This document shows, piece by piece, positions 1-64,000 of a stretch of DNA of 64,000 nucleotides; position 1 is the stretch's first letter, and each line of letters starts with the position of its first letter. Made by a program: the position numbers and the translations under genes. Below the pieces are notes generated by a model, which was given only the letters and a program-made list of their open reading frames with translations, was not told where the DNA came from and searched no databases. Source of the DNA: Elusimicrobiota bacterium (GTDB taxonomy: Bacteria > Elusimicrobiota > Elusimicrobia > UBA1565); contig JBDRPD010000039.1 of the NCBI GenBank assembly GCA_043827405.1, positions 103,830 through 167,829 on the forward strand. The letters run 5' to 3'.

Positions 1-26
1 TCGGCGTCGGCGTCGTCAAGCGGTTC

Positions 27-1361
27 TTAGAGGCCTGTTTCGCGCTTCCAGTCCGCGAAAAACTCCTCGTAGGTCCGGTGGAAGTGCTTGCGAAAAAGCG
101 CCGCTTCGTCGCCGCCGGCGCCCAGCTCCTTGAGGTACTCTACGATGTTGTAGAAGCCTCGCCGCTGTTTGAGGCGGCGCGCGAGCGACAGGGACATGTC
201 GTACGCGGTAATCGCCTGGCGGGTATCCATTCCGGCAAAGCGCTGCTTGAGCCGTGCCGCCGGCAGAATGCCGCCCGCTGCGCGCAGCCGGCGCTCGGCC
301 TCGGCGCTGTCCTTGCCTTCCACCAGCTGGGCGAGGCCCTCATTGAGCCATGGCGGGCAGGCGGGGGAAAGGCGGAAAACCGCCGCATGCGTGTACTCAT
401 GAAAGACGACGGCGCGTATCCGTTCCTGTTCGGCGTCGTAGTCGGTGAGCGGGATGCGGATTTTTCCATCGAACAGCGCGCCCGCCCAGGCGTCGGGCTT
501 GAGCGCGGCGGCGAAATCGACGGGATCGTAGAACAGGACCTGGACGCGGTCTTTGAGCTCAAAGAGCAGCTCTCGTCCGACCTCCACATGCGCGCGGTCC
601 AGCAGCCGCGAGATGCGGGGCTTCGCGCGGAGAAAGTCCGCCTGCCGGGGACCGCTGTAGTGGAAGTCGAAGTGGATGGACGAATCGTTCGAAAAGCCGC
701 TTTCGCCTTTGGCCTTGGCGAGCAGCGCGGACATCTGCGCGCTCGCGGAATCCAGCGTCAGCCCCTTCTCCAGCGTCGTCACGGCCTCCGCGATCCGTCC
801 CTGTTCGTAATAGATTTGCCCCAGCAGGGCGTAGGCTTTGGCCTCGTCCGGGAAATCGCGGACCGTCCTTTCCAGCTCCGTCGCGGCCTGCAGCGGATCC
901 CCGGACTGATAGGCGCAGTAGCCCGCGGTGTAGGAAAAGACGGCGCGGGAGGGGTCCGTTTCGGCGGCGCTGCGGAAAGAGGACAACGCGCGTTCGTAGC
1001 GTTCCCGGCCGCTTCCTTCTTTGATGGCGCTTTGGCCCTTGTGAAAGTGTGCTGCGGCTAGATTTGCCCGCAGCGCCTGGTCGGCGAAGTCGTTGTGGCG
1101 GGCACGCATGAACTCGGCGATCGCTTCATCGTAGCGGCCGGCTGCCAGGTGTTCGATTCCCAGTTGGTTGTGGCGCCGAGTCTCGGGATCGACCGCAGCT
1201 ACGGGACCGGCCTGGACGCCGGCTGCGGGCGCGCTCTTGGGGGCGGCGGTTTCAACCCCGCTCTTCGGCTGTACGCTTTTTTCGAGCAGGCGCGTCCCGA
1301 CGGCGAGCAGGGCGCAGAAGAAAATGCCGAGAAACAGCAGGTTTCGGGCGCCCGGGTCCAC
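27..1361 (-). CDS. TPR-repeat protein with C-terminal MA-clan (gluzincin-like) metallopeptidase domain
   Basis: N-terminal hydrophobic anchor, TPR-like helices (AYALLGQIYYEQGRIAEAVTTLEKGL), HEYTH zinc motif followed by PPWLNEGLA. Confidence 0.85.
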   Translation of the reverse strand: MDPGARNLLFLGIFFCALLAVGTRLLEKSVQPKSGVETAAPKSAPAAGVQAGPVAAVDPETRRHNQLGIEHLAAGRYDEAIAEFMRARHNDFADQALRANLAAAHFHKGQSAIKEGSGRERYERALSSFRSAAETDPSRAVFSYTAGYCAYQSGDPLQAATELERTVRDFPDEAKAYALLGQIYYEQGRIAEAVTTLEKGLTLDSASAQMSALLAKAKGESGFSNDSSIHFDFHYSGPRQADFLRAKPRISRLLDRAHVEVGRELLFELKDRVQVLFYDPVDFAAALKPDAWAGALFDGKIRIPLTDYDAEQERIRAVVFHEYTHAAVFRLSPACPPWLNEGLAQLVEGKDSAEAERRLRAAGGILPAARLKQRFAGMDTRQAITAYDMSLSLARRLKQRRGFYNIVEYLKELGAGGDEAALFRKHFHRTYEEFFADWKRETGL

Positions 1362-1375
1362 GCCCTATTTAAGCA

Positions 1376-3193
1376 TTATGCGCCGCCGTTTCCGCCGTCC
1401 GCCCGGCGGCGGCGGGTGCGCTTGTAATCGCCGTAGAGCTCAGCGTAACGGCGGCTCAGGCGCAGCAGCGACTCATGGTCGCCTTGCTCCACTATGGTGC
1501 CGCGGTCTACGACGTAGATCCGGTCGGCGGCACGTACCGTGGAAAGGCGGTGCGCGATGACGACCGTGGTCCGGCCGGTGGTCAGGCGGGCGAGCGCCCG
1601 CTGCAACGTCTTCTCGGTCGCCGCGTCCATGGCGCTGGTGGCCTCGTCGAGCACGAGGATCGCGGGATCGGCCAGCAGCGCCCGCACGTAGCACACGACC
1701 TGGCGCTCGCCGTGGCTCAGCCGGCCGCCGCGCTCGCCGACATCCGTCGCATAGCCGTCGGCGAGCGCTTCCAGGACTTCGTGCGCGCCGAGGGATTTCG
1801 CGGCGTTGAGTATCTCATCGTCCGTCGCGTCGGGATGTCCGAAGCGCAGGTTGTCCATGACCGTCCCCGAGAAGAGGTAGCCGTCCTGCGGGATGACGCC
1901 GACGTGATCGCGCAGGGACGTGAGCCGGATGTCGCGGACGTCCCGGCCGTCGATGCGGACGTGTCCTTCCTGGGCTTCGTAGAAGCGGCACAGCAGGGCG
2001 ATGATCGAGGTCTTGCCGGCGCCGGTATGGCCGACGAAGGCGGCGGTCGTTCCCGGCTCGATCGCGAACGAGGCGCCGCGCACGATCCAGGGCAGCTCCG
2101 GGCCGTAGCGGAAATGGACATGGGAGAACGTCACGCGGCCCTTGACTTCGGACAGAGCGCCGGCGCCGGTCCGGTCCTGTATCTCCGGCTGGGTGTCGAG
2201 GACCTGAAAGACCCGCTCGCCCGCCGCCGCAGCTCCCAGCAGCTCGTTGTAGAGCTCGCCGAGCTGCTCGATCGGCTCGAATACCGATTCCAGCAGCAGC
2301 AGAAAGGCTACCAGTTCGCCGATCGTCAGCTCGCCGCGCATTACCAGGGCGCCGCCGTATATCAGGATAGCGGCGCCGCCGATCCCGTAGTGCATCGAGA
2401 CCGCCGGAAGATACGCCGACCATATCATGATCGTACGCAGGGCCGTCTTCTGCAGCCGGCGGATCAGGCGGCGTCCTTCGGCCAGGGTTTTATTTTCCTG
2501 GACCGTGGCCTGGATGATGCGCATGCCGTTTATCGTCTCGGCGTAGTGCGCGGTCACGCGCGAGAGCGCCGCTCGCGCATCGCGGTAGGCGCGCATTCCG
2601 CGCCGGCGGAATATCTCGGAGGAGAGCACCAGCGTCGGCACGCAGATAATTACCACCAAGGACAGCCGGTAGTCGTAATAGGCCATGGATGAGAGGGCGA
2701 AAATAAGCAGGAATACCGCGCTCGTCAGAATCACCGGCCCCCATACGAGCGGATGCTCCAGGGCGTCCACGTCGCGGTCCACGCGCGCGATGATGCGTCC
2801 ATGCTGGGTGCGGTCAAAGAAGCTCATCGACAGCGTCTGCACATGCTCGAATACCGCGCGCCGCATGTCGCCAAGGATGCGCTGGCCGCAGCGGGCCAGC
2901 AGACGGATCTCGACGATGATCCAGCAGGCGCGCAGCAGCGTATTGCCGGCGTAGGCCAGACAGACGAGGGCCAGTCCCGTTTCCGCTCCCGCGACGAGAT
3001 AGCTGTCGATCGCGATGCGCACCAGATGCGGACCGGCGAGATAGGAGAAGCACCAGCCGATCTCCATCACCAGCGCCGTCACGATCGGTTTCCGGTAGGG
3101 AGCGATGAACCCGCCCAGACGCCGCATGTTGGTCCAGGTCGGCCGCGCCTGCGCGAGCTCCTCTTCCAGCCGCCAGTCCTTGCTATCCGCCAT
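1376..3193 (-). CDS. ABC exporter, fused permease/ATPase (heterodimer subunit)
   Basis: TM domain, Walker A GHTGAGKT, degenerate signature LSHGE, Walker B LVLDE, H-loop IAHR. Start placed at MADSKD (3193), overlapping the upstream gene stop. Confidence 0.92.
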   Translation of the reverse strand: MADSKDWRLEEELAQARPTWTNMRRLGGFIAPYRKPIVTALVMEIGWCFSYLAGPHLVRIAIDSYLVAGAETGLALVCLAYAGNTLLRACWIIVEIRLLARCGQRILGDMRRAVFEHVQTLSMSFFDRTQHGRIIARVDRDVDALEHPLVWGPVILTSAVFLLIFALSSMAYYDYRLSLVVIICVPTLVLSSEIFRRRGMRAYRDARAALSRVTAHYAETINGMRIIQATVQENKTLAEGRRLIRRLQKTALRTIMIWSAYLPAVSMHYGIGGAAILIYGGALVMRGELTIGELVAFLLLLESVFEPIEQLGELYNELLGAAAAGERVFQVLDTQPEIQDRTGAGALSEVKGRVTFSHVHFRYGPELPWIVRGASFAIEPGTTAAFVGHTGAGKTSIIALLCRFYEAQEGHVRIDGRDVRDIRLTSLRDHVGVIPQDGYLFSGTVMDNLRFGHPDATDDEILNAAKSLGAHEVLEALADGYATDVGERGGRLSHGERQVVCYVRALLADPAILVLDEATSAMDAATEKTLQRALARLTTGRTTVVIAHRLSTVRAADRIYVVDRGTIVEQGDHESLLRLSRRYAELYGDYKRTRRRRADGGNGGA

Positions 3194-4982
3194 GGCCTTG
3201 CTCCACAGCGGCGGGCGCGGCGTCCAAGACCTGTCCCGCGAATAGTTCGCGGTAGACCGCGCAGCGAGCGAACAGGTCCTCATGGGTGCCGGAGTCGATG
3301 ACGCGCCCCGCTTCGACCACGATCACGCGGTCCGCCAGGAGTACGCCCGAAAGCCGCTGGGTGACGATCAGGGTGGTGCGGCCCGTCGCCGCGTCGTGCA
3401 GCGCCTCGACCAGGCCGCGCTCGGTCTGCGCGTCAACGCTCGCCATGGCGTCATCGAGCACTAAAATGCGCGGGTCGGCGAGAAGCGCGCGCGCGATAGC
3501 GACCCGCTGCTTCTGTCCGCCGCTCAAGGTCACTCCCCGCTCGCCGACTACGGTCTCTAGTCCGTCGGAGAGCTCTTCGACGAAGGCGGCGAGCTGCGCC
3601 GTTCCGGCGGCGGCCAGGATTTTCTCGTCGTTCGCCTCGTCCATCGCGAATGCCAGGTTCTCGCGGAGCGTGGCGGAGAACAGAAAGGTCTCCTGGAAAA
3701 CGCAGCCGATCGCGCGACGCAGGTCCTTTAGGGGGAGCCGGCGTATATCCGTTCCATCGAGACGGATGCTCCCCGACTGCGGGTCGAAGAACCGCAGCAG
3801 CAAAGAGATTAGGGTCGACTTGCCGCAGCCGGTCGGGCCGACGAGCGCCACGCATTCTCCGGGACGCACCGCGAAAGACAGCTCATTGAGCACGCGCTCG
3901 CTGCCGGGGTAGCCGAAGGCGACCGCCGCGAATTCCAGGGCGCCGCGCCCCGGCGGCAGGACGGAGGGGGAGCTGTCCTGGGGGACCGTATGCGGGCTGT
4001 CGATGAGCTCGAAGAGCCGCTGGGCGCTTACGCCCGCCTCCTGCGAGATCGCGACGAGACGGGTCAGGCTGTGCAGTTCGTGGAATATCCTGCCCGCGTA
4101 GAAGAGGCAGGCCACGACCGCGCCTTTGGCCAGGGTGCCCGCGATGACGAGCTTGCCGCCGAGCAGCAGGATCAGCGGTACGCTGAGCCCGAAGAGCGTA
4201 TGCGCCAGCGGCATGCGGAGGCTCCAGAAGTCGGTGACGTCGATGGTGCTGTTGACATAATGGTCGAGCTTGCCGACGAAGCGCGTGCGCTGGGCGCCTT
4301 CTCGGCCGAAGGATTTAACGATCTTTACCCCCTCGATATTTTCCTTTATGTCGAGCGCGACCCCGTCATAGACGTCGTCCGCCTTGCGGTTGAGCGGTTG
4401 CAGACCTCGCGCCGTCCAGTAGAGCAGGCTGGCGCTCAGCAGGAAGCAGACGGCGGTCACGGCGGCCAGCAGCGCGCTGCGCGCTGCTATCAGAACGAAG
4501 GTTCCCACGACCATGAGGCTCAGCTGGATGAGGGTAAATATTACGATCCCGAAAAACGGCTGCATCTTCTGGATGTCGCGCGATACGCGCGCGATGATTT
4601 GTCCCGAGTCGTGTTTGCCGTAGAATACGGGAGAGAGTACGTGGAGCTTCTCCAGCGCCTCCTCACGCAGGTCGGCAACGAGGCCCTGCACCATGGCGCC
4701 GCGCGCGGCGTTGTAGCCGAATCGGAAGAGGTTCATCAGCGCCGTAACGCCGAAAAAAAGCGCAGCGTAGCGCAGCCCGACGCGCGCGATTTCACCGGAA
4801 GCGGCATCGGCGGATTCCAGGGCGTCTACGGCGCTGCCGAGGATCCACGGGCGGGCCAGCGCCATGGCGATGCCGGCGAGCAGGAACGCCGCCGCCGACG
4901 CGGTCAGCTTCGGCGCGGTCGCGAGCCTCCGGATCATTTTCCGGTAGGACGGCCACAATTTTTCCTGCTTCTCTTCGTCCAT
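3183..4982 (-). CDS. ABC exporter, fused permease/ATPase (heterodimer subunit)
   Basis: Walker A GPTGCGKS, LSGGQ signature, degenerate Walker B LVLDD and Q in place of the switch His (VTQR). Pattern of a TmrAB/EfrAB-type heterodimer with one degenerate site. Confidence 0.92.
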   Translation of the reverse strand: MDEEKQEKLWPSYRKMIRRLATAPKLTASAAAFLLAGIAMALARPWILGSAVDALESADAASGEIARVGLRYAALFFGVTALMNLFRFGYNAARGAMVQGLVADLREEALEKLHVLSPVFYGKHDSGQIIARVSRDIQKMQPFFGIVIFTLIQLSLMVVGTFVLIAARSALLAAVTAVCFLLSASLLYWTARGLQPLNRKADDVYDGVALDIKENIEGVKIVKSFGREGAQRTRFVGKLDHYVNSTIDVTDFWSLRMPLAHTLFGLSVPLILLLGGKLVIAGTLAKGAVVACLFYAGRIFHELHSLTRLVAISQEAGVSAQRLFELIDSPHTVPQDSSPSVLPPGRGALEFAAVAFGYPGSERVLNELSFAVRPGECVALVGPTGCGKSTLISLLLRFFDPQSGSIRLDGTDIRRLPLKDLRRAIGCVFQETFLFSATLRENLAFAMDEANDEKILAAAGTAQLAAFVEELSDGLETVVGERGVTLSGGQKQRVAIARALLADPRILVLDDAMASVDAQTERGLVEALHDAATGRTTLIVTQRLSGVLLADRVIVVEAGRVIDSGTHEDLFARCAVYRELFAGQVLDAAPAAVEQGHGG

Positions 4983-4987
4983 CGATT

Positions 4988-5018
4988 AAAAAAGCCCGCT
5001 GGACCGATGCCCAGCGGG
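4988..5018 (-). terminator. Intrinsic terminator inside the 5' leader of the ABC exporter operon (possible attenuator)
   Basis: 8-bp stem CCCGCTGG/CCAGCGGG followed by T6 on the minus strand, 5 nt before the ATG at 4982. Confidence 0.65.
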
Positions 5019-5057
5019 AACATTCGACATGCGGTTTCCCGTGACCCCTGCGCCGTC

Positions 5058-5086
5058 ATTTTACCAGGATGGAGCCGGTATTTCAA
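5058..5086 (-). promoter_or_regulatory. sigma70-type promoter of ABC exporter operon
   Basis: TTGAAA-N17-TAAAAT on the minus strand with extended TG. Confidence 0.65.
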
Positions 5087-5157
5087 TAGCGCCGCGCGCC
5101 GTTAATTATATTCTTGAATTGTGCAAATTCTTGTGATACGCTAGACAAGTAATCCGC

Positions 5158-5703
5158 ATGACTGAAGAGAGCGAAAACAAGCCGCCGCCCAGACCCAAGC
5201 TGCCGCCGAAGCCGGGCCAACCGGCGCCGGCGGCGAGCCCGCCGCCGCAGCCCGCGCCCGCCGCACCCGGCGGGATGCCGCCTGCACCCGGCGGGATGCA
5301 GCCCGGACCCGGCGGGATGCCGCCCGGACCCGGCGCGATGCAGCCCGGACCCGGCGCAATGCCGCAGCAGATGCCGGCCGCCCCGTCGCCGCCGCCGCGC
5401 CCCTGTCCTATTTGCAGCCAGCAGTTGACCTATATCCCGTACTACCAGGCCTGGTACTGCTATAACTGCCAAAAGAACCCCGATACGTCGCAGCCGCAGC
5501 GCCGGCGCTTTTGTTCCTTTTGCGGCGGCGGCCTAACCTATGTCGATCAGTACCAGTCGTGGTACTGCATGGCTTGCCAGCGCTATCCTGACCAGGCCTC
5601 GGCGCCCGCCCAGCATACCTGTCCGGCCTGCGGCGGCGGCCTGGGCTACGTGCCTCAGTATCAGGCATGGTACTGTTACGCCTGTCAGAACTACGCGAAC
5701 TGA
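5158..5703 (+). CDS. Pro/Gly-rich protein with three C4 zinc-ribbon-like repeats
   Basis: Three CxxC-x14-CxxC repeats with conserved L-x-Y-[IV]-xx-YQ[AS]WY core after a low-complexity N-terminus. Confidence 0.8.
   Translation: MTEESENKPPPRPKLPPKPGQPAPAASPPPQPAPAAPGGMPPAPGGMQPGPGGMPPGPGAMQPGPGAMPQQMPAAPSPPPRPCPICSQQLTYIPYYQAWYCYNCQKNPDTSQPQRRRFCSFCGGGLTYVDQYQSWYCMACQRYPDQASAPAQHTCPACGGGLGYVPQYQAWYCYACQNYAN
5266..5370 (+). repeat. 21-bp coding tandem repeat (five imperfect units, PG[GA]M[PQ]xx)
   Basis: Units beginning cccggcg(g/c)(g/a)atg at 5266, 5287, 5308, 5329, 5350. Confidence 0.85.
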
Positions 5704-5745
5704 TCGGCGCGCGTTTTTTGTAGAATATACTCCCGCCCGTTAAAC

Positions 5746-5817
5746 GCGCTCATGGTGAAACGGATATCACGACAGCCTCCGGAGCTGTAAGTTCAGGTTC
5801 GATTCCTGATGAGCGCA
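5746..5817 (+). tRNA. tRNA-Arg(CCG)
   Basis: Acceptor GCGCTCA/TGAGCGC, D stem GTGA/TCAC, anticodon arm ACAGC-CTCCGGA-GCTGT, T arm TCAGG-TTCGATT-CCTGA. CCA not encoded. TAGAAT -10 element upstream. Confidence 0.95.
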
Positions 5818-5891
5818 AACCATTTCTAAAATAACAGCTCTGCTTCTTTTCCCAGTAAACATGCCTGGCACCTTTACTGGAGCGCGGGGTT

Positions 5892-6194
5892 TTATTTTTG
5901 TTCGGCGGCCGGGGGCTTCGCCGCTTCTTTTTTAGCGATGGCGGCGGACGTGCGGGCGGCGAAGACGAAGAAGGCGATCGCGACGACGGAGGCGATGACC
6001 ATTTTCGCCATCTCGCCGGAAGGCGGGCGGCCCGGTCGCCCCGCGCCGCGCATCAGGAAGCCGATGATGATCGACGCCACCGAGGCGGTCAGCAGATAGG
6101 GCAGCGCGAACGCGCCGCCGAGATAGCCCTTGATGCCGCCCATCATCAGGCAGAAGCCGAAATAGAGCAGGGCGTAGGTCAGGGTCGTCGCCAT
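5892..6194 (-). CDS. Small membrane protein (about 3 TM)
   Basis: Three hydrophobic segments, directly downstream of alaS in the same orientation. Confidence 0.7.
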   Translation of the reverse strand: MATTLTYALLYFGFCLMMGGIKGYLGGAFALPYLLTASVASIIIGFLMRGAGRPGRPPSGEMAKMVIASVVAIAFFVFAARTSAAIAKKEAAKPPAAEQK

Positions 6195-6203
6195 ATGCCG
6201 GAT

Positions 6204-8924
6204 CTAGGACAGCGTCTCTTTGACCGTATTAATCAGCATTTCCCAGTCGACATCCGGCCCGCCGCCCTGGGCAAAGTCCTTGCGGCCGCCGCCCTTGCCC
6301 TTCTGCGCCTCGGCTACCGCTTTGGCGATCTTGGAGGCGTCGACGCCCTTGCCGACCAGGTCCTGGGTGACGCTGACGACGAACGACAGCTTGTGGTCGT
6401 TCGCCGCGCCGAGAAACACCACCCCGGTGCCGAGTTCGCGCTTGACTTGATCGGAGATCGTGCGCAGCGTCTGCAGCTCGGCGCTGTCGAACTTCTGCAC
6501 TGAGAGCTTGATGCCGCCAACCTCGAGCAGCATCAGTCCGATCTGCGCCTGCTGCATAAGCTTCTCGCGTTTGAGGTCGGTGAGCTGGCGCCGGTGCTTC
6601 TTGTCCAGCTTCTCCATCAAAGCCAAGGCCTTGTCGATCTCGGCGGCCGGCGCGGTCTCGGGGTCGGGCAGGTCGCGCAGCACGTCCCGATACGGGAGTC
6701 CCGAAACGGACTGGATCTTCGAGGTGATGACGATATAATCCTTAAGCGCCGTTTTGAGCGCTTCGCGCTTGAGGTTTTCTTCCTGCCGCTCACGCTCATC
6801 GAGCGCGGGCCCCGCGACAGCCTCGATGCGGCGAATGCCGGCGGCGACCGAGCTCTGCTTGATGACCTTGAACTGTTTGATCTCGCCCGTGCGCTTGACG
6901 TGGGTGCCGCCGCAGAGCTCGAGGCTGAAGCGGTCCTGCGGGTCGTCCCAGCCGCGGGCGCCGATCAGCAGGAAGCGGGGCTTCTCGCCGTAGTTTTCGC
7001 CCAGCAGCGTGCGGGCGTTGAGCGTCTTGGCGTCCTCGGCCGCCCGTTCCTGCGCGGCGACGGTATAATCAGCCAGAATCGCTTCGTTGGCGATCTCTTC
7101 GATCTTCCATATCTCGTCGCGGTCGAGCGGTTCCGGGTAGGTGAAGTCGAAGCGCAGGCGATCGGGCGCTACGAATGAGCCGGCCTGCCGGATCGTATCG
7201 CCCAGGATGCGCTGCAGCGCTTCATTGAGCAGATGCGTCGCCGTATGATGGTAGGCGGTGGTCCGACGGCGGGCGAGGTCGACGCGCGCCAGTACGCGCG
7301 TTCCCGGACGAATCTCCTTATGCGCGATGATCCGGTGTATGATAAGCCCGGGGAGGGGTTTTTGCGTATCCACCACCTTGGCCACGATCTTTTCCGTGAC
7401 GTCGTCGAGGAGTTCTCCTGCGTCGCCGACCTGGCCGCCGCCTTCCGGATAGAAGGGGGTGCGCACCAGAAGGATTTCGCCCTCGTCGCCGGGGGCGAGC
7501 GTCGCTTGGCCGCCGATGATGGCGGAGATCTTGGTCTCTTGTTCCGTCTTCGTGTAGCCGACAAATTCGCTGGCATAGCCTTCGGCGGCATAGCGCTGAT
7601 ACTTGTCCTTCGAGGTTTCGCCCGAGCCCTTCCAGCCGGCACGTGCGGTCTCGACCGCCTTTTCCTGCGCCGTATGGAAGCTCTTTTCGTCGAGGGTGAT
7701 TCCTTTCGCCTGGCAGATCTCGCGCGTCAGCTCAAGGGGAAAGCCGAAGCTGTCGTAGAGCTTGAAGGCCTGCTCGCCGGACAGGCGCTTGTCATTGCTT
7801 TTCAGGATGTCCTGCAGTTCGCGCTCGCCCTTCTCGAGCGTCTCCAGGAAACGCTTCTCTTCAGCCATAAGCGTCGCTTCGACCTGCGGCCGCGACGCGC
7901 CCAGCTCCGGATAGGTGTCGTTGAAGATCGCGATGGCCGGCTTGACGAGAGTGTGCAGAAACGGCTCTTTGGCGCCGAGCAGCCGCCCGTAGCGCGAGGC
8001 GCGGCGGATGAGGCGGCGCAGGACATAGCCCCGTTCGACGTTCGATGGGATGATCCCCTCCGCGGTGAGCATTACGGCGGCGCGGATATGGTCCGAGATG
8101 ATGCGGTAGGCCGTTTCCGTTTCGGCCTGCTCTTTGGGGACCAGGCCGGTGAAGACGGGCGCCGGTACGCCGAGGTGTTCCGACGCGGCTTGGCGGATGG
8201 GATCGAAGAGGCTGGTCTGAAAGGGGCTCGCTTTGCCTTCCACCAGCATGGCTAAACGTTCGAGCCCCATTCCGGTATCGATGTTCTGGTTCGGCAGGGT
8301 CTTGAGCGACCCATCCTCCTGCCGGTTGAACTGCATGAAGACCAGGTTCCAGATTTCGATGTAGCGGTCGCCGTCACCGCCCACGACGTCTCCGGGTCCC
8401 CGGCCCATCTCCGGCCCGAGGTCGTAATAGATCTCGGAGCAGGGGCCGCAGGGGCCGGTTTCGCCCATGGCCCAGTAGTTGGTGTCTTCGCCCAGACGGT
8501 AGATCTCGTTCGGGATGCCTTCCTTTTCCCACAGCTTTTCGGCTTCGTCATCGTCCTTGAATATCGTCACGTACAGGCGCTTCGGGTCGAGGCCTATGAC
8601 ATGGGTCAGGAAATCCCAGGCAAAGTGGATCGCGTCCTGCTTGAAGTAATCGCCGAATGAGAAATTGCCGAGCATCTCGAAGAACGTCATGTGCCTGATC
8701 GTGGTGCCGACGATGTCGATGTCGACGGTGCGGAAGCACTTCTGGCAGGAGGCCGCGCGGTTGGTGCCCGTTTTAAGCCCCAGGAAGTAGGGCTTGAAGG
8801 GCACCATGCCGGCGATGTTGAACATGACCGTCGTATCGCCCTCAGGGATAAGCGGCGTGGATGCCGTTATGTGATGGCCCTTGTGGTCAAAATAAGTAAG
8901 GAATTTCTCGCGTAAATCACTCAC
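6204..8924 (-). CDS. alaS: Alanine--tRNA ligase
   Basis: AGMVPFKPYFLG, HMTFFEMLGNFSFGDYFK, IDTGMGLER, editing motifs HTATH and ELCGGTH, C-terminal GGGRKDFAQGGG. Confidence 0.99.
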   Translation of the reverse strand: MSDLREKFLTYFDHKGHHITASTPLIPEGDTTVMFNIAGMVPFKPYFLGLKTGTNRAASCQKCFRTVDIDIVGTTIRHMTFFEMLGNFSFGDYFKQDAIHFAWDFLTHVIGLDPKRLYVTIFKDDDEAEKLWEKEGIPNEIYRLGEDTNYWAMGETGPCGPCSEIYYDLGPEMGRGPGDVVGGDGDRYIEIWNLVFMQFNRQEDGSLKTLPNQNIDTGMGLERLAMLVEGKASPFQTSLFDPIRQAASEHLGVPAPVFTGLVPKEQAETETAYRIISDHIRAAVMLTAEGIIPSNVERGYVLRRLIRRASRYGRLLGAKEPFLHTLVKPAIAIFNDTYPELGASRPQVEATLMAEEKRFLETLEKGERELQDILKSNDKRLSGEQAFKLYDSFGFPLELTREICQAKGITLDEKSFHTAQEKAVETARAGWKGSGETSKDKYQRYAAEGYASEFVGYTKTEQETKISAIIGGQATLAPGDEGEILLVRTPFYPEGGGQVGDAGELLDDVTEKIVAKVVDTQKPLPGLIIHRIIAHKEIRPGTRVLARVDLARRRTTAYHHTATHLLNEALQRILGDTIRQAGSFVAPDRLRFDFTYPEPLDRDEIWKIEEIANEAILADYTVAAQERAAEDAKTLNARTLLGENYGEKPRFLLIGARGWDDPQDRFSLELCGGTHVKRTGEIKQFKVIKQSSVAAGIRRIEAVAGPALDERERQEENLKREALKTALKDYIVITSKIQSVSGLPYRDVLRDLPDPETAPAAEIDKALALMEKLDKKHRRQLTDLKREKLMQQAQIGLMLLEVGGIKLSVQKFDSAELQTLRTISDQVKRELGTGVVFLGAANDHKLSFVVSVTQDLVGKGVDASKIAKAVAEAQKGKGGGRKDFAQGGGPDVDWEMLINTVKETLS

Positions 8925-8948
8925 GTGCTCATTGTAGCAAACAACGTC

Positions 8949-9027
8949 CGGTCCCTGTTATTAACATTAACTTTTTACTTCTTTGTGTTGTGAGATCTAG
9001 AAAAGTTAATGTTAATAACAGGTACCG
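8949..9027. repeat. AT-rich inverted repeat (22-bp perfect arms, 25-nt spacer)
   Basis: CCTGTTATTAACATTAACTTTT (8954-8975) and its reverse complement (9001-9022). Extends to 27 bp with one mismatch. Confidence 0.9.
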
Positions 9028-9029
9028 AA

Positions 9030-10055
9030 ATGAAAAGGATTCTGGTCGGCAAGCCGGGCGGACATGACGTGCTGGCGCTCGTTGAAGAGCCGGATCCGCG
9101 GCCCGGAGAAGGGCAGGCGCTCGTCAAAGTGCGCGCCGCGGGCGTCAACTACGCGGACTGCATGGTGCGGATGGGCTACTATGCGGCGGCCAAAGGTCTC
9201 TATCCCATCACCCCGGGCTTCGAGTTCGCCGGCACGGTCGAGAGTACGGGCGAGGGCGTAGCGGACTTCGCGCCGGGAGACCGGGTGTTCGGGATCACCC
9301 GTTTTGGCGGCTACGCGGACCGCATCGTCGCGGATGCGCGGCTGCTGTGGCGCTGCCCGGAGGAATGGGATTTCGCCGACTGTGCGGGCTTCCCCGCCGT
9401 TTTTCTGACGGCCTATTACGGGCTGTTCCGGGCGGCGCGGGTCGAGAAGGGGGAGAAGCTGCTGATCCATTCGGCGGCCGGCGGCGCGGGGGCCGCCTTC
9501 GTGCAGCTGGCCAATATTAAGGGCTGCCCTACCGTAGGCGTGGTCGGCGCCGCGCATAAAGCGGTTTACGCTCGCGATCTCGGCTGCGGCACCGTCATCA
9601 CGCGCGCCGAAGAGAACCTCTGGAAGGCGGCCCGGCGCGCGGCGCCGGACGGTTTTGCCGCGATTTTCGACGCCAACGGCGTCTCCACGCTGCGCCGGGG
9701 TTATGAGCATCTCGCTCCGGGCGGCCGCCTGGTCGCTTACGGCTTCGCCGAGATTATGCCGCGCGGCAAGGACGTCCCGGGACGGCTCGCTTTGGCCTGG
9801 AATTACCTGCGCGTGCCGAGCTTCTCACCGTTGGACATGACGATGAAGAACCGGGCGGTAGTAGGCTTTAATGTCGTCTACCTGTTCGCCGACGGCGCGC
9901 TGGTGCGCCGAGCGATGGCCGAACTTCTGGGCTGGGTCGCGGCGGGGAAAATCCGCAAGGCGCCGGTTACCTGCTTCCCTTTGCAGCGGGCGGCCGAGGC
10001 GCATGCGGCGCTGGAATCGGGAACGACGCAGGGCAAGCTGGTCCTTACGGCATAG
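9030..10055 (+). CDS. MDR-family NADPH:quinone oxidoreductase (VAT-1-like)
   Basis: VKVRAAGVNYAD, PGFEFAG, HSAAGGAG nucleotide-binding motif, C-terminal TQGKLVL. Confidence 0.9.
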   Translation: MKRILVGKPGGHDVLALVEEPDPRPGEGQALVKVRAAGVNYADCMVRMGYYAAAKGLYPITPGFEFAGTVESTGEGVADFAPGDRVFGITRFGGYADRIVADARLLWRCPEEWDFADCAGFPAVFLTAYYGLFRAARVEKGEKLLIHSAAGGAGAAFVQLANIKGCPTVGVVGAAHKAVYARDLGCGTVITRAEENLWKAARRAAPDGFAAIFDANGVSTLRRGYEHLAPGGRLVAYGFAEIMPRGKDVPGRLALAWNYLRVPSFSPLDMTMKNRAVVGFNVVYLFADGALVRRAMAELLGWVAAGKIRKAPVTCFPLQRAAEAHAALESGTTQGKLVLTA

Positions 10056-12201
10056 ACGGCGAGAAGACTCCCTCGGGAATTCCCCCGGCGACCAGCCACT
10101 TGCGGAAGATGCGGACATACTCGGCGTCGGTGCCCGCGCGCTTCATGTTCTTGCGGTAGCCGCCGATCGTCCAGCGTCCGTCGGACTCCAGCACCACGTA
10201 AAAGACCTGATCCGCGGAGCGGTTGTCCGGATCCCTGCCGGTCTTCGCGTCGCGCACGGCGTTGCCGTTGAAGTTTACGTAGGCGAAGGCTCCCGCACGC
10301 GATATTTCCTCAATGGACTTGCCCGAAGGGGTTAGGATGTCCTGCCCCATCTCCCGCAGGAAATCGCCCTGCGCGTTGTGCGGAAAGCCGGCGGTGAGCC
10401 GCTCGACGCGGTCGCGCTGCAGGATTTGGACCAGGATGCGCCGTGCGAGCTTCTCGTCGCGGTTGCTGCGCAGCAGGCGGTCGATCTCGGGATCCTTCGC
10501 GATGAGCTCCTGCACTCGCTGCGTTGTTACGGCCGCCTGCTGTCCGAGCTCCACGATCAAATCGGCGATATGCTGGTAGCTGGCTTCAACCTTCGCGCGC
10601 TCGCCGGATTTGGCCGTGGCTTCCTGCGGAAAGAAACGCGTCAGCAGCGCGCGTCCGAGTTCGGAATTCGGCTTGATGCCGCTTTCGTCACTGAGCCATA
10701 GGGTGAATAAGCCGCGGTGTTGTTTGGCGGAAGGCTTCATTCCGCCCATCAGGCTGCGTTCATAGGCCAGGAATCGTCCGGCCGCCTTTTTGAACGGATC
10801 GACGGCATCGGCGATGGACCGGCTCAGATTATCCTTGACCGGCGCCGGGGGCGCCCGGGCAAGGGACGGCGCTTGCAGGCCGGCGGCGCGGCGGAAATGG
10901 GCGTAAACATCCTGGAAGTTCGCCCGCAGATTAGGCGGCAGCAGGTTGAAGAACGGGTTCTCCAGCAGAGGCTTCAGGAAGCCGGACGTCCCCTTGCGGA
11001 CCATGTCGTCGGTGGGCGTAGCGGCTCGGGCCATGGTCCGGAACTCATGCGCCAGACCCTTTACCGCGCTGTCGGCAAAAGCCGCCGAATCCAAGTACAT
11101 TGCCGTCTGATCCGCGTAGGCCAAGAGCCGTCCCAATGTGGTCCACTTCGCGGCCAGCGCTTCCCCGAAATAAGTTTTGGCCATTTGTTCCGCGTCCTGT
11201 TGGATCTGCGCCATGGCCGCTTGGTCGGGATTGAAATCGGTAAACTTGATTAAGGCCTTAAGCTGGCCTCGTCCCCGGTCTCCCAGCCCCAGGTCCTTAA
11301 AGAGGGCGCGGGCGGCGGGATCGGTGTCGAGGTATTCGAGCGTCGCGGACACGCGGGCGGGGGTGCCGGGTGTTCGACGGGGATCCACGTCGTGCAGCGC
11401 CGCGGCTACGAGCAGTAGGGCCTTTTCCGCCCGGCTCAGCTTGCTCCCAGCCGGTCCGGCGAGGACGCCCGCCATGGTGTCCGCCACGCGTTTGGAGTGG
11501 AGCAGGCCGTGGTAGACCTTTTTTTGGTCGCCGGGATGCTGCGTCTTGAGAATGTCTGCAAGCTTCTGGATTTGCGCGTTGGGGACGCCGTTGTACGCCA
11601 AGGAGCGGATGAAATTATAACCGCTTGGACCCTGAAAGCCGTTTCTGCCCGCGCCGCCGGGCGCAACGGCGTCATCCTTGCCGCTGGCAGGAAGATTGCC
11701 GGAGCCGTCGAACAGCTTGGCGCTGATGCCCGCGCTTTGCTCGGCGCCGATTCCGCCCGCGCTTTCTCCGTCGGTCTTTCCCTGCAGCTTACCGCTGCCG
11801 TCCTGGAAGCCGCTGAGGGCCTTCTGGAATCCTTCACTGCCCAGCTTGGGCGCCGAGTTCGCGGGGCTTATTTCCTCGCCGCCGGCGGGCAGAGCTTTTC
11901 CCGGCGCGGCCTGCACGCGGATATCGCTCCCGCCGTTGACGGCCTTCTGTCCGGGCGGCAACGCCCGGAGGTTCGGGGTCTCAACCGACGGCAAGGTCTG
12001 GCCGTCAATGGTTGGGACCGTCAAGCCGCCGGGGCCGGTCAGTGATGTAAGCGGCGCGGTCAAGGACGCGCCCGCGGCTCCGACCCCGCCCATATTCGCC
12101 TGCGCAACAGGGACCTCAAGAACGATGCCTTGGGCGGCGGCAAGAAACGGCGCGGCGATGGGGAGAAGCAAGGCCAGGAGAGGAGGTAGTTTGTGTTTCA
12201 T
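10045..12201 (-). CDS. Signal-peptide protein with long leader and HD-superfamily hydrolase domain
   Basis: Signal peptide, low-complexity leader, then YHGLLHS...LLVAAALHDVD...LAYADQ (H, HD, D). Confidence 0.75.
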   Translation of the reverse strand: MKHKLPPLLALLLPIAAPFLAAAQGIVLEVPVAQANMGGVGAAGASLTAPLTSLTGPGGLTVPTIDGQTLPSVETPNLRALPPGQKAVNGGSDIRVQAAPGKALPAGGEEISPANSAPKLGSEGFQKALSGFQDGSGKLQGKTDGESAGGIGAEQSAGISAKLFDGSGNLPASGKDDAVAPGGAGRNGFQGPSGYNFIRSLAYNGVPNAQIQKLADILKTQHPGDQKKVYHGLLHSKRVADTMAGVLAGPAGSKLSRAEKALLLVAAALHDVDPRRTPGTPARVSATLEYLDTDPAARALFKDLGLGDRGRGQLKALIKFTDFNPDQAAMAQIQQDAEQMAKTYFGEALAAKWTTLGRLLAYADQTAMYLDSAAFADSAVKGLAHEFRTMARAATPTDDMVRKGTSGFLKPLLENPFFNLLPPNLRANFQDVYAHFRRAAGLQAPSLARAPPAPVKDNLSRSIADAVDPFKKAAGRFLAYERSLMGGMKPSAKQHRGLFTLWLSDESGIKPNSELGRALLTRFFPQEATAKSGERAKVEASYQHIADLIVELGQQAAVTTQRVQELIAKDPEIDRLLRSNRDEKLARRILVQILQRDRVERLTAGFPHNAQGDFLREMGQDILTPSGKSIEEISRAGAFAYVNFNGNAVRDAKTGRDPDNRSADQVFYVVLESDGRWTIGGYRKNMKRAGTDAEYVRIFRKWLVAGGIPEGVFSPSMP

Positions 12202-12368
12202 GACAAATCCTATGCGGTGCGTCTATCACTAGACGCACCGCGCCACCTCCGGGTAGTCCAAGTGTAGCTCCGGTTCCTATTTTCCGCAAGGGGCAGGAAA
12301 AAAGAGGCGGATTCGTGCCCGGGCAGGCGATATAAGGAGCCTCTAATTTGTATGATATATGCTGAGTA

Positions 12369-12397
12369 TTGACACCTATACTCGCTTCTGCTACAAC
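12369..12397 (+). promoter_or_regulatory. sigma70-type promoter of M23/bactofilin operon
   Basis: TTGACA-N17-TACAAC with extended TG. Confidence 0.65.
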
Positions 12398-12436
12398 AGA
12401 AGCTGAACGCATTTCTCCTGCCGAACCAGGGACCGA

Positions 12437-13405
12437 TTGAAACGTTTTAAACGGATTGTGCGCATGCTGAGCCGGCACGTTACCGTGCTGGTGATACCGC
12501 ATTCCAATCTGCCGATGCTGCGGGGCCGTTTTTCCATGACCTTTATGCTGTTTCTGATCGGCTTGTGGACGGGGATTACGATTTGGGCGGGTTTTCTGGC
12601 CGGACGGCATGTCGACTACTGGATCACCAAGGCCGATAATATGGTGATCAAGACAAAGATGACGTATATGGCCGACGAGATCACCAAGTCCGGCGAGATG
12701 CTCGAAATGGCCCAGGCTACCGACAAACAAATGCGCATTCTGCTGGGCATGGGCAGCCGCGACAAGATTCTGCAAAATGGGGAGGAGGGGCTCGGCGGGC
12801 CGACAGCTCTCGACCGCATGCGCATCAACCAGGCTTTCGGCGCCGCCGATGCGGCCGATGTCCCTCAGCGCGGCATCCGGCAGTTCATGGTCGAGATTCG
12901 CAGCGAATCAGAGCGCCGGCTGGCGAGCTTTCAGGAGATCGCCTGGTACATCGCCAACCAGAGAAGCATCGTCCGTGCGACGCCCAGCATTTGGCCGACC
13001 CGGGGGCGGATCACGTCGTCCTATGGCTACCGCTTCTCCCCGGTGCGGCGGATCGGGGCGCACGGCAACCGGTTTTTCCATGAAGGTATCGATATCGCCA
13101 ATAGGCCGGATACGCCTATCGTCGCGGCGGCCGACGGCGTCGTCCGCCGCGCGGGCTGGTCGAGCGGATTCGGCGTGCTGGTGATTATCGACCACGGTTT
13201 GAGTTTTACCACGGCGTACGCCCATACCTCGAAGGCCGCCGTAAAGGCGGGCGACCGGGTCCAGCGCGGACAGCTGATCGCGTATATGGGCACCACGGGG
13301 CGGTCCACCGGGAACCACCTGCATTACGAGGTCTGGCGTCACGGCAAGCCGGTCAACCCAATCAGGTATATGCGGGCGGATGCCGACGTCACCGCTTCCC
13401 GCTGA
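12437..13405 (+). CDS. M23 family peptidoglycan endopeptidase with N-terminal TM and coiled coil
   Basis: HEGID and HLHYEV zinc motifs, YAH, GTTGRSTG. TTG start. Confidence 0.92.
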   Translation: MKRFKRIVRMLSRHVTVLVIPHSNLPMLRGRFSMTFMLFLIGLWTGITIWAGFLAGRHVDYWITKADNMVIKTKMTYMADEITKSGEMLEMAQATDKQMRILLGMGSRDKILQNGEEGLGGPTALDRMRINQAFGAADAADVPQRGIRQFMVEIRSESERRLASFQEIAWYIANQRSIVRATPSIWPTRGRITSSYGYRFSPVRRIGAHGNRFFHEGIDIANRPDTPIVAAADGVVRRAGWSSGFGVLVIIDHGLSFTTAYAHTSKAAVKAGDRVQRGQLIAYMGTTGRSTGNHLHYEVWRHGKPVNPIRYMRADADVTASR

Positions 13406-13412
13406 GCGCGAT

Positions 13413-13865
13413 ATGGCAATGTTTAATAAAAACAAGGAAGGGAAATACGACGGCGGGAGCGTGATGCTGACGGTCATCGGGCCGGAGGCGTACTTTCACG
13501 GCGTCATTACCGTGCGCGGCTCGCTGCGCATCGAAGGAGAGGTGGAGGGCAACGTCCACGAAGCCAATGAGGTTACGGTGGCCTCCAACGGCCGTATCAA
13601 GGGCGATGTCTGCGCCGAGTTTGTGACCGTCAGCGGGACCATCGAGGGTTCCATTGTCGCCGCCAAGCAGCTCGATATCAAAGACAACGGCAAGGTGGTG
13701 GGCAATATCCGCACCGCCAAACTGCTGATCGAAGAGGGCGCCATATTCGACGGCAGCTGCACCATGGGCGACGTCGAGGCGAAGCCGGATCCGGCCGTTG
13801 AGAAGGCCGCGCCGGAGGAGCCGGCGACGGCCGCGAGCGATGAGCAAGGGAGCCTCCCCTCATGA
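13413..13865 (+). CDS. Bactofilin (polymer-forming cytoskeletal protein, CcmA-like)
   Basis: TVIG..., LRIEGEVEGNV, GRIKGDV, VVGNI, LLIEEGAIFDGSCTM beta-helix pattern. Confidence 0.92.
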   Translation: MAMFNKNKEGKYDGGSVMLTVIGPEAYFHGVITVRGSLRIEGEVEGNVHEANEVTVASNGRIKGDVCAEFVTVSGTIEGSIVAAKQLDIKDNGKVVGNIRTAKLLIEEGAIFDGSCTMGDVEAKPDPAVEKAAPEEPATAASDEQGSLPS

Positions 13866-14566
13866 TTTCTTTCCTGCGCCGGAACCGCAAGCCCCTGATC
13901 GTTTCGTTCGTGATGGTCTTCCTTGTCGGTATCTTTGTCGGCTTGGGCGGCTACTTCTTTACCGGGGCCGATACCACCGAGTCGGTCGCGGTCGTCGATG
14001 GTCAAAAGATTCCCTACCGCCGTTACCGGGCCCGCGTCAATCAGTACCTCGATGCCATGCGGGCGCAGGAGGCGGAGCTCACGACCGATGCGACCAATAA
14101 GATCAAGTCGGAGATGCTGCGGGATATGATCGTCAATGAGCTGCTCGCCCTCAAGGCGGGTGAGATGGGCATCCGCGTCAGTGACGCCGAGCTCGCGTTG
14201 TCGATTCAGCAGACCCCCGGTTTTCAACGCGAGGGGCGCTTCGACCAGAATCTGTATTTCCAGGCGGTCCGCTTTCAGTACCAGTCGACGCCGGAGCAGT
14301 TCGAGAAGTTCCAGCGCCGCGACATGCTGAGCGCGAAGCTCAAGGCGCTGATGTTTCGCAACGCGAAAGTGGTCCCTTCCGAGCTGCGGGAGGAGTACCT
14401 CCGCCTGAAGGCCGGATCCATCATGGAGTTCGACGCGCAGCGTCAGGCCTTTTCGGCCAAGCTGCAGCAGAACCGGGCTCTTGATACGATCAACTACTAT
14501 CTGCAGCGCCGTGCGCAGACCGCGGATATCCGCAACTTCCTGCAGCAGCGCGAACGCGGCATGTAG
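13862..14566 (+). CDS. SurA/PpiD N-terminal domain protein
   Basis: N-terminal TM, VAVVDGQKI, GIRVSDAEL, FQREGRFD. No PPIase domain. Confidence 0.85.
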   Translation: MISFLRRNRKPLIVSFVMVFLVGIFVGLGGYFFTGADTTESVAVVDGQKIPYRRYRARVNQYLDAMRAQEAELTTDATNKIKSEMLRDMIVNELLALKAGEMGIRVSDAELALSIQQTPGFQREGRFDQNLYFQAVRFQYQSTPEQFEKFQRRDMLSAKLKALMFRNAKVVPSELREEYLRLKAGSIMEFDAQRQAFSAKLQQNRALDTINYYLQRRAQTADIRNFLQQRERGM

Positions 14567-14571
14567 CCGAT

Positions 14572-15336
14572 TTGATCGAACTGATTTCCCTATCTAAGCG
14601 CTTCGGCGATCTGGCCGCGGTCTCGGACCTGACGCTCCGCGTCCCCGCCGGCGAGATTTTCGGCTTCCTGGGTCCCAACGGCGCCGGCAAGACCACCACC
14701 GTCAAGATGCTGACCGGTCTGCTGCAGCCGACCGCGGGTACCGCGCGCATCGCCGGCTTCGACATCACCACCCAAACGATGGCGGCCAAACGCTGTCTCG
14801 GGCTTGTGCCCGATGAACCCTTTGTCTATCCGAAGCTGACGGGGGCGGAGTTCCTGCGCCTGATCGGCGACCTCTACGGCGTGCCGCATGGACGGCAGCG
14901 GGCGCGGATTCCTGAGCTGCTGGAGATGTTCGAGCTGCAGGACTGGGGGGGCGAGCTCGTTGAGACCTACTCGCACGGCATGCGCCAGAAGCTGGTGATC
15001 GCCGGCATCCTGCTGCATGAGCCGAAAGCGCTGCTGCTCGACGAGCCGCTTGTCGGGCTGGATCCCAAAAGCGCGCGGATGGTCAAGGAGATATTCAAAA
15101 AGCTGGCGGCGCGCGGCTGCGCGATTTTCATGTGCACGCATGTGCTGGAGATCGCCGAGCGCCTCTGCGACCGCATCGGCATCATGATCGGCGGGCGTCT
15201 CATCAGCGTCGGTACGATCGGCGAGCTGCGCGCCAGAGCGGACATGCGCGGGGGGGAGGAGGATGTCCCGCTGGAGGACGTGTTCCTGAAGATGACCGGC
15301 GGGCAGGCGTATGCGGATCTTCTTAAGCACCTGTAG
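14572..15336 (+). CDS. ABC transporter ATP-binding protein (ABC-2 type)
   Basis: GPNGAGKTT, YSHGMRQK, LLLDEP, MCTH. Confidence 0.93.
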   Translation: MIELISLSKRFGDLAAVSDLTLRVPAGEIFGFLGPNGAGKTTTVKMLTGLLQPTAGTARIAGFDITTQTMAAKRCLGLVPDEPFVYPKLTGAEFLRLIGDLYGVPHGRQRARIPELLEMFELQDWGGELVETYSHGMRQKLVIAGILLHEPKALLLDEPLVGLDPKSARMVKEIFKKLAARGCAIFMCTHVLEIAERLCDRIGIMIGGRLISVGTIGELRARADMRGGEEDVPLEDVFLKMTGGQAYADLLKHL

Positions 15337-17008
15337 GCTGCTGGCGGAGCGCAAGCTCCGGTCGCTGGTGAATTCCGTGCGGGCCATGACGCTGTGGGAG
15401 TGGACGCGCAATTCGGCTTTTATCCTGGTCGGCTTGTGGATGCTGACCGGCCTGCACTACGGCTTCTGGCGGCTGTTGAGCTACTTGAGCGGCATCCAGC
15501 TGATCGGCGGCATTCTCATCTGGAAGCTGACGGCCATGGCGATGCTGACGACATTCGCCATGGTGGTGCTTTCCAGCCTCATCATCTCGCTGACCACCTT
15601 GTTTTACTCGGCGGACCTCCGGTTTCTGATGCGTACCCCCGTGCCGCTGCGCGCGGTGTTCGCGGATAAATCCATCGAAACCGCTTTCTTTTCTTCCTGG
15701 ATGATCGGCCTGGCGGTGTTCCCTTTTATCATCGCTTTGGGCCAGGTCCAGGGCTACGGTGTCGGGTTCTTCGCGGTTTTCGGGGCGCTGCTCATCCCCT
15801 TTCTGCTGCTGGCGACGGCGCTCGGCATGATGTTTACGCTGGGACTAATGTACCTGTTTCCGTCGTCGCGGACGCGCGACGTGGTCTGGGTGCTCTCCAG
15901 CCTGTCGGTAGGTTTGGTTTATGTGCTGCTGCGGTTCTCGCAGCCGGAAAAGCTGATCCGTCCGGACGCGCTACAGTTCGTGGCGGAGTACCTCAACTAC
16001 TTGCAGGCGCCGACCGCCCGCTACGCGCCGTCCTGGTGGCTGACGCAGGCGCTGGCAGGCTACGCGCACGGAAATATGCGCACCTTCGTCATCTACGCGG
16101 CGATGCTGGTGCTGTCCGCCGCCGTGGTTTACGGCTTCCTCCTCTTCTGGTCGGGACGCGTCTATGCGGCGGGCTATTCCGGCGCCCAAGAGGGCCGCCG
16201 CGGCCGCCGGGATGTCGATGTACCGCCGACGGTGGAGTCGCGGTTCGCCTCCCTGCTGCGTGTCCGGGGCCCGCTTGCGGTGCTGTTCTGGAAGGACCGG
16301 TTGACGTTTTTTCGCGATGTAAAGTACTGGTCCCAGATCGTACTCGTCGGCGCGCTCATGTGCGTCTACCTGTTCAGCATCAACCGGCTCCCGCTCGACA
16401 CGCCCGAGCTGAAGAGCCTGATCTGCTTCCTGAATATCGGCGCCTCGGGCTTCGTTCTTTCATCGCTGGGACTCCGCTTTACCTTTCCGTCGATCAGCAT
16501 GGAGGGCCGGAGCTTCTGGGTGGTGCGCAGCGCGCCGCTGACAGTTCAGGAAATGATGACGGCGAAGTTCTTCTTTTCGCTGATCCCGATGCTGGTCGTC
16601 GGGACCGGACTGATCGCGGTCTCCAACATCCTTTTAGGCGCCGACCGCTTCGTCTCCTGGCTGTCCTTGGTCACGATATGGACGGCCGTCTGGACGCTGT
16701 GTGCGATGGGCGTCGGCCTGGGTGCGGTTTTCCCGCGCTTTAACGTCGAGAATATCCATCAGGTCGAGTCTTCGGCCGGCGGCTTCCTTTATATGGCCTG
16801 TTCGCTGACCTATATCGGCGCCGTGCTCGCAATCGAGGCCTATCCGGTGCAGATGCATTTCCATGCGCGCATGGGGCGCGCGGACCCGTGGCGGTGGGAG
16901 TACGTGGCATTGAGCGTTGGGCTTTTTGTCGCCGTCAACTGTGCCGGCTTCATCATCCCCTGGTGGCTGGGACGGCGCTCATTGGAGCGGCACGAAGGAG
17001 AGACGTGA
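15311..17008 (+). CDS. Putative ABC-2 type permease
   Basis: Multi-TM protein with DLRFLMRTPV and SISMEGRSFWVVRSAP, coupled to the ATPase gene. Confidence 0.85.
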   Translation: MRIFLSTCRLLAERKLRSLVNSVRAMTLWEWTRNSAFILVGLWMLTGLHYGFWRLLSYLSGIQLIGGILIWKLTAMAMLTTFAMVVLSSLIISLTTLFYSADLRFLMRTPVPLRAVFADKSIETAFFSSWMIGLAVFPFIIALGQVQGYGVGFFAVFGALLIPFLLLATALGMMFTLGLMYLFPSSRTRDVVWVLSSLSVGLVYVLLRFSQPEKLIRPDALQFVAEYLNYLQAPTARYAPSWWLTQALAGYAHGNMRTFVIYAAMLVLSAAVVYGFLLFWSGRVYAAGYSGAQEGRRGRRDVDVPPTVESRFASLLRVRGPLAVLFWKDRLTFFRDVKYWSQIVLVGALMCVYLFSINRLPLDTPELKSLICFLNIGASGFVLSSLGLRFTFPSISMEGRSFWVVRSAPLTVQEMMTAKFFFSLIPMLVVGTGLIAVSNILLGADRFVSWLSLVTIWTAVWTLCAMGVGLGAVFPRFNVENIHQVESSAGGFLYMACSLTYIGAVLAIEAYPVQMHFHARMGRADPWRWEYVALSVGLFVAVNCAGFIIPWWLGRRSLERHEGET

Positions 17009-17020
17009 TGACGCGGCGAG

Positions 17021-18646
17021 TCAGGACTTTCGGCGGCGCACGATCCTGCTCAGACTGACCGCTCTCTTCTCCCCTTCCATGGTGAACTCGGTGTGGGGGA
17101 TTCTGGCCACCTCGATGCTGCGTACGGGAGCGAGCTCGAAGCGCTCTTCCATCCTCGCGCATAGCGGATGGACGTAATCCGCGGAGCCGCCGTGCGGCGG
17201 CTCGGGTGTGAGGCGCGGGATTGAGTAGCAGGAGACTCCCCGGTAGAAGAACGCGTCGCCGGCCTCCCCGTCCGGCGGAAGATCGAGGAAGGCCTTGATG
17301 CCCATAGGTGTTATGGTTTTCCCGTGCTTGCCGGCCTCATGGACGATCAGGCGCATCTGATATTCCAGGTTCTGGCGGATGCCGGGCTGATCCGTGGGGG
17401 ATAAATGGACGAAGAGCGAGGAATCAGGGAGGAGCCGGGCGGCCTGGACGAGAAAGAGATATTCCTGCTGTTTCGTGTACAGGGTGCGGAGGAACTTCCG
17501 ATGCAGCGCCGGCAGCGCGCAAACGAGGGCGAGCGCCGCGATCGAGGCGATCTTGCGCTCTCTTTGCCGCAGTCTTTGCAGGAGAGAGTGGAGGCCGAAA
17601 GCCGCCGTGCCGATGAACACGAACTGGGTCGTCATGGCGGTCCTCACCCGCAAGGCAAGACAGCTCAGGTGGGCGAGATAAAAGACGGATAGGAGCAGCC
17701 AGTGCATGTTCACGCACCAGAATAGACGACGGTTCTCCTTGCATAAATACGCGAGCCCGACGAGAAAGAGCGCGATATATACCGCCGGGGTATATCCCGG
17801 ATCGAAGAAGATGTTGAGGTGCGGGAGCCGGTCCAGCCATGTAAGGAGCAGCTCCTGCGGCGGCATCCCTCCGGTTACCCGCGAGTCCCCGCGGCCGAGA
17901 AGCTCGAGGGCTCGCGGGATGCCCAGCACCATGACCGCGGCGGCGCCCGCCCACAGCCCCCGCTTGCCGTAGAGGCCGGGCGGCAGGCGGTGCCGCATTC
18001 CCAGCAGGTATACGAGGAGGACCAGCGGGAAGAGCGGCGCCAACTCGGCGCGGATGTGCATGACGGTCACCAAGGACAGCAGGCCGAGAAAGAATACCGG
18101 GAGCCGGCGGGTCCTGGCGGCGATAAGAAAGAGCGTGAGGGTGAGCAGTGAGAAGAACTCCGCCAGCACGAAGACGCTCTCCGTCGTGGAAAGGCGCATG
18201 TGGACGGGAAGAAAGAGCAGCATGGCGAAGGCGAACTGAGCCGGCAAGCTGCCGCCGGTGAGCAGGAATACGAGCAGAAAAAGCAGGAGCGCCGAGACGC
18301 AGGAGACCGCGTAATTCAGGGAAAATACGGACAGCTTTCCGCCGGAGACCGCATGCAGCGCCGTCATGGCGCCGCGGTAGGAGGGCCCGTGGAGGTCTTC
18401 GAGCATATTGGAGCCCTCCACTATGGTGAGCAGGCCCACCGCGTGCTGTTCGTGCCAGATATTGTGCGGCAGCAGCGGCTTGACAAAGAACACGTGTCCG
18501 GCCAGCAGGAGCGCCAACACAACGGCATCCGACTTCTTGAGCGATGAGAAGGGTCTCGCCAATATCTTGAGCGAGGCCAGGGTCCCGACGCCCAGCAGCG
18601 CTAGAGAAGTGAAGCAGACCGCGACGACAACGGCGTGTAAAGCCAT
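17021..18646 (-). CDS. Polytopic membrane protein, GT-C glycosyltransferase-like
   Basis: About 11 TM segments, acidic motif after the second TM (WHEQ), soluble C-terminal domain. Confidence 0.55.
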   Translation of the reverse strand: MALHAVVVAVCFTSLALLGVGTLASLKILARPFSSLKKSDAVVLALLLAGHVFFVKPLLPHNIWHEQHAVGLLTIVEGSNMLEDLHGPSYRGAMTALHAVSGGKLSVFSLNYAVSCVSALLLFLLVFLLTGGSLPAQFAFAMLLFLPVHMRLSTTESVFVLAEFFSLLTLTLFLIAARTRRLPVFFLGLLSLVTVMHIRAELAPLFPLVLLVYLLGMRHRLPPGLYGKRGLWAGAAAVMVLGIPRALELLGRGDSRVTGGMPPQELLLTWLDRLPHLNIFFDPGYTPAVYIALFLVGLAYLCKENRRLFWCVNMHWLLLSVFYLAHLSCLALRVRTAMTTQFVFIGTAAFGLHSLLQRLRQRERKIASIAALALVCALPALHRKFLRTLYTKQQEYLFLVQAARLLPDSSLFVHLSPTDQPGIRQNLEYQMRLIVHEAGKHGKTITPMGIKAFLDLPPDGEAGDAFFYRGVSCYSIPRLTPEPPHGGSADYVHPLCARMEERFELAPVRSIEVARIPHTEFTMEGEKRAVSLSRIVRRRKS

Positions 18647-18653
18647 TATGCCA

Positions 18654-19448
18654 TCAGCCCGGCTTGAGCGCCGAAAGCGCGAGAAAAAGCGGGAACTCCA
18701 TGCGGGCGATGTCCTCGCGGCGGGCTTGCGGGCCGGTACTGCGTTTGTCCGAGACCCATTCTTCCAGCCGTTCGATCAGCAGTCCCGCGTCGCTGAACCA
18801 CTTGCAGACGCCCGCCAGGGGCTCATGGAAGGTCCAAGCGATGGGTGATTTCTCGCGCCGGCTGGGATGGATGCGAATGGAGACGCGTTGGGGCGAGAGA
18901 TAGCGCTGGAGCTTCCGGTACTGCATGTTCGTCGTCTTGTCTACGCCCCAAAAGGACTGCTTGGGAACCCGGAAGCAGGGATGATTCACAACGGCCACGG
19001 CGCGGCCGCCCGGCCGCAGGCGGCGCGCGGCGTTGTTGACCGCTTTGCCGGCGTCGGACATGTTCTGCAGTGCCAGGATCAGCGCCGCGTGCGTGAAGTC
19101 GGACTTCTCCAGCGGCAGGTTCGCCGTCGCGTCCGCGCATAGAAATTGCCCGCGTCCGCCGAGCTCGCGGGCCTGCTCGATCAAGGCCGGGGACGCGTCC
19201 ACGCCCCAATAGTCGACGCCGGAGGGAAGCGCGCGTGAAAGGACTCCCTGCCCGCAGCCGAGATCTAAAAGCGACGCGCTCGCGGCGTGCCGAATATCCA
19301 GCAGCTTCAGCACTCCCGGAATGACCACGCTGCGATGGTAGTGATGCCCCTTCTCACCCACGGACTTTCCGTACCAGCCGCTGGCTTCCTGCCAGGAGGT
19401 ATCACGGCGTCCGGGGTGTTCGGGTCGCGGGGGGCGTCGGCGGCGCAT
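18654..19448 (-). CDS. Class I SAM-dependent methyltransferase
   Basis: LLDLGCGQG motif I, GVDAS, LRPGG, NHPCF. Confidence 0.9.
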   Translation of the reverse strand: MRRRRPPRPEHPGRRDTSWQEASGWYGKSVGEKGHHYHRSVVIPGVLKLLDIRHAASASLLDLGCGQGVLSRALPSGVDYWGVDASPALIEQARELGGRGQFLCADATANLPLEKSDFTHAALILALQNMSDAGKAVNNAARRLRPGGRAVAVVNHPCFRVPKQSFWGVDKTTNMQYRKLQRYLSPQRVSIRIHPSRREKSPIAWTFHEPLAGVCKWFSDAGLLIERLEEWVSDKRSTGPQARREDIARMEFPLFLALSALKPG

Positions 19449-19545
19449 AAGCTAATTCGCCGCCTCGATCATTATCCAGGGCATGGCTGGAAGATATGAT
19501 ACAAACAACGGCGCGGAGCAAAACGCGCTAATGTCGTCTGCCCGG

Positions 19546-21951
19546 TTAGTCGATGCTGCGCAGCCGCGCGGCGAACTCGCCGGGTGTGGCGATCCGCTTT
19601 TCTCGATCCATTTCGAGTGAGCGGGCGATCAGCGCGTCGAGGCGGGGATCGAGGCCGGCGACGACTTGGGTCGCGGGCCGGTAGCCGGTGCCCGCGCCCG
19701 GCTGCAAGCCGCTGTTCCCGAACGGCGGCTCCCCCGTCAGCATCTCGTAAAGGCAGGCTCCCAGGGCGAAGGTGTCGGTCGCCGGGGAGACTACGCCTTG
19801 GTAGGCTTCCGGCGGCATATAGGCTGGAGTTCCCGCCAGATGCTGGGTGTGGGCGACGCGCACTTCCTGGCGCGCCGGCTGCACGGCGGCGGGCATCGGC
19901 GTATCCGTACTTCCAAGGTTCCGGGCGATGCCGAAGTCCATTACTTTGACGTAGCCCCGGTCGCTGATCATGATATTGGAGGGCTTGAGGTCGCGGTGGA
20001 TGATCCCTTTTTCGTGGGCGTAGACTAAGGCGCCCGCGGTCGCCGCGAGGATCGGACGGGTGCGTTCCCAGCTTATTCGCTTGTGCTTGAGCAGCAGCTG
20101 CTGGAGCGTTTTGCCGGTTACATATTCCAAAACAAGGAAGACGCCGTCCGGGCGGTCGAAAATCTCAAAGATATTGACGATGTTGGGATGCCGGAGCTCC
20201 GCCATAATGCGGGCTTCCTTAACATAGAGCTGGCGCAGGCCGGTCTCGTCGGCGCTGAGGTTGGCGAGCGCCTGCTTGACCGCGACGTCGCGTTCGAGCG
20301 AGGTGTCGTAGGCGCGCCAGACCTTGCCCATCCCGCCGTGCCCGATGATGCCCTGCAGGCTGTACTTCCCGCCGAGCATGGAGCCCTCGACCGCGGGTTC
20401 CGGCACCGGCGCGGGCTGCTGGGCGGAGGCGGGTTTCGGTTCCGCGCGCCGGGGGCGAAAGCGCCGCAGCAGCGTAGCGAACAGCGGCATAAGGGCGGGC
20501 AGCGCGGCCGCCGTTAGGGCGATGAGGATCAGGGCGCCGCCCAAGGCGATCTTGGGACTGAGCTTGAACGGCGGCGTGTAGTCGATCTCGTCAAGCAGCG
20601 AGCGGCTGTCGGTCCGGTCCGGATTGAACAGCTCCTCCTCGTTAAGCGCTTTGAGGTAATGGTTCATATAGCGGTGGTCGATCTCCGCCGCCGCCTTTAA
20701 CGCCGCCAGCATCTCGTCGCGCATCCCGAGCTTCTCATAGGCGAAAGCGCGCATGAGCAGGGCTTGGGCGTCCCGGGGGTTGATATTGAGCAGCCGGTCC
20801 GTGGTTGCGATCACTCCTTCATAGTCCTTCATGTGCAGCTGCGCCCAGGCCAGGGTGCGCAGGGCATCGGCGTTATTGGGATCGATTTTCAGGCTCCTGA
20901 GCGCCGCTTCGGCCGCGCTTTGAAACTCCCGCTGGCGGCTGAGGATTTTAGCCTTGAGCTGATAGCCCATGGCGCTGTCGGGGTGCAGGCGGATGTACTC
21001 TTCGGCGTCGCGCAGGGCGCCTTTGAGATCGCCGCTGAGCAGCTTGTTCTCGCCGCTTCTGAGCAGGGGGAGATCATATACCGGCCGCACGTTTTGCTTG
21101 GCGTACGGCGATTTCAGGCGGCGATCCGGCGAAATTTCTACCTTCTTGCGGGACCGTCCCGGTTGTTCGCGCGGGGGCATTTTCTTGCGTTCGCGCAGCT
21201 TGTCGGTTCGCCGGGCCGGCGGTCGTGCCGCCGGGATCCGGCCGGTTAGAGGGCGCGCCGCGCCGCTCGTGTATGCGCCGGGAGTTCCGCCGCCGGTATT
21301 GGCGCCGATCGTCTTGAGGGCATTGGCCATCATATCGCGCGTCATGCCCTTGATCTGGTTGGTTTTGGCTTCGGCGTAGCCCGCGGCCTGCCCCTGCGAC
21401 ATGTTCGGATCGGAGAAAGCCTTCTGCATGTCGGTGACGGAGCGCATCATATCCTGGGTGGTCGCCGGGGCGTCGTCGTCGGACGCGCGGCGTTTTTTTC
21501 TTCCGCTTTCTACGGAATAGGCCTCACCGAGACGGCCGGTCCAATACTCCTGCTTGTCCGGGTAGACATAGTGGCCCAGCTCGTTCTTGTACGTCTCTTC
21601 CGCCTTAAGATAATCGCGGGCGCTCGTGTCGCTGTTCCTGCGGGCCTGCTCTTCCGCTTTGCGCGCATCTTCGTAGTGGCGCTGCTCGGTATTGGCTTTA
21701 TTCTGGAAATGGTCTTTGCGGAAGAGGGATATATTGGCGCGGTTGCGAAAGTCCCGCGTGTTCTCATAGTAGCCGTCGGTCAGCTCCCCGGCCCGCTTCT
21801 CCTCATTTTCATCCTGCTGCAGCTGCGTGCGGGCCTGCTCAACCTCGCTGCGCAGCGCCTGCTCCCGTTCTTCATATTCCGCGCGTACGGGGAGCTGCGC
21901 CAGCGCGCACAGAAAGAGCCCCAGGGAGGCCAGGATGGGCAAGCGTCTCAT
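19546..21951 (-). CDS. Receptor-like Ser/Thr protein kinase with extracytoplasmic coiled coil and TPRs
   Basis: Signal peptide, TPRs, one TM, Hanks kinase motifs GHGGMG, VAVK, HRDLKPSN, DFG, PPE. Confidence 0.93.
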   Translation of the reverse strand: MRRLPILASLGLFLCALAQLPVRAEYEEREQALRSEVEQARTQLQQDENEEKRAGELTDGYYENTRDFRNRANISLFRKDHFQNKANTEQRHYEDARKAEEQARRNSDTSARDYLKAEETYKNELGHYVYPDKQEYWTGRLGEAYSVESGRKKRRASDDDAPATTQDMMRSVTDMQKAFSDPNMSQGQAAGYAEAKTNQIKGMTRDMMANALKTIGANTGGGTPGAYTSGAARPLTGRIPAARPPARRTDKLRERKKMPPREQPGRSRKKVEISPDRRLKSPYAKQNVRPVYDLPLLRSGENKLLSGDLKGALRDAEEYIRLHPDSAMGYQLKAKILSRQREFQSAAEAALRSLKIDPNNADALRTLAWAQLHMKDYEGVIATTDRLLNINPRDAQALLMRAFAYEKLGMRDEMLAALKAAAEIDHRYMNHYLKALNEEELFNPDRTDSRSLLDEIDYTPPFKLSPKIALGGALILIALTAAALPALMPLFATLLRRFRPRRAEPKPASAQQPAPVPEPAVEGSMLGGKYSLQGIIGHGGMGKVWRAYDTSLERDVAVKQALANLSADETGLRQLYVKEARIMAELRHPNIVNIFEIFDRPDGVFLVLEYVTGKTLQQLLLKHKRISWERTRPILAATAGALVYAHEKGIIHRDLKPSNIMISDRGYVKVMDFGIARNLGSTDTPMPAAVQPARQEVRVAHTQHLAGTPAYMPPEAYQGVVSPATDTFALGACLYEMLTGEPPFGNSGLQPGAGTGYRPATQVVAGLDPRLDALIARSLEMDREKRIATPGEFAARLRSID

Positions 21952-22055
21952 GGAGAAAGTGTAAACTGCGGGGGAAAATTTTTCCAGGGTCTTTAGAAAA
22001 AAGCGCAGCGGATAACAAAATGGCAGTAAACTGTCAAATTGGTAGAATCGGCCTC

Positions 22056-23990
22056 ATGACCGAAGCGAGCCCGCTCTCTACGCCGGAGCATTTTGCGCGG
22101 CTCCAGCGCCTCAGCGAGCGTGAGCGCGAGGCGGAGAAGGCGCAGCGCCAGCTGGAGCTGGAGCGTTATTCGCTGGCGACCCGGGAGGCGCTGGGCAAAA
22201 CCGTTTCGCGGCTGACCATCGACGGAGTGGAGCAGGGCGCGGCCGGCTACCAGCGGATCGTGCTGTCGCGCATGGTGGCTCCGGGCGAGCTGACGCCCTT
22301 CCATGCCATGAGCCGCGGCGACAATGTGCGTCTCACCTTTCCCGCCGGGATCGAGCCGCCCTTCGTGGACGGCACCCTCGAGTACCTGGAGCAGTCGCGG
22401 GTCGCGGTGGCGGTGGATGCGCAGCTGCCGGAGAATCCGCCGGCGGGGAAATGCCATATCGATCTCCTCGGCTCCGATGCCACCTATCAGCGGATGAAGA
22501 AAGCCCTGGCCGCGGCCGCGCGCGCGCGCGCCAATAGGACAGCCGAGCTGCGCGAGATCTGCATGGGGGAGCGGGCGGCGGCGGCGGGCGCGCCGCCGGC
22601 TCTGAAGTTCTTTAATACCGCGCTCAACCGCTGGCAGCGCGACGCCGTGCGGCGCGCGCTGGCGGCCAAAGACATCTCCATCGTCCACGGCCCGCCCGGC
22701 ACCGGGAAGACGACGGTGCTCGTCGAGATCATCCTGCAGGCGGTCGAGCGCGGCGGACGCGTTCTCGCTTCCGCCCCTTCGAATATCGCCGTCGATAATA
22801 TCCTCGAAAAGCTGCTTCCGTACGAGCTGCGTGTCGTCCGGCTCGGTCATCCGGCCCGCATGCTGGAAAGCGTGCAGGCGGGCAATATCCGCATTCTGAC
22901 GGCGGAAGACCCGCAGTTTGTGACGGTTCAGGAGATGGACGCCTGGCGCGAACAGCTCAGCCGCAAGCTGGCCCGCAAAGGCTCGCGCAGCGTCTCGGGC
23001 GAGGAGCGGCAGGAGATGCGCCGGGAGGTGAAGCGGCTGTGGAAGGAGGCGCGCAAAATTGAGCTCGCGATCTCACGGCGGCTGGCGCTGTCGGCGCAGG
23101 TGGTGCTGACCACGCATGGCGGCATGTCCGATAGAATCCTGCGCGGAGAATTCGACTGGGTGGCGCTCGATGAGGCGTCCCAGGCGACCGAGCCGCTTTC
23201 CTGGATTCCGCTCCTTAAAGCCGGCAAGGTGGTGATCGCCGGGGACTCCATGCAGCTTCCTCCCACTTTGTTCTCCCGGGAGGCCGCCGCGGAGGGGCTC
23301 GCCGTGACGCTGTTCGAAAGGCTGCAGAAGATCCTGCCGGCGAATCTGCAGACGCTGCTTCGGGTCCAGTACCGCATGCATGAGACGATCATGGGCTTTT
23401 CTTCGCAGGAGTTCTACGGCGGCAAGCTGATCGCCGACGAGGCGGTGCGGGAGCATCTCGCCAGCGGGCTCGACGGCGTTCGCGCCGGCGAGCTGACATC
23501 CGTTCCGATGGTTTTTGTCGATACCGCCGGCACGGGCTACGAAGAGACTCTCAACGAGCTGCTGCAGAGCCGGGAGAATATGCGGGAAGCGGAGCTGGTG
23601 GTGGATATCGCGCAATCGCTGCTTAAAGACGGCGTGGCGCCGGAAGATATGGCCGTGCTTACTCCGTATATGGCGCAAAAGAATGTGCTGCGCACCCTGC
23701 TGCAGGTGCAGGGCCTCGAGATCGGGACGGTCGACGGCTTCCAGGGACGGGAAAAGGAGGTGACGATCGTCTCGCTGGTGCGCGCGAATGAGCGCGGGGA
23801 AGTCGGCTTCCTGGCCGACACTCGGCGCATGAACGTGGCGCTTACGCGGGCGCGCCGCCTGCTGGTCGTCGTCGGCGACAGCGTGACCATCGGCCGGCAT
23901 CCCTTCTACCGCAGCTTCCTCGAATACGCCCAGAACAATGCGGATTACCGCAGCGCCTGGGAGTGGATGGACGACGGGAAATCTTCCTAG
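22056..23990 (+). CDS. Superfamily 1 helicase, IGHMBP2/Upf1-like
   Basis: GPPGTGKT, APSNIAVDN, DEASQ, GDSMQLPP, QYRM, TVDGFQGREKE, RMNVALTRAR. Confidence 0.95.
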   Translation: MTEASPLSTPEHFARLQRLSEREREAEKAQRQLELERYSLATREALGKTVSRLTIDGVEQGAAGYQRIVLSRMVAPGELTPFHAMSRGDNVRLTFPAGIEPPFVDGTLEYLEQSRVAVAVDAQLPENPPAGKCHIDLLGSDATYQRMKKALAAAARARANRTAELREICMGERAAAAGAPPALKFFNTALNRWQRDAVRRALAAKDISIVHGPPGTGKTTVLVEIILQAVERGGRVLASAPSNIAVDNILEKLLPYELRVVRLGHPARMLESVQAGNIRILTAEDPQFVTVQEMDAWREQLSRKLARKGSRSVSGEERQEMRREVKRLWKEARKIELAISRRLALSAQVVLTTHGGMSDRILRGEFDWVALDEASQATEPLSWIPLLKAGKVVIAGDSMQLPPTLFSREAAAEGLAVTLFERLQKILPANLQTLLRVQYRMHETIMGFSSQEFYGGKLIADEAVREHLASGLDGVRAGELTSVPMVFVDTAGTGYEETLNELLQSRENMREAELVVDIAQSLLKDGVAPEDMAVLTPYMAQKNVLRTLLQVQGLEIGTVDGFQGREKEVTIVSLVRANERGEVGFLADTRRMNVALTRARRLLVVVGDSVTIGRHPFYRSFLEYAQNNADYRSAWEWMDDGKSS

Positions 23991-24130
23991 GCCTATAGTC
24001 CTATATTGTTTGATTTGCGGTCCTAGAAAATAATTGGGACTTTCGGGGTATTTCCCCTTGATTTAGGATTGGCCATTTGTTTCAATGCCTTAACAAGTAA
24101 ATCCGTACGATCCAGTCGTGGGGGTGGCAC

Positions 24131-25072
24131 ATGGTTAAGATCGTCAGCGGTTTGTTGGGCGCGCTTTTTCTTACGTCCTCGGCCTTCGCGCAGGTTAATC
24201 CCGATGTCATTTACGGCGACGACGACCGTTTGGACGTTTATCAGGTCCAAAGCGGAGTGCTTCGTGAACTGGCGGATTCTACAGTCGGTCTGATGAGCAG
24301 CGAAAAAATTACCATCGCAGGCGCTAAAGCCTCGATCCGGACGACGTCCTACAGCTCCAGCTACAGCTTGTGCGAGGATGAGCCATTCTATGAGCAGGAG
24401 ACGGCGGCGTTCTGCTCCGGCTCGCTGGTCGGCCCGGATCTGATCATGACGGCGGGGCACTGCATTACGTCGCAGTCCTCCTGCGAGGGCACGAAGTTTG
24501 TGTTCGGCTTCGCGGTGAAAGAGAAAGGCAAGAATCCCAAGAGCGTCCCGGCCGGTGATGTATACGGCTGCAAGAAGCTGCTGGGACGCACCCAGGAGAA
24601 CTCCGGCGCCGACTGGGCGATCATCAAGCTCGATCGCGCGGTGACGGGGCATAAGGTGCTCAAGCTCAACCGAACCGGCAGCTCGCCCAACGGCACGCCG
24701 CTGATCGTGATCGGGCACCCGGCGGGGCTGCCGACCAAGGTGGCCGGCGGCGCCTACGTGCGCAACCAGGGCTCAGCAGGACATTTCGTAGCCAACCTCG
24801 ACACCTACGGCGGCAATTCGGGCAGCGCGGTCTTTAACGCGGTGACCGGCAAGGTCGAGGGCATTCTGGTGCGCGGCGCCACGGATTATGTATGGCGCGG
24901 CAACTGCCGGGTCTCCAATGTCTGCACCGATGACGGCTGCCGGGGCGAGGACGTGACGCGGGTCTCGGCGGTTTACGACCTGGTTCCGGACAAGAGCCCG
25001 TTGGCCAAGTTCCGCATGGGCAAAGTTCCGGCGCTTAAGCAGCTGATGCAGCTCACCGGGGGCTCGCGCTAA
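24131..25072 (+). CDS. Secreted trypsin-like serine protease (paralog 1)
   Basis: Signal peptide, VIYGDDDR, TAGHC, DWA, GGNSGS catalytic triad motifs. Confidence 0.92.
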   Translation: MVKIVSGLLGALFLTSSAFAQVNPDVIYGDDDRLDVYQVQSGVLRELADSTVGLMSSEKITIAGAKASIRTTSYSSSYSLCEDEPFYEQETAAFCSGSLVGPDLIMTAGHCITSQSSCEGTKFVFGFAVKEKGKNPKSVPAGDVYGCKKLLGRTQENSGADWAIIKLDRAVTGHKVLKLNRTGSSPNGTPLIVIGHPAGLPTKVAGGAYVRNQGSAGHFVANLDTYGGNSGSAVFNAVTGKVEGILVRGATDYVWRGNCRVSNVCTDDGCRGEDVTRVSAVYDLVPDKSPLAKFRMGKVPALKQLMQLTGGSR

Positions 25073-25096
25073 GCGACGCGTTAACAGATCAACAAC

Positions 25097-25138
25097 GCGG
25101 CCGGGGCGATCACAGGGCGCCCCGGCCGCTTTCTTTTA
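25097..25138 (+). terminator. Intrinsic terminator
   Basis: 12-bp stem GCGGCCGGGGCG/CGCCCCGGCCGC followed by TTTCTTTT. Confidence 0.85.
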
Positions 25139-25256
25139 TGGTTCTTAGGGCCCAAAAAAATGCGGGACCAAGGGCCGCGAAAGGCTTGCATTCTCGCGGG
25201 AGCAATTGTTTAAATGCGTCAGGGATCGACGTACTACCATTCAGGGGGGGGAAGGC

Positions 25257-26204
25257 ATGGGGAAGTTTATAAGCTGTTTGCTGAGCTCTTTACTGCTGTC
25301 GTCCGCGGTGTTCGCGCAGGTTCGTCCGGACGTTATCTACGGCGATGATGACCGGCTGGACCTCTATCAGGTCCAGAGTCCCAAACTCCGGCGCATGGCC
25401 GATTCAACGATCGCGCTGATCTCCGGCGGCGACGTTACGATCGACGGAGCCGGCGGGATCGCCCGCCTTAATACCTCGTCCTATGCCGGTGACTACCAGC
25501 TCTGTCAGGAAGAGCCGTTTTACGAGCAGGAGACGGCGGCGTTCTGCTCGGGGTCGCTGGTCGGTCCGGATCTGCTGATGACCGCAGGGCACTGCGTGCG
25601 TTCACAGTCAGCCTGCGAATCCACGAAGTTCGTTTTCGGCTTCGCGGTGACCGAGAAAGGAAAGAATCCTAAGAGCGTGCCGGCCGCGGATGTCTACAGC
25701 TGCAAGCAGCTCCTTGGCCGCGAAGAGGTGGGAACCGGAGCTGATTGGGCGATCGTCAAGCTGGATCGCCCGGTGGCCGGACATGCGCCGCTGAAGCTCA
25801 ACCGCAGCGGCAGTATCCCGAATGGGACGCCCTTGATCGTAATCGGGCACCCCGCCGGACTGCCGACCAAGGTCGCCGGCGGCGCTTACGTGCGCAACCA
25901 GGGCTCGGACGGCCACTTCGTGGCCAACCTCGATACCTATGGCGGCAACTCCGGCAGCGCGGTATTCAACGCGGTAACCGGACAGGTCGAGGGCATTCTG
26001 GTGCGCGGCGAGCAGGACTACGTGTGGCGCAACGGCTGCCGGGTATCGAACGTCTGCGCCGACGACGGCTGCCGCGGCGAGGATGTGACCCGGGCCTCGG
26101 CGGTGCTCGGTCTGGTCCCCGGCGCGGGGCCGGCGGCGAATTTCCGCGTCGGCAAGGTCCCGTCATTTAAGCAGCTGCTGCAGCTGACCGGCGGCTCGCG
26201 CTAG
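25257..26204 (+). CDS. Secreted trypsin-like serine protease (paralog 2)
   Basis: Same motifs as paralog 1 with long identical stretches. Start MGKFIS after a purine-rich RBS. Confidence 0.92.
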   Translation: MGKFISCLLSSLLLSSAVFAQVRPDVIYGDDDRLDLYQVQSPKLRRMADSTIALISGGDVTIDGAGGIARLNTSSYAGDYQLCQEEPFYEQETAAFCSGSLVGPDLLMTAGHCVRSQSACESTKFVFGFAVTEKGKNPKSVPAADVYSCKQLLGREEVGTGADWAIVKLDRPVAGHAPLKLNRSGSIPNGTPLIVIGHPAGLPTKVAGGAYVRNQGSDGHFVANLDTYGGNSGSAVFNAVTGQVEGILVRGEQDYVWRNGCRVSNVCADDGCRGEDVTRASAVLGLVPGAGPAANFRVGKVPSFKQLLQLTGGSR

Positions 26205-26222
26205 ACCGCAAGGGAATCGCGC

Positions 26223-26262
26223 AACGGCCGCTCCTCTATGCGGGGGGCGGCCGTTTTATTTT
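26223..26262 (+). terminator. Intrinsic terminator
   Basis: Stem AACGGCCGCTCC/GGGGCGGCCGTT followed by TTATTTT. Confidence 0.8.
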
Positions 26263-26360
26263 CGCAACGCCGGTGGCAGCTGCGCAGCAGGTAAGAGACG
26301 CTGCGCTAGCCAGGCGGTGAATTCCTCTTGCCGCATTGCCGCTGAGGTGTGCCGAGCGCC

Positions 26361-28694
26361 TTACAGTCCGATATGCAGCGGCCCGTGCCCCGCCCGGTTG
26401 GGCAGGTGCTCATGGCCGTGCAGCGTCACATCGCTCGCGCTCAGCGTCTGCGCCGCGTCCGCCGCCGGCTTCGCCGCCGCCGGCGGCGCCGCCGGCTTGG
26501 ACCGCTCTCCCTTGCTGAACAGGAGCATCGGCGCGAACAGCTGGATCAGGCCGAGGACCGTGGTGGCGATGCCGGCGATCCAGAGGCTGGTCGAGATCGC
26601 GACGCCGTTAAGCACGAACCCGTAGAGCAGGGTCGCGGCGATGGCCGCGAGGATGCCGACGAAGGAGTTCGCCGCCAGGACCTGGTTCATCTGCAGGTCG
26701 TTGTAGCCGCGGATCTTTTTCTGGTAGATGCCCGTCATGACCATGCCCACGAAGCCGCCGAGGAAGGTCTGCAGGCCGTAGAGGGCGAGCAGGCCGACCA
26801 CCGAGCCGGTATTGATCATCCACCAGAAGGCCGGCACCGACAGGAAGGACAGGACGTAGAAGGGGATGGTCAGCCGCTCCTCGGTGGTGAACCCCAGCTT
26901 CATGAACAGCTTGCGCAGGGGGTTGATCATCAGGGAGGCGACCGCGCTGCCCAGGCTCGAAGAGGTGACCAGCAGGGCGAAAAATCCCATCGGCGTGCCG
27001 ACCAGCCCCTTGAAGAACCAGCCCAGGAGCGGGACATTGAGCAGCATGTCCAGCGCGCCCGGATTGGTCGCCAGGACGCCCTCGACGAACTCCGGCAGGA
27101 TGTTGAAGACCAGCGGATCAGCGAACAGCGAGGAGATCAGGCCGATGATCATCAGGGTCCGCAGGTAGCGGTTCTGCATGACCAGCTTGATTCCCTTGAC
27201 CATGGAGACGCCGGCGTTCTTGACCGCGCTCCACAGGCCGGTGATCTGTACGTTTTGTCCGCCCATGGTCTCTTCGCCGTCTTCGATCGCTTCCTGCGCC
27301 GGCTTTGAGCCGATCATGCGGATGGTGGCGAAGATGAGGCCGGCTATGCCGACGCCGGCCGCGTAGACTCCGTAGATGAGCGCGCTTCCGGTTCCGGCTT
27401 TGCCGAACCAGTCGGGGATGCCGGCGATCTGACCCGCGATGAAGGGTGCGATGATGGCGATAATAGCGCTCAGGAAGGTGCGCATCGAGTTGGCGCGCAG
27501 ACGCTCGGCGGGCAGGACCGATTTGTGTCCCATGAGGCGGGCCGTCGCGCCCGACATCATGATGACGTAGACGCCCTGGAAGAACGACTGGCCCGCGATG
27601 AGCCCCAGGAGCACCCAAATCGCCGCCTGCGCCGAGAGTAGGCCCGAGGCGAAGAAGATTGCCGGCACTCCGAAAAGGATTCCCATGCGCGCCAAAGCCG
27701 AACGCACCAGCCACTTTTTCGGACCGGCCTTGCCGTCTTTGGTAAACAGCGGGATGGCGATATAGCTTATCGCCTGCGCGGCCCAGTGCATGAAGCGGGC
27801 CATGCTGCGGTTTTCACGCACCAGGGCGTTGAGCGCCTCTGCCGTGGTGTCGCGCAGCTGGCCGTTTTCCTGCAGGGTATTCTTGGTGAACGACTTCATC
27901 AAGAACGGCAGCGCGACGATGTACATCTGGAAGCCGAAGAGATAGATGGCTTCACCCAGGAACATGCGCCAGAAAGCCTTGTTGCGTTCCTCTTCGCGGA
28001 AGATTTGGGTTTTACTGTTCAGCCACTTGCGGATGCCGCCTTTCTCGGCCTTGACGGGCGCTTTGGCCGGCGCTTCCTCGATTCCGGGGAGCGCGGCTTC
28101 CCGCAGTTTGGTGAGCTGCGAGCTTGCCTTAAGGCCGCCGCGCAGGGTGCCGGAAGGGGTCGCCTGGACCGCCCCGCTCTGCGTCGGCTGGGATAGGCGG
28201 CCGGTCAGCAGATCTATTTGCGTTCGGGCGCCGGTATAGGCATCCGCCGTACCCGCATGCGCGAGACCCTTTACGCTCTGCGCCACCGCCCGCGATACGC
28301 CGAGCACTTTCCGGGTAAAGGGAGTCTTCAGCTTGGGGGCGCTCGCGGAGTTCGCGGTGAGCTTGTCAACGGGATAATAGTGCAGGGAGGATACGGCCTT
28401 GTTAACGGGAACGACTTCGGGGACTATTGTTCCGTTATAAGAGACCGCATGCGAGAGCGCGGGGATGCTTACCGAAGCGACGGATTCGGGAAGCGCCAGC
28501 GATGTCTTAAGCGACGGAGTAAACGAGGGATTGAGCGTGGTCTGGACGCCGACGGAGTGGAAGGCGGCGCCGGCGGCGGCCGCACCGGTGCCGACTTGAG
28601 CCGTCGGCTGGACGCGGATCATGACGTTTGCGGCGTGCAGAATTCCCGGCTCTAACGCGAGAAGAAGGCTGATCGCGGCGGCTATGAATCTCAT
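26361..28694 (-). CDS. MFS-type transporter with signal peptide and about 235-aa N-terminal extension
   Basis: About 12 TM segments after residue 235, ERLRANS and IIAPFIAG MFS-like segments. Confidence 0.75.
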   Translation of the reverse strand: MRFIAAAISLLLALEPGILHAANVMIRVQPTAQVGTGAAAAGAAFHSVGVQTTLNPSFTPSLKTSLALPESVASVSIPALSHAVSYNGTIVPEVVPVNKAVSSLHYYPVDKLTANSASAPKLKTPFTRKVLGVSRAVAQSVKGLAHAGTADAYTGARTQIDLLTGRLSQPTQSGAVQATPSGTLRGGLKASSQLTKLREAALPGIEEAPAKAPVKAEKGGIRKWLNSKTQIFREEERNKAFWRMFLGEAIYLFGFQMYIVALPFLMKSFTKNTLQENGQLRDTTAEALNALVRENRSMARFMHWAAQAISYIAIPLFTKDGKAGPKKWLVRSALARMGILFGVPAIFFASGLLSAQAAIWVLLGLIAGQSFFQGVYVIMMSGATARLMGHKSVLPAERLRANSMRTFLSAIIAIIAPFIAGQIAGIPDWFGKAGTGSALIYGVYAAGVGIAGLIFATIRMIGSKPAQEAIEDGEETMGGQNVQITGLWSAVKNAGVSMVKGIKLVMQNRYLRTLMIIGLISSLFADPLVFNILPEFVEGVLATNPGALDMLLNVPLLGWFFKGLVGTPMGFFALLVTSSSLGSAVASLMINPLRKLFMKLGFTTEERLTIPFYVLSFLSVPAFWWMINTGSVVGLLALYGLQTFLGGFVGMVMTGIYQKKIRGYNDLQMNQVLAANSFVGILAAIAATLLYGFVLNGVAISTSLWIAGIATTVLGLIQLFAPMLLFSKGERSKPAAPPAAAKPAADAAQTLSASDVTLHGHEHLPNRAGHGPLHIGL

Positions 28695-28845
28695 CGTTCC
28701 CCCTGGCTGCAGTCATTATCGTCCAAAACATCTCTCCTGCATACGGCCGATGGGGAAGTCTTTGAAGAGAATCAGACCTAGGCAAAATTAGGCCCTTTGA
28801 TAGGGTATTCGAACGGGAGATTGCGTATAATTGCTCGACCGCATC

Positions 28846-29967
28846 ATGAAAAAATCGATACTGCATGTTTCCGAGGCGACCGGCTGGACCGGAGGGCTGG
28901 CGCGCCTCCTTGAGACCTCTCTGGGACTTAAACGCAAAGGCTGGGATATCGTTATCGCCTGCCATCCGCAAAGCGACATGGTGGCGCCCGCCGAGCGGGG
29001 GGGGCTGCGGATACTTCCGGTGCCGGTCCGCCAGGATTACGATGTGGTCGCGGCGTATCGCATCGCGCGCTATATTAAGGATAACGGCGTACCGCTGCTG
29101 CATGCGCACCATCCCAAGGCCCATGCCGTATGTCTGCTCGCCAAGCTGCTGCTCGGAGGGAGCGGGGGAAAAGCCGCTCCCAAGCTGATCGTCAGCCGGC
29201 GGGTTTCCTACCGGGTCGGCTGGAATGTTTTCAGCTCCTGGAAGTATCGCAGCGGTCTGATCGACCGCTATGTCGCGGTCGCTGAAGCCGTCAAGGCGAA
29301 CCTGGCGGCCGCCGGGGTCGCCGGGGACCGGGTCACGGTTATCCGCAGCGGTGTGGATATGGATAAGTTCGCGCCGCGGACGGGAGATCCGGCGCTGCGC
29401 CGGGAACTGGGCCTGCCGGCGCAAGGACGGCTGGTCGTGCTGGTCGGCAACGCCGCGCCGGCCAAGGGGCAGTCCGTCTTCCTGGAAGCCGCAAGCCTGC
29501 TGCGCCGGAAGCTGAGCGACGTGCATTTCCTGCTCGTGGGCCGGGATACCGATGCGCGCTGGATGAAGGAGCACGTGGAGCGCCTTAAGCTCGCGCCGGC
29601 GGTGACGCTGGCGGGGTACCGGACGGACGTTCCGGAAGTGCTGGCGCTCGCGGATTTGAGCGTGAACGCCGCGGTGGCGGGAGAGGCGTTGTCCGGGGCG
29701 CTGCGCGAGTCCCTGGCCATGGAAATCCCCGTGGTGGCCAGCGATCTTTCCGGCAACGGCGAGCTCGTCCGCGACGGAGAGACCGGCAGGCTCTGTACTC
29801 CCGGCGACGCCGGATCTATGGCGGCCAACATGCAGTGGATGCTGGAGAACTCCCGGGAAGCGAAAGATATGGCGCGCAAGGGGCGCTTGGTGGTGCGCGC
29901 GGGCTTCAGCCTGGAGGCTTCAGTGGACGCGGCGGACGCTTTGTATCAAGGCCTGCTTCGCGGTTGA
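28846..29967 (+). CDS. Glycosyltransferase family 4 (GT-B)
   Basis: GWTGG, VIRSGVD, AKGQ, E-x7-E motif [14 protein letters not shown]. Confidence 0.92.
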
Positions 29968-30010
29968 CTCACCGCTTCCAATACGGGAGAATCATCTGCA
30001 GGGTACAGCT

Positions 30011-31633
30011 ATGATCATGGAAGAAGCCGACACGCCGGTCCTGGAGACGGCCATTAACCGCGGGAGCAAGGAGTACGCGGAAAATGTCCGTTATCATGAG
30101 AAGATCATCGACGGACTGCAGGAGCACCTGGACAAAATTCGGCGCGGCGGTCCGGACAAAGCCCATGCCCTGCACCGCAAGCGCGGCAAGATGCCGGTGC
30201 GCGACCGTATCGCCGTGCTCGTCGATCCGGGTACGGAGTTCCTCGAGCTCTCGCCCATGGCGGCCTTCAATAAGTACGACAACGAGGTGCCGGCCGCGGG
30301 CGTTATCACCGGGATCGGTATCATCGCCGGGCGTATCTGCATGGTGGTGGCCAACGACGCTACGGTCAAGGGCGGGACCTACTACCGGGAGACGATCAAG
30401 AAGCATCTGCGGGCGCAGGAGATCGCCGAGGAGAACCGCCTGCCCTGTATTTATCTCGTGGATTCCGGCGGGGTGTTCCTGCCCAAGCAGGCCGACGTTT
30501 TCCCGGACAAGCTCCACTTCGGCCGCATCTTTTACAACCAGGCGGTGCTCTCCGCCAAGGGGATCCCGCAGATTTCGGTCGTGATGGGTATGTGCACGGC
30601 CGGCGGCGCCTATGTCCCGGCCATGTCGGACGAGAGCGTGATCGTGCGCGGCACGGGCACTATCTACCTCGGCGGCCCGCCGCTGGTCAAGGCGGCCACC
30701 GGAGAGGACTCGACCGCGGAGGAACTGGGCGGCGGCGACATGCACAGCCGGATATCCGGCGTGACCGACCATCTCGCCGACAACGATGAGCACGCCCTGC
30801 AGATTTGCCGCTCGATCGTCGAAAATCTCAACACCCCGCTTTACGCGCCGCCGACGGACGTCGAGGAGCCGCTGTATCCGAGCTCGGAGCTCTACGGCAT
30901 CGTCCACCGCGACCTGCGCCGTCCCGGAGACATCCGGGAGGTCATCGCGCGAATCGTCGACGGCAGCCGCTTCCATGAGTTCAAGCGCCATTACGGGGTG
31001 ACGCTTACCTGCGGCTTCGCCCGGCTGATGGGAAGACCGGTCGGCATTATCGGCAACAGCGGCATTTTGCTGTCGGAGTCCTCGGTGAAAGGCGCGCATT
31101 TCATCGAGCTCTGCGCGCAGCGCAATATCCCGCTGCTGTTTCTGCAGAATATCACGGGCTTCATGGTCGGCAAAGAGGTCGAGCAGGGCGGCATCATTAA
31201 GCATGGGGCCAAGATGGTGCAGGCCGTCTCCACCGCTCGCGTGCCGAAGATTACCGTTATCATCGGCTCATCCAACGGCGCCGGCAACTATGCGATGTGC
31301 GGCCGCGCCTATGGGGCGCGCTTCCTGTTCACCTGGCCCAATGCGCGCATATCGGTGATGGGAGCCGAACAGGCGGCGCAGGTTATGGTGATTGTGAACC
31401 GGCAGAAGCTGGCGCGGCAGAACAAGGTTCTGACGGACAAAGAGGCGGAGAAGATCGCGGCCCCGATCCGCCGGCAGTACGAAGAGGAAGGGCACCCCTA
31501 TTTCGGCACGGCGCGTTTATGGGATGACGGGATACTGGTTCCCAGCGATACCCGCCGCGTCCTCGGCCTGTGCTTCGCCGCCGCCGCTATCGCTCCGGCT
31601 GAAGAGACTAAATTCCCGGTTTTCAGGATGTAA
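30011..31633 (+). CDS. liuB: Methylcrotonoyl-CoA carboxylase beta (carboxyltransferase) subunit
   Basis: [41 protein letters not shown]. Confidence 0.93.
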
Positions 31634-31637
31634 GCGC

Positions 31638-32456
31638 ATGGAATACAAGCATATTCTCCTGGATATCCAGGGCGATACCGCGACGGTCACCTTGAACCGT
31701 CCGGAGGTCCGCAACGCGATGGACGAACAGACGCTCGCGGAGCTGACGCACTGCTTTCAGGGTCTGGGGAAGCCGCCCCGCCCGGCCCGGACCAGCGTTC
31801 CCCGCGCCGTCGTGCTGCGCGGCGCCGGCAAGGATTTTTGTTCGGGCGCCGATATCCGCTGGATGCGCCGCGCGGCCGATTACTCGGCGGCGAATAATAG
31901 GAAGGACGCGCAGCGGCTGGTGGACGCGATCCGTTCTATCGACGAATGCCGGCTGCCCGTAATCGGCGTGATCCACGGCAAAGTGTTCGGCGGCGGGCTG
32001 GGGCTGGTGGCGGCCTGCGATATGGTGGTGGCCGAAGAGAGCACGCGTATGTGCTTTTCCGAGTGCCGGCTGGGGATCATCCCGGCGGTGATCACTCATT
32101 TCGTACTGCCTAAGATCGGGATGAGTCACGCCCGCCGGCTCTACCTCTCGGGTGAGCTCTTCGGCATGGAGATGGCGCGCCATATCGGTCTCGTCCATGA
32201 GGTCGCTCCCGAGGCGGAGCTGGGCGCCAAGAGGGATTTCTTTATCAAGAACATTCTGCGCAACGGACCGCAGGCCATGCGCATCGCCAAGGCATATCTC
32301 AGGAAGGTCGCGGCTCTGCCGTCCGGTTCGCGCGTCCGCTTCTCCGTCGATACGCTGCTCAAGGCGCGGGCTTCGAAAGAAGGGAAAGAGGGGTTTACCG
32401 CGTTCCTGGAGAAACGGCCCGCCGTCTGGGTTCCTGTCTCCGAGATTATTTCGTGA
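31638..32456 (+). CDS. liuC: Methylglutaconyl-CoA hydratase (crotonase family)
   Basis: LNRPEVRNA, FCSGAD, GGGLGLVAACD, SECRLGIIPA. Lies between liuB and HMG-CoA lyase. Confidence 0.85.
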   Translation: MEYKHILLDIQGDTATVTLNRPEVRNAMDEQTLAELTHCFQGLGKPPRPARTSVPRAVVLRGAGKDFCSGADIRWMRRAADYSAANNRKDAQRLVDAIRSIDECRLPVIGVIHGKVFGGGLGLVAACDMVVAEESTRMCFSECRLGIIPAVITHFVLPKIGMSHARRLYLSGELFGMEMARHIGLVHEVAPEAELGAKRDFFIKNILRNGPQAMRIAKAYLRKVAALPSGSRVRFSVDTLLKARASKEGKEGFTAFLEKRPAVWVPVSEIIS

Positions 32457-33367
32457 AGCGCGCCGCGCTGCGATTCGTCGACGTCGGCCCCCGGGACGGA
32501 CTGCAGAACGAGCGCGCGCGCGTCCCGCTGGATATCAAGGTGCGCTACGTCGAAGCGGCTGCCGCGTCCGGCGTCATTGAGGTCGAGGCCGGGTCCTTCG
32601 TTTCGCCCCAGGCGGTGCCGCAGATGGCGGATTCCGCAGAGGTCTTCAAGCGGATACGGCGCCGGCCGGGCGTCGTCTATTCGGCGCTGGTGCCCAATAT
32701 GAAAGGCTTCGAGCGGGCCGTGGAAGCCAAGGCGGACAAGATCGCGGTTTTTACCGCCGCTTCGGAGACGTTCAACCAGCGTAACATCAGGGTAACGATC
32801 AAGGAATCGATTGAACGGTTTCGTCCGGTGGCGGCCGGAGCGCTGAAGGAGGGGCTCCCGCTGCGCGCCTACATTTCAACCGCCTTCCACTGTCCGTACG
32901 AGGGGGCGATCGCTCCCGCGGCGGTGCTCCCGGTGGCGGACGCCTTGCTGGGCCTCGGCATCAGCGAGTTGTCGATCGGCGACACCATCGGCCGGGCGTC
33001 GCCGTCCGGTATTCGGGCGCTGCTGGCGCCGCTGCTCAAGCGCCTGCCGGCGGACAATATCTTCCTGCATCTGCACGACACCTACGGGATGGCGGTGGCC
33101 AACGCCCTTACCGCCTGGAGCGAGTTCGGGATCTCCGGCTTTGACGCATCTTCCGGCGGGCTCGGCGGCTGCCCCTATGCGCCCGGAGCTACCGGCAACG
33201 TCGCCCTGGAAGATCTGGCGTTCGCCTTTGCCGCCGAGGGAACCGAGACCGGGCTTTCAGCGGATGCGATTCGCGCCGCGGTTTCCTGGGTGCGGCCGGT
33301 GCTCGGCCATCCTCCGCTGTCCCATATGAACCGCATACCGAAGCGCGGTTCGCAGGAGCCGGCATAG
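32453..33367 (+). CDS. liuE: Hydroxymethylglutaryl-CoA lyase
   Basis: GPRDGLQNE, HLHDTYG, GGLGGCPYAPGATGNV. Confidence 0.95.
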   Translation: MKRAALRFVDVGPRDGLQNERARVPLDIKVRYVEAAAASGVIEVEAGSFVSPQAVPQMADSAEVFKRIRRRPGVVYSALVPNMKGFERAVEAKADKIAVFTAASETFNQRNIRVTIKESIERFRPVAAGALKEGLPLRAYISTAFHCPYEGAIAPAAVLPVADALLGLGISELSIGDTIGRASPSGIRALLAPLLKRLPADNIFLHLHDTYGMAVANALTAWSEFGISGFDASSGGLGGCPYAPGATGNVALEDLAFAFAAEGTETGLSADAIRAAVSWVRPVLGHPPLSHMNRIPKRGSQEPA

Positions 33368-34743
33368 TGCTCAGCGCGGCGGTCGTCGGAGCGGGGCCGT
33401 CCGGCTTTTACGCCGCGCAAGCCCTGCTCAAGAGCGGGGACCCCGAATTTCGCGTCGACCTGCTGGATCGCCTGCCGACGCCGTACGGCCTGGTGCGCAG
33501 CGGCGTCGCTCCGGATCATGCGAAGATAAAGGGCGTGACCAAGGTTTTCGAGCGTACGGCGGACCTGCCGAGGTTCCGCTTCTTCGGCAATGTGCGTCTC
33601 GGCGCGGACGTGCAGGTCGCGGATCTGCGCCGCCACTACCAGGTGATCGTCTATGCCTGCGGCGCGGAGCGCGCGCGCAGCCTGGGCATTCCCGGTGAGG
33701 ACCTGCGGGGCGTGCACAGCGCGGCGGAGCTCGTGGGCTGGTACAACGGCCATCCCGACTACCGGGACAGGGAATTCGATTTGTCCTGCCGGCGGGCCGC
33801 CGTCGTCGGTATCGGCAACGTCGCGTTGGACGTTACCCGCATTTTGTCCAAGGCCCCCGACAGTCTGGCCGCCACCGATATCGCCGGCCATGCGCTCAGC
33901 GCCCTGCGCCGGAGCCGTCTTCAAGAGGTCTTCGTTCTCGGGCGGCGCGGCCCGGCGCAGGCGGCCTTTTCGCCCAAGGAGTTCCGCGACATATCGGAGG
34001 ACCCGGCCATCGATTTGCTCGTCACGGCGGAGGATATGGAGCTCGATCCGGTCTCCAAAGAGTCGCTGGCGACCGACGCGGGGGCCAATGCCAGGCAGAA
34101 CGTCGACTATCTCATGCGGGAGCTGGAAAAAGGCGAGGAGGAACAGGAGCGGAAAGTGCGCCTGCGCTTGAAGGTTTCCCCGGTGGAGTTTCTCGGCGAG
34201 GAAGGGCGGCTCAAGGCCGTCCGTCTGGAAAGAAACGAGCTCTACCGGGCGGATGACGGCCGCATCCGCCCCCGCGGCACCGGGAAATTCGAGGTGCTCC
34301 CTGTCGGTATTGTTTTTCGTTCAGTGGGCTACCGCGGCGTGCCTATTCCGGGGGTGCCGTTCGACCAGCGGCGGGGGAAGATATCCAATGTGGACGGCCG
34401 GGTAGCCGAGCCGGAGAGCGGCGGGATCGTCCGGGGCGAGTACGTAGTGGGCTGGGCGAAGCGGGGCCCCAGCGGGCTGATCGGTACAAACCGCGCCTGT
34501 TCCGTCGCGACCGTCGAGCGGATATTGCAGGATATTCGAGACGGCAAGCTGGCGGTGAAAGACGATTGGACGCCGGAGGGCGCCGAGGCGATGCTGCGCG
34601 CCAAGCAGCCGGAATGCGTTACCTTCGAAGATTGGCGCGTTTTAGACCGGTTGGAGATGGAAAACGGTAAAAAGGTAGGGAAATCCAGGGATAAATTCAC
34701 CAGCATCGAGGACATGCTGGCGGCGCTTTCGGCGGAAAAGTAA
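33367..34743 (+). CDS. NADPH-ferredoxin reductase (FprA/adrenodoxin reductase family)
   Basis: GAGPSG, PYGLVRSGVAPDH, GIGNVALD, GRRGP, GWAKRGPSGLIGTN. Confidence 0.92.
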   Translation: MLSAAVVGAGPSGFYAAQALLKSGDPEFRVDLLDRLPTPYGLVRSGVAPDHAKIKGVTKVFERTADLPRFRFFGNVRLGADVQVADLRRHYQVIVYACGAERARSLGIPGEDLRGVHSAAELVGWYNGHPDYRDREFDLSCRRAAVVGIGNVALDVTRILSKAPDSLAATDIAGHALSALRRSRLQEVFVLGRRGPAQAAFSPKEFRDISEDPAIDLLVTAEDMELDPVSKESLATDAGANARQNVDYLMRELEKGEEEQERKVRLRLKVSPVEFLGEEGRLKAVRLERNELYRADDGRIRPRGTGKFEVLPVGIVFRSVGYRGVPIPGVPFDQRRGKISNVDGRVAEPESGGIVRGEYVVGWAKRGPSGLIGTNRACSVATVERILQDIRDGKLAVKDDWTPEGAEAMLRAKQPECVTFEDWRVLDRLEMENGKKVGKSRDKFTSIEDMLAALSAEK

Positions 34744-34772
34744 GAACCCCGCCCGGTACCGGGCGGGGTTCT
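34743..34772. terminator. Perfect 30-bp palindrome between convergent genes (likely bidirectional terminator)
   Basis: AGAACCCCGCCCGGT-ACCGGGCGGGGTTCT. Confidence 0.7.
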
Positions 34773-34789
34773 CGGTTCAGCGACCGTGT

Positions 34790-35002
34790 TTAGCTGACAG
34801 TGCTAAGCGGTTTGACGTTAGCGGCCCGAGGCCCCTTATCCGTCTCAGTCACTTCGAACTCAACCTGCTGGTTCTCCGCGAGGGTCTTGAAGCCGTCGAT
34901 CAAAATCGCGGTGTGGTGTACGAACACGTCCTTAGATCCGTCCTCCGGCGTAACGAATCCGAAGCCCTTCTGGTCATTGAACCACTTCACAGTACCTTTC
35001 AT
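34790..35002 (-). CDS. cspA: Cold-shock protein
   Basis: [11 protein letters not shown]1 KGFGFV, RNP2 VFVHH. Confidence 0.97.
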
Positions 35003-35109
35003 GCTTTTTCCTTCCTTTGTGTTTTACGAATGTCTGTAAGTCTTTATTTGAAGCTACGTCAAACGCACCTTCAGCTTACGAGGGCATTATACCTATTTCC
35101 GGAGACGTT

Positions 35110-35280
35110 TTACAGCGGCGGGTCCGGCTTTCGCTCCGGCGCGCGCTTGGCCTCGGCGGCGGTGGGGGAATCCTGCGGCCAGATTATATGGTCGCCGCAG
35201 TACAGCACGCCGGCTTTTTGCGCGCGCCTGGCGCAGCCGGGGTAGGCGCAGGTCATTTTGGGTTCAACAGGTCTGGACAT
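35110..35280 (-). CDS. Possible small CCCH zinc-finger protein
   Basis: 56-aa ORF MSRPVEPKMT-CAYPGC-x11-CGDH filling an intergenic gap. Confidence 0.4.
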   Translation of the reverse strand: MSRPVEPKMTCAYPGCARRAQKAGVLYCGDHIIWPQDSPTAAEAKRAPERKPDPPL

Positions 35281-35371
35281 GTCTAGGCAGGGATGCCATA
35301 GGGTAGCCTGCCCGCGGAGGGGACGCAAGGCCAAACCTGTTGCGAACTCTGACAGGATGAAACGGCCGCGC

Positions 35372-35409
35372 TTGTCTCAATCCTGACTAAATTAGTAGTA
35401 TATAGCTAA
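35372..35409 (+). promoter_or_regulatory. Putative feoB promoter with AT-rich dyads (candidate DtxR/MntR-type operator)
   Basis: TTGTCT...TAGTAT overlapped by ACTAA-A-TTAGT and TTAG-N10-CTAA. Confidence 0.4.
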
Positions 35410-35411
35410 CC

Positions 35412-37352
35412 ATGGCTCTAGTCGCTGAAAAGCTCCGCCGCGTCATACTTGTGGGCAAGCCGAATGTCGGCAAGTCGGTCTTGTATCACGCATTGACCGG
35501 CCGCTACGCGACGGTATCGAACTATTCCGGGACCACCATGGACCTGCGGCGCGCGTGCGTCAAGCACGGAACGATGGAGGTGCTCGATACTCCGGGGCTG
35601 TTCTCGCTGGTGGCGCGTTCGGAGGACGAGAAAGTGACGCGCGACGAGCTGCTGCGCCGGGACGCCGATCTGATCGTCCATGTGGGGAATGCCTCCGACC
35701 TACCCGGCACGCTCACGATGACGCTCGATCTCGCGCGCCTCGGGGCGCCGATGATACTGGCGCTGAATTTATTCGATGAAGCCTGCGCCAAGGGGATAGA
35801 GATCGATATCGACGAACTGTCCGGGCTGCTCGGCATCCCGGTGGTCGCCACCGTGGCGACGCGGGGGCGCGGCATCGCCGAGCTCAAGGAGCTTATTGAG
35901 GACAGCCGGCGTACCGCGGGCGTCCCTGAGCAGGCCTCTGAGGTCCGCCGTGCCGTGGAGGAAACCGCCGCGCTGCTCTCTCCGGAGCGCGCGCGGTGGG
36001 CGCTGCTGGCGTTCACCGGGGACGACGATATCCGGCGCGTGCTGGCCGCCTATGGACGAATACCGCAGGAGTCGTTGGCGGCGATCGGGAAGCTGCGGCG
36101 CCGCTTTTCACGCCGGCCGGACTTCCTTTACATGCGGGCCGCGCGGGAGCGGGCACAGGAACTGGCGGCGCGCACCTTCCGGAAAATCCGCGGGAGCGAA
36201 CATGCCGGACGACGGATATTGGACTCCCTCGGGCGGTGGACGCTGCGGCCGGTATCCGGCGGGCTGATCGCTCTGCTGATGCTGTGGCTGCTGTATCAGT
36301 TTGTGGGCGTATTCGGTGCGCAGACCGCGGTGGGTTTTATTGAGGGACGGCTTTTCGCGGGACTGGTCAACCCCGTCCTTACGACGGGTGTCGAGCGGAT
36401 CCTGCCATGGGGCTGGGCGCGCGATCTGCTCGTGGGGCCCTACGGCATCTTTACCATGGCGCTGACCTATGCCTTCGCGCTCGTGCTGCCGATCGTGACC
36501 ACTTTTTTCCTGGCTTTTAGTACACTTGAAGATTCCGGCTACCTGCCGCGTTTCTCGGTCGTGACCGACCGGCTGTTTCGGGTCATCGGTCTCAACGGCA
36601 AGGCCGTGCTCCCCATGCTGCTGGGGCTGGGCTGCGGCACCATGGCTATCGTGACGACGCGCATCCTTGAGACCCGGCGTGAGCGGCTGCTGGTGAGCTT
36701 CCTTTTGGCCCTGACAATTCCGTGCTCGGCGCAGCTCGGCGTTATTTTGGGCATGGCAAGCGGCGCCGGGCCGGCCGTGCTGTATACCTGGCTGGGGGTG
36801 GTCGGCGGCTCGCTGGTGCTTTCAGGATGGGCCGCGTCGCGCTTCCTCCCCGGGGCGGTGGCGCCTTTCGTAATTGACATCCCGCCGATGCGGATTCCCC
36901 GGTTGGTAAACGTTCTGCGCAAGGTCGGCTCGCGTCTGAAATGGTACATGATAGAAGTCGTTCCGCTGTTTATTTATGCGACGCTGCTGCTGTACGTGCT
37001 GGACCGTACCGGGGGGCTTAGGCTGCTCGAGCGGCTGTGCGCGCCGCTGATCCAGAGTTTCCTGGGCTTGCCGGGTGAGGCGACCGGAGCTTTCATTACC
37101 GGCTTTTTGCGGCGTGATTACGGCGCGGCGGGGCTGTTCTCGCTGTATCGCGACGGGCTGTTGAACCCGCGCCAGGTGGCGGTCAGCCTGGTCTGCATCA
37201 CTTTGTTTATGCCCTGTATCGCGCAGTGGCTGGTGATACTGCGCGAGCGCGGCTGGCGCTATACCGGCGTGATAACGTCCGTGATAATCTGTTACTCTTT
37301 GTCGGTCGCCGGACTGCTTAATGTCGTTTGGCGGTTCGTGTTCGGCGCTTAA
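35412..37352 (+). CDS. feoB: Ferrous iron transporter B
   Basis: G1 GKPNVGKS, NYSGTT, DTPG, LEDSGYLPR, gate motifs GLGC, IPCSAQ and FMPCIA. Confidence 0.95.
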   Translation: MALVAEKLRRVILVGKPNVGKSVLYHALTGRYATVSNYSGTTMDLRRACVKHGTMEVLDTPGLFSLVARSEDEKVTRDELLRRDADLIVHVGNASDLPGTLTMTLDLARLGAPMILALNLFDEACAKGIEIDIDELSGLLGIPVVATVATRGRGIAELKELIEDSRRTAGVPEQASEVRRAVEETAALLSPERARWALLAFTGDDDIRRVLAAYGRIPQESLAAIGKLRRRFSRRPDFLYMRAARERAQELAARTFRKIRGSEHAGRRILDSLGRWTLRPVSGGLIALLMLWLLYQFVGVFGAQTAVGFIEGRLFAGLVNPVLTTGVERILPWGWARDLLVGPYGIFTMALTYAFALVLPIVTTFFLAFSTLEDSGYLPRFSVVTDRLFRVIGLNGKAVLPMLLGLGCGTMAIVTTRILETRRERLLVSFLLALTIPCSAQLGVILGMASGAGPAVLYTWLGVVGGSLVLSGWAASRFLPGAVAPFVIDIPPMRIPRLVNVLRKVGSRLKWYMIEVVPLFIYATLLLYVLDRTGGLRLLERLCAPLIQSFLGLPGEATGAFITGFLRRDYGAAGLFSLYRDGLLNPRQVAVSLVCITLFMPCIAQWLVILRERGWRYTGVITSVIICYSLSVAGLLNVVWRFVFGA

Positions 37353-37355
37353 GAT

Positions 37356-38033
37356 ATGAGCAAGTTTAAGAAATTCGCATTGCCCACTCCCGTCCAGGAG
37401 GAGCACGAAGAGGCGTTGAGCCTCATTTGGCTGCACCGTGAGAAGGGCAGCGACAGTTTGGAAAGGATCCGGGAGTCGTTGGACCAGAGCATCCGCGAAG
37501 GGATGCTTGACCGCCTGGTTTCGGAAGGGTTGGTGCGGCTGGATGCCGACAAGGTCCTGCTGACGGATAAAGGCGATCGTGAGGCGGCGGGGATCATACG
37601 CCGCAGCCGGCTCGCCGAGCGGATTCTGACCGACGTCCTGACTCTGTCCGAAGACCAGATGGAGGCGAGCGCTTGCCGCCTGGAGCATATCCTTAGCGAC
37701 GGGTTGGCCGATGCCATCTGCACTTTGCTCGGGCACCCCGAAGCTTGTCCGCACGGGAAGTCCATCCCGCATGGGCGCTGCTGCGAAGAGGCGCGCGAGG
37801 AGGTCGGCGCGGTACTGCAGCCGCTTGAGCGCATGGCGGAGGGCGAGTGCGGCCGCGTCGCCTACCTGACGTTTCCGGACAAGCCGGACACCCAACGCCT
37901 GCTGTCGATGGGGGTGGTCCCCGGAGCGGAGCTCCGCGTCGAGCAGTGCTCGCCGGCGTTCGTGGTGGCGGTGGGCGAGAATACCGTGGCGATGGAAGCC
38001 TCGGTGGCACGCGGCGTTTTTGTCCGTATCTAG
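37356..38033 (+). CDS. DtxR/MntR-family metal-dependent regulator with C-terminal FeoA domain
   Basis: RLAERIL, ACRLEH, CPHGKSIP, RLLSMGVVPG. Confidence 0.9.
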   Translation: MSKFKKFALPTPVQEEHEEALSLIWLHREKGSDSLERIRESLDQSIREGMLDRLVSEGLVRLDADKVLLTDKGDREAAGIIRRSRLAERILTDVLTLSEDQMEASACRLEHILSDGLADAICTLLGHPEACPHGKSIPHGRCCEEAREEVGAVLQPLERMAEGECGRVAYLTFPDKPDTQRLLSMGVVPGAELRVEQCSPAFVVAVGENTVAMEASVARGVFVRI

Positions 38034-38059
38034 TCCGTTTGTCCCGACGTGAGTCGGGG

Positions 38060-40039
38060 TTAAGTCAGTCCGATGCTCTTGAGGAACGCCTCTTCATTCG
38101 GTTCGCGGCCGAGAAACTCACGAACATAATCCTTTTCGTCGCCCTCTCCGCCCCGCTCCAGCACGGTCTTCCGGTAGCGCTTTCCCACGGCCGGGTCGAG
38201 GACTCCGGCTTCGGCGAATACCGAGAACATGTCCTCCGAGAATACCTCGGCCCATAAATAGCTGTAGTAGGAGGCGTCGTAGCCGACCAGGTGCCCGAAG
38301 CTGGCTTCCGGCCGCGTGCCCGGCTGCGACTCTACCAAGGCGACCTCGGAGTGAATCCGGTGGAAGGCCTCCTGCGCCGCCGCCGGCTCGGGCAGATGGT
38401 AGGCTTGGTCGATCATGCCGTAGGCCAGCTGGCGCAGCTTCATGCAGGCCGAGTTCAGGTTCTTGGCGGCGAGCTTGCGCTCCAGGACGTCGTCGGGCAG
38501 CGGCTTCCCGCTTTGGAAGTGTGAGGAGAGCTCGCGCAGGACCTCCTTGCGCCAGACCCAGTTCTCCAGCATCTGGGACGGCGCTTCCACAAAGTCCCGT
38601 ACCACGCCGGTCCCCGCGAAGCGCGAATGCTCGGCGCGGGTCAGCACGCCGTGCATGATATGGCCGAACTCATGGAACAGGGTCACGACCTCGTTGTGGC
38701 GCAGCAGCGAGGGCTTGTCCTTGGTCGGCTTGTTGAAGTTCGCCACCATGGCGACCAGGGGGAGGTGGTAGGCTCCGTCGGAGCGGCGGAAGCCCGGCAC
38801 CAGCGGGAAGACCGCCGCATGCTTGAACTTGCCGTCGCGGGGAAACAGGTCGAGGTAGAAGCGGCCGAGCGGCTCGCCCGATTCCGCGTCGGCGGTCTCA
38901 TAGTACTCGACGTCCGCATGCCATTCATCGCCCAATACCATCTTCTCGAAGCGCACTCCCAGCAGGCTTTGGTAGACCTCGAACATGCGGTCGAGGACAT
39001 GCCGCATGGGGAAGTACTCCATGATCTTCGTCTCGTCGACGTCATATTCGGTTTTCTTCAGCTTATTATGGTAGTAGCCGAAGTCCCAGGCCTCAATCTT
39101 GTTTGCTTGCGGATCATCCTTCTTCTTCAGGTCAAGCAGACGGGTAAGCTCGCGCCTTGCCGGCTCCTGCAGGCGCTCGCGCAGACGCGATTGGAAGGCC
39201 GTGACCTGCTCGGGTTCCTTTGCCATCATTTCCGCCATGACGAAATGCGCATGGGACTTGAAGCCCAGCATGCCCGCGAGCCGACGCCGCAGAGGGAAGA
39301 TTTCCTCCAGCAGGGCGGCATTGTCCGGCACCGCGCGGTTATGAAACATATGTTCCAGCCGCCGCCGGGCGTCGCCGCTGTGGGCTTCGGTGATGAACGG
39401 GATATAATCCGGGTAGTCCATCGTGACCTTGTACTTCCCGTCCTTCGTGCGCTCCAACCGTTCAATGTAGTCTTTGGGCAGGCCGTCAAGTTCTTCGCGC
39501 GTTACCGGAAGGAAATCCTTTATTTCATTCAGGTTTTTACCAAACGTCAGTTCCATGTCAAGCAGCTGCTTCTTGAGGATGCCGAAGCGGGTTTTCTCGA
39601 GGGGTTCAAGGTCCAGACCATTGCGTTGAAAATCGCGCAGGGTCCAGTCGAGGAGCTTTCGGTCGCGCGGCGCGAGCTTCGCCGCGTCCGGGGAGCAGGA
39701 TTTGAGCGCCGCATAGAGGTCTTCGCGGGCGAAAAGGTCGACCATGAATTTGGATATCTCCGTCTCGCTGGCATGCGCGGCTTCGCGTACCTCCGGGTCC
39801 GTGGAGATGTACTTCGGGAAGGTCGTCGCGGCGGTCAGCGTGCTGAAGTCTCCCAGGATGCGGTCGAAAGCCTGCATGGTGCTCGCGAATGTGCGCTGCG
39901 CTTCCGGGAGCGCTGCCAACTCGTCCAAGCGCTGCCGGAGGCCGGTCAGGGCCGTTTCCGAGAGTTTCTTCAGCGCCTCGGCGCCGAGGCAGAAATCGGG
40001 GTGCGCGTTCGCTACGGGGTTTTCGGCGGCTGTCGTCAT
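38060..40039 (-). CDS. M3A oligopeptidase (thimet oligopeptidase/neurolysin-like)
   Basis: YLDLFPRDGKFKHAA, FHEFGHIMH, DFVEAPSQMLENW, YYSYLWAEV. GGAGG RBS before MTTAAE. Confidence 0.95.
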   Translation of the reverse strand: MTTAAENPVANAHPDFCLGAEALKKLSETALTGLRQRLDELAALPEAQRTFASTMQAFDRILGDFSTLTAATTFPKYISTDPEVREAAHASETEISKFMVDLFAREDLYAALKSCSPDAAKLAPRDRKLLDWTLRDFQRNGLDLEPLEKTRFGILKKQLLDMELTFGKNLNEIKDFLPVTREELDGLPKDYIERLERTKDGKYKVTMDYPDYIPFITEAHSGDARRRLEHMFHNRAVPDNAALLEEIFPLRRRLAGMLGFKSHAHFVMAEMMAKEPEQVTAFQSRLRERLQEPARRELTRLLDLKKKDDPQANKIEAWDFGYYHNKLKKTEYDVDETKIMEYFPMRHVLDRMFEVYQSLLGVRFEKMVLGDEWHADVEYYETADAESGEPLGRFYLDLFPRDGKFKHAAVFPLVPGFRRSDGAYHLPLVAMVANFNKPTKDKPSLLRHNEVVTLFHEFGHIMHGVLTRAEHSRFAGTGVVRDFVEAPSQMLENWVWRKEVLRELSSHFQSGKPLPDDVLERKLAAKNLNSACMKLRQLAYGMIDQAYHLPEPAAAQEAFHRIHSEVALVESQPGTRPEASFGHLVGYDASYYSYLWAEVFSEDMFSVFAEAGVLDPAVGKRYRKTVLERGGEGDEKDYVREFLGREPNEEAFLKSIGLT

Positions 40040-40091
40040 ATGTCCTCCAGGTGTATGCCTACATTCTACAAACTTGATAGAATGCGGGCTC

Positions 40092-41111
40092 ATGACCGCC
40101 TACTTCGCCCGGCGTTTTCTCCTGATCATTCCGACATTTCTCGGCGTCACGCTGCTGGTTTTCGCCGTGACCCGCTTCGTCCCCGGCGGCCCGGTCGAGC
40201 GCATGATTTCGGCGGCGCAGGCCATGCAGGGAGATACCATGGCCGGCACCGACCGGGTAGGCCAGGCGGCGCTGTCCGAAGAGCAGATTTCCCAGTTGAA
40301 GGAATACTACGGCCTCGATAAGCCGATTTTCATCAGCTACTTCCTGTGGATCAAGAAGGTCTTTCAGCTCGATCTGGGGCATTCTACCCGCTACAACGAG
40401 CCCGTCTGGAATCTTATTAAGGGGCGCTTCCCGATCTCGATCTTCTACGGGCTGGTCACTATCGTGCTGACCTATTCGATCTGCATCCCGCTGGGCGTGC
40501 TTAAGGCCATCAAGCATAAGACCGTGCTTGATAATGTCTCTTCGGTGTTCGTATTTATCGGCTATGCGATCCCGAACTACGTCGTCGGCATCTTCGTCCT
40601 TGTGCTGTTCGCTTCGCATTGGGAAATATTCCCGCTCGGCGGCTTTACCGGCGATGACTTCGAGGACCTGACTCTGCTGGGCAAGGCCGGAGATGTCCTC
40701 TATCATGCCGTCCTGCCGCTGACCGCCTATCTGGCGGGGAGCTTCGCGGTGATGACGTTCCTCATGAAAAATTCGCTGATGGACAACCTGGCGGCCGACT
40801 ATGTGCGCACGGCGATAGCCAAGGGCCGCGATTTCCACGGCGCGGTCGTCAAGCATGCGATGCGCAACTCCCTCATCCCCCTCGCCACCCACTTCGGCCG
40901 CAATATCTCGATGATCCTGATGGGCTCGTTTCTCGTCGAAACCATTTTCAATATCAACGGCTTCGGCCTGCTCGGCTTCGAATCGGTCGTCGAGCGCGAC
41001 TACCCCGTGGTGCTGGGCATCCTGGTCATATCGTCCCTGCTGTTTTTGATCGGCAATATCCTGTCGGATATCTGCGTGGCGATCGTGGACCCGCGCGTCA
41101 TGTTCAAATAG
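40092..41111 (+). CDS. Peptide ABC transporter permease (YejB/OppB-like)
   Basis: RRFLLIIPTFLG, VPGGPVE, DYVRTAIAKG EAA-like loop. Confidence 0.93.
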   Translation: MTAYFARRFLLIIPTFLGVTLLVFAVTRFVPGGPVERMISAAQAMQGDTMAGTDRVGQAALSEEQISQLKEYYGLDKPIFISYFLWIKKVFQLDLGHSTRYNEPVWNLIKGRFPISIFYGLVTIVLTYSICIPLGVLKAIKHKTVLDNVSSVFVFIGYAIPNYVVGIFVLVLFASHWEIFPLGGFTGDDFEDLTLLGKAGDVLYHAVLPLTAYLAGSFAVMTFLMKNSLMDNLAADYVRTAIAKGRDFHGAVVKHAMRNSLIPLATHFGRNISMILMGSFLVETIFNINGFGLLGFESVVERDYPVVLGILVISSLLFLIGNILSDICVAIVDPRVMFK

Positions 41112-41112
41112 T

Positions 41113-42162
41113 ATGCAGCTCCGGCTTGATCCTCTTACCCGGAAGAAGGTTGATCGCTTCAAGTCGATCAAGCGCGGCTACTACTCCGGCGTCATTCTCG
41201 TGGCCGCGATTCTGCTCTCGCTGATCGCCGAGCTCTTTGTAAACAACCGGGCGCTGCTGGTGCGCTACGAGGGCAAGTACTACCTGCCGACCTACGGCTC
41301 GATGCTCCCCGGTCGGACTTTCGGCCTCGACTATGATTACGAGACCAAGTACCGTGATCTGCAGAAGCATTTCCGCGAGGACGGGCGGGGGAACTTCGTT
41401 CTCATGCCGCCGGCGCCCTACAGCGCTTACGAGAATGATCTGAGGGAAGGTATTTACCCTCCGACGCCGCCGGACTTCGCGAGCCGGCATTATCTGGGGA
41501 CCGACACCTCGGGGCGGGACGTCCTGGCGCGCCTGGTCTACGGCTTCCGTACGGCGATATTCTTCTCCCTGCTGCTCTTGACCTGCAACTATACGATCGG
41601 AATCTCGATCGGCTGCGCGATGGGGTATTTCGGCGGCAAGTTCGACCTGTTCTTCCAGCGCATCATCGAGATCTGGTCGAATGTCCCGTTCCTCTACATT
41701 ATTATCATTGTATCGTCGATTATGGTCCCGAACTTCCTGACGCTGATGCTTATCATGCTGTTCTTCGGCTGGATGCAGATGACCTGGTATATGCGGACCA
41801 TCACCTACAAGCAGAAGAGCCGCGACTACGTGCTGGCGGCGCGCGCTTTGGGCGCCACCGACGCGTACATCATTTTCCGGCATATCATCCCGAATACGGT
41901 ATCGATTATCGTAACCTTCATGCCCTTCGCCATCTCCTACGGGGTGGTGGTCCTGACCTCCCTGGACTATCTCGGCTTCGGGCTGCCGGCGCCGACGCCG
42001 AGCTGGGGCGAGCTGCTCAAGCAGGGCACGGCGAATCTGGATTCCATGTGGATCGCGATGTCGGTCGTCTGTTCGATGATCGTGCTCCTGACCATGGTGA
42101 CCTTCGTCGGCGAGGCCGTGCGCGAGGCCTCCGACCCTAAAAAACACACGATCTATGAGTGA
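41113..42162 (+). CDS. Peptide ABC transporter permease (YejE/OppC-like)
   Basis: LGTDTSGRDVLARLVYGFR, DYVLAARALG, PSWGELL. Confidence 0.93.
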   Translation: MQLRLDPLTRKKVDRFKSIKRGYYSGVILVAAILLSLIAELFVNNRALLVRYEGKYYLPTYGSMLPGRTFGLDYDYETKYRDLQKHFREDGRGNFVLMPPAPYSAYENDLREGIYPPTPPDFASRHYLGTDTSGRDVLARLVYGFRTAIFFSLLLLTCNYTIGISIGCAMGYFGGKFDLFFQRIIEIWSNVPFLYIIIIVSSIMVPNFLTLMLIMLFFGWMQMTWYMRTITYKQKSRDYVLAARALGATDAYIIFRHIIPNTVSIIVTFMPFAISYGVVVLTSLDYLGFGLPAPTPSWGELLKQGTANLDSMWIAMSVVCSMIVLLTMVTFVGEAVREASDPKKHTIYE

Positions 42163-42181
42163 ACACCCAAGAGGTGCGATT

Positions 42182-44062
42182 ATGAAGCGTTTTGCGATGC
42201 TGGCCTTGGCGGTGGCGCTCGTCGGAGCCGCCTGTTCGAAGAAGGCCGAGGAAGCGGTCAAGGACGGGGTGAAAGCATCAGCCGCCGACGACGCCGCGCT
42301 GTTTAATGAGCCTTTTGTCGAGCAGGGCGTGCTGCCCAAGGACATTAAGTGGCTGACCAACGACAAGGATCCGGTATTCGCCTCGCCCCAGGCCAAGAAG
42401 GGCGGGACCTTCTATACCTATATGCTGTCGTTTCCTCTGACCCTGCGCACCGTCGGCCCGGACTCAAACGGCGCCTTCCGCTCGTTTCTGCTCGACAACC
42501 AGATGGGCGCGCTGAGCCTGCATCCTGAGACCGGGAACATCGTCCCGGCGCTGGCCACGCACTGGGCGGCGGGCAAGGACCAGAAGACGCTCTACCTGAA
42601 GCTCGATCCCCGGGCGCGCTGGTCGGACGGCGTGCCGGTGACCGCGCTCGATTTCGCCTTCGCGCTGAAATTCTATCGTTCAAAGGATATCGTCGCACCC
42701 TGGTACAACACCTACTACGAAGAGAAATTCGAGAAAGTCGTGGTGTTCGACGACCATACCTTCGCCCTCGTCGGCAAGGAGCGCAAGAACCTGATGGACA
42801 TGGCCTACTACTACGCCATCGGGCCGCGCGCGCGCCACTTCCACAAGCTCGACAAGGACTGGGTCAGGGACTATAACTGGAAGATCGAGCCCAATACCGG
42901 GCCCTACAAGGTCACCAAGGTCGAGAAGGGGAAGTACGTGATCTTCAAGCGCAAGCCGGACTGGTGGGCGAAGGATCTTAAGTACATGCGCAACCGCTTT
43001 AATGTGGACAAGGTGAAGATTTCAGTCATCCGCGACCGCAATATCGCCTGGGAGCACTTCAAAAAGGGGAAGATCGACACCTTCGACCTCGTCATACCCG
43101 ACTACTGGCACAAGAAGTCCAATATCCCCATGTTCGAGAAGGGCTACGCCCATAAGCTGTGGTTCTACCACGACCGGCCTCAGCCGGTGACGGCGCTCTA
43201 CATGAACCAGGCGCTCGACATGTTCAAGGACCGGGACGTGCGCATCGCCTTCGCCTACGCGATGAACGTCGACAAGGTCCTCAAGACCGTGCTCCGCGGC
43301 GACTACGACCGCCTGCACACCAACACCTTGGGGCACGGCAAGTTCTACAATGAAAAGATCCGGGCGCGGCCGTTCGACCTGCAAAAGGCCGAGGCGCACC
43401 TGGTCAAGGCGGGGTGGGGCAAGCGCGGCGCCGACGGCATCCGCGTCAAGGACGGCAAGCGCCTTTCCGCACGCGTCACCTACGGCGTCCCGCATCATAC
43501 CGACCGCCTCGTCATCCTCAAGGAGGAGGCGAAGAAGGCAGGCATCGAGCTGACCTTGCAGCTGCTGGACTCGGCGTCGTCGTTTAAGTCGATGCTCGAG
43601 AAGCAGCATGAGATCGCCTACACCGGCTGGGGGGCCCAGGACCGCATGCAGTACTGGGGCCAGTACCATTCGGTGAACGCCAGCAAGCCCCAGACCAACA
43701 ACTTTTCGAACACCGCCGATCCGAAGCTCGATAAGCTCATTGAGGCTTACCGCAGCGAGTTCTCCCAGGAGAAGAAGCAGGCGCTGGCGCGCGAGATCCA
43801 GCAGGTCCTGCACGATGAGGTCTACTATATCCCGCTCTACGCTGCGCCCTATATCCGTACCGGCTACTGGCGCTGGGTGAAGCTGCCGGACCCGCCGGCC
43901 ACCAAGCACTCCAAAGATATGTTCGTCTACCCGTTTGACGGCGATTGGGGAGGCACCTACTGGATCGACGAGGAGACGCGCAAGGAGACCGAGGCGGCGA
44001 TGAAGGCCGGCAAAACGTTCGAGGCGGTCACGATCGTCGATAAGAGGAACAAGAAAGGCTGA
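42182..44062 (+). CDS. Family 5 solute-binding lipoprotein (YejA-like)
   Basis: Lipobox GAAC, ARWSDGVPVTA, TGPY. GAGG RBS before MKRFAM. Confidence 0.9.
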   Translation: MKRFAMLALAVALVGAACSKKAEEAVKDGVKASAADDAALFNEPFVEQGVLPKDIKWLTNDKDPVFASPQAKKGGTFYTYMLSFPLTLRTVGPDSNGAFRSFLLDNQMGALSLHPETGNIVPALATHWAAGKDQKTLYLKLDPRARWSDGVPVTALDFAFALKFYRSKDIVAPWYNTYYEEKFEKVVVFDDHTFALVGKERKNLMDMAYYYAIGPRARHFHKLDKDWVRDYNWKIEPNTGPYKVTKVEKGKYVIFKRKPDWWAKDLKYMRNRFNVDKVKISVIRDRNIAWEHFKKGKIDTFDLVIPDYWHKKSNIPMFEKGYAHKLWFYHDRPQPVTALYMNQALDMFKDRDVRIAFAYAMNVDKVLKTVLRGDYDRLHTNTLGHGKFYNEKIRARPFDLQKAEAHLVKAGWGKRGADGIRVKDGKRLSARVTYGVPHHTDRLVILKEEAKKAGIELTLQLLDSASSFKSMLEKQHEIAYTGWGAQDRMQYWGQYHSVNASKPQTNNFSNTADPKLDKLIEAYRSEFSQEKKQALAREIQQVLHDEVYYIPLYAAPYIRTGYWRWVKLPDPPATKHSKDMFVYPFDGDWGGTYWIDEETRKETEAAMKAGKTFEAVTIVDKRNKKG

Positions 44063-44068
44063 GCGCGT

Positions 44069-45048
44069 ATGGGCGAAAACCTGCTTGAAGTCAAGGACCT
44101 GCGCGTCCGCTTCGATACCGAGGCGGGGCCGGTGCACGTCGTGCGCGGCATCGATTTCGAGCTCGCCAAGGGCCGCACCCTCGGGATCGTCGGCGAATCG
44201 GGCTCGGGCAAGAGCGTGACGTCGCTGGCCATAATGCGCCTGCTGCCGAAGCCCTCGGGTGTCGTCGAGGGCGGGGAGATATTCATGGGGGGCGAGGATA
44301 TTTCCAAGATCCCCGCCAAAGAGATGACGAAGATCCGCGGCAACCGCATCTCGATGATTTTCCAGGAGCCGATGACCGCGCTCAACCCCGTGCACAAGGT
44401 GCGCGACCAGCTGGGGGAGAGCTATATTCTGCATCACCCGCAGATGAAGCCGCCGGAGATCAAGGCGGCATCGATCAAGCTGCTTGAAGACGTCGGGATC
44501 CCCGATCCGACCAAGCGCATGGAAGAGTATCCGCATCAGCTTTCGGGCGGCATGCGGCAGCGGGTCATGATCGCGATCGCTTTGGCCTGCCGGCCGGACA
44601 TCCTCATCGCCGATGAGCCGACGACGGCTCTTGATGTCACGATTCAGGCGCAGATCCTGACCTTGATGAAGCGCCTGCAGGCGGAATACGGCATGTCGAT
44701 CATCTTTATCACGCATGACTTGGGCGTTATCGCCGAGGTCTGCGATGAGGTCGTCGTCATGTACGCCGGCCGCATCGTCGAACGGGCGCCGATCGTGGAG
44801 CTGTTTAAGAGCCCGAAGCACCCCTACACCAAGGGCCTGCTCGAGTCGATTCCGCGCCTGGAGAGCAAGCGCAAGACCATGCTCAGCACCATCCCGGGCA
44901 TGGTGCCGGACTTCGCCAAGCTGCCGCGCGGCTGCAGCTTTCAAAACCGCTGCCGCTATGTCGACGAGCGCTGCCAGGTGCAGACGCCTCCGCCGGTGGT
45001 CGTGGGCGAAGGGCGCCTGAGCCGCTGCGTGAAGACCGAGGAGCTCGG

Positions 45049-45052
<4 letters not shown>
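44069..45052 (+). CDS. oppD: Peptide ABC transporter ATP-binding protein
   Basis: [25 protein letters not shown]-terminal Cys cluster. Confidence 0.92.
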
Positions 45053-46044
<992 letters not shown>

Positions 46045-46080
46045 GACCGTCCAGCGTTCGACGATGCATCGGCTTCCTCT

Positions 46081-46133
46081 ATTGTTCCAATGCAAACAAT
46101 TGATTAGACATGCAAGGGTGCGGCGGGTACACT
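46081..46133 (+). promoter_or_regulatory. Promoter of 2-oxoacid dehydrogenase operon with upstream dyad
   Basis: TAGACA-N17-TACACT (46105-46133) preceded by ATTGTT-N8-AACAAT. Confidence 0.5.
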
Positions 46134-46145
46134 GATAGGGTACCT

Positions 46146-47273
46146 ATGCCTATAGAAACTGTCGCGCAGACGAAAACCGAGCGCATCAAGATCCTGGATG
46201 TCGATGGCCGCGTCGACCGGACGCTATCGGCCGGTATGGACGCCAAGATGATGCGGACGATCTATGAGAAGATGGTCCAGCTGCGCGTATTCGATGAGCG
46301 CGCCTTCAAGCTGCAGCGGCAGGGCCGGTTGGGGACCTATCCGCAAATCCTCGGGCAGGAGGCTACCCAGATCGTCCCCGCGCTGTGTTTGCGGGACAAG
46401 GATTGGCTGGTTCCGACCTATCGCGGGCATGGCGCCTACTTCGCGCGAGGCGTAAGGCTGATGGAGAGCCTGCTGTACTGGGGCGGTGACCACCGTTTCG
46501 GACGTTCCATGGCCGGGACCTGCAACTTCGATTTCGCGGTGCCGGTGGGCTCGCATATGACGCAGGCCGCCGGTCTCGCCTGGGCGCAGCAGCTGAGAAA
46601 ATCCGGCGACGTGGTCCTGTGCTATTCGGGCGACGGCGGGTCCTCGAAGGGGGATTTCCATGAGGCCCTGACTTTTGCCGGAGTGCGGAAGCTGCCGCTG
46701 GTCGTGCTTATTGAAAATAATCAGTATGCGATATCCACCCCGCGTGCCGCCCAGTGCGGAGCGCCGACCTTGGCGCAGAAGGCCCACGGCTACGGCATTC
46801 ACGGCGTGCAGGCGGACGGCAATGATCCCTTGGCCGTCTACCGGACCGTCAACGAGGCCGTTGCGCGCGGCCGTCAGGGCGGCGGGGCGAGCGTCGTCGA
46901 ATGCGTCACCTATCGCATGGGCCACCATACGACGGCCGATGACGCCAACCGCTATCGCAGTAAAGAAGAGACGGAGAGTTGGCGGAAAAAAGACCCTATC
47001 GAACGTCTGCGCAAGTACCTCGGGGCGGAGGGCCTCCTGACGCCGGCGGACGACGAGAGGATTAGCCGAGAGGCGGAGCTTATGGTGCAGGCCGAGGTTA
47101 AGGCCTACGAGGAATTCGGGCCGCCCAATCCGCTCGACATGTTCGCGCACAATTACGCGCAGGCGCCGTGGCATCTGATCGAACAGCGGACGGAGCTGGA
47201 GAACCTTCTCGAGGATAAACGCTACCGCAACGAGATCGAGGAACTGCCGGCCGCCGAAGGCCGGTTTCCGTAA
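46146..47273 (+). CDS. pdhA: Pyruvate/branched-chain 2-oxoacid dehydrogenase E1 alpha
   Basis: LQRQGR, GQEA, TPP motif GDG...NNQYAIS, YRMGHHTTADD. Substrate specificity not resolvable. Confidence 0.9.
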   Translation: MPIETVAQTKTERIKILDVDGRVDRTLSAGMDAKMMRTIYEKMVQLRVFDERAFKLQRQGRLGTYPQILGQEATQIVPALCLRDKDWLVPTYRGHGAYFARGVRLMESLLYWGGDHRFGRSMAGTCNFDFAVPVGSHMTQAAGLAWAQQLRKSGDVVLCYSGDGGSSKGDFHEALTFAGVRKLPLVVLIENNQYAISTPRAAQCGAPTLAQKAHGYGIHGVQADGNDPLAVYRTVNEAVARGRQGGGASVVECVTYRMGHHTTADDANRYRSKEETESWRKKDPIERLRKYLGAEGLLTPADDERISREAELMVQAEVKAYEEFGPPNPLDMFAHNYAQAPWHLIEQRTELENLLEDKRYRNEIEELPAAEGRFP

Positions 47274-47284
47274 GCGGGGGGACT

Positions 47285-48283
47285 ATGGCCCAGATGAATT
47301 TACTGCAGGGAATCAACGCCGGTCTCCGACTGGCGATGGAAGACGATGACAGGGTCGTGGTCTTCGGCGAGGACGTGGGCAAAAACGGCGGCGTGTTTCG
47401 CGTGACCGACGGCTTGCAGCAAACCTTCGGTGCGGAGCGTGTCGTCGACACTCCTTTGGCCGAGCTGGGGATCGTCGGAGCCGCGGTCGGTCTGGCCGCG
47501 GCCGGCTACCGGCCGGTATGCGAGATTCAGTTCAGCGGTTTTCTGCCGTCGGTGATGGATCAGGTGATGTGCCACCTCGGCCGGATGCGCAACCGGACCC
47601 AGGGGCGGACCACGCTGCCGCTGGTGATCCGGGCGCCTATGGGCGGTCTGATTCACGCGCCGGAGCACCACTCCGAGAGCCTGGAAGCCCATTTTACCCA
47701 TACGCCCGGCATCAAGGTCGTGATGCCGTCGACTCCCGAAGACGCGAAGGGCCTGATGCTGGCCGCGATCAGGGATCCCGATCCCGTCATCTATTTTGAG
47801 CCGAAGCGCCTTTATCGATCCGCTCTGGGCGAGGTCCCGGCTGGGCGTCGAGAGACGCCGATCGGCAAAGCGCGCATCGCGCGCGAAGGCGGCGATATTA
47901 CGCTTATCACCTGGGGCGCCATGGTGCATACCTGCATGAAGGCCGCCATTGAGTTGGGCCAAGGCGGCATTTCCGCCGAAGTGCTGGATCTGCGCACTCT
48001 CACGCCCCTCGATCTGGACGCGGTCCTGGCCTCGGTGAGAAAGACCGGGCATGCCCTTATCGCCCACGAAGCGCCCAATACCGGCTCCTGGGCGGCGGAG
48101 ATCAGTTCGCTTATCCATGAGCGGGCTTTCCGCGACCTGAAGGCGCCGGTAAGCCGGATCGGTTCCTGGGACATCCGCCAGCCGCTGTTCCGGCTGGAGA
48201 AGCACTATATCCCCGACGTGCACCGGATCGCGAAAGGGGCGCGGCGAACGATCGGCGCCCTGCGCTCTGGCGCCAGCGTATGA
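47285..48283 (+). CDS. pdhB: Pyruvate/branched-chain 2-oxoacid dehydrogenase E1 beta
   Basis: GEDVGKNGGVFRVT, DTPLAE, EIQF, EHHSES, DLRTLTPLD. Confidence 0.9.
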   Translation: MAQMNLLQGINAGLRLAMEDDDRVVVFGEDVGKNGGVFRVTDGLQQTFGAERVVDTPLAELGIVGAAVGLAAAGYRPVCEIQFSGFLPSVMDQVMCHLGRMRNRTQGRTTLPLVIRAPMGGLIHAPEHHSESLEAHFTHTPGIKVVMPSTPEDAKGLMLAAIRDPDPVIYFEPKRLYRSALGEVPAGRRETPIGKARIAREGGDITLITWGAMVHTCMKAAIELGQGGISAEVLDLRTLTPLDLDAVLASVRKTGHALIAHEAPNTGSWAAEISSLIHERAFRDLKAPVSRIGSWDIRQPLFRLEKHYIPDVHRIAKGARRTIGALRSGASV

Positions 48284-48326
48284 TAGTTGATATGCTCACC
48301 CGGCAGCCGGCAAGCAAGGAGCGTCT

Positions 48327-48566
48327 ATGGTATTTGAATTCAAGCTGCCCGATCTGGGCGAGGGTCTCATCGAGGCGGAGGTCGTCAAATGGCTGGTGAA
48401 GGAGGGCGACCCGGTGCAGGAGGATCAAAACCTGGCCGAGATCCTGACCGACAAGGCCATGATCGAGCTGCCGTCTCCGAAGGCGGGCAAGATCGTCAAG
48501 CTGCATGCGCCGGAGGGGGCGAAAGTCAAAGTGGGCGAGATCCTTTTGGCGATCGAGGAGAGCTGA
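48327..48566 (+). CDS. Stand-alone lipoyl domain
   Basis: FKLPDLGEGL, TDKA lipoyl-lysine motif, AAGGAG RBS, TGA directly after the domain. Confidence 0.88.
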   Translation: MVFEFKLPDLGEGLIEAEVVKWLVKEGDPVQEDQNLAEILTDKAMIELPSPKAGKIVKLHAPEGAKVKVGEILLAIEES

Positions 48567-49258
48567 ACCTCGAGGAGCGAGTCCCCTACCGCCTGATCCG
48601 GCGCCGCACGGGCGAGAAGATGGTCGAGTCGATGCGCAGGATTCCGCATGTAAGCCATTGCGAGGAAGCCGACGTTACGGAGCTTGCCGCGCTGCGCGAA
48701 GAGCTTAAGCCCGCGGCCGAGAAGCGCGGCCGCAAGCTGACCTTTCTGCCCTTCATCGCCAAGGCGCTGGTCACGGCGCTCAAAGAGTTCCCGTCTTTAA
48801 ACGCGGTCCTCGACGAAGAGAAGCAGGAAATCGTCCTGAAAAAATACTACAACCTCGGCGTCGCCGTGGCGGCGGAGCAGGGGCTTATCGTCCCCGTGGT
48901 CAAAAACGCGGAGCGCAAGGACCTCTGGGAGCTGGGCGGTGAGATCGCCGAGCTGGCCGGCCAGGTACGGGCCAATCGCATCAAGCTTCAAGATATCCAG
49001 GGCGGGACGTTTACCATCACCAATATCGGCCCCATCGGCGGGCTCTATGCCACGCCGATCATTCTGCATCCCCAAACCGGCATCCTCGCGCTGATGAAGA
49101 TGCGCGAGGAGCCCAAGGTCCGCGGCGGCGAGATCGTCATCCGCAAAGTGATGAACCTGGTGCTGTCATTCGACCACCGCGTCCTTGACGGCGCCGAGGC
49201 GGCGCGCTTTATGGCGCGCCTCGTCGACCTCATCGAAGCTCCCCGTCAGTTGCTATAA
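48563..49258 (+). CDS. E2 acyltransferase catalytic domain only (start uncertain: CTG 48563 or ATG 48620)
   Basis: KLTFLPF, GTFTITNIG, catalytic DHRVLDG. In the -1 frame relative to the lipoyl ORF. Confidence 0.8.
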   Translation: MNLEERVPYRLIRRRTGEKMVESMRRIPHVSHCEEADVTELAALREELKPAAEKRGRKLTFLPFIAKALVTALKEFPSLNAVLDEEKQEIVLKKYYNLGVAVAAEQGLIVPVVKNAERKDLWELGGEIAELAGQVRANRIKLQDIQGGTFTITNIGPIGGLYATPIILHPQTGILALMKMREEPKVRGGEIVIRKVMNLVLSFDHRVLDGAEAARFMARLVDLIEAPRQLL

Positions 49259-49283
49259 TCCCTCAGCCGTACGACGGGGGGAT

Positions 49284-50201
49284 ATGAACGTCGCTCGCTG
49301 TCAGGGATGCACCCGGAAGCTGCCGGCCGCTGCGGCGATATGCGCGCTGCTGCTGGTCATCCCTTTCTGGCTCTTTCCGCTGCGCATATATGAAGTCTCG
49401 GCGGCCCTCCGCCTATGGCGGGCCGGGGTGCGCTATGAGCGCGTATCCGGTCTGCGGACGCTGGTCCGGGACTACTGCGAGGAGGGCCGCGCCTGCCGCT
49501 GCGTCGCTTTGGTGCACGGATTGGGCGACTCGGCCGTCACCTGGGAGCGCATCCTGACGGCGCGCGGGGAGATGCGGGGCAGCCGGCTCTACGCCTTCAA
49601 TATGCCCGGCACCGACGGTTCCGCGCCGCCGCCGACCGCCGCCGGCTACGGCATCAAGGAACAATCGGGCGCGCTGGCGCGCGCCATGCAAAGCCGCTGC
49701 GCGTCGTGGACGCTGGCCGGCAACAGCCTCGGCGGCTGGATCGCCGCTTGGACCGCGCTGGACTGGCCGCAGGGAGTCGAGCGTCTGGTGCTGATCGGCA
49801 CGGCGGGGCTGCGCGATCCCAGCGGCATGAGCCGGCGTTCCGGCGAGGCTCTGCTCGAAGCTTCACCGGAGACCATGGCGCTGTTTATGAGCAAGGCCTA
49901 CCACCGGCCGCGCAAGATTCCGCCGCGGGCTTTGGCGCAGATTTCCGAACGCGTGCGCGGGCGCCCGACCCGCGCCATCCTCGAGGCGATTGAGGATGAG
50001 GATTACCTGGACGGGCATATCGGGAAACTGGGAGTTCCGACTTCCATTATCTGGGGAGCCTCCGACGGCATCGTGCCGCCGTCCCAGGGTGAACTATTCC
50101 ATCGCGCCCTTTCCGGTTCAACGCTCGATATCGTCCCCGCCTGCGGGCATTTGCCGCAGAAGGAATGTCCGGGCGCCGTGTTTAAGGCCTTGCGGCGCTA
50201 G
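49284..50201 (+). CDS. Alpha/beta-fold hydrolase with N-terminal anchor
   Basis: VHGLG, nucleophile elbow GNSLGG, WGASD, CGHLP. Confidence 0.88.
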   Translation: MNVARCQGCTRKLPAAAAICALLLVIPFWLFPLRIYEVSAALRLWRAGVRYERVSGLRTLVRDYCEEGRACRCVALVHGLGDSAVTWERILTARGEMRGSRLYAFNMPGTDGSAPPPTAAGYGIKEQSGALARAMQSRCASWTLAGNSLGGWIAAWTALDWPQGVERLVLIGTAGLRDPSGMSRRSGEALLEASPETMALFMSKAYHRPRKIPPRALAQISERVRGRPTRAILEAIEDEDYLDGHIGKLGVPTSIIWGASDGIVPPSQGELFHRALSGSTLDIVPACGHLPQKECPGAVFKALRR

Positions 50202-50272
50202 GCCGTCCGGCCCGGCCGCGCGAAGGCCGATCGACCCTTTCGAATTAACGAATTTCACCGCAAAATAAAGGC

Positions 50273-51181
50273 ATGAGGCTGCATTCGGTCGTGCTCGGTT
50301 TGGCGCTCCTGCTGGGCGCGGCGCCGGGCGAAGCCCTGGTCAAGATCAAGCTGGCGCCGGCGTCGCTGTCTTCGGTGCAGGGGATCGGACAGCTGGGCGT
50401 CTTGCCGGGCGCCGGCGGCTCGATCCTGTCGGCGCCGCTGCTGCGGCAGAACCTCAAGTTCGATTCGTTTTTGCCGAACGTCCTGCCGCAGGTCAAGGCC
50501 CCGGGAATCTCGGCGCCGGTCAAGACGCAGCGGACGGCCAAAGAAGCGCTTACCGTCCTTAGCGCCAAGGATTCCAAGCGTACCGAGAGCGCCAAATTCT
50601 CGGCCGTCTTTGACGGCGTCGCGCCGCCGGTCAAGCTGGCCATCGTCGGCCCGCCGGGATCGGGGAAATCCACCCAGGCGAAGCTGCTGGCCAAGGACCT
50701 GGGCGTCGTGCATATCTCCGCCGGACAGCTGCTGCGCGAGCATGCGCGGAACCATCCCGCGGTGGCGCAGCGCATGAACGCGGGAAAACTTGTGGATACC
50801 GATTTGGTCATGGGCGTCGTCCGTGAACGGCTGTCGCGGCCCGACGTCCAGCGCCGCGGCTTCATCCTCGACGGATTTCCGCGGCGCCTGGTGGAAGAGG
50901 AGGCGCTGACGGAGATGCTGGGCCGGGAGGGCGCGATCGACGCCATGATCCGCCTGGACGTGCCGGAAGCCGAGCTCCTGCGCCGCATCCAGGCGCGGGG
51001 CCGCGCCGACGACAGCGCAGAGGTCTTTCGCGAACGGATGAAGGTCTACCACGAGCAGACCGAGCCCGCGATCGAGAAGCTCGGCCGCAGCGCGTCCGTC
51101 ATCAGGCCGCGCGACGCCGCGGGCAAGGTGGAAGCGATCTACCGCGATATTCTGTCCGCGGTGCGCGGCCTCTTTAACTGA
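50273..51181 (+). CDS. Adenylate kinase domain (short LID) fused to signal peptide and leader
   Basis: P-loop GPPGSGKST, HISAGQLLR, GKLV, FILDGFPR, RGRADD after a roughly 118-aa N-terminal extension. Confidence 0.88.
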   Translation: MRLHSVVLGLALLLGAAPGEALVKIKLAPASLSSVQGIGQLGVLPGAGGSILSAPLLRQNLKFDSFLPNVLPQVKAPGISAPVKTQRTAKEALTVLSAKDSKRTESAKFSAVFDGVAPPVKLAIVGPPGSGKSTQAKLLAKDLGVVHISAGQLLREHARNHPAVAQRMNAGKLVDTDLVMGVVRERLSRPDVQRRGFILDGFPRRLVEEEALTEMLGREGAIDAMIRLDVPEAELLRRIQARGRADDSAEVFRERMKVYHEQTEPAIEKLGRSASVIRPRDAAGKVEAIYRDILSAVRGLFN

Positions 51182-52156
51182 TCAGCGGATCCGGATCTTC
51201 AGGACCGCCTCGGTCCACTCGCCCGGCTTGGCCTTTTTCTTCTTGACCGAGATGTCGCGGGTGAGGATGCCGGGATCGTCGACGCCGGCGAAGGGCGCGT
51301 CCTCGCTGAAGCTCTTCATGGCGTCTTTGAGATCCACCGACGGATGGCGGGAGGCGATGGCCCGCACGAGCTCGACGCCCTGGGGTCCGCCGACCTCGAA
51401 CTCGAAGCCGGCGTCGCGGTCCGGTATGGTGTAGGTGACTCCTTTCTTGACCCAGTTGCTCGGCGAGTAGTTGTTGGGAAAGATGATGGTGGCCGAGCCG
51501 CTGGTTCCGACGTCGATTAAAGTCAGGTAGCAGTCCTGGTCGGCGCTGACGTGGAACTGCATGCTCTCGCCGATCTTGTACTCGTTCTTCGCGCTCCACA
51601 GCATGAGCCGGATGAGGCCTCCTTGCCCTTCGGCCTCCGCCTTCATTCCAACGGCCTTCTCATGCAGCGCCTTGAGATCGTCCTGGGTTTTGATCGCGGC
51701 GGACGCCACGCCCTTGATCTCTCCGGTCTCGGTGTCGATGAGGGAAACCTGCCAGGAGATTTCATCATCCCGCACGACGTATTTGCCGACGAACAGCACG
51801 TCCATGCCGACGAGCTTTCCCGCCTGGGCGGCGGTCTCCTCATCGACGAGCCCCTGCATGCCGAGCTTCCATTCGTCGACCAGGGTCTGGGTATTGCTGC
51901 GGTCGAGCAGCTGAAACTTGTACGCCTTGGCCTGCCCCGCCAGCGACGATTCGAGCTCCTGCGCCAGCAGCGTGGAGAGCGCGGTCAGCCGGCCTTGCGG
52001 GTCCTTGAGGCTGCCGACAGCGACTTTCTGCTCCTTGAGCAGGCCCTGGTCCAGGATGTTCTTGACGATCTGCGCCGCGGCGCGCTCCACCGTTTTCGCT
52101 TGGACGGGCAGCGCGACGGCGGTGAGCAGGGCGCCGGCTAGAATATTCTTGAGCAT
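51182..52156 (-). CDS. Exported FlgO/CsgG-like plus DUF4384-like domain protein
   Basis: Signal peptide, LLDRS...AGKLVGMDVLFVG, YKIGE...DCYLTLIDV...IIFPN...GVELVRAIAS. Confidence 0.75.
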   Translation of the reverse strand: MLKNILAGALLTAVALPVQAKTVERAAAQIVKNILDQGLLKEQKVAVGSLKDPQGRLTALSTLLAQELESSLAGQAKAYKFQLLDRSNTQTLVDEWKLGMQGLVDEETAAQAGKLVGMDVLFVGKYVVRDDEISWQVSLIDTETGEIKGVASAAIKTQDDLKALHEKAVGMKAEAEGQGGLIRLMLWSAKNEYKIGESMQFHVSADQDCYLTLIDVGTSGSATIIFPNNYSPSNWVKKGVTYTIPDRDAGFEFEVGGPQGVELVRAIASRHPSVDLKDAMKSFSEDAPFAGVDDPGILTRDISVKKKKAKPGEWTEAVLKIRIR

Positions 52157-52177
52157 ATTTGTGTCCCCCACGAAATA

Positions 52178-54184
52178 TTAGCGGATTTCGGCTTTGAATT
52201 CGACGCTGCCGAGGCTCTGCGCCCGGATGCCGGCTTCGATGCGGTAGACGTCGAGCTTCGCGGCATACGTTCCCGGCGCTATGTCGCGTCGTGTGCGGGC
52301 GACGAATGTTTCGCGAATCCGGCCCGCCGCGGCCGGGCGGTCATTGGCCCAGGGCCAGATAACGTCGCTGCGCAGCGCTTCGCTGCGGTAAACCGGCTCA
52401 TAGACAAGCTCGCCCGCGGGCGAGCGCAGGCTCGGCAGGTAGGCGAAAAAGCCCCTGGCGGGCGCCTCACCTTCCCACTCCAGCACCGCGCGCAGCAGGC
52501 CGGGGCGGGCCGAGAACTCGGCCCCGACCAGCTTAAGTCCCGGCAGCTCGGCGAGCGGAGCGCCGCCGTGCGGCGGCAGCTTCTCCACGGCGCTCAGCGC
52601 GACTTCCTGGCGCAGGGAAGGTTCGTCCGCGCAGCCGTCGCTGGGCCGCAGCGGCCGGCGGCTCGCTTCCCCTTCGGGGGGCAGCAGCCGCAGCGCGCGG
52701 GCGCAGCGGTAGCCCTCTGCGGGACGGTAGCTCACCAGGTTGATCCTGTCCAGCGGCAGCCAGAAAAAGAAATCGCGCGGCCATGAAGAGAGATCGGCCT
52801 GGAAGAATCCGCCGCGGTCCGTCGGCAGCAGATGGTTGTCGCCGAGCTCGGTCGGTTCATGCAGGAGGTTTTTGACGCTGAGCCGCACGTCGTGCATGAG
52901 CTTGAAGCCCGGCGCGCGCCGAAACGAGCGCGGCGCGCCCACCAGGAAGATGTTGTCCAGCGGCGAAGAGAGGCGGCCGGCTTCCCGCAAGTAGCGCCGG
53001 TGGTGGGCGGCGGAGAGCATCCATTCGCTGCCCTCGTGCACGTTGCCGACGACGGCGTTGGCGAACAGCAGGACTCCCAGAACCAGAATCGGCCGCCGCG
53101 CTTTCTCCCAGCGGCGGTACGCCGCGCTCAGCAATACGGTCCACAGCAGCGCCCAGCCGAATGACGGCAGGTAGCCGTGCCGCGGGCTGAGGAAGTTGAA
53201 AAAGTTCGGGACATAAGCGAGGAAGAACCAGGCCGCGCCGAAGGCCGCCGTCCGCCGCCATTCGCGCGCGGAGAAGAAGCCGCTGCGCTCGGTCTTCTCC
53301 ACCGCCGCCGCCGCCGCGATCCTGCGGGCGGCGAAAATGCCGAGCGCGAGCGCGGCCAGGACCAAGAGTGCGATCAGGCTCCAATGCGGCAGGGCGCCCC
53401 AGCTGGGCTGCTGGAAGGTCCCGGTCATGGCGGAGCGGAGGGCATCGTAGATGCGCCGGGGGACCTGTCCCGGATGGACTAAAGGACGTCCGCCCGCGGC
53501 ATGGGCCGAGAAGTAGCGCAGCGCCAGATGGATCAGGTTGAGGCAGACGAAATACGCGGCGGCCGCCGCTGCCGGCAGCTTTCTGTCCCCGGGGCGTGCC
53601 TCGTGAAAGTAGGCGGCGGCGATGAGCAGCGGCCACAGCACGCAGACCTGGTCATAGGTGAAAAACGCGGCCGTATAGACGGCCAGCGCCGGAATCAGCC
53701 GTCCCGTGAGCGAGCCCCGCCGCCGCAGCGCCAGGATGAAGGCGGTGAGAACCATGGTCGTGGACATGAGGGTGGCGGGGATGTGATAAGCCCAGAAGTG
53801 AGTCTCGCCGTGATTGGTCATCAAGGCGAAGATCAGCGCCGCGGGCAAAGCGAGCGAGGCCAGGCCGGTGAGGGAATAGGCCAGGAGAAAGGCCGCGCCG
53901 ACGTTGGCGGCGTCAACGGCCAGGCTGATGAGATGGATGCCGGCGATCGAGCCGCCCGATAGCTTGAGTATCGCGAGCAGCAGCGGGATATGAAGGAAGC
54001 GTCCCGGCACGTAGTGCTGGAAGTACCACCAGAGCTGCTTGCCGGTTGCGTTCTGCAGCTCGAGGACCAGACCGAAATCATCCAGGTAGAGCCCGCAAAA
54101 CGGCACGGTCAGGCCAAAGACCGCGAGAAAAATCAGGATCGCGGTCCATGCTAATTTGGCATTCGGAGCAAGCTTCTTCAGCAC
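52178..54184 (-). CDS. Polytopic membrane protein, GT-C glycosyltransferase-like
   Basis: YLDD motif after TM1, PGRFL, many TM segments, soluble C-terminus. GTG start inferred 7 nt after TATAAT. Confidence 0.6.
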   Translation of the reverse strand: MLKKLAPNAKLAWTAILIFLAVFGLTVPFCGLYLDDFGLVLELQNATGKQLWWYFQHYVPGRFLHIPLLLAILKLSGGSIAGIHLISLAVDAANVGAAFLLAYSLTGLASLALPAALIFALMTNHGETHFWAYHIPATLMSTTMVLTAFILALRRRGSLTGRLIPALAVYTAAFFTYDQVCVLWPLLIAAAYFHEARPGDRKLPAAAAAAYFVCLNLIHLALRYFSAHAAGGRPLVHPGQVPRRIYDALRSAMTGTFQQPSWGALPHWSLIALLVLAALALGIFAARRIAAAAAVEKTERSGFFSAREWRRTAAFGAAWFFLAYVPNFFNFLSPRHGYLPSFGWALLWTVLLSAAYRRWEKARRPILVLGVLLFANAVVGNVHEGSEWMLSAAHHRRYLREAGRLSSPLDNIFLVGAPRSFRRAPGFKLMHDVRLSVKNLLHEPTELGDNHLLPTDRGGFFQADLSSWPRDFFFWLPLDRINLVSYRPAEGYRCARALRLLPPEGEASRRPLRPSDGCADEPSLRQEVALSAVEKLPPHGGAPLAELPGLKLVGAEFSARPGLLRAVLEWEGEAPARGFFAYLPSLRSPAGELVYEPVYRSEALRSDVIWPWANDRPAAAGRIRETFVARTRRDIAPGTYAAKLDVYRIEAGIRAQSLGSVEFKAEIR

Positions 54185-54228
54185 GAGCGTCATTATAGCG
54201 AATCGCACAAAATAGATAAGCTATTACA

Positions 54229-56142
54229 ATGGATTTGGAGTCCTTCTACACGCTCGATATCACCGAGGTATGCGGCTATCGCTGCGTCTTCTGCATCACC
54301 CGGACCAAGACGCCCAAAGCGGGCGGACGGATGACGCCGCTGTCGGCGGTCAAGGCACAGCTGCCGCATATCCGGAAAATGGGGCATAAGACGGTCTGCT
54401 TTACGGGGGGGGAACCCACGCTGCATCCCGACTTGCCCGCAATGGTGCGCGCGGCGCGCCGCGCCGGCCTCGAGGCCGTCATCAATACTCATGGCATGCG
54501 TTTCGCGGACAAACGCTATCTAGCCAGGTATGCGGGATTGGATTTTTCCTGCGTGCTGTCCATGCACTCGCATAAAGAGACTGTCTACAATAAAATAACC
54601 GGGACCAAGGGCTTTCGCCGCACCATCCAGGGCATTCGCAATCTGCTTAATGCGGATATCCCGATTGTCTTCTCGCATGTCCTGAGCGCGCAGAACTACG
54701 CGGATTTTCCCGGCTGGGTCGCCTATGTGCGCCGGAGCTTTCGGGGGCGCGTCTCCGCTTCGATTTTCTTCAATCAGGAAAATGACGCCGGCGGTTCCAT
54801 GGTCCGCTTCAGCCGGGTGCGTCCGCACCTGCATAAGGGGCTGCGCGGCGCCGGCTTTCCTATCACCTATTTAACCGGCTGCACCGCCAGCCACTGCCTG
54901 ATCGAGCCGAACTTCTTCGGCCGGCGGGGGAGCTTTTCGGCGGCCAACCGGCGGCGGAACCTGGCGCGGCTGCGGGCGCTGCCGCTGATCCATCAGAAGC
55001 AGCTGCTGAACTACTTCGTAGCGGAGAAGTGCTACCGCTGCGTCCGCTTCATGAAGCCCGCCTGCAAGGGCATCCGCAAAAAGTACCTGCTGCGTTTCGG
55101 CGGCGGCGAGTTCGGCTCACTGCTTAACGCCGAGGAGCGGTCCTATATCGATGCGCTGCGGCGCCGCATGCGGTCCGGCGAGCTCTCGCCGCCGATGCGC
55201 AGCAGCTCCCATATCCTGCTGGGTGCGACCGGCGCCGATTCCGCCGGCGTCGTTCCCGCGCTATGCCGCGTTCTGCTGGGCGATGCGGACCATCATGTCC
55301 GCCGCGAGGCCGCCTTGGCGCTGGGCGGCCTGGGCAGCGCCGCGCGCGGGGCCGTGCCGGCGCTGCGGCGGGCGCTGCGCGACACCGACGCGCTGATTCG
55401 GCAGAGCGCGGTGCATGCGCTGTCGCGGCTGGAGCCGCCGCCGCGGGAAGCGATCGGCGCGCTGCTGCGCGCGCTGCGTGACGCGGATACGGAGGTCCGC
55501 CGCTACGGCGCCTTGGCATTGGCGAAGTATGAGCGGCTGCCGCGCAAGGCGGTGCGTCCGTTGACGGCGCTGCTCCGGTCCGCCGACGCGCAGACCCGGA
55601 GATACGGCGTCCTGGCGCTGACGCGAACGCCCTCCGGCGGCGGTCCGGCGCTGCTGCGGGTCTTGCGCGATCCCGATGCGCAAACCCGGGAGCATGCCGC
55701 CGTGGCATTGGCGCGCGCCCCGCGAGCGGAAAGCGCCGCGGCTTTGCTCCGCGCGTTAAGCGACGGCGAAGAAAGGGTGGGCGTCGAGGCGGCTTATGCT
55801 TTGTCGCGGCTGCCCCGGCTGCCTGTTAAGGCCGCGGCCCCGCTGATTCGAGCGCTCAGCGCGCGGTCCCCGCGCCTGCGGGCGAACGCGGCGCTGGCGC
55901 TGGCCAAGGTGCGGCCCCTGCCGCGCCGGGCGGCGGCGGCGCTGACGCAGGCGCTGGCCGACAGCGAGGCCGAGGTCCGCCGCGAGGCGGTCTCGGCTTT
56001 GGTCGCGCTCAAGCCTGTTCCCCGGGCGTCTGTTTCGGCCTTGGCCCGGGCGCTGGATGATCCGGATGCGCATGTCCGGCGGGAAGCGGCCCGGGCGCTG
56101 GAAAAAAAGCCGCGCGGCCCCGGCCCCGGCTTGTCAGCATGA
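54229..56142 (+). CDS. Radical SAM enzyme fused to HEAT (PBS-lyase-like) repeats
   Basis: CGYRCVFC, TGGEPTL, extra Cys cluster CYRC-x7-CKG, about 9 repeats of L.D.D..VR..A..AL. Confidence 0.85.
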   Translation: MDLESFYTLDITEVCGYRCVFCITRTKTPKAGGRMTPLSAVKAQLPHIRKMGHKTVCFTGGEPTLHPDLPAMVRAARRAGLEAVINTHGMRFADKRYLARYAGLDFSCVLSMHSHKETVYNKITGTKGFRRTIQGIRNLLNADIPIVFSHVLSAQNYADFPGWVAYVRRSFRGRVSASIFFNQENDAGGSMVRFSRVRPHLHKGLRGAGFPITYLTGCTASHCLIEPNFFGRRGSFSAANRRRNLARLRALPLIHQKQLLNYFVAEKCYRCVRFMKPACKGIRKKYLLRFGGGEFGSLLNAEERSYIDALRRRMRSGELSPPMRSSSHILLGATGADSAGVVPALCRVLLGDADHHVRREAALALGGLGSAARGAVPALRRALRDTDALIRQSAVHALSRLEPPPREAIGALLRALRDADTEVRRYGALALAKYERLPRKAVRPLTALLRSADAQTRRYGVLALTRTPSGGGPALLRVLRDPDAQTREHAAVALARAPRAESAAALLRALSDGEERVGVEAAYALSRLPRLPVKAAAPLIRALSARSPRLRANAALALAKVRPLPRRAAAALTQALADSEAEVRREAVSALVALKPVPRASVSALARALDDPDAHVRREAARALEKKPRGPGPGLSA

Positions 56143-56852
56143 TGCGCAAGGTCTATACTTGTGCGGTGACCAACCCGATACATCCGGCCGCTGCGGTCAT
56201 CGCCGTCGTTTTTCTGCTGCGCGCGTTTCCCGCCGGCGCCCATCCCCTCAATACCAGCAGCTCGCAAATTGAGGTGCGGGAAAACGATATCCAATTGGCT
56301 TTCAAGTTCCACCTGGACGATTATGCGAGGGTCTGCGGCCTCGACGCCGACGGCAGCAAGAGCCTGGAGCGCAAAGAGCTGGAGGGGGCTATCGGCCGGC
56401 TCTACGACTGCATGGAGCCGCATGTCGGCTTGTCGTTGGACGCCAAGCCGGCAAAGCTTGAGCGCATGCAGCAGACGCTGACGGCGGCGCAGCTAAAGGA
56501 GCTGCTGCCGGACGGGTCGCTGGATATCAGCCCGAACAACCGCGGGCCGGTTTATCTTCAGCTGCGCTACCGCGCGGCGTTCGAACGGCACCCGAAAGCG
56601 CTGGGGCTGGCGGTACGCTTCCATGAGTTTCTCGGGGAGGAGCATGGCCATATCGCCTATGTCAAAACGGCGATCGCGATCCAGCCGGCGGTTTTCTCGG
56701 CGCGCAATGCGCGGCATGATTTCGATCTGGACGCGGTAGAAGCGGCGCAGCTGCCTTCTTTTGACGGCGGCTCCAAGCCGGCCAAGCCGCGGCGGTCCAA
56801 TGGGAAGTCGTTGTGGGACCGCCTGCGCGGCTGGGTGTCGCCGGGCCGCTGA
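56139..56852 (+). CDS. Exported protein resembling the soluble N-terminal region of HupE/UreJ-type proteins
   Basis: Signal peptide ending AGA-HP, EF-hand-like LDADGSKSLERKE. Start may be GTG 56166. Confidence 0.55.
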   Translation: MMRKVYTCAVTNPIHPAAAVIAVVFLLRAFPAGAHPLNTSSSQIEVRENDIQLAFKFHLDDYARVCGLDADGSKSLERKELEGAIGRLYDCMEPHVGLSLDAKPAKLERMQQTLTAAQLKELLPDGSLDISPNNRGPVYLQLRYRAAFERHPKALGLAVRFHEFLGEEHGHIAYVKTAIAIQPAVFSARNARHDFDLDAVEAAQLPSFDGGSKPAKPRRSNGKSLWDRLRGWVSPGR

Positions 56853-56862
56853 CTAAGCGCCG

Positions 56863-57336
56863 CTACTTGGCCCAGTTCTCGGTCGCATTGTGGCGGGTCA
56901 GTCCGGCGGCGTCCCATTCATCATCGAAGGAGCCCGGCTTGAGGCCGAGGATGCGCAGCACCTTGTTGACCGGGCGGGTGTCGTTGCTTTCGCGCGGATC
57001 CCAGGGGGTGTCCTCGATCGAGGGCTCCAGCGTCATCTTGTTCTGCGACCAGAACGCGCTCGCCTGGTGGTCGCGGCCCTTGAGATAGTGCGCCTCGATA
57101 TAGGCGATGGCGCCGGCGCGCGAGCATTCCTGGGCCAGCTGCGCGAGTTTCTCGGACAGGTCGAGGCCCGCGAAGGCCGGCTCGTCGGAGCCGGTGATGT
57201 CGGCCTTGACCGCCGCGGTCACCGGCAGGAGGCATAGGTCGGCGGCAAGATCGACCACCTTGGCCGACGGCAGCTTAAGGGCCATATGCTCGAGCTGGGC
57301 CCGCTCCGCGACAAAGGCTTCAAGATGATGTGCCAT
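56863..57336 (-). CDS. Hypothetical protein
   Basis: 157-aa globular-looking ORF with its own extended -10 element. Confidence 0.7.
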   Translation of the reverse strand: MAHHLEAFVAERAQLEHMALKLPSAKVVDLAADLCLLPVTAAVKADITGSDEPAFAGLDLSEKLAQLAQECSRAGAIAYIEAHYLKGRDHQASAFWSQNKMTLEPSIEDTPWDPRESNDTRPVNKVLRILGLKPGSFDDEWDAAGLTRHNATENWAK

Positions 57337-57483
57337 TCGCGGAATTATGGCATGAAAATATGAAAAATGCCAGGGGGACCCAAGAACCTATATGACAGTA
57401 GGTCCAAAATCCGCCGCCTAGCTGCCCTTTTGCTCCATACGGCTGATGCCGCCTCGTTATATCATGGAGGCCGAGGTATAACC

Positions 57484-58869
57484 ATGATGCGCAAACATAC
57501 CGCGTTATTGCGAGCAGCACTATCTTTATCTCTCTCCGTATTGCCGGCCGCTCAGGCGTCGGCGCGGGTCATCTCAGCTCCGGTCGCCGCTTCCGGCGCG
57601 GCCTCCGCTGTCGGGGCGGCCGGCGCGGCGCTACAGGCTGTGCGCACATCTCAGGCCGGCATGCCGCTATTTACGCCCGTGCTGCCCTCCAACCTCACGC
57701 TCATGCCGTCCTTTCGGATTGATTCGGCGCCCTCAGTGACGGTGGACCACTCGCTTAAGGTGATGCCGATGGTCGCCGCGCCGAATCTTTCCGCAGTCAT
57801 TAACAAGCAGGCCGAAGCAAAGGGCGTTCAGGGGACCATAAATACTTTGCGCGAGACCGTCGCCGTGAAATCGCCGGGAATGAAGTCCGGCGGCAAAGTC
57901 GGACTGCGGCTCAACAGGCTCTTCGACGGCTTGGGCCAGCGCCGCCAGGGGCAGGACGGAGCCGTGCCTGCCGTGACGGGCCGCTACCTCAGGCATGCGT
58001 CCGGGCTCAGCAAGGCGGCAGCGAAAGCGACTCAGCAGGTCGAGGTCGCGGTGCCCGCCGCGGTCAAGCCGGCTTCTTCTCACGGCTTGAAGATCGCCGC
58101 CGCGGTTCTCGCCGCGGCGCTGCTCTTCGCGGCCCCCACGATCGCTTTGGCGGCCGGCGCGCCGACTGCGGTCGCCGCTTCGCTTGCCTACCTGACTGCG
58201 TATCAGCCGGTAATCACCGCGGCCGCCGCGGCCGCGGGCGTCGTTTACGGGCTGATCGCCTCACGCGGCAAGGACGGCGAGGCAATGAGTGGAGCCCAGG
58301 TTCTGGGCCAGGTTTTGCGCTTCGGCCTGCTGGCCGGCGCCGGGGCGTACGTCCTCATGGATGTCACGCAGGTCCTCTTCCTCGGCCTTAAGACCGTCGG
58401 GATCACCGCTCTTCCTGCCGCTTTGGCTACCGCGGCTCTTGGCCAGGGCGCATTCCAGGGCAAGTTCCAGGACCCGAAGACCTCGTCGGCGGACCGGATC
58501 ATGGCGGTATTCCCGGCCGTGGCCGCGGCGCTGGGACTCAGCATCGGGGTGCAGATAGCGGCCGTGCCGCAGCTGCTGGCGCTGGCGGTCGACGCCATGG
58601 CCGTTACCGGCGTCGCCTCGGCGCTCTTCGCCGCGCTGTATCAGCCGGTCAAGTCGCCGGAAAAAGGCCCGGCGAAGATGGCTCGGGGCTACGTGCTGCA
58701 GGCCCTCATGAGCGGCCTCGCTCTCGCGGTGACGAACCCGTACTACATGTACACGTTCGCGGCCCTGGCGGCCTGGGGATTTTACGACGTGATCTCCAGC
58801 GTGGCGCTCGAAGTTGAAGCGCACCTGCCGGAGTCGCTGCGGCGGCTGTGGCGCGGCAAGAAAAGCTGA
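57484..58869 (+). CDS. Multi-TM membrane protein with signal peptide and long leader
   Basis: Signal peptide, VGAAGA...LFDG leader, about 8 hydrophobic segments. GAGGT RBS before MMRKH. Confidence 0.8.
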   Translation: MMRKHTALLRAALSLSLSVLPAAQASARVISAPVAASGAASAVGAAGAALQAVRTSQAGMPLFTPVLPSNLTLMPSFRIDSAPSVTVDHSLKVMPMVAAPNLSAVINKQAEAKGVQGTINTLRETVAVKSPGMKSGGKVGLRLNRLFDGLGQRRQGQDGAVPAVTGRYLRHASGLSKAAAKATQQVEVAVPAAVKPASSHGLKIAAAVLAAALLFAAPTIALAAGAPTAVAASLAYLTAYQPVITAAAAAAGVVYGLIASRGKDGEAMSGAQVLGQVLRFGLLAGAGAYVLMDVTQVLFLGLKTVGITALPAALATAALGQGAFQGKFQDPKTSSADRIMAVFPAVAAALGLSIGVQIAAVPQLLALAVDAMAVTGVASALFAALYQPVKSPEKGPAKMARGYVLQALMSGLALAVTNPYYMYTFAALAAWGFYDVISSVALEVEAHLPESLRRLWRGKKS

Positions 58870-58888
58870 GCTGAGATTTTTCCGATAA

Positions 58889-58926
58889 AAATGAAAAGCC
58901 CTCGCTGTTGCGAGGGCTTTTCATTT
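58889..58926. terminator. Bidirectional intrinsic terminator
   Basis: 17-bp perfect arms AAATGAAAAGCCCTCGC-tgtt-GCGAGGGCTTTTCATTT. Confidence 0.88.
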
Positions 58927-58929
58927 AGC

Positions 58930-58957
58930 TGGGTGCGGGGGCGGGATTTGAACCTGC
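58930..58957 (-). repeat. Copy of tRNA-fMet 3' end (att site, T arm to CCA)
   Basis: GGGTGCGGGGGC(G/A)GGATTTGAACCTGC matches 62948-62974 with one mismatch and ends in CCA on the minus strand. Confidence 0.92.
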
Positions 58958-59004
58958 CGCCAGGCTCTAATATCGCCGGCCTGGGTCATACAATAAACTG
59001 ATGA

Positions 59005-61422
<2,418 letters not shown>

Positions 61423-61473
61423 CCGAAGGGCTGTCTAACCTTGCGCACTCAGGGGCGATTTTCAGGGTGTCTG

Positions 61474-61510
61474 GAAAGAAAATCGGACCCGCCATACTGA
61501 GCGGGTCCGA
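61474..61510 (-). terminator. Intrinsic terminator following the internal att copy
   Basis: 10-bp stem TCGGACCCGC/GCGGGTCCGA with TTTTCTTTC tail on the minus strand. Confidence 0.75.
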
Positions 61511-61516
61511 CGGTGA

Positions 61517-61529
61517 TGGGTGCGGGGGC
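61517..61529 (-). repeat. Short copy of tRNA-fMet 3' end (internal att site)
   Basis: TGGGTGCGGGGGC identical to 58930-58942; 12 nt identical to 62948-62959. Confidence 0.7.
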
Positions 61530-61728
61530 CCGAACACTACTTGTGAGAAGGCCGAATAACGCAAATAAAGCCGTTTTTGAGCGGTTCATAAGGGTTAAGC
61601 AAGCTCTAAGCGCTCCTTACGACAGCCTGCGAACCCGGAAGCGCGTATGAGCCGCCCGTCGGAGACTCTCCTGCACCGTCGCGATCTTACTTGCGTCGGG
61701 TTGTGGCCCTTCTATTAGGTTTGAGAAG

Positions 61729-62160
61729 CTACGGGCGTCGTTTCTCAATGAGCTTGCGGACGATTCGGGAAAAGGTCTCGGCTTGTTTGACGAGGTCCGC
61801 CGCTTCCTGCTTGGAGGTGACCCCAGTGCCGATGTATTCGGCCAGGTTGCGCTTGGACCTGCAGTCGTCGAAATAATCCAGCAGGGGGCGGTGCTCCTTG
61901 GGCAGCAGGCTATGAAGTGCACGGAAGACCGCCGCATGGTGTCCTTGGCCGGAGGTGCGGTAACCTTGGGCAGCAAGAAGCGCCCGGCCCGTCTGCAGGA
62001 CCGCGTTGTACGCGATCGTAAACCGCCGGTCCGCGGAGAGCCCCACCACCCGCGCATCCTTCATGTCCCGGTCCACCACTGCGAAGAGCTTTTTTAGCTC
62101 TTGGGGGGTGGTCTTATGCGGCTTAAGCCGCCCGGCCGCCAATAGTTCTTTCAAACTCAT
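61729..62160 (-). CDS. HEPN-domain protein (putative toxin)
   Basis: AYNAVLQ..ALL...GYR..GQGHH, RSKRNLAEY. Overlaps the upstream MNT gene. Confidence 0.8.
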   Translation of the reverse strand: MSLKELLAAGRLKPHKTTPQELKKLFAVVDRDMKDARVVGLSADRRFTIAYNAVLQTGRALLAAQGYRTSGQGHHAAVFRALHSLLPKEHRPLLDYFDDCRSKRNLAEYIGTGVTSKQEAADLVKQAETFSRIVRKLIEKRRP

Positions 62161-62725
62161 TCTCGGTGCCTATTATAAAAATTTTCTTATCTTGGACCAC
62201 GGTTTTGAGGAAGGAGTCCCCGCGTTTAAGGCGGGACTTCAATTCCGAGAGGTCGAAGCGCGATGTGTTGATTTCGCGATGCAGGGCTATCTTTGCCCGG
62301 GCTAAGGCCTTATGCAACGTCGGACCGGGGACCCGGCCCACGATAAAGAGGTCGACGTCGCTGGCGGGGCGTTCCGAGCCCTTGGCCACCGAGCCGTAGA
62401 TGAAGGCGAAGCGGATTCCGCGCAGTTTGTCGAGGGATTCGCGCAGCGTATCCCCCAGGCCCGAGGTTTTTAGGACCAGGCGCTTGAGTTCCGGGAACAG
62501 GCTGAACCGGGTATCGGCCTGGATGTATCGTCGGTTGCCCGATGCCTCGCTGCGCAGAAATCCCAAGCGCTCCAGGTGGTCCAATTCCCGCTTGACGGAA
62601 CTGACGTCTTCCTGGATCAGGCGCGCGACTTCCCTTAGGTAGAAACGCTCTCCGGGCCGCGTCGTAAAGAGTCCGATCAGCTTGGCCCGGGTCCGGGAGG
62701 AGAAGAGTTTTTCGAGTATCCCCAT
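62123..62725 (-). CDS. wHTH plus minimal nucleotidyltransferase (putative antitoxin)
   Basis: LFSSRTRAKL..FYLREVAR helix-turn-helix; FIYGSVAKG...SDVDLFIVG. Confidence 0.9.
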   Translation of the reverse strand: MGILEKLFSSRTRAKLIGLFTTRPGERFYLREVARLIQEDVSSVKRELDHLERLGFLRSEASGNRRYIQADTRFSLFPELKRLVLKTSGLGDTLRESLDKLRGIRFAFIYGSVAKGSERPASDVDLFIVGRVPGPTLHKALARAKIALHREINTSRFDLSELKSRLKRGDSFLKTVVQDKKIFIIGTENEFERTIGGRAA

Positions 62726-62726
62726 C

Positions 62727-62770
62727 TTGTTGACTATTATAACACGATTGTTGATGTCTTGCCAACAATC
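62727..62770 (-). promoter_or_regulatory. TA promoter with inverted-repeat operator(s)
   Basis: TGtTATAAT extended -10; GATTGTTG-N9-CAACAATC (62746-62770) and TGTT-N9-AACA over the -10. Confidence 0.65.
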
Positions 62771-62906
62771 ACCAGAATCGTTTCAAGCGCTGATTTGGAT
62801 TTGAGCAGCGGGTTGCCTGACCGTTTCGTGCCGGGTCTATAATTCATTCGGCAAAGGCAGATAACAAGGTCGCCGGTTCTAATCGGGGAGGATTAAAACC
62901 CGCGAC

Positions 62907-62936
62907 AAAAAAGGCCCGCTGGTCGCGGGCCTTTTT
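62907..62936. terminator. Terminator downstream of tRNA-fMet
   Basis: AAAAAGGCCCGC-tggtc-GCGGGCCTTTTT. Confidence 0.88.
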
Positions 62937-62949
62937 AACTTCTTCAAGG

Positions 62950-63023
62950 GTGCGGGGGCAGGATTTGAACCTGCGACCTCAAGGTTATGAGCCTTGCGAG
63001 CTACCAGGCTGCTCTACCCCGCA
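62950..63023 (-). tRNA. tRNA-Met(CAT), initiator-like
   Basis: TGCGGGG/CCCCGCA acceptor, GAGC/GCTC D stem (A11:U24), CAAGG-CTCATAA-CCTTG, GCAGG-TTCAAAT-CCTGC. Confidence 0.95.
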
Positions 63024-63029
63024 GAAATA

Positions 63030-63058
63030 GGGTAGCAGTTTCCCCTCGGAAGGTCAAG
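63030..63058 (-). promoter_or_regulatory. tRNA promoter
   Basis: TTGACC-N17-TACCCT with extended TG. Confidence 0.6.
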
Positions 63059-63131
63059 ATTCTCGTCGAGAAAGCGGTTTCGGAGGGAGGTCCGCGAGTT
63101 CGCAAGGTTAGCCGTAAAACCGGAGGCGGAC

Positions 63132-64000
63132 ATGCGGAAACTGTGGACCGGAAATATTGGCGGTCGTGGCGTAGCGAACTATGCTCAAGCTGTTGATCTC
63201 TTCATGCTGCGGTGCCGTTCGAAGAACCTGTCGGCGCATAGCATCGAGTGGTACAAATTCCTCCTAGGCGGCCTCACGCGCTTCCTGGAGGCTTCGCCGC
63301 GCGAGACCACCCCGAACCACCTGAGAGCCTATCTGGATTCCCTGAGGCGGCGCGGGCTGTCGTCCATCACCATCGACCGGACCTACGGCGGGCTTCGTTG
63401 TTTCTTCCGCTACCTATCCCAGGAGCGGATCATTCCTCAGAATCCGATAACTCTGGTCGAGAAGCCTAAGAAGAGCAAACCCCTCATCAAACCTTTGAAT
63501 TTGGATCAGGTCAGGCTGCTTTTGGCGCAGCCTCGGACCAAGACCTTTGTGGGCTTTCGCAACTGGGTGATGATGCTGACCTTGTTGGATACGGGGTTGC
63601 GGCTCAGCGAGATATTGAGTCTGCGCCGGGACCGGATCGACTGGCAGGGGAGCCGGTTCCTCGTGCAGGGCAAGGGGGATAAAGAGCGAACGGTGCCTTT
63701 CGGCGTGGCGGTCAAGAAGGCGTTATGGGAGTACGCCCAGTGGCGGGGGGAAGTCGCCGGGCAAGATATCTTCTTTCTGGATCAGTTCGGCGGTAAAATC
63801 TGTACGCGCCATGTACAGATCACGATCAAACGCTACGGCAAGACGGCGGGGATCGAAGGAGTACGGGTCTCACCGCATACGCTGCGGCATACCTTCGCCA
63901 CCCAGTACATCCGAAACGGCGGCGATCCGTTCAGCCTTCAGGCGATCCTCGGGCACTCGACTTTGGAGATGGTCCGCAACTATGTGAATCTCGCCAGTCG
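63132..64000 (+). CDS. Tyrosine recombinase/integrase (XerC/D-like), runs off the window end
   Basis: Not in the ORF track; translated by hand from ATG 63132 (GGAGG RBS): TGLRLSE, GKGDKER, HTLRHTFA, ILGH, VRNY. Confidence 0.93.
   Translation, partial: MRKLWTGNIGGRGVANYAQAVDLFMLRCRSKNLSAHSIEWYKFLLGGLTRFLEASPRETTPNHLRAYLDSLRRRGLSSITIDRTYGGLRCFFRYLSQERIIPQNPITLVEKPKKSKPLIKPLNLDQVRLLLAQPRTKTFVGFRNWVMMLTLLDTGLRLSEILSLRRDRIDWQGSRFLVQGKGDKERTVPFGVAVKKALWEYAQWRGEVAGQDIFFLDQFGGKICTRHVQITIKRYGKTAGIEGVRVSPHTLRHTFATQYIRNGGDPFSLQAILGHSTLEMVRNYVNLAS

Follow-up and report, generated by a model that had tools for sequence, protein, structure and literature searches.

In the genome of an uncultured groundwater Elusimicrobiota bacterium (G000; 98% complete, 3341 genes according to our own gene caller), a shared N-terminal leader was found on proteins with diverse cargo domains. 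Our preferred interpretation, to which we give somewhat less than an even chance, is that the leader addresses at least 59 proteins to a predicted dedicated export machine, through which they would enter another cell, either prey or host, and end up in its cytoplasm and inner membrane. The best reading of the sequence data is that the system represents an undescribed delivery route into prey or host cells, with a predicted path and destination, and that it is related to the giant SecA-bearing proteins of Omnitrophota.

Four leader-bearing genes in the window

Four genes with the leader lie in the window, the whole stretch of 64,000 nucleotides that was analysed (Table 1). A preliminary description had noticed their common layout, and both the open reading frames and their motifs were found in place when the sequence was re-read. 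The adenylate kinase domain (PF00406, E 6e-35, from residue 124) has intact P-loop and GFPR motifs, and its leader is the weakest core member of the leader model. The HD protein matches HD-CE at 27.1 bits (cut-off, 27). In the MFS-type transporter, the DLLTG element has the family consensus QFxxLTGE; the match of this protein alone to MFS_1 is weak (E 0.065), and PF07690 is found in 9 of 19 homologues. The fourth protein matched no Pfam or NCBIfam family and an Atlas search gave no lead; its membrane domain is found in 37 of the 100 other genomes of the order. A search for loci related to the MFS gene found none, and no secretion locus was seen among the 44 ORFs scanned in the window.

Table 1. 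Coordinates of the leader-bearing genes of the window, their leaders, and the candidate machine locus of G000.
Feature	Coordinates	Strand	Remarks
HD-domain protein with leader, 718 aa	10045..12201	-	HD-CE 231-431; motif residues IVLEVP 26, VGAAGA 40, KLFDG 162 (L163), DDAV 176; paralogue at G000:C66:44946-46976
Leader of HD protein, residues 1-180	11662..12201	-	39.1 bits in leader model
Parts of HD protein leader		-	Signal peptide ~12130-12201; VGAAGA 12067-12084; FDG 11704-11712
MFS-type transporter with leader, 12 helices, 777 aa	26361..28694	-	Motif residues VMIRVQP 24, AAAAGA 38, DLLTG 161 (L162), SGAV 173
Leader core of MFS, residues 1-177	28164..28694	-	Signal peptide ~28629-28694; AAAAGA 28566-28583; DLLTG 28200-28214
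Adenylate kinase with leader, 302 aa	50273..51181	+	Enzyme from ~50630; motif residues VKIKLAP 23, GIGQLG 37, AVFDG 111 (V112)
Leader of adenylate kinase, residues 1-119	50273..50629	+	Signal peptide ~50273-50335; GIGQLG 50381-50398; AVFDG 50603-50617; 18.5 bits
Membrane protein with leader, 461 aa	57484..58869	+	Alternative upstream ATG at 57367; motif residues VISAP 29, VGAAGA 43, RLFDG 145 (L146), DGAV 158
Leader core of membrane protein, residues 1-161	57484..57966	+	Signal peptide ~57484-57564; VGAAGA 57610-57627; RLFDG 57916-57930; 35.0 bits
Syntenic locus, candidate export machine	G000:C22:34432-73127
Giant leader-bearing protein, 5435 aa	G000:C22:34432-50739
SF2 ATPase, SecA-like, 3018 aa	G000:C22:51959-61015

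The possibility that the true starts lie downstream of the leaders is not borne out by homologues. The signal peptide is kept in 18 of 19 MFS homologues (starts read by eye, the remaining one being a partial record without N-terminus), in 44 of 55 N-extended adenylate kinase homologues and, for the membrane protein, in 8 of the 9 homologues retrieved. Counting against the starts used here, a ribosome-binding-like word is present upstream of only 15 of 59 leader genes, compared with 1148 of 3282 others. GC3 is 0.77 in leaders and 0.84 in cargo.

Composition and spread of the leader

The leader consists of a signal peptide followed by an acid-free tract of 50–70 residues, rich in Ala, Gly, Pro and Ser, with an LP(S/T) motif and often FDG. 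Signal peptides, assigned with our own hydrophobicity rule, have the features of the Sec/SPase I type, with a basic n-region, a hydrophobic h-region and small residues at -3/-1: 56 of 59 leaders pass the rule, and a loose small-x-small site is present in all 59 (864/1039 in other signal-peptide proteins). One leader has a lipobox and one a twin-arginine motif.

As the preliminary description had anticipated, carriers come by the dozen and with diverse cargo: the leader model finds 59 genes in G000, below which scores drop from 18.5 to 12.9 bits. In five-fold testing, 50 of 59 held-out leaders were recovered, compared with 1 of 177 shuffles. When the training set was restricted to 39 leaders of MFS and adenylate kinase homologues outside G000, the model recovered 35 of the 59, along with 8 of 3282 other genes. 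The genes are dispersed; of 64 leader genes, only 11 have another within two genes. The earlier proposal of a portable second-step signal stands in its first half, since one pair of adjacent genes that encode unrelated cargo is 74% identical across 224 bases of leader sequence; its second half, delivery to another cell, is kept here as a proposal.

The motifs initially put forward as the core, GAAGA and FDG, are indeed enriched. Of 1095 proteins whose start resembles a signal peptide, 12 have GAAGA at residues 26–60, compared with 2 of the 2246 whose start does not; FDG is found at residues 81–260 in 21 of 59 leader proteins versus 28 of 727 other signal-peptide proteins (mean 1.1, maximum 4 in 200 shuffles). 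Neither is the defining core of the leader, however: both are optional, and GAAGA is missing from many adenylate kinase homologues. The flanks of FDG fail to converge to a profile, and of 30 seeds for an ungapped model of this region only 6 were retained. Because a gapped model from 32 leaders outside G000 separates the core from shuffles only modestly (29/59 against 88/590 at 10 bits), FDG is better viewed as a short motif than as a domain. It is present in 5 of 27 leader hits of at least 260 aa outside G000 (shuffled mean 0.5, maximum 4). More constant are the signal peptide, the acid-free tract and an LP(S/T/A/G/N/V)(L/V/I/M) motif. At most two D/E in residues 31–80 are found in 57 of 59 leaders and in 108 of 749 other signal-peptide proteins, and the LP motif in 43 of 59 versus 39 of 1039, both features being partly selected for by the leader model itself. 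No curated NCBIfam sorting-signal model matches more than one of 61 leaders (13 families, each 1/61, best E 0.0046), and no shared C-terminus was seen by eye in the 59 tails.

Cargo and membrane topology

Several of the cargo proteins need a cytoplasm: the adenylate kinase, PPK2, two Clp-type ATPases, a LonB-type protease and an RNB nuclease, to which glycogen synthase, a uridine kinase with cytidine deaminase, and ATP-grasp can be added. No membrane helix is predicted after the signal peptide in the adenylate kinase, PPK2, one Clp, Lon, RNB and glycogen synthase. Leaderless housekeeping paralogues, expected from the preliminary description, are present for adenylate kinase (two), PPK2, Clp, RNB and glycogen synthase, and likewise for uridine kinase, cytidine deaminase, amylase and HD-GYP. 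Some other cargo works well outside cells, which weighs against the preferred interpretation: subtilases, endonuclease I, S41, M28 and amylases. Nucleases, Fic, a nucleotidyltransferase, many proteases, an MscS domain and inner-membrane transporters are also among the cargo. In an adenylate kinase tree, the smallest clade with all 61 leader sequences has 81 tips (support 0.75, not decisive) and takes in fragments, ordinary kinases and one housekeeping copy.

In 20 aligned MFS sequences, K/R residues number 3.2–7.1 in alternate loops and 0–1.3 in the short outer loops, with manual helix numbering, in which helix 2 was assigned by eye and one loop peak set aside. The count just before helix 1 is 4.2, and no hydrophobic segment lies between signal peptide and helix 1 (maximum 0.78) in the same alignment. 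This alternation predicts that the leader side is the cytoplasmic side; hence, plain Sec export of the leader would invert the transporter.

A candidate machine and its distribution

The co-occurring secretion-like locus looked for on the basis of the preliminary description is present, with a matching distribution, although elsewhere in the genome and not in the window. Besides a signal peptide and a single conserved hydrophobic stretch, its ATPase has SF2 motifs I–VI in SecA order, including the segment that closes the preprotein-binding domain. In two profile comparisons with the ATPase, the SecA of G000 comes out on top, once among 10 and once among 19 ATPases, over 180 collinear columns and with weak statistics (probability 20–33%, E 4.5e-4 to 0.044). 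Pfam matches are to ResIII, DEAD and Helicase_C, not to SecA_DEAD; no PDB sequence matched, phmmer with the organism's own SecA as query did not find the ATPase, and profile hmmsearch did not find SecA. A strict signal-peptide pattern fits 8 of 59 leaders, and its single match among 1039 other signal-peptide proteins is this ATPase.

The giant has hydrophobic segments at its N-terminus and one more at its C-terminus, together with long stretches of helix type, one that is rich in strands, and TolC-like regions. Its likeness to TolC is 0.95 in the Atlas, with a recognition score (1998) below the Atlas bar. Pfam OEP matches 2 of 29 orthologues (best E 6.8e-8) and leaves 27 without a match; against a TolC-like gene of G000, named by eye, E is 1.5e-4, and an internal repeat has E 2e-4. 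No PDB match was found for the giant. Sizes range from 2400 to 3100 aa for the ATPase and from 4000 to 5600 aa for the giant. Neither HlyD, GAF nor M50 was detected in five genes of the locus (the ATPase and four of the five upstream genes, C22:71808-73127 not being among them).

Among 100 other genomes of the order, the leader model matches 89, the giant is present in 83 and the ATPase in 81. In one phylum sample of 150 genomes, the leader is found in 5 of 6 genomes of the order, in 2 of 2 of family f8 and in none of 142 others; the ATPase is present in these seven and gives one further, weak hit, and the giant is found in 6 of 6 order genomes and none of 144 others. ATPase and giant share one locus in 6 of 8 relatives examined. 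The match has exceptions on both sides: 7 of 11 leader-negative genomes of the order have the giant or the ATPase, and four leader-positive ones (70–88% complete) have neither. In family f8, leader matches cover mainly the signal peptide. Co-occurrence may reflect shared ancestry, as two families with small genomes (46 and 44) make up most of the outside sample.

Giants of family f8 with the same kind of signal peptide join either the ATPase to pyruvate phosphate dikinase, or a weak SecA_DEAD match to GGDEF and to MFS domains that are homologous to leader-bearing MFSs of G000.

Relation to known systems

In the bipartite host-targeting signals of eukaryotic parasites (PEXEL/PTEX, RxLR-dEER) and in plastid transit peptides, unrelated cargo proteins likewise start with a signal peptide, behind which comes a segment that is unfolded and acid-poor or has a short motif, and an ATPase threads the cargo across a further membrane. 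The system considered here is bacterial, has other motifs and a destination that is predicted. Portable tags that route unrelated proteins to one machine are also known among specialised bacterial signal peptides and sorting tags, such as those of accessory SecA2/SecY2, YSIRK, the T9SS C-terminal domain and the effector signals of T3SS, T4SS and T6SS. In contrast, the present tag is N-terminal and matches sorting-signal models in at most 1 of 61 leaders each; type III and type VI markers are absent from G000 (no matches to the FHIPEP export gate, PF00771, or the sheath VipB, PF05943). The type IV marker VirB10/TrbI is patchy, with one G000 copy beside an integrase-like gene, and its occurrence in 5 of 30 relatives does not follow that of the leader substrates.

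A close parallel comes from Omnitrophota giants, for which 10.1101/2023.11.21.568195 reports divergent SecA, pyruvate phosphate dikinase and GGDEF. Such giants join a signal peptide or membrane helices to cytoplasm-type enzymes (starch synthase, pyruvate phosphate dikinase, GGDEF) and have a divergent SecA beside the normal one, and the family f8 giants are built in this way. Here, however, the cargo is split over some 60 dispersed genes, each with its own leader, and the ATPase is a separate gene without SecA_DEAD match that adjoins a TolC-like giant. The two papers on these giants, 10.1101/2023.11.21.568195 and 10.64898/2026.06.07.730766, favour cell-wall attack, surface enzymes or anchoring in the own membrane, and 'TolC' does not appear in either main text. 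PMC4452313 describes a secondary SecA_DEAD locus with HlyD, M50, GAF and sometimes OEP proteins; there, as in our proposal, a SecA-type ATPase would act as the motor and a channel of the TolC family as the exit, without any ABC pump. The locus of G000 differs in the genes scanned, which are devoid of HlyD, GAF and M50, in the fusion of the TolC-like regions into a giant, in the large size, signal peptide and insertion of the ATPase, and in cargo with hydrophobic signal peptides.

Destination of the tagged proteins

Several destinations other than a foreign cell were weighed. An unlikely one, which deserves attention nonetheless, is a compartment of the organism's own that contains ATP, be it an energised periplasm, an internal membrane compartment or a vesicle, reached through the same machine or Sec. 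Upkeep-type cargo such as ATP regeneration, Clp and Lon quality control, the MscS domain and glycogen synthase would suit it; the extra copies that accompany housekeeping ones could serve a further compartment just as well as a foreign cell, and MFS topology is equally compatible with both. Nucleases, Fic, the nucleotidyltransferase and the many proteases are better suited to attack, the TolC-like regions and strand-rich stretch point through the outer membrane, and cargo sets are patchy between genera (the 37 of 100 genomes above are an example), unlike organelle upkeep.

We consider it improbable that the leader is an ordinary Sec signal peptide with a disordered spacer, leaving the cargo in the periplasm or at the surface with no second step. 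Its start does resemble a standard cleavable signal peptide, conservation beyond it is low (21% mean column identity), some adenylate kinase homologues have only a very short tract, and part of the cargo is normal for the periplasm. Nevertheless, ATP- and ADP-glucose-dependent enzymes would be left without substrate, as textbook knowledge has it, and MFS proteins would be inverted; a shared, ordered motif set on unrelated genes and its match with the ATPase locus would go unexplained.

A two-step route, by Sec and then by a type IV filament machine (Tad, type IV pilus or type II) to another cell or the medium, with the ATPase–giant locus unrelated, seems quite doubtful. G000 has three secretins and 20 T2SSE-family matches above cut-off and a Tad-like locus near one leader gene, but the Tad marker RcpC is present in 126 of 151 phylum genomes, nearly all without leader, and twelve-helix transporters would have to cross the periplasm. 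Least probable is a membrane anchor, which would leave ATP enzymes and MFS orientation normal, but positive charges before the hydrophobic stretch favour N-in, C-out, residues 31–100 hold no second membrane-grade segment on a Hessa-type scale (for the best 19-mer, a median of +8.1 and a minimum of +3.7; 0/59 at or below 3), and multi-helix transporters require no extra anchor.

Under delivery into another cell, the ATPase would be a SecA-derived motor tethered in the organism's own inner membrane, gripping the signal peptide and the unfolded acid-free tract. The giant would form the conduit, in which case cargo would pass without periplasmic folding. FDG, at the leader end, probably marks a site of processing or docking. 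Once in the target, the proteases, nucleases and glucan hydrolases would degrade what that cell contains and the kinases would keep its nucleotides turning over; the transporters would take up their usual orientation in the membrane and let products leak back.

A bolder and more tentative proposal, in which we have distinctly limited confidence, is that this order of free-living Elusimicrobiota consists of unrecognised predators or parasites, whose SecA-derived motor and single-chain giant conduit inject some 60 tagged proteins and rebuild the target as a feeding chamber, the Omnitrophota giants being a fused form of the same strategy. In the literature searched, no prey or host is known for the lineage and the leader is undescribed, with subscription journals and supplements outside its scope, which may bear on novelty; the main text of an Elusimicrobia survey (10.1101/765248) makes no mention of secretion, signal peptides, predation, pili or symbiosis.

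If delivery into another cell is true, a widespread uncultured lineage would have a new bacterial protein-delivery route with a tag readable in the sequence, and transporters and housekeeping enzymes would serve as delivered cargo. Even without delivery to another cell, signal peptides on ATP-dependent enzymes imply an unexplained compartment. The puzzle of the Omnitrophota giants, with cytoplasmic enzymes behind signal peptides and a stray SecA, becomes testable on small single genes such as that of the 302-aa adenylate kinase.

A leader shared by unrelated proteins

The four open reading frames of the window from which the leader was first described translate as claimed, and each motif lies at the residue given in the preliminary description. 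The window spans positions 103830-167829 of contig C39 in the genome under study, G000. Pfam places the kinase domain of the adenylate kinase from residue 124; the HD protein matches HD-CE barely at the cut-off, the MFS protein matches its family weakly when searched alone, and no family was found for the fourth, a membrane protein. No secretion gene was detected among 44 other window ORFs scanned, which are ordinary or without assignment.

A leader model was built iteratively over residues 19–100, with the four window genes as seed, and applied to 3341 genes called with a purpose-built codon model (1095 of them signal-peptide-like by a simple rule). The model collected 59 genes, with a score gap from 18.5 to 12.9 bits. 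In five-fold cross-validation, 50/59 held-out leaders reached at least 10 bits, compared with 1/177 shuffles that retained the signal peptide and with 1–3 of 3282 other genes per fold. A model made only from 39 homologue leaders of other genomes found 35 of the 59 and 8 of the 3282. About eight further genes resemble the members by eye. The portable leader on diverse cargo that had been proposed is found in 59 genes, and there is hardly any doubt that it is real. No NCBIfam model covers it.

The leader begins with a basic, hydrophobic signal peptide, with PG or QG ahead of the cleavage site in 34/59 (vs 113/1039). In the tract that follows, itself no membrane helix, Ala, Gly, Ser, Val and Pro abound; it is almost acid-free in 57/59 (vs 108/749) and has LP(S/T) close to its end in 43/59 (vs 39/1039), the latter two counts being partly inherent in selection by the model. 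The shared GAAGA/FDG layout initially put forward holds in part: FDG, which sits beyond the modeled region, is enriched over other signal-peptide proteins (28/727; shuffled mean, 1.1), but only 21/59 leaders have it, and GAAGA is missing in many adenylate kinase homologues. LTGE and like variants stand in for FDG, whose flanks yielded no profile. Among N-extended adenylate kinase homologues, 44/55 satisfy the signal-peptide rule and 29/55 carry (F/W)D(G/N/S). In one neighboring pair with unrelated cargo, the leaders are 54% alike over 110 residues and 74% over 224 bases; such likeness, also at the DNA level, shows that the leader gets copied onto new genes.

Positions of loci (G000, genome under study, unless another genome is given; C, contig)
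Feature	Location	Description
Giant	C22:34432-50739	5435 aa; largest leader gene
Transposase-like gene	C22:50879-51781	between ATPase and giant
ATPase	C22:51959-61015	3018 aa; upstream of giant
Gly-rich membrane proteins	C22:61136-73127	run of genes; basic N-termini
Gly-rich look-alikes	C1:47371; C1:74874; C60:3018; C108:66644-81264	those on C108 adjoin a TadE-like gene (by eye)
VirB-type cluster	C8:46397-55518	next to integrase-like gene
VWA/BatA/DUF58 giant	C91:14847-26885	leader-bearing; adjoins leader-bearing gene resembling MoxR-type hit P0054
L040	C1:48955-52743	leader-bearing amylase fused to small multi-helix membrane domain
L044	C53:148158-151445	leader-bearing uridine kinase and cytidine deaminase fused to small multi-helix membrane domain
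L165	G091:C16:30001-47151	giant >4000 aa in a genome of another class; weak ATPase match
Ser/Thr kinase	window 19546-21951	signal peptide and TPR; expanded family, ~10 similar G000 genes
Trypsin-like proteases	window 24131-26204	tandem pair, similar, secreted
2-oxoacid dehydrogenase	window 46110-49258	E1 alpha, E1 beta and E2; E2 of only 289 aa, catalytic domain its sole Pfam match, no lipoyl domain match
Peroxidase	window 59185-61422	catalase-peroxidase size; signal-peptide-like start, without leader

Cargo and topology

Sixty genes outside the window (55 of the core set and five added by eye, the largest gene split in halves) were scanned against Pfam, and 24 had no family. The cargo includes ATP and nucleotide enzymes (two Clp-type ATPases, PPK2, uridine kinase with cytidine deaminase, ATP-grasp), proteases (LonB-type, M50, M48, Rce1, S8, S41, M28), nucleases (RNB nuclease, endonuclease I, an exo/endonuclease), phospholipase D, glucan enzymes (glycogen synthase, two alpha-amylases), membrane proteins (six MFS, an ABC exporter, a dicarboxylate symporter, MscS), and also Fic, nucleotidyltransferase, HD domains and a VWA giant. 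Leader hits in other genomes add a MoxR ATPase, rhomboid and Sel1/TPR. An entire chaperone system seems to be tagged, as both the VWA/BatA/DUF58 giant and its MoxR-like neighbor bear the leader.

Leaderless paralogues, which the preliminary description had anticipated, are present for most housekeeping cargo types; none was found in the genome for Lon, MscS, Fic and the window MFS. Active-site patterns were found in adenylate kinase, Clp, glycogen synthase, M50 and M48, while those of PPK2, RNB and Fic were unmatched; the leader-bearing PPK2 passes TIGR03709. Sorting to an ATP-containing compartment of the organism itself is one reading of such cargo, albeit an unlikely one.

In the window MFS family, positive-inside charge alternates across twelve helices and places the leader side inside (helices numbered by hand, helix 2 by eye, with one loop peak left aside), and no hydrophobic segment was found from the signal peptide to helix 1. 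A plain Sec signal would place the leader end outside, contrary to the inside end indicated by charge. A plain Sec signal followed by a spacer is an improbable description of the leader, which probably acts beyond such a signal. All seven named MFS homologues (of 19) belong to Elusimicrobiota.

Known secretion routes

No match to FHIPEP or VipB, markers of type III and type VI secretion, was found in the genome. TrbI is present in a single copy that adjoins an integrase-like gene and was seen again in 5/30 relatives; the VirB-type cluster is probably an integrative conjugative element. Tad is distributed phylum-wide, and one SecA_DEAD gene is present. The genome has 22 T2SSE-family matches (20 above the cut-off), three secretins and six Omp85 matches; its type IV filament motor set is unusually rich. 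Export of the cargo with a pilus-type second step is, in our estimation, marginally less probable than the plain Sec signal, and a leader acting as cytoplasmic tether is the least probable of these alternatives.

A candidate machine outside the window

The co-occurring secretion-like locus envisaged at the outset exists on contig 22, outside the window, and its ATPase tracks the leader in a phylum sample. The ATPase has a signal peptide, one family-conserved hydrophobic segment around residue 733 and then SF2 motifs. In profile comparisons, the organism's own SecA came top among 10 and among 19 ATPases of the genome, with 180 columns aligned and a probability of only 20–33%. The giant has hydrophobic segments as far as residue 1235 and another at 5400, helix-type composition and a strand-rich stretch at 2600–3000. 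Its likeness to TolC reached 0.95 in Atlas with a recognition score below the bar; Pfam OEP in 2/29 orthologues and a weak internal repeat are further signs of this likeness.

Both genes share one locus in 6/8 relatives examined. The gene between them, with 53–68% identity in 6/8 relatives' loci, resembles REP-associated tyrosine (Y1) transposases and is possibly domesticated. Three of the Gly-rich proteins upstream of the ATPase are syntenic in relatives; four were scanned and had no Pfam family, and they may be additional machine parts.

Distribution

A 61-leader alignment matched at least 89/100 other genomes of the order (E 1e-4); the ATPase was found in 81/100, and giant homologues in 83/100 and in 0/144 outside the order. 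In a 150-genome phylum sample, the leader was detected in 5/6 order genomes, 2/2 of family f8 (signal-peptide part only) and 0/142 others. The ATPase occurred in the same seven genomes, with one weak extra match, and like the leader was absent from order genome G014. Neither ATPase nor giant was found in 8 order genomes, and 4 of the 8 are leader-negative (Fisher p 0.005, a figure that kinship and genome incompleteness inflate, with G170 entered as giant-positive); 7 leader-negative order genomes retain one or both. All named ATPase hits (11 of 22) are from Elusimicrobiota. Against 1.84 billion representatives, the alignment gave 61 matches; 30 were examined, and the nine named clusters among them are all Elusimicrobiota. 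The strain names among leader-hit relatives are those of GTDB order UBA1565. In a published account, one member of this order is an aerobic heterotroph, diderm and auxotrophic for seven amino acids; its genome comes from an amoeba culture that was not axenic (PMC9476967).

The f8 version of the ATPase is compact and forms part of fused giants of >4000 aa. One has a leader-like signal peptide and pyruvate phosphate dikinase; another f8 giant that starts with such a signal peptide combines GGDEF with a weak SecA_DEAD match (E 0.005), and its MFS domains are homologues of four leader-bearing proteins of the genome under study. Next to the L165 giant lies a gene with a phosphoribosyltransferase-like domain and an N-terminus reminiscent of Omnitrophota giants. 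Two studies report Omnitrophota giants that contain divergent SecA, pyruvate phosphate dikinase, GGDEF and starch synthase domains in a puzzling topology (10.1101/2023.11.21.568195; 10.64898/2026.06.07.730766). For other phyla, a secondary SecA accompanied by HlyD and in some cases by OEP has been described (PMC4452313); the contig 22 genes scanned yielded neither partner.

Interpretation

A literature search covering main texts outside subscription journals returned no description of the leader or of the contig 22 locus. We lean slightly towards the view that this locus is the leader's machine, and delivery into another cell has a little better than an even chance. The full proposal, that the leader addresses cargo to a predicted dedicated export machine which delivers it into prey or host, is more tentative, falling somewhat short of even though ahead of each alternative; we infer both the step from co-occurrence to transport and that from cargo to prey. 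Enzyme-plus-exporter pairs such as L040 and L044 fit a feeding role.

What the first reader, a model, noticed from the sequence alone, without database searches (positions are those of the whole stretch)
50273..51181. Adenylate kinase with a signal peptide
Seen: an intact short-LID adenylate kinase domain (GPPGSGKST, DGFPR, RGRADD) starts right after VFDG, behind a clear signal peptide (MRLHSVVLGLALLLGAAPGEA). It is not in the secY/ribosomal protein context typical of housekeeping adk. Inference: an exported nucleotide-interconverting enzyme acting on external, host or prey adenylate pools.
Basis: partly seen in the sequence, partly recalled or inferred. Interest (0 to 1): 0.7.

Follow-up and report, generated by a model that had tools for sequence, protein, structure and literature searches.

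The report
Export-tagged nucleotide kinase in Elusimicrobia
This uncultured bacterium carries a third, cysteine-free copy of an adenylate-kinase-type enzyme with an export-type leader and an altered substrate pocket, and it likely works outside the cell's own cytoplasm, probably in a prey or host cell, as one step of a predicted nucleotide-activating chain whose other enzymes carry the same leader.

Summary
ORF 50273-51181 (302 aa) is a signal peptide, a ~95-aa disordered linker ending in FDG, then an intact short-LID adenylate-kinase domain. Two leaderless long-LID ADKs exist elsewhere in the genome, one beside secY.

The protein belongs to a monophyletic clade, found in 39 of 101 genomes of one Elusimicrobiota order and in none of 341 other genomes sampled from the phylum. 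Catalytic residues are invariant, but the AMP-base site is remodelled (Thr31 to Val/Ala, Thr89 to Arg, Gln92 to Glu), so 'adenylate' is doubtful.

The leader is shared by 58 or more nearly cysteine-free proteins in this genome. These include class III-like PPK2, a PQ-loop/uridine kinase/cytidine deaminase fusion, endonuclease I, RNase II, ClpB, Lon and transporters. The kinase co-occurs with the uridine kinase module (32 of 39 genomes; OR 31, against 3-4 for control cargoes). In relatives it is fused to that module, to endonuclease I or to an NTT-like carrier.

Best reading: an exported NMP-to-NDP salvage step in an ATP-containing compartment, probably prey or host cytoplasm. Location and specificity are untested. 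The scan noted the leader before on other DNA; look-ups returned no note on this nucleotide module.

The parts
50273..51181 (+). Whole gene, 302 aa, no cysteine: signal peptide + linker + FDG + ADK-family kinase
50273..50335 (+). Sec/SPase I-like signal peptide, residues 1-21 (n-region with R and H, 12-residue hydrophobic core, Pro and G-E-A; cleavage site judged by eye)
50336..50626 (+). Low-complexity, mostly disordered linker (residues 22-118) with a predicted helix at 89-112
50465..50482 (+). [STG]xLPx[LVFI] leader motif (SFLPNV, residues 65-70), found in 26 of 58 leader proteins against 12 of 765 other signal-peptide-like proteins
50609..50617 (+). FDG leader motif (residues 113-115), found in 20 of 58 leader proteins against 22 of 765 other signal-peptide-like proteins
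50627..51178 (+). Short-LID adenylate-kinase-family domain (residues 119-302)
50648..50671 (+). P-loop GPPGSGKS (K132 invariant)
50720..50722 (+). A150, at the position of adenine-binding Thr31 of E. coli ADK
50870..50896 (+). DGFPRRxxE: Mg-binding Asp and Arg88 equivalents kept; R205 and E208 replace Thr89 and Gln92 (clade signature)
50996..51013 (+). Short LID RGRADD with invariant R242, R244, D246, D247

Best explanation
It is an intact adenylate-kinase-family enzyme behind a conserved signal-peptide-plus-linker leader, which likely exports it to an ATP-containing space beyond the cell's own cytoplasm (most probably a prey or host cytoplasm), where it is predicted to phosphorylate salvaged NMPs, not only AMP, to NDPs. 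Shown: the gene, the leader, the intact catalytic site, the remodelled base pocket, the leader-tagged partner enzymes, the fusions and the co-occurrence. Inferred chain: (1) Sec export and SPase I cleavage, with the protein kept cysteine-free for transit. (2) Delivery onward by an unidentified route; type IV pilus- and Tad-like secretin loci are present, while T3SS and T6SS markers were not found. (3) Leader-tagged nucleases supply nucleotides (RNase II releases NMPs; endonuclease I cuts DNA), and the leader-tagged cytidine deaminase/uridine kinase on a PQ-loop transporter makes UMP or CMP from nucleosides. (4) This enzyme makes NDPs using ATP. (5) Leader-tagged class III-like PPK2 makes NTPs from polyphosphate and regenerates ATP, which would also feed the tagged ClpB, Lon, MoxR and ABC exporter. 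An NTT-like carrier, fused to this kinase in three relatives, would move nucleotides across that compartment's membrane.
For: Third, leader-bearing paralogue beside two housekeeping ADKs. Monophyletic clade, SH-aLRT 100, 71 of 114 rows, in 39 of 101 genomes of the order and 0 of 341 other phylum genomes sampled. P-loop Lys, five Arg and the Asp residues are invariant in 50 of 50 aligned sequences. Base pocket: Arg at 89 and Glu/Asp at 92 in 103 of 103 scored clade proteins, Thr31 kept in 1; 0 of 334 non-clade ADK domains show that Arg plus Glu/Asp pair, and 291 keep Gln. Thr31 and Gln92 bind the AMP adenine (PMC3369945 passages). The N-terminal hydrophobic stretch is signal-like, not anchor-like: 0 of 57 clade and 0 of 58 leader proteins reach a TM-like 19-mer. 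Cysteine: 14 in 53,435 residues of leader proteins against 0.65% in other signal-peptide-like proteins; ADK 0 against 6 and 6 in its paralogues, PPK2 0 against 3, GlgA 1 against 10; 99 of 106 clade proteins have none after residue 30. The short LID avoids the Zn-cysteine lid of both paralogues. Tagged partners in this genome: PPK2 closest to class III 5LC9, PQ-loop/Udk/Cdd, EndoI, RNB, ClpB, Lon, MoxR, ABC, MFS. Co-occurrence over 101 genomes with the PQ-loop/Udk module: 32 both, 7 kinase only, 8 module only, 54 neither (OR 31; OR 34 among Lon-positive genomes with the fusions removed), against OR 4.3 for PPK2, 3.8 for Lon and 3.0 for GlgA. Fusions: PQ-Udk-ADK, PQ-ADK, EndoI-ADK, ADK-NTT-like. 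An EndoI-kinase fusion is hard to place beside the producer's own chromosome (inference). In transporter fusions the linker and kinase lie on the normally cytoplasmic, Lys/Arg-rich face (family topology recalled), which fits insertion into another cell's membrane from inside.
Against: No localisation, cleavage, activity or expression data; the one RNA run laid gave no cover of this gene. No delivery machine was identified: no FHIPEP or VipB match, and a single SecA. Transmembrane segments of 13 tagged membrane proteins are no less hydrophobic than those of 203 others (p 0.19-0.52 for the three hydrophobicity measures), so ordinary Sec stop-transfer in the producer's own membrane is expected and would oppose whole-protein export. 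The kinase also fuses to unrelated or unknown domains (P0123/124, P0127, P0128/130, P0062), so tagged genes fuse promiscuously. Thr31 to Ala alone is common outside the clade (56 of 241), and the fold and HMM scores stay closer to ADK than to UMP/CMP kinase. Genomes are related, so the p-values overstate. 7 kinase-positive genomes lack the Udk module and 9 lack the PPK2 hit. The NTT assignment is weak (TLC E 2e-6 for P0129; far below the TIGR00769 cut-off). A predatory or symbiotic lifestyle is not shown for this order in anything read here.
Confidence: 0.45

Rival explanations
1. It is exported only as far as the producer's own periplasm or an internal membrane-bounded lumen. That space is energised by tagged PPK2 and an NTT-like carrier, and the tagged transporters sit inverted in the inner membrane.
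For: This needs only SecA and SPase I, both present. Tagged transporters have normal TM hydrophobicity. Cysteine loss fits a periplasmic residence. Tagged ClpB, Lon, MscS and glycogen synthase look like housekeeping for a second compartment.
Against: It would put the Lys/Arg-rich loops and N-termini of MFS, ABC and PQ-loop proteins on the outer face, against the positive-inside rule (rule recalled). Periplasmic nucleotide levels are low (PMC12691689 section 8).
Confidence: 0.2
2. One reading: an AMP-specific ecto-adenylate kinase that balances or modulates external, host or prey ATP/ADP/AMP pools, for example with PPK2 as an ATP-regenerating pair.
For: ADK fold and best HMM scores. A Glu at position 92 could still accept the adenine N6 hydrogen bond (inference). 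A tagged PPK2 hit is present in 30 of 39 kinase-positive genomes. Three relatives are fused to an NTT-like carrier. Non-classically secreted ADK of Pseudomonas is a recalled precedent; the paper was not held.
Against: The base pocket is changed clade-wide. All NCBIfam adk cut-offs listed are missed. The link to PPK2 is no stronger than to unrelated cargo (OR 4.3 against 3.8 and 3.0), while the link to the uridine kinase module is OR 31. Class III PPK2 handles both NMP and NDP itself (PMC13397275 passages).
Confidence: 0.17
3. The leader is a membrane tether or intracellular sorting tag. The enzyme stays in the producer's cytoplasm and traps imported nucleosides and nucleotides by phosphorylation at the inner face of its transporters.
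For: This solves ATP supply and transporter orientation at once. Transporter-kinase trapping is a known logic (PnuC/NadR, recalled). An earlier scan note (e1-7074053) read leaders in this genome as tethers.
Against: The hydrophobic stretch is too short and weak for an anchor in 57 of 57 clade proteins, with a positive n-region and a Pro after the core in 86%; an AxA-like site follows in 53 of 56. Cysteine purging would be unexplained. EndoI with its His-Asn motifs intact is tagged and fused to this kinase. Leaderless cytoplasmic paralogues of ADK, PPK2, Udk, GlgA, RNB, MoxR and ClpB already exist.
Confidence: 0.15
4. Artefact: the N-terminal extension is not translated, or the kinase is a decaying duplicate.
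For: No clear Shine-Dalgarno at normal spacing and no promoter match. 3 of 71 clade entries are called without an extension and 12 without a signal peptide.
Against: No internal start codon near the domain, coding-like GC3, purifying selection on the signal peptide, and invariant catalytic residues. At least one signal-less entry (P0030) is a mis-called start.
Confidence: 0.03

Closest known systems
Short-LID bacterial adenylate kinases (M. tuberculosis Adk, PDB 1P4S/2CDN)
   Same: Fold (Z 25.4, rmsd 2.2 A, 38-39% identity), P-loop, catalytic arginines, short RGRxDD lid.
   Different: Signal peptide and linker; paralogue outside the secY operon; Thr31 to Ala/Val, position 89 to Arg, Gln92 to Glu; cysteine-free; frequent fusions.
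Eukaryote-type UMP/CMP kinases (1UKE, 1UKY; TIGR01359)
   Same: Same fold (Z 23.5-23.8). Ala at the Thr31 position and pyrimidine or broad NMP use (recalled; the ScURA6 abstract listing says AMP, CMP and UMP).
   Different: Score 101 against cut-off 207.6. These enzymes have Asn at the Gln92 position (recalled), not Glu with a neighbouring Arg. Any pyrimidine use here would be convergent.
Exported alarmone synthetases (EAS/RelV; PMC12691689)
   Same: Sec signal peptide on a nucleotide-dependent enzyme; the same open question of where it finds substrate, with entry into neighbouring cells raised by the authors.
   Different: Single toxic enzymes. Here a non-toxic metabolic enzyme sits within a set of 58 or more tagged proteins that includes an ATP-regenerating enzyme and transporters.
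Chlamydial metabolic effectors (T3SS-secreted glycogen enzymes; PMC4829429 abstract, PMC3722199 listing)
   Same: Normally cytoplasmic metabolic enzymes, glycogen synthase among them, sent into a compartment outside the bacterium to redirect host resources.
   Different: Uses type III secretion; no FHIPEP match here. The tag here is Sec-like and also heads membrane transporters and AAA+ machines.
Engineered nucleoside kinase / NMP kinase / PPK2 cascades (PMC13397275)
   Same: Same enzyme logic of nucleoside to NMP to NDP to NTP, with polyphosphate.
   Different: In vitro biotechnology; here a natural, tagged set whose coupling is inferred.
NTT-domain fusions (NTT-HEAT, NTT-HEAT-cNBD; PMC5381601)
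   Same: An NTT-like carrier joined to a soluble domain.
   Different: The passages read give no adenylate kinase fusion (0 occurrences of the term) and report no NTT in Elusimicrobia. The NTT identity here is distant.

Membership tests
Adenylate kinase family (fold) | CORE/NMP-bind/LID P-loop kinase fold and Pfam ADK over cut-off | tested here: met
   PF00406 121 bits against 26.8; Z 25.4 to 2cdn
Adenylate kinase family (fold) | Catalytic Lys13, Arg36, Asp84, Arg88, Arg119/123/156/167, Asp158/159 equivalents | tested here: met
   K132, R155, D200, R204, R238, R242, R244, D246, D247, R255 invariant in 50 of 50; mapping to E. coli numbers partly recalled
Adenylate kinase proper (EC 2.7.4.3) | Thr31 and Gln92 reading the AMP adenine | tested here: not met
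   A150 and E208; clade Thr 1 of 103, Gln 0 of 103
Adenylate kinase proper (EC 2.7.4.3) | Score over an NCBIfam adk cut-off | tested here: not met
   Best 150.9 against 187; TIGR01351 138 against 168. The two paralogues pass.
Adenylate kinase proper (EC 2.7.4.3) | ATP + AMP = 2 ADP activity | not testable with these tools
   Needs an assay
UMP/CMP kinase (TIGR01359) | Score over the family cut-off | tested here: not met
   101.5 against 207.6
UMP/CMP kinase (TIGR01359) | Pyrimidine NMP acceptor activity | not testable with these tools
   Inferred only, from fusion and co-occurrence with uridine kinase
Sec/SPase I signal peptide | Positive n-region, 7-15 residue h-region, small-residue -3/-1 site | tested here: met
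   By simple rules, not SignalP: 56 of 71 signal-like, 53 AxA-like; core median 8, n-charge +2
Sec/SPase I signal peptide | Actual translocation and cleavage | not testable with these tools
   SecA and three SPase I genes are present
Tat or lipoprotein signal | RRxFL motif or lipobox Cys | tested here: not met
   1 and 1 among the 56 signal-like clade proteins; P0001 has neither
N-terminal transmembrane anchor | 19-residue segment with favourable insertion energy | tested here: not met
   0 of 57 clade proteins; P0001 +4.2 on a simple summed Hessa scale, values recalled
Elusimicrobiota tripartite leader (scan notes only; no curated family) | Signal peptide, Ala/Pro linker with xLPx motif, helix-FDG, cysteine-free cargo | tested here: met
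   All four in P0001; no usable Atlas hit for residues 1-118
T3SS/T6SS metabolic effector | Cognate T3SS or T6SS in the genome | tested here: not met
   No PF00771 or PF05943 match in a 98% complete genome

The most novel reading that the evidence does not exclude
One order of Elusimicrobiota delivers a whole 'second cytoplasm' kit into prey or host cells: nucleases, proteases, AAA+ machines, transporters and its own polyphosphate-driven energy and nucleotide-activation chain. This kinase is the NMP-to-NDP step that turns the victim's nucleic acids and nucleosides into activated nucleotides for export through an NTT-like carrier, a mode of metabolic takeover by a secretion route not yet described.
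Probability: 0.3. Interest if true: 0.92.

Novelty: new variant of a known kind. Interest (0 to 1): 0.72.

Why it matters
The puzzle of this lineage's export-tagged ATP-dependent enzymes is where they would get ATP and nucleotides. This gene, with the tagged PPK2, the uridine kinase module and the NTT-like fusions, suggests the tagged set brings its own energy and nucleotide supply, which means it runs in a closed, energised compartment. The kinase is small, soluble and easy to express, so it is the cheapest handle for testing both the leader (reporter fusions) and the chemistry (NMP panel). The Arg/Glu base pocket is also an untested natural specificity variant of a textbook enzyme, of possible use in NTP-synthesis cascades.

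Tried and rejected
Conserved operon context: none seen; neighbours differed in the part of the 17-locus listing that was shown (output cut in the middle).

The search for related loci in genome contigs returned only 12 ordinary ADKs of other phyla.

Reduced TM hydrophobicity of tagged membrane proteins, as expected if they pass Sec whole: not found (13 against 203 proteins).

PPK2 as the specific partner: co-occurrence no better than controls. The GlgA control needed a bit-score cut (428 or more) chosen by eye to separate tagged from housekeeping copies.

An accessory SecA2: not found. T3SS and T6SS markers: not found.

Expression: one RNA run with a 0.07 word share gave no cover of the gene; no habitat or expression claim is made.

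The Atlas search of the leader gave no usable hit. The promoter/terminator scan was empty.

The careful tree did not finish, so the quick tree was used. Tandem ADKs with more than 260 residues after the first P-loop, P0062, and rows without a P-loop match were left out. The outgroup cannot name a donor.

The leader census rests on my own gene calls and signal rules, so it misses members (for example window 57367-58869) and may include a few false ones.

Literature searches listed no paper on a signal-peptide-bearing ADK or on this leader; the library lacks most subscription papers. Meheust 2020, Ball 2013 and Markaryan 2001 were not held. A structural source for UMP/CMP kinase pocket residues was not found. 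No supplements were read.

Full report
Observation. Window 50273-51181 (+) is one 302-aa ORF. Residues 1-21 look like a Sec signal peptide. Residues 22-118 are a low-complexity linker, modelled as disordered except for a helix at 89-112 that ends at FDG (113-115). Residues 119-302 are a confident ADK fold, closest to short-LID M. tuberculosis ADK by sequence and structure. There is no start codon after codon 67 before the P-loop, and GC3 in the linker equals that of the kinase. The gene lies between an alpha/beta hydrolase and a convergent CsgG/DUF4384 gene. The genome (4.33 Mb, 98% complete) has three ADK-family genes. The other two are leaderless, long-LID and over NCBIfam cut-offs: one between secY and map, one beside an aldehyde dehydrogenase. 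P0001 misses every adk cut-off listed.

The clade. Of the best 120 of 919 homologues listed, 71 rows fall on one side of a branch with SH-aLRT 100 in a quick tree of 114 rows. 56 of the 71 have a signal-like N-terminus, 53 of those with an AxA-like site. 12 entries have an extension without a signal, at least one of them a mis-called start, and 3 have no extension. Leader length runs from 27 to 205 residues, and 33 have an F[DE][GN] motif. In four related fusion genes the signal peptide is under purifying selection, and the linker evolves faster but with dN below dS. The clade occurs in 39 of 101 genomes of the order and was not found in 341 other genomes sampled from the phylum. No shared neighbourhood was seen in the loci displayed.

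Active site. All catalytic positions are invariant in the 50-row alignment. The base pocket is not. In E. coli ADK, Thr31 and Gln92 bind the AMP adenine (PMC3369945, passages). Over 106 clade proteins from three searches (some near-duplicates; 3 unscored), the Thr31 position is Val 65, Ala 29, Ser 6 and Thr 1; position 89 is Arg in 103 of 103; and position 92 is Glu 98, Asp 5. Among 334 other ADK-family domains retrieved, 291 keep Gln and none has the Arg plus Glu/Asp pair; Ala at 31 is common there (56 of 241), so it is not diagnostic alone. The enzyme is therefore very likely active, and its acceptor is open.

The leader is a genome-wide tag. With my own gene calls, 58 proteins have a signal-like start plus an Ala/Pro/Ser/Gly-rich linker. 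FDG occurs in 20 of 58 against 22 of 765 other signal-like proteins (shuffles: mean 0.8, max 5), and [STG]xLPx[LVFI] in 26 of 58 against 12 of 765 (shuffles: mean 2.3); P0001 has both. These proteins have 14 cysteines in 53,435 residues, against 0.65% and 1.19% in other signal-like and signal-less proteins, and far fewer than their leaderless paralogues. None has an anchor-strength N-terminal helix. Pfam scans of the other 57, plus three further candidates, left about half without a family. The rest include PPK2, a PQ-loop-type membrane domain joined to uridine kinase and cytidine deaminase, endonuclease I, RNase II, ClpB, Lon, MoxR, an ABC exporter, an ATP-grasp/MFS fusion, five further MFS proteins, MscS, glycogen synthase, amylase, an HD domain, PLD and S8/S41/M28/M48/M50 peptidases. 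The PPK2 is closest to class III 5LC9 and passes TIGR03709, and most of the top 30 order-wide homologues inspected also carry a leader. Earlier scan notes described this leader on other cargo; look-ups for this kinase, PPK2 or the uridine kinase module returned nothing.

Partners. In relatives the kinase is fused behind PQ-loop + uridine kinase (L037-L040, P0133-P0137), behind PQ-loop alone (P0132, P0186), behind endonuclease I (L036, P0125, P0126), in front of an NTT-like MFS carrier (P0129, P0131, P0222), and behind unrelated or unknown domains (L041/P0127, P0123/124, P0128/130), always after the same kind of leader where the N-terminus is complete. The carrier is 32% identical over 375 aa to a leaderless NTT-like gene of this genome, itself only a distant TLC match. 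Over the 101 genomes, the kinase and the PQ-loop/Udk module agree in 86: 32 both, 54 neither, 7 and 8 single (three of the 8 match only the membrane half). The odds ratio is 31 overall, 45 within Lon-positive genomes, 34 with the seven fusion genomes removed, and 69 within genus g12, where 7 of the 8 shared cases are fusions. PPK2, Lon and GlgA give 4.3, 3.8 and 3.0. The genomes are related and incomplete, so this is a ranking and not a test. Still, a 100% complete genome (G314) lacks both while keeping tagged PPK2, Lon and GlgA, and the two g15 genomes lack the Udk module while the one read in full has the endonuclease fusion.

Mechanism. The simplest chain is nucleoside or nucleic acid to NMP (tagged Cdd/Udk, RNase II, with EndoI upstream), to NDP (this enzyme), to NTP (tagged PPK2 from polyphosphate), the same logic as engineered cascades (PMC13397275, passages). 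Every link is inferred. The compartment is constrained from two sides. Signal anatomy, cysteine loss and the nuclease fusion argue against the producer's cytoplasm. In every tagged transporter read, the linker and kinase lie on the face that is normally cytoplasmic (family topologies recalled), which argues against simple insertion in the producer's inner membrane with the leader outside. A prey or host cytoplasm satisfies both, and I rank it first (0.45), ahead of an energised periplasm or lumen (0.2), an AMP-specific ecto-kinase (0.17) and a cytoplasmic tether (0.15). Against it: tagged TM segments are normally hydrophobic; no T3SS, T6SS or second SecA was found; the three secretin loci (type IV pilus-, T2SS/T4P- and Tad-like, read by eye) are not linked to the leader; and there are no expression data.

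Literature seen. PMC12691689 (passages and section 8) gives a precedent for Sec-exported nucleotide-dependent enzymes. PMC4829429 (abstract) and PMC3722199 (listing) describe chlamydial metabolic effectors. PMC5381601 (passages) reports no NTT in Elusimicrobia. PMC9476967 (whole text) describes an aerobic, diderm Elusimicrobiota genome of order UBA1565 from an amoeba culture and does not mention such a leader; whether that is this order was not established. PMC11495043 and bioRxiv 2023.11.21.568195 (passages) do not describe it either. Searches listed no description of this kinase or leader.

Verdict. Real, conserved and apparently undescribed: a new variant of the ADK family (it works like ADK; membership of AMP-specific ADK is not met) and the likely nucleotide-activation step of a lineage-wide export-tagged enzyme set. 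Interest 0.72.

Noticed in passing
G000:C39:40024-41286 (L071): Leader-tagged, cysteine-free class III-like PPK2; the family hit occurs in 57 of 101 genomes of the order. A leaderless two-domain PPK2 is on C87.
   Followed up: yes
G000:C53:148155-151421 (L086): Leader + PQ-loop/SWEET-like membrane domain + uridine kinase + cytidine deaminase in one 1,088-aa protein; its 3 cysteines after residue 30 include the two of the deaminase PCxxC zinc motif.
   Followed up: partly
P0129, P0131, P0222: Leader-ADK-NTT-like carrier fusions, an architecture not among the NTT fusions named in the passages read of PMC5381601.
   Followed up: partly
G000:C39:18535-19803 and C50:212088-213089: Two leaderless NTT/TLC-like carriers, although NTTs were reported absent from Elusimicrobia in 2017.
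   Followed up: partly
window 57367-58869 (+): Another signal + Ala-rich linker + LFDG protein with a hydrophobic C-terminal half and no Pfam match; missed by my census.
   Followed up: partly
window 46110-49258 (+): 2-oxoacid dehydrogenase E1 alpha/E1 beta/E2 cluster; the E2 ORF 48389-49258 holds only the catalytic domain, so the lipoyl domain is separate or frameshifted.
   Followed up: no
window 54229-56142 (+): Radical SAM domain fused to HEAT repeats.
   Followed up: no
window 51182-52171 (-): Signal-peptide protein with CsgG-like and DUF4384 domains, convergent and abutting the kinase gene.
   Followed up: no
L001 (G000:C54:51746-52408): Second leaderless long-LID adenylate kinase between an aldehyde dehydrogenase and a carbonic-anhydrase-like gene.
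   Followed up: partly
L051:6300-11677 (G076): A short-leader member of the kinase clade converges on a 1,573-aa leader-tagged ClpB-like protein.
   Followed up: no
G000:C34:32747-37741, C66:113949-123252, C83:127448-135895: Three secretin loci that read as type IVa pilus, T4P/T2SS-like and Tad-like systems; candidates for the delivery route, unlinked so far.
   Followed up: partly
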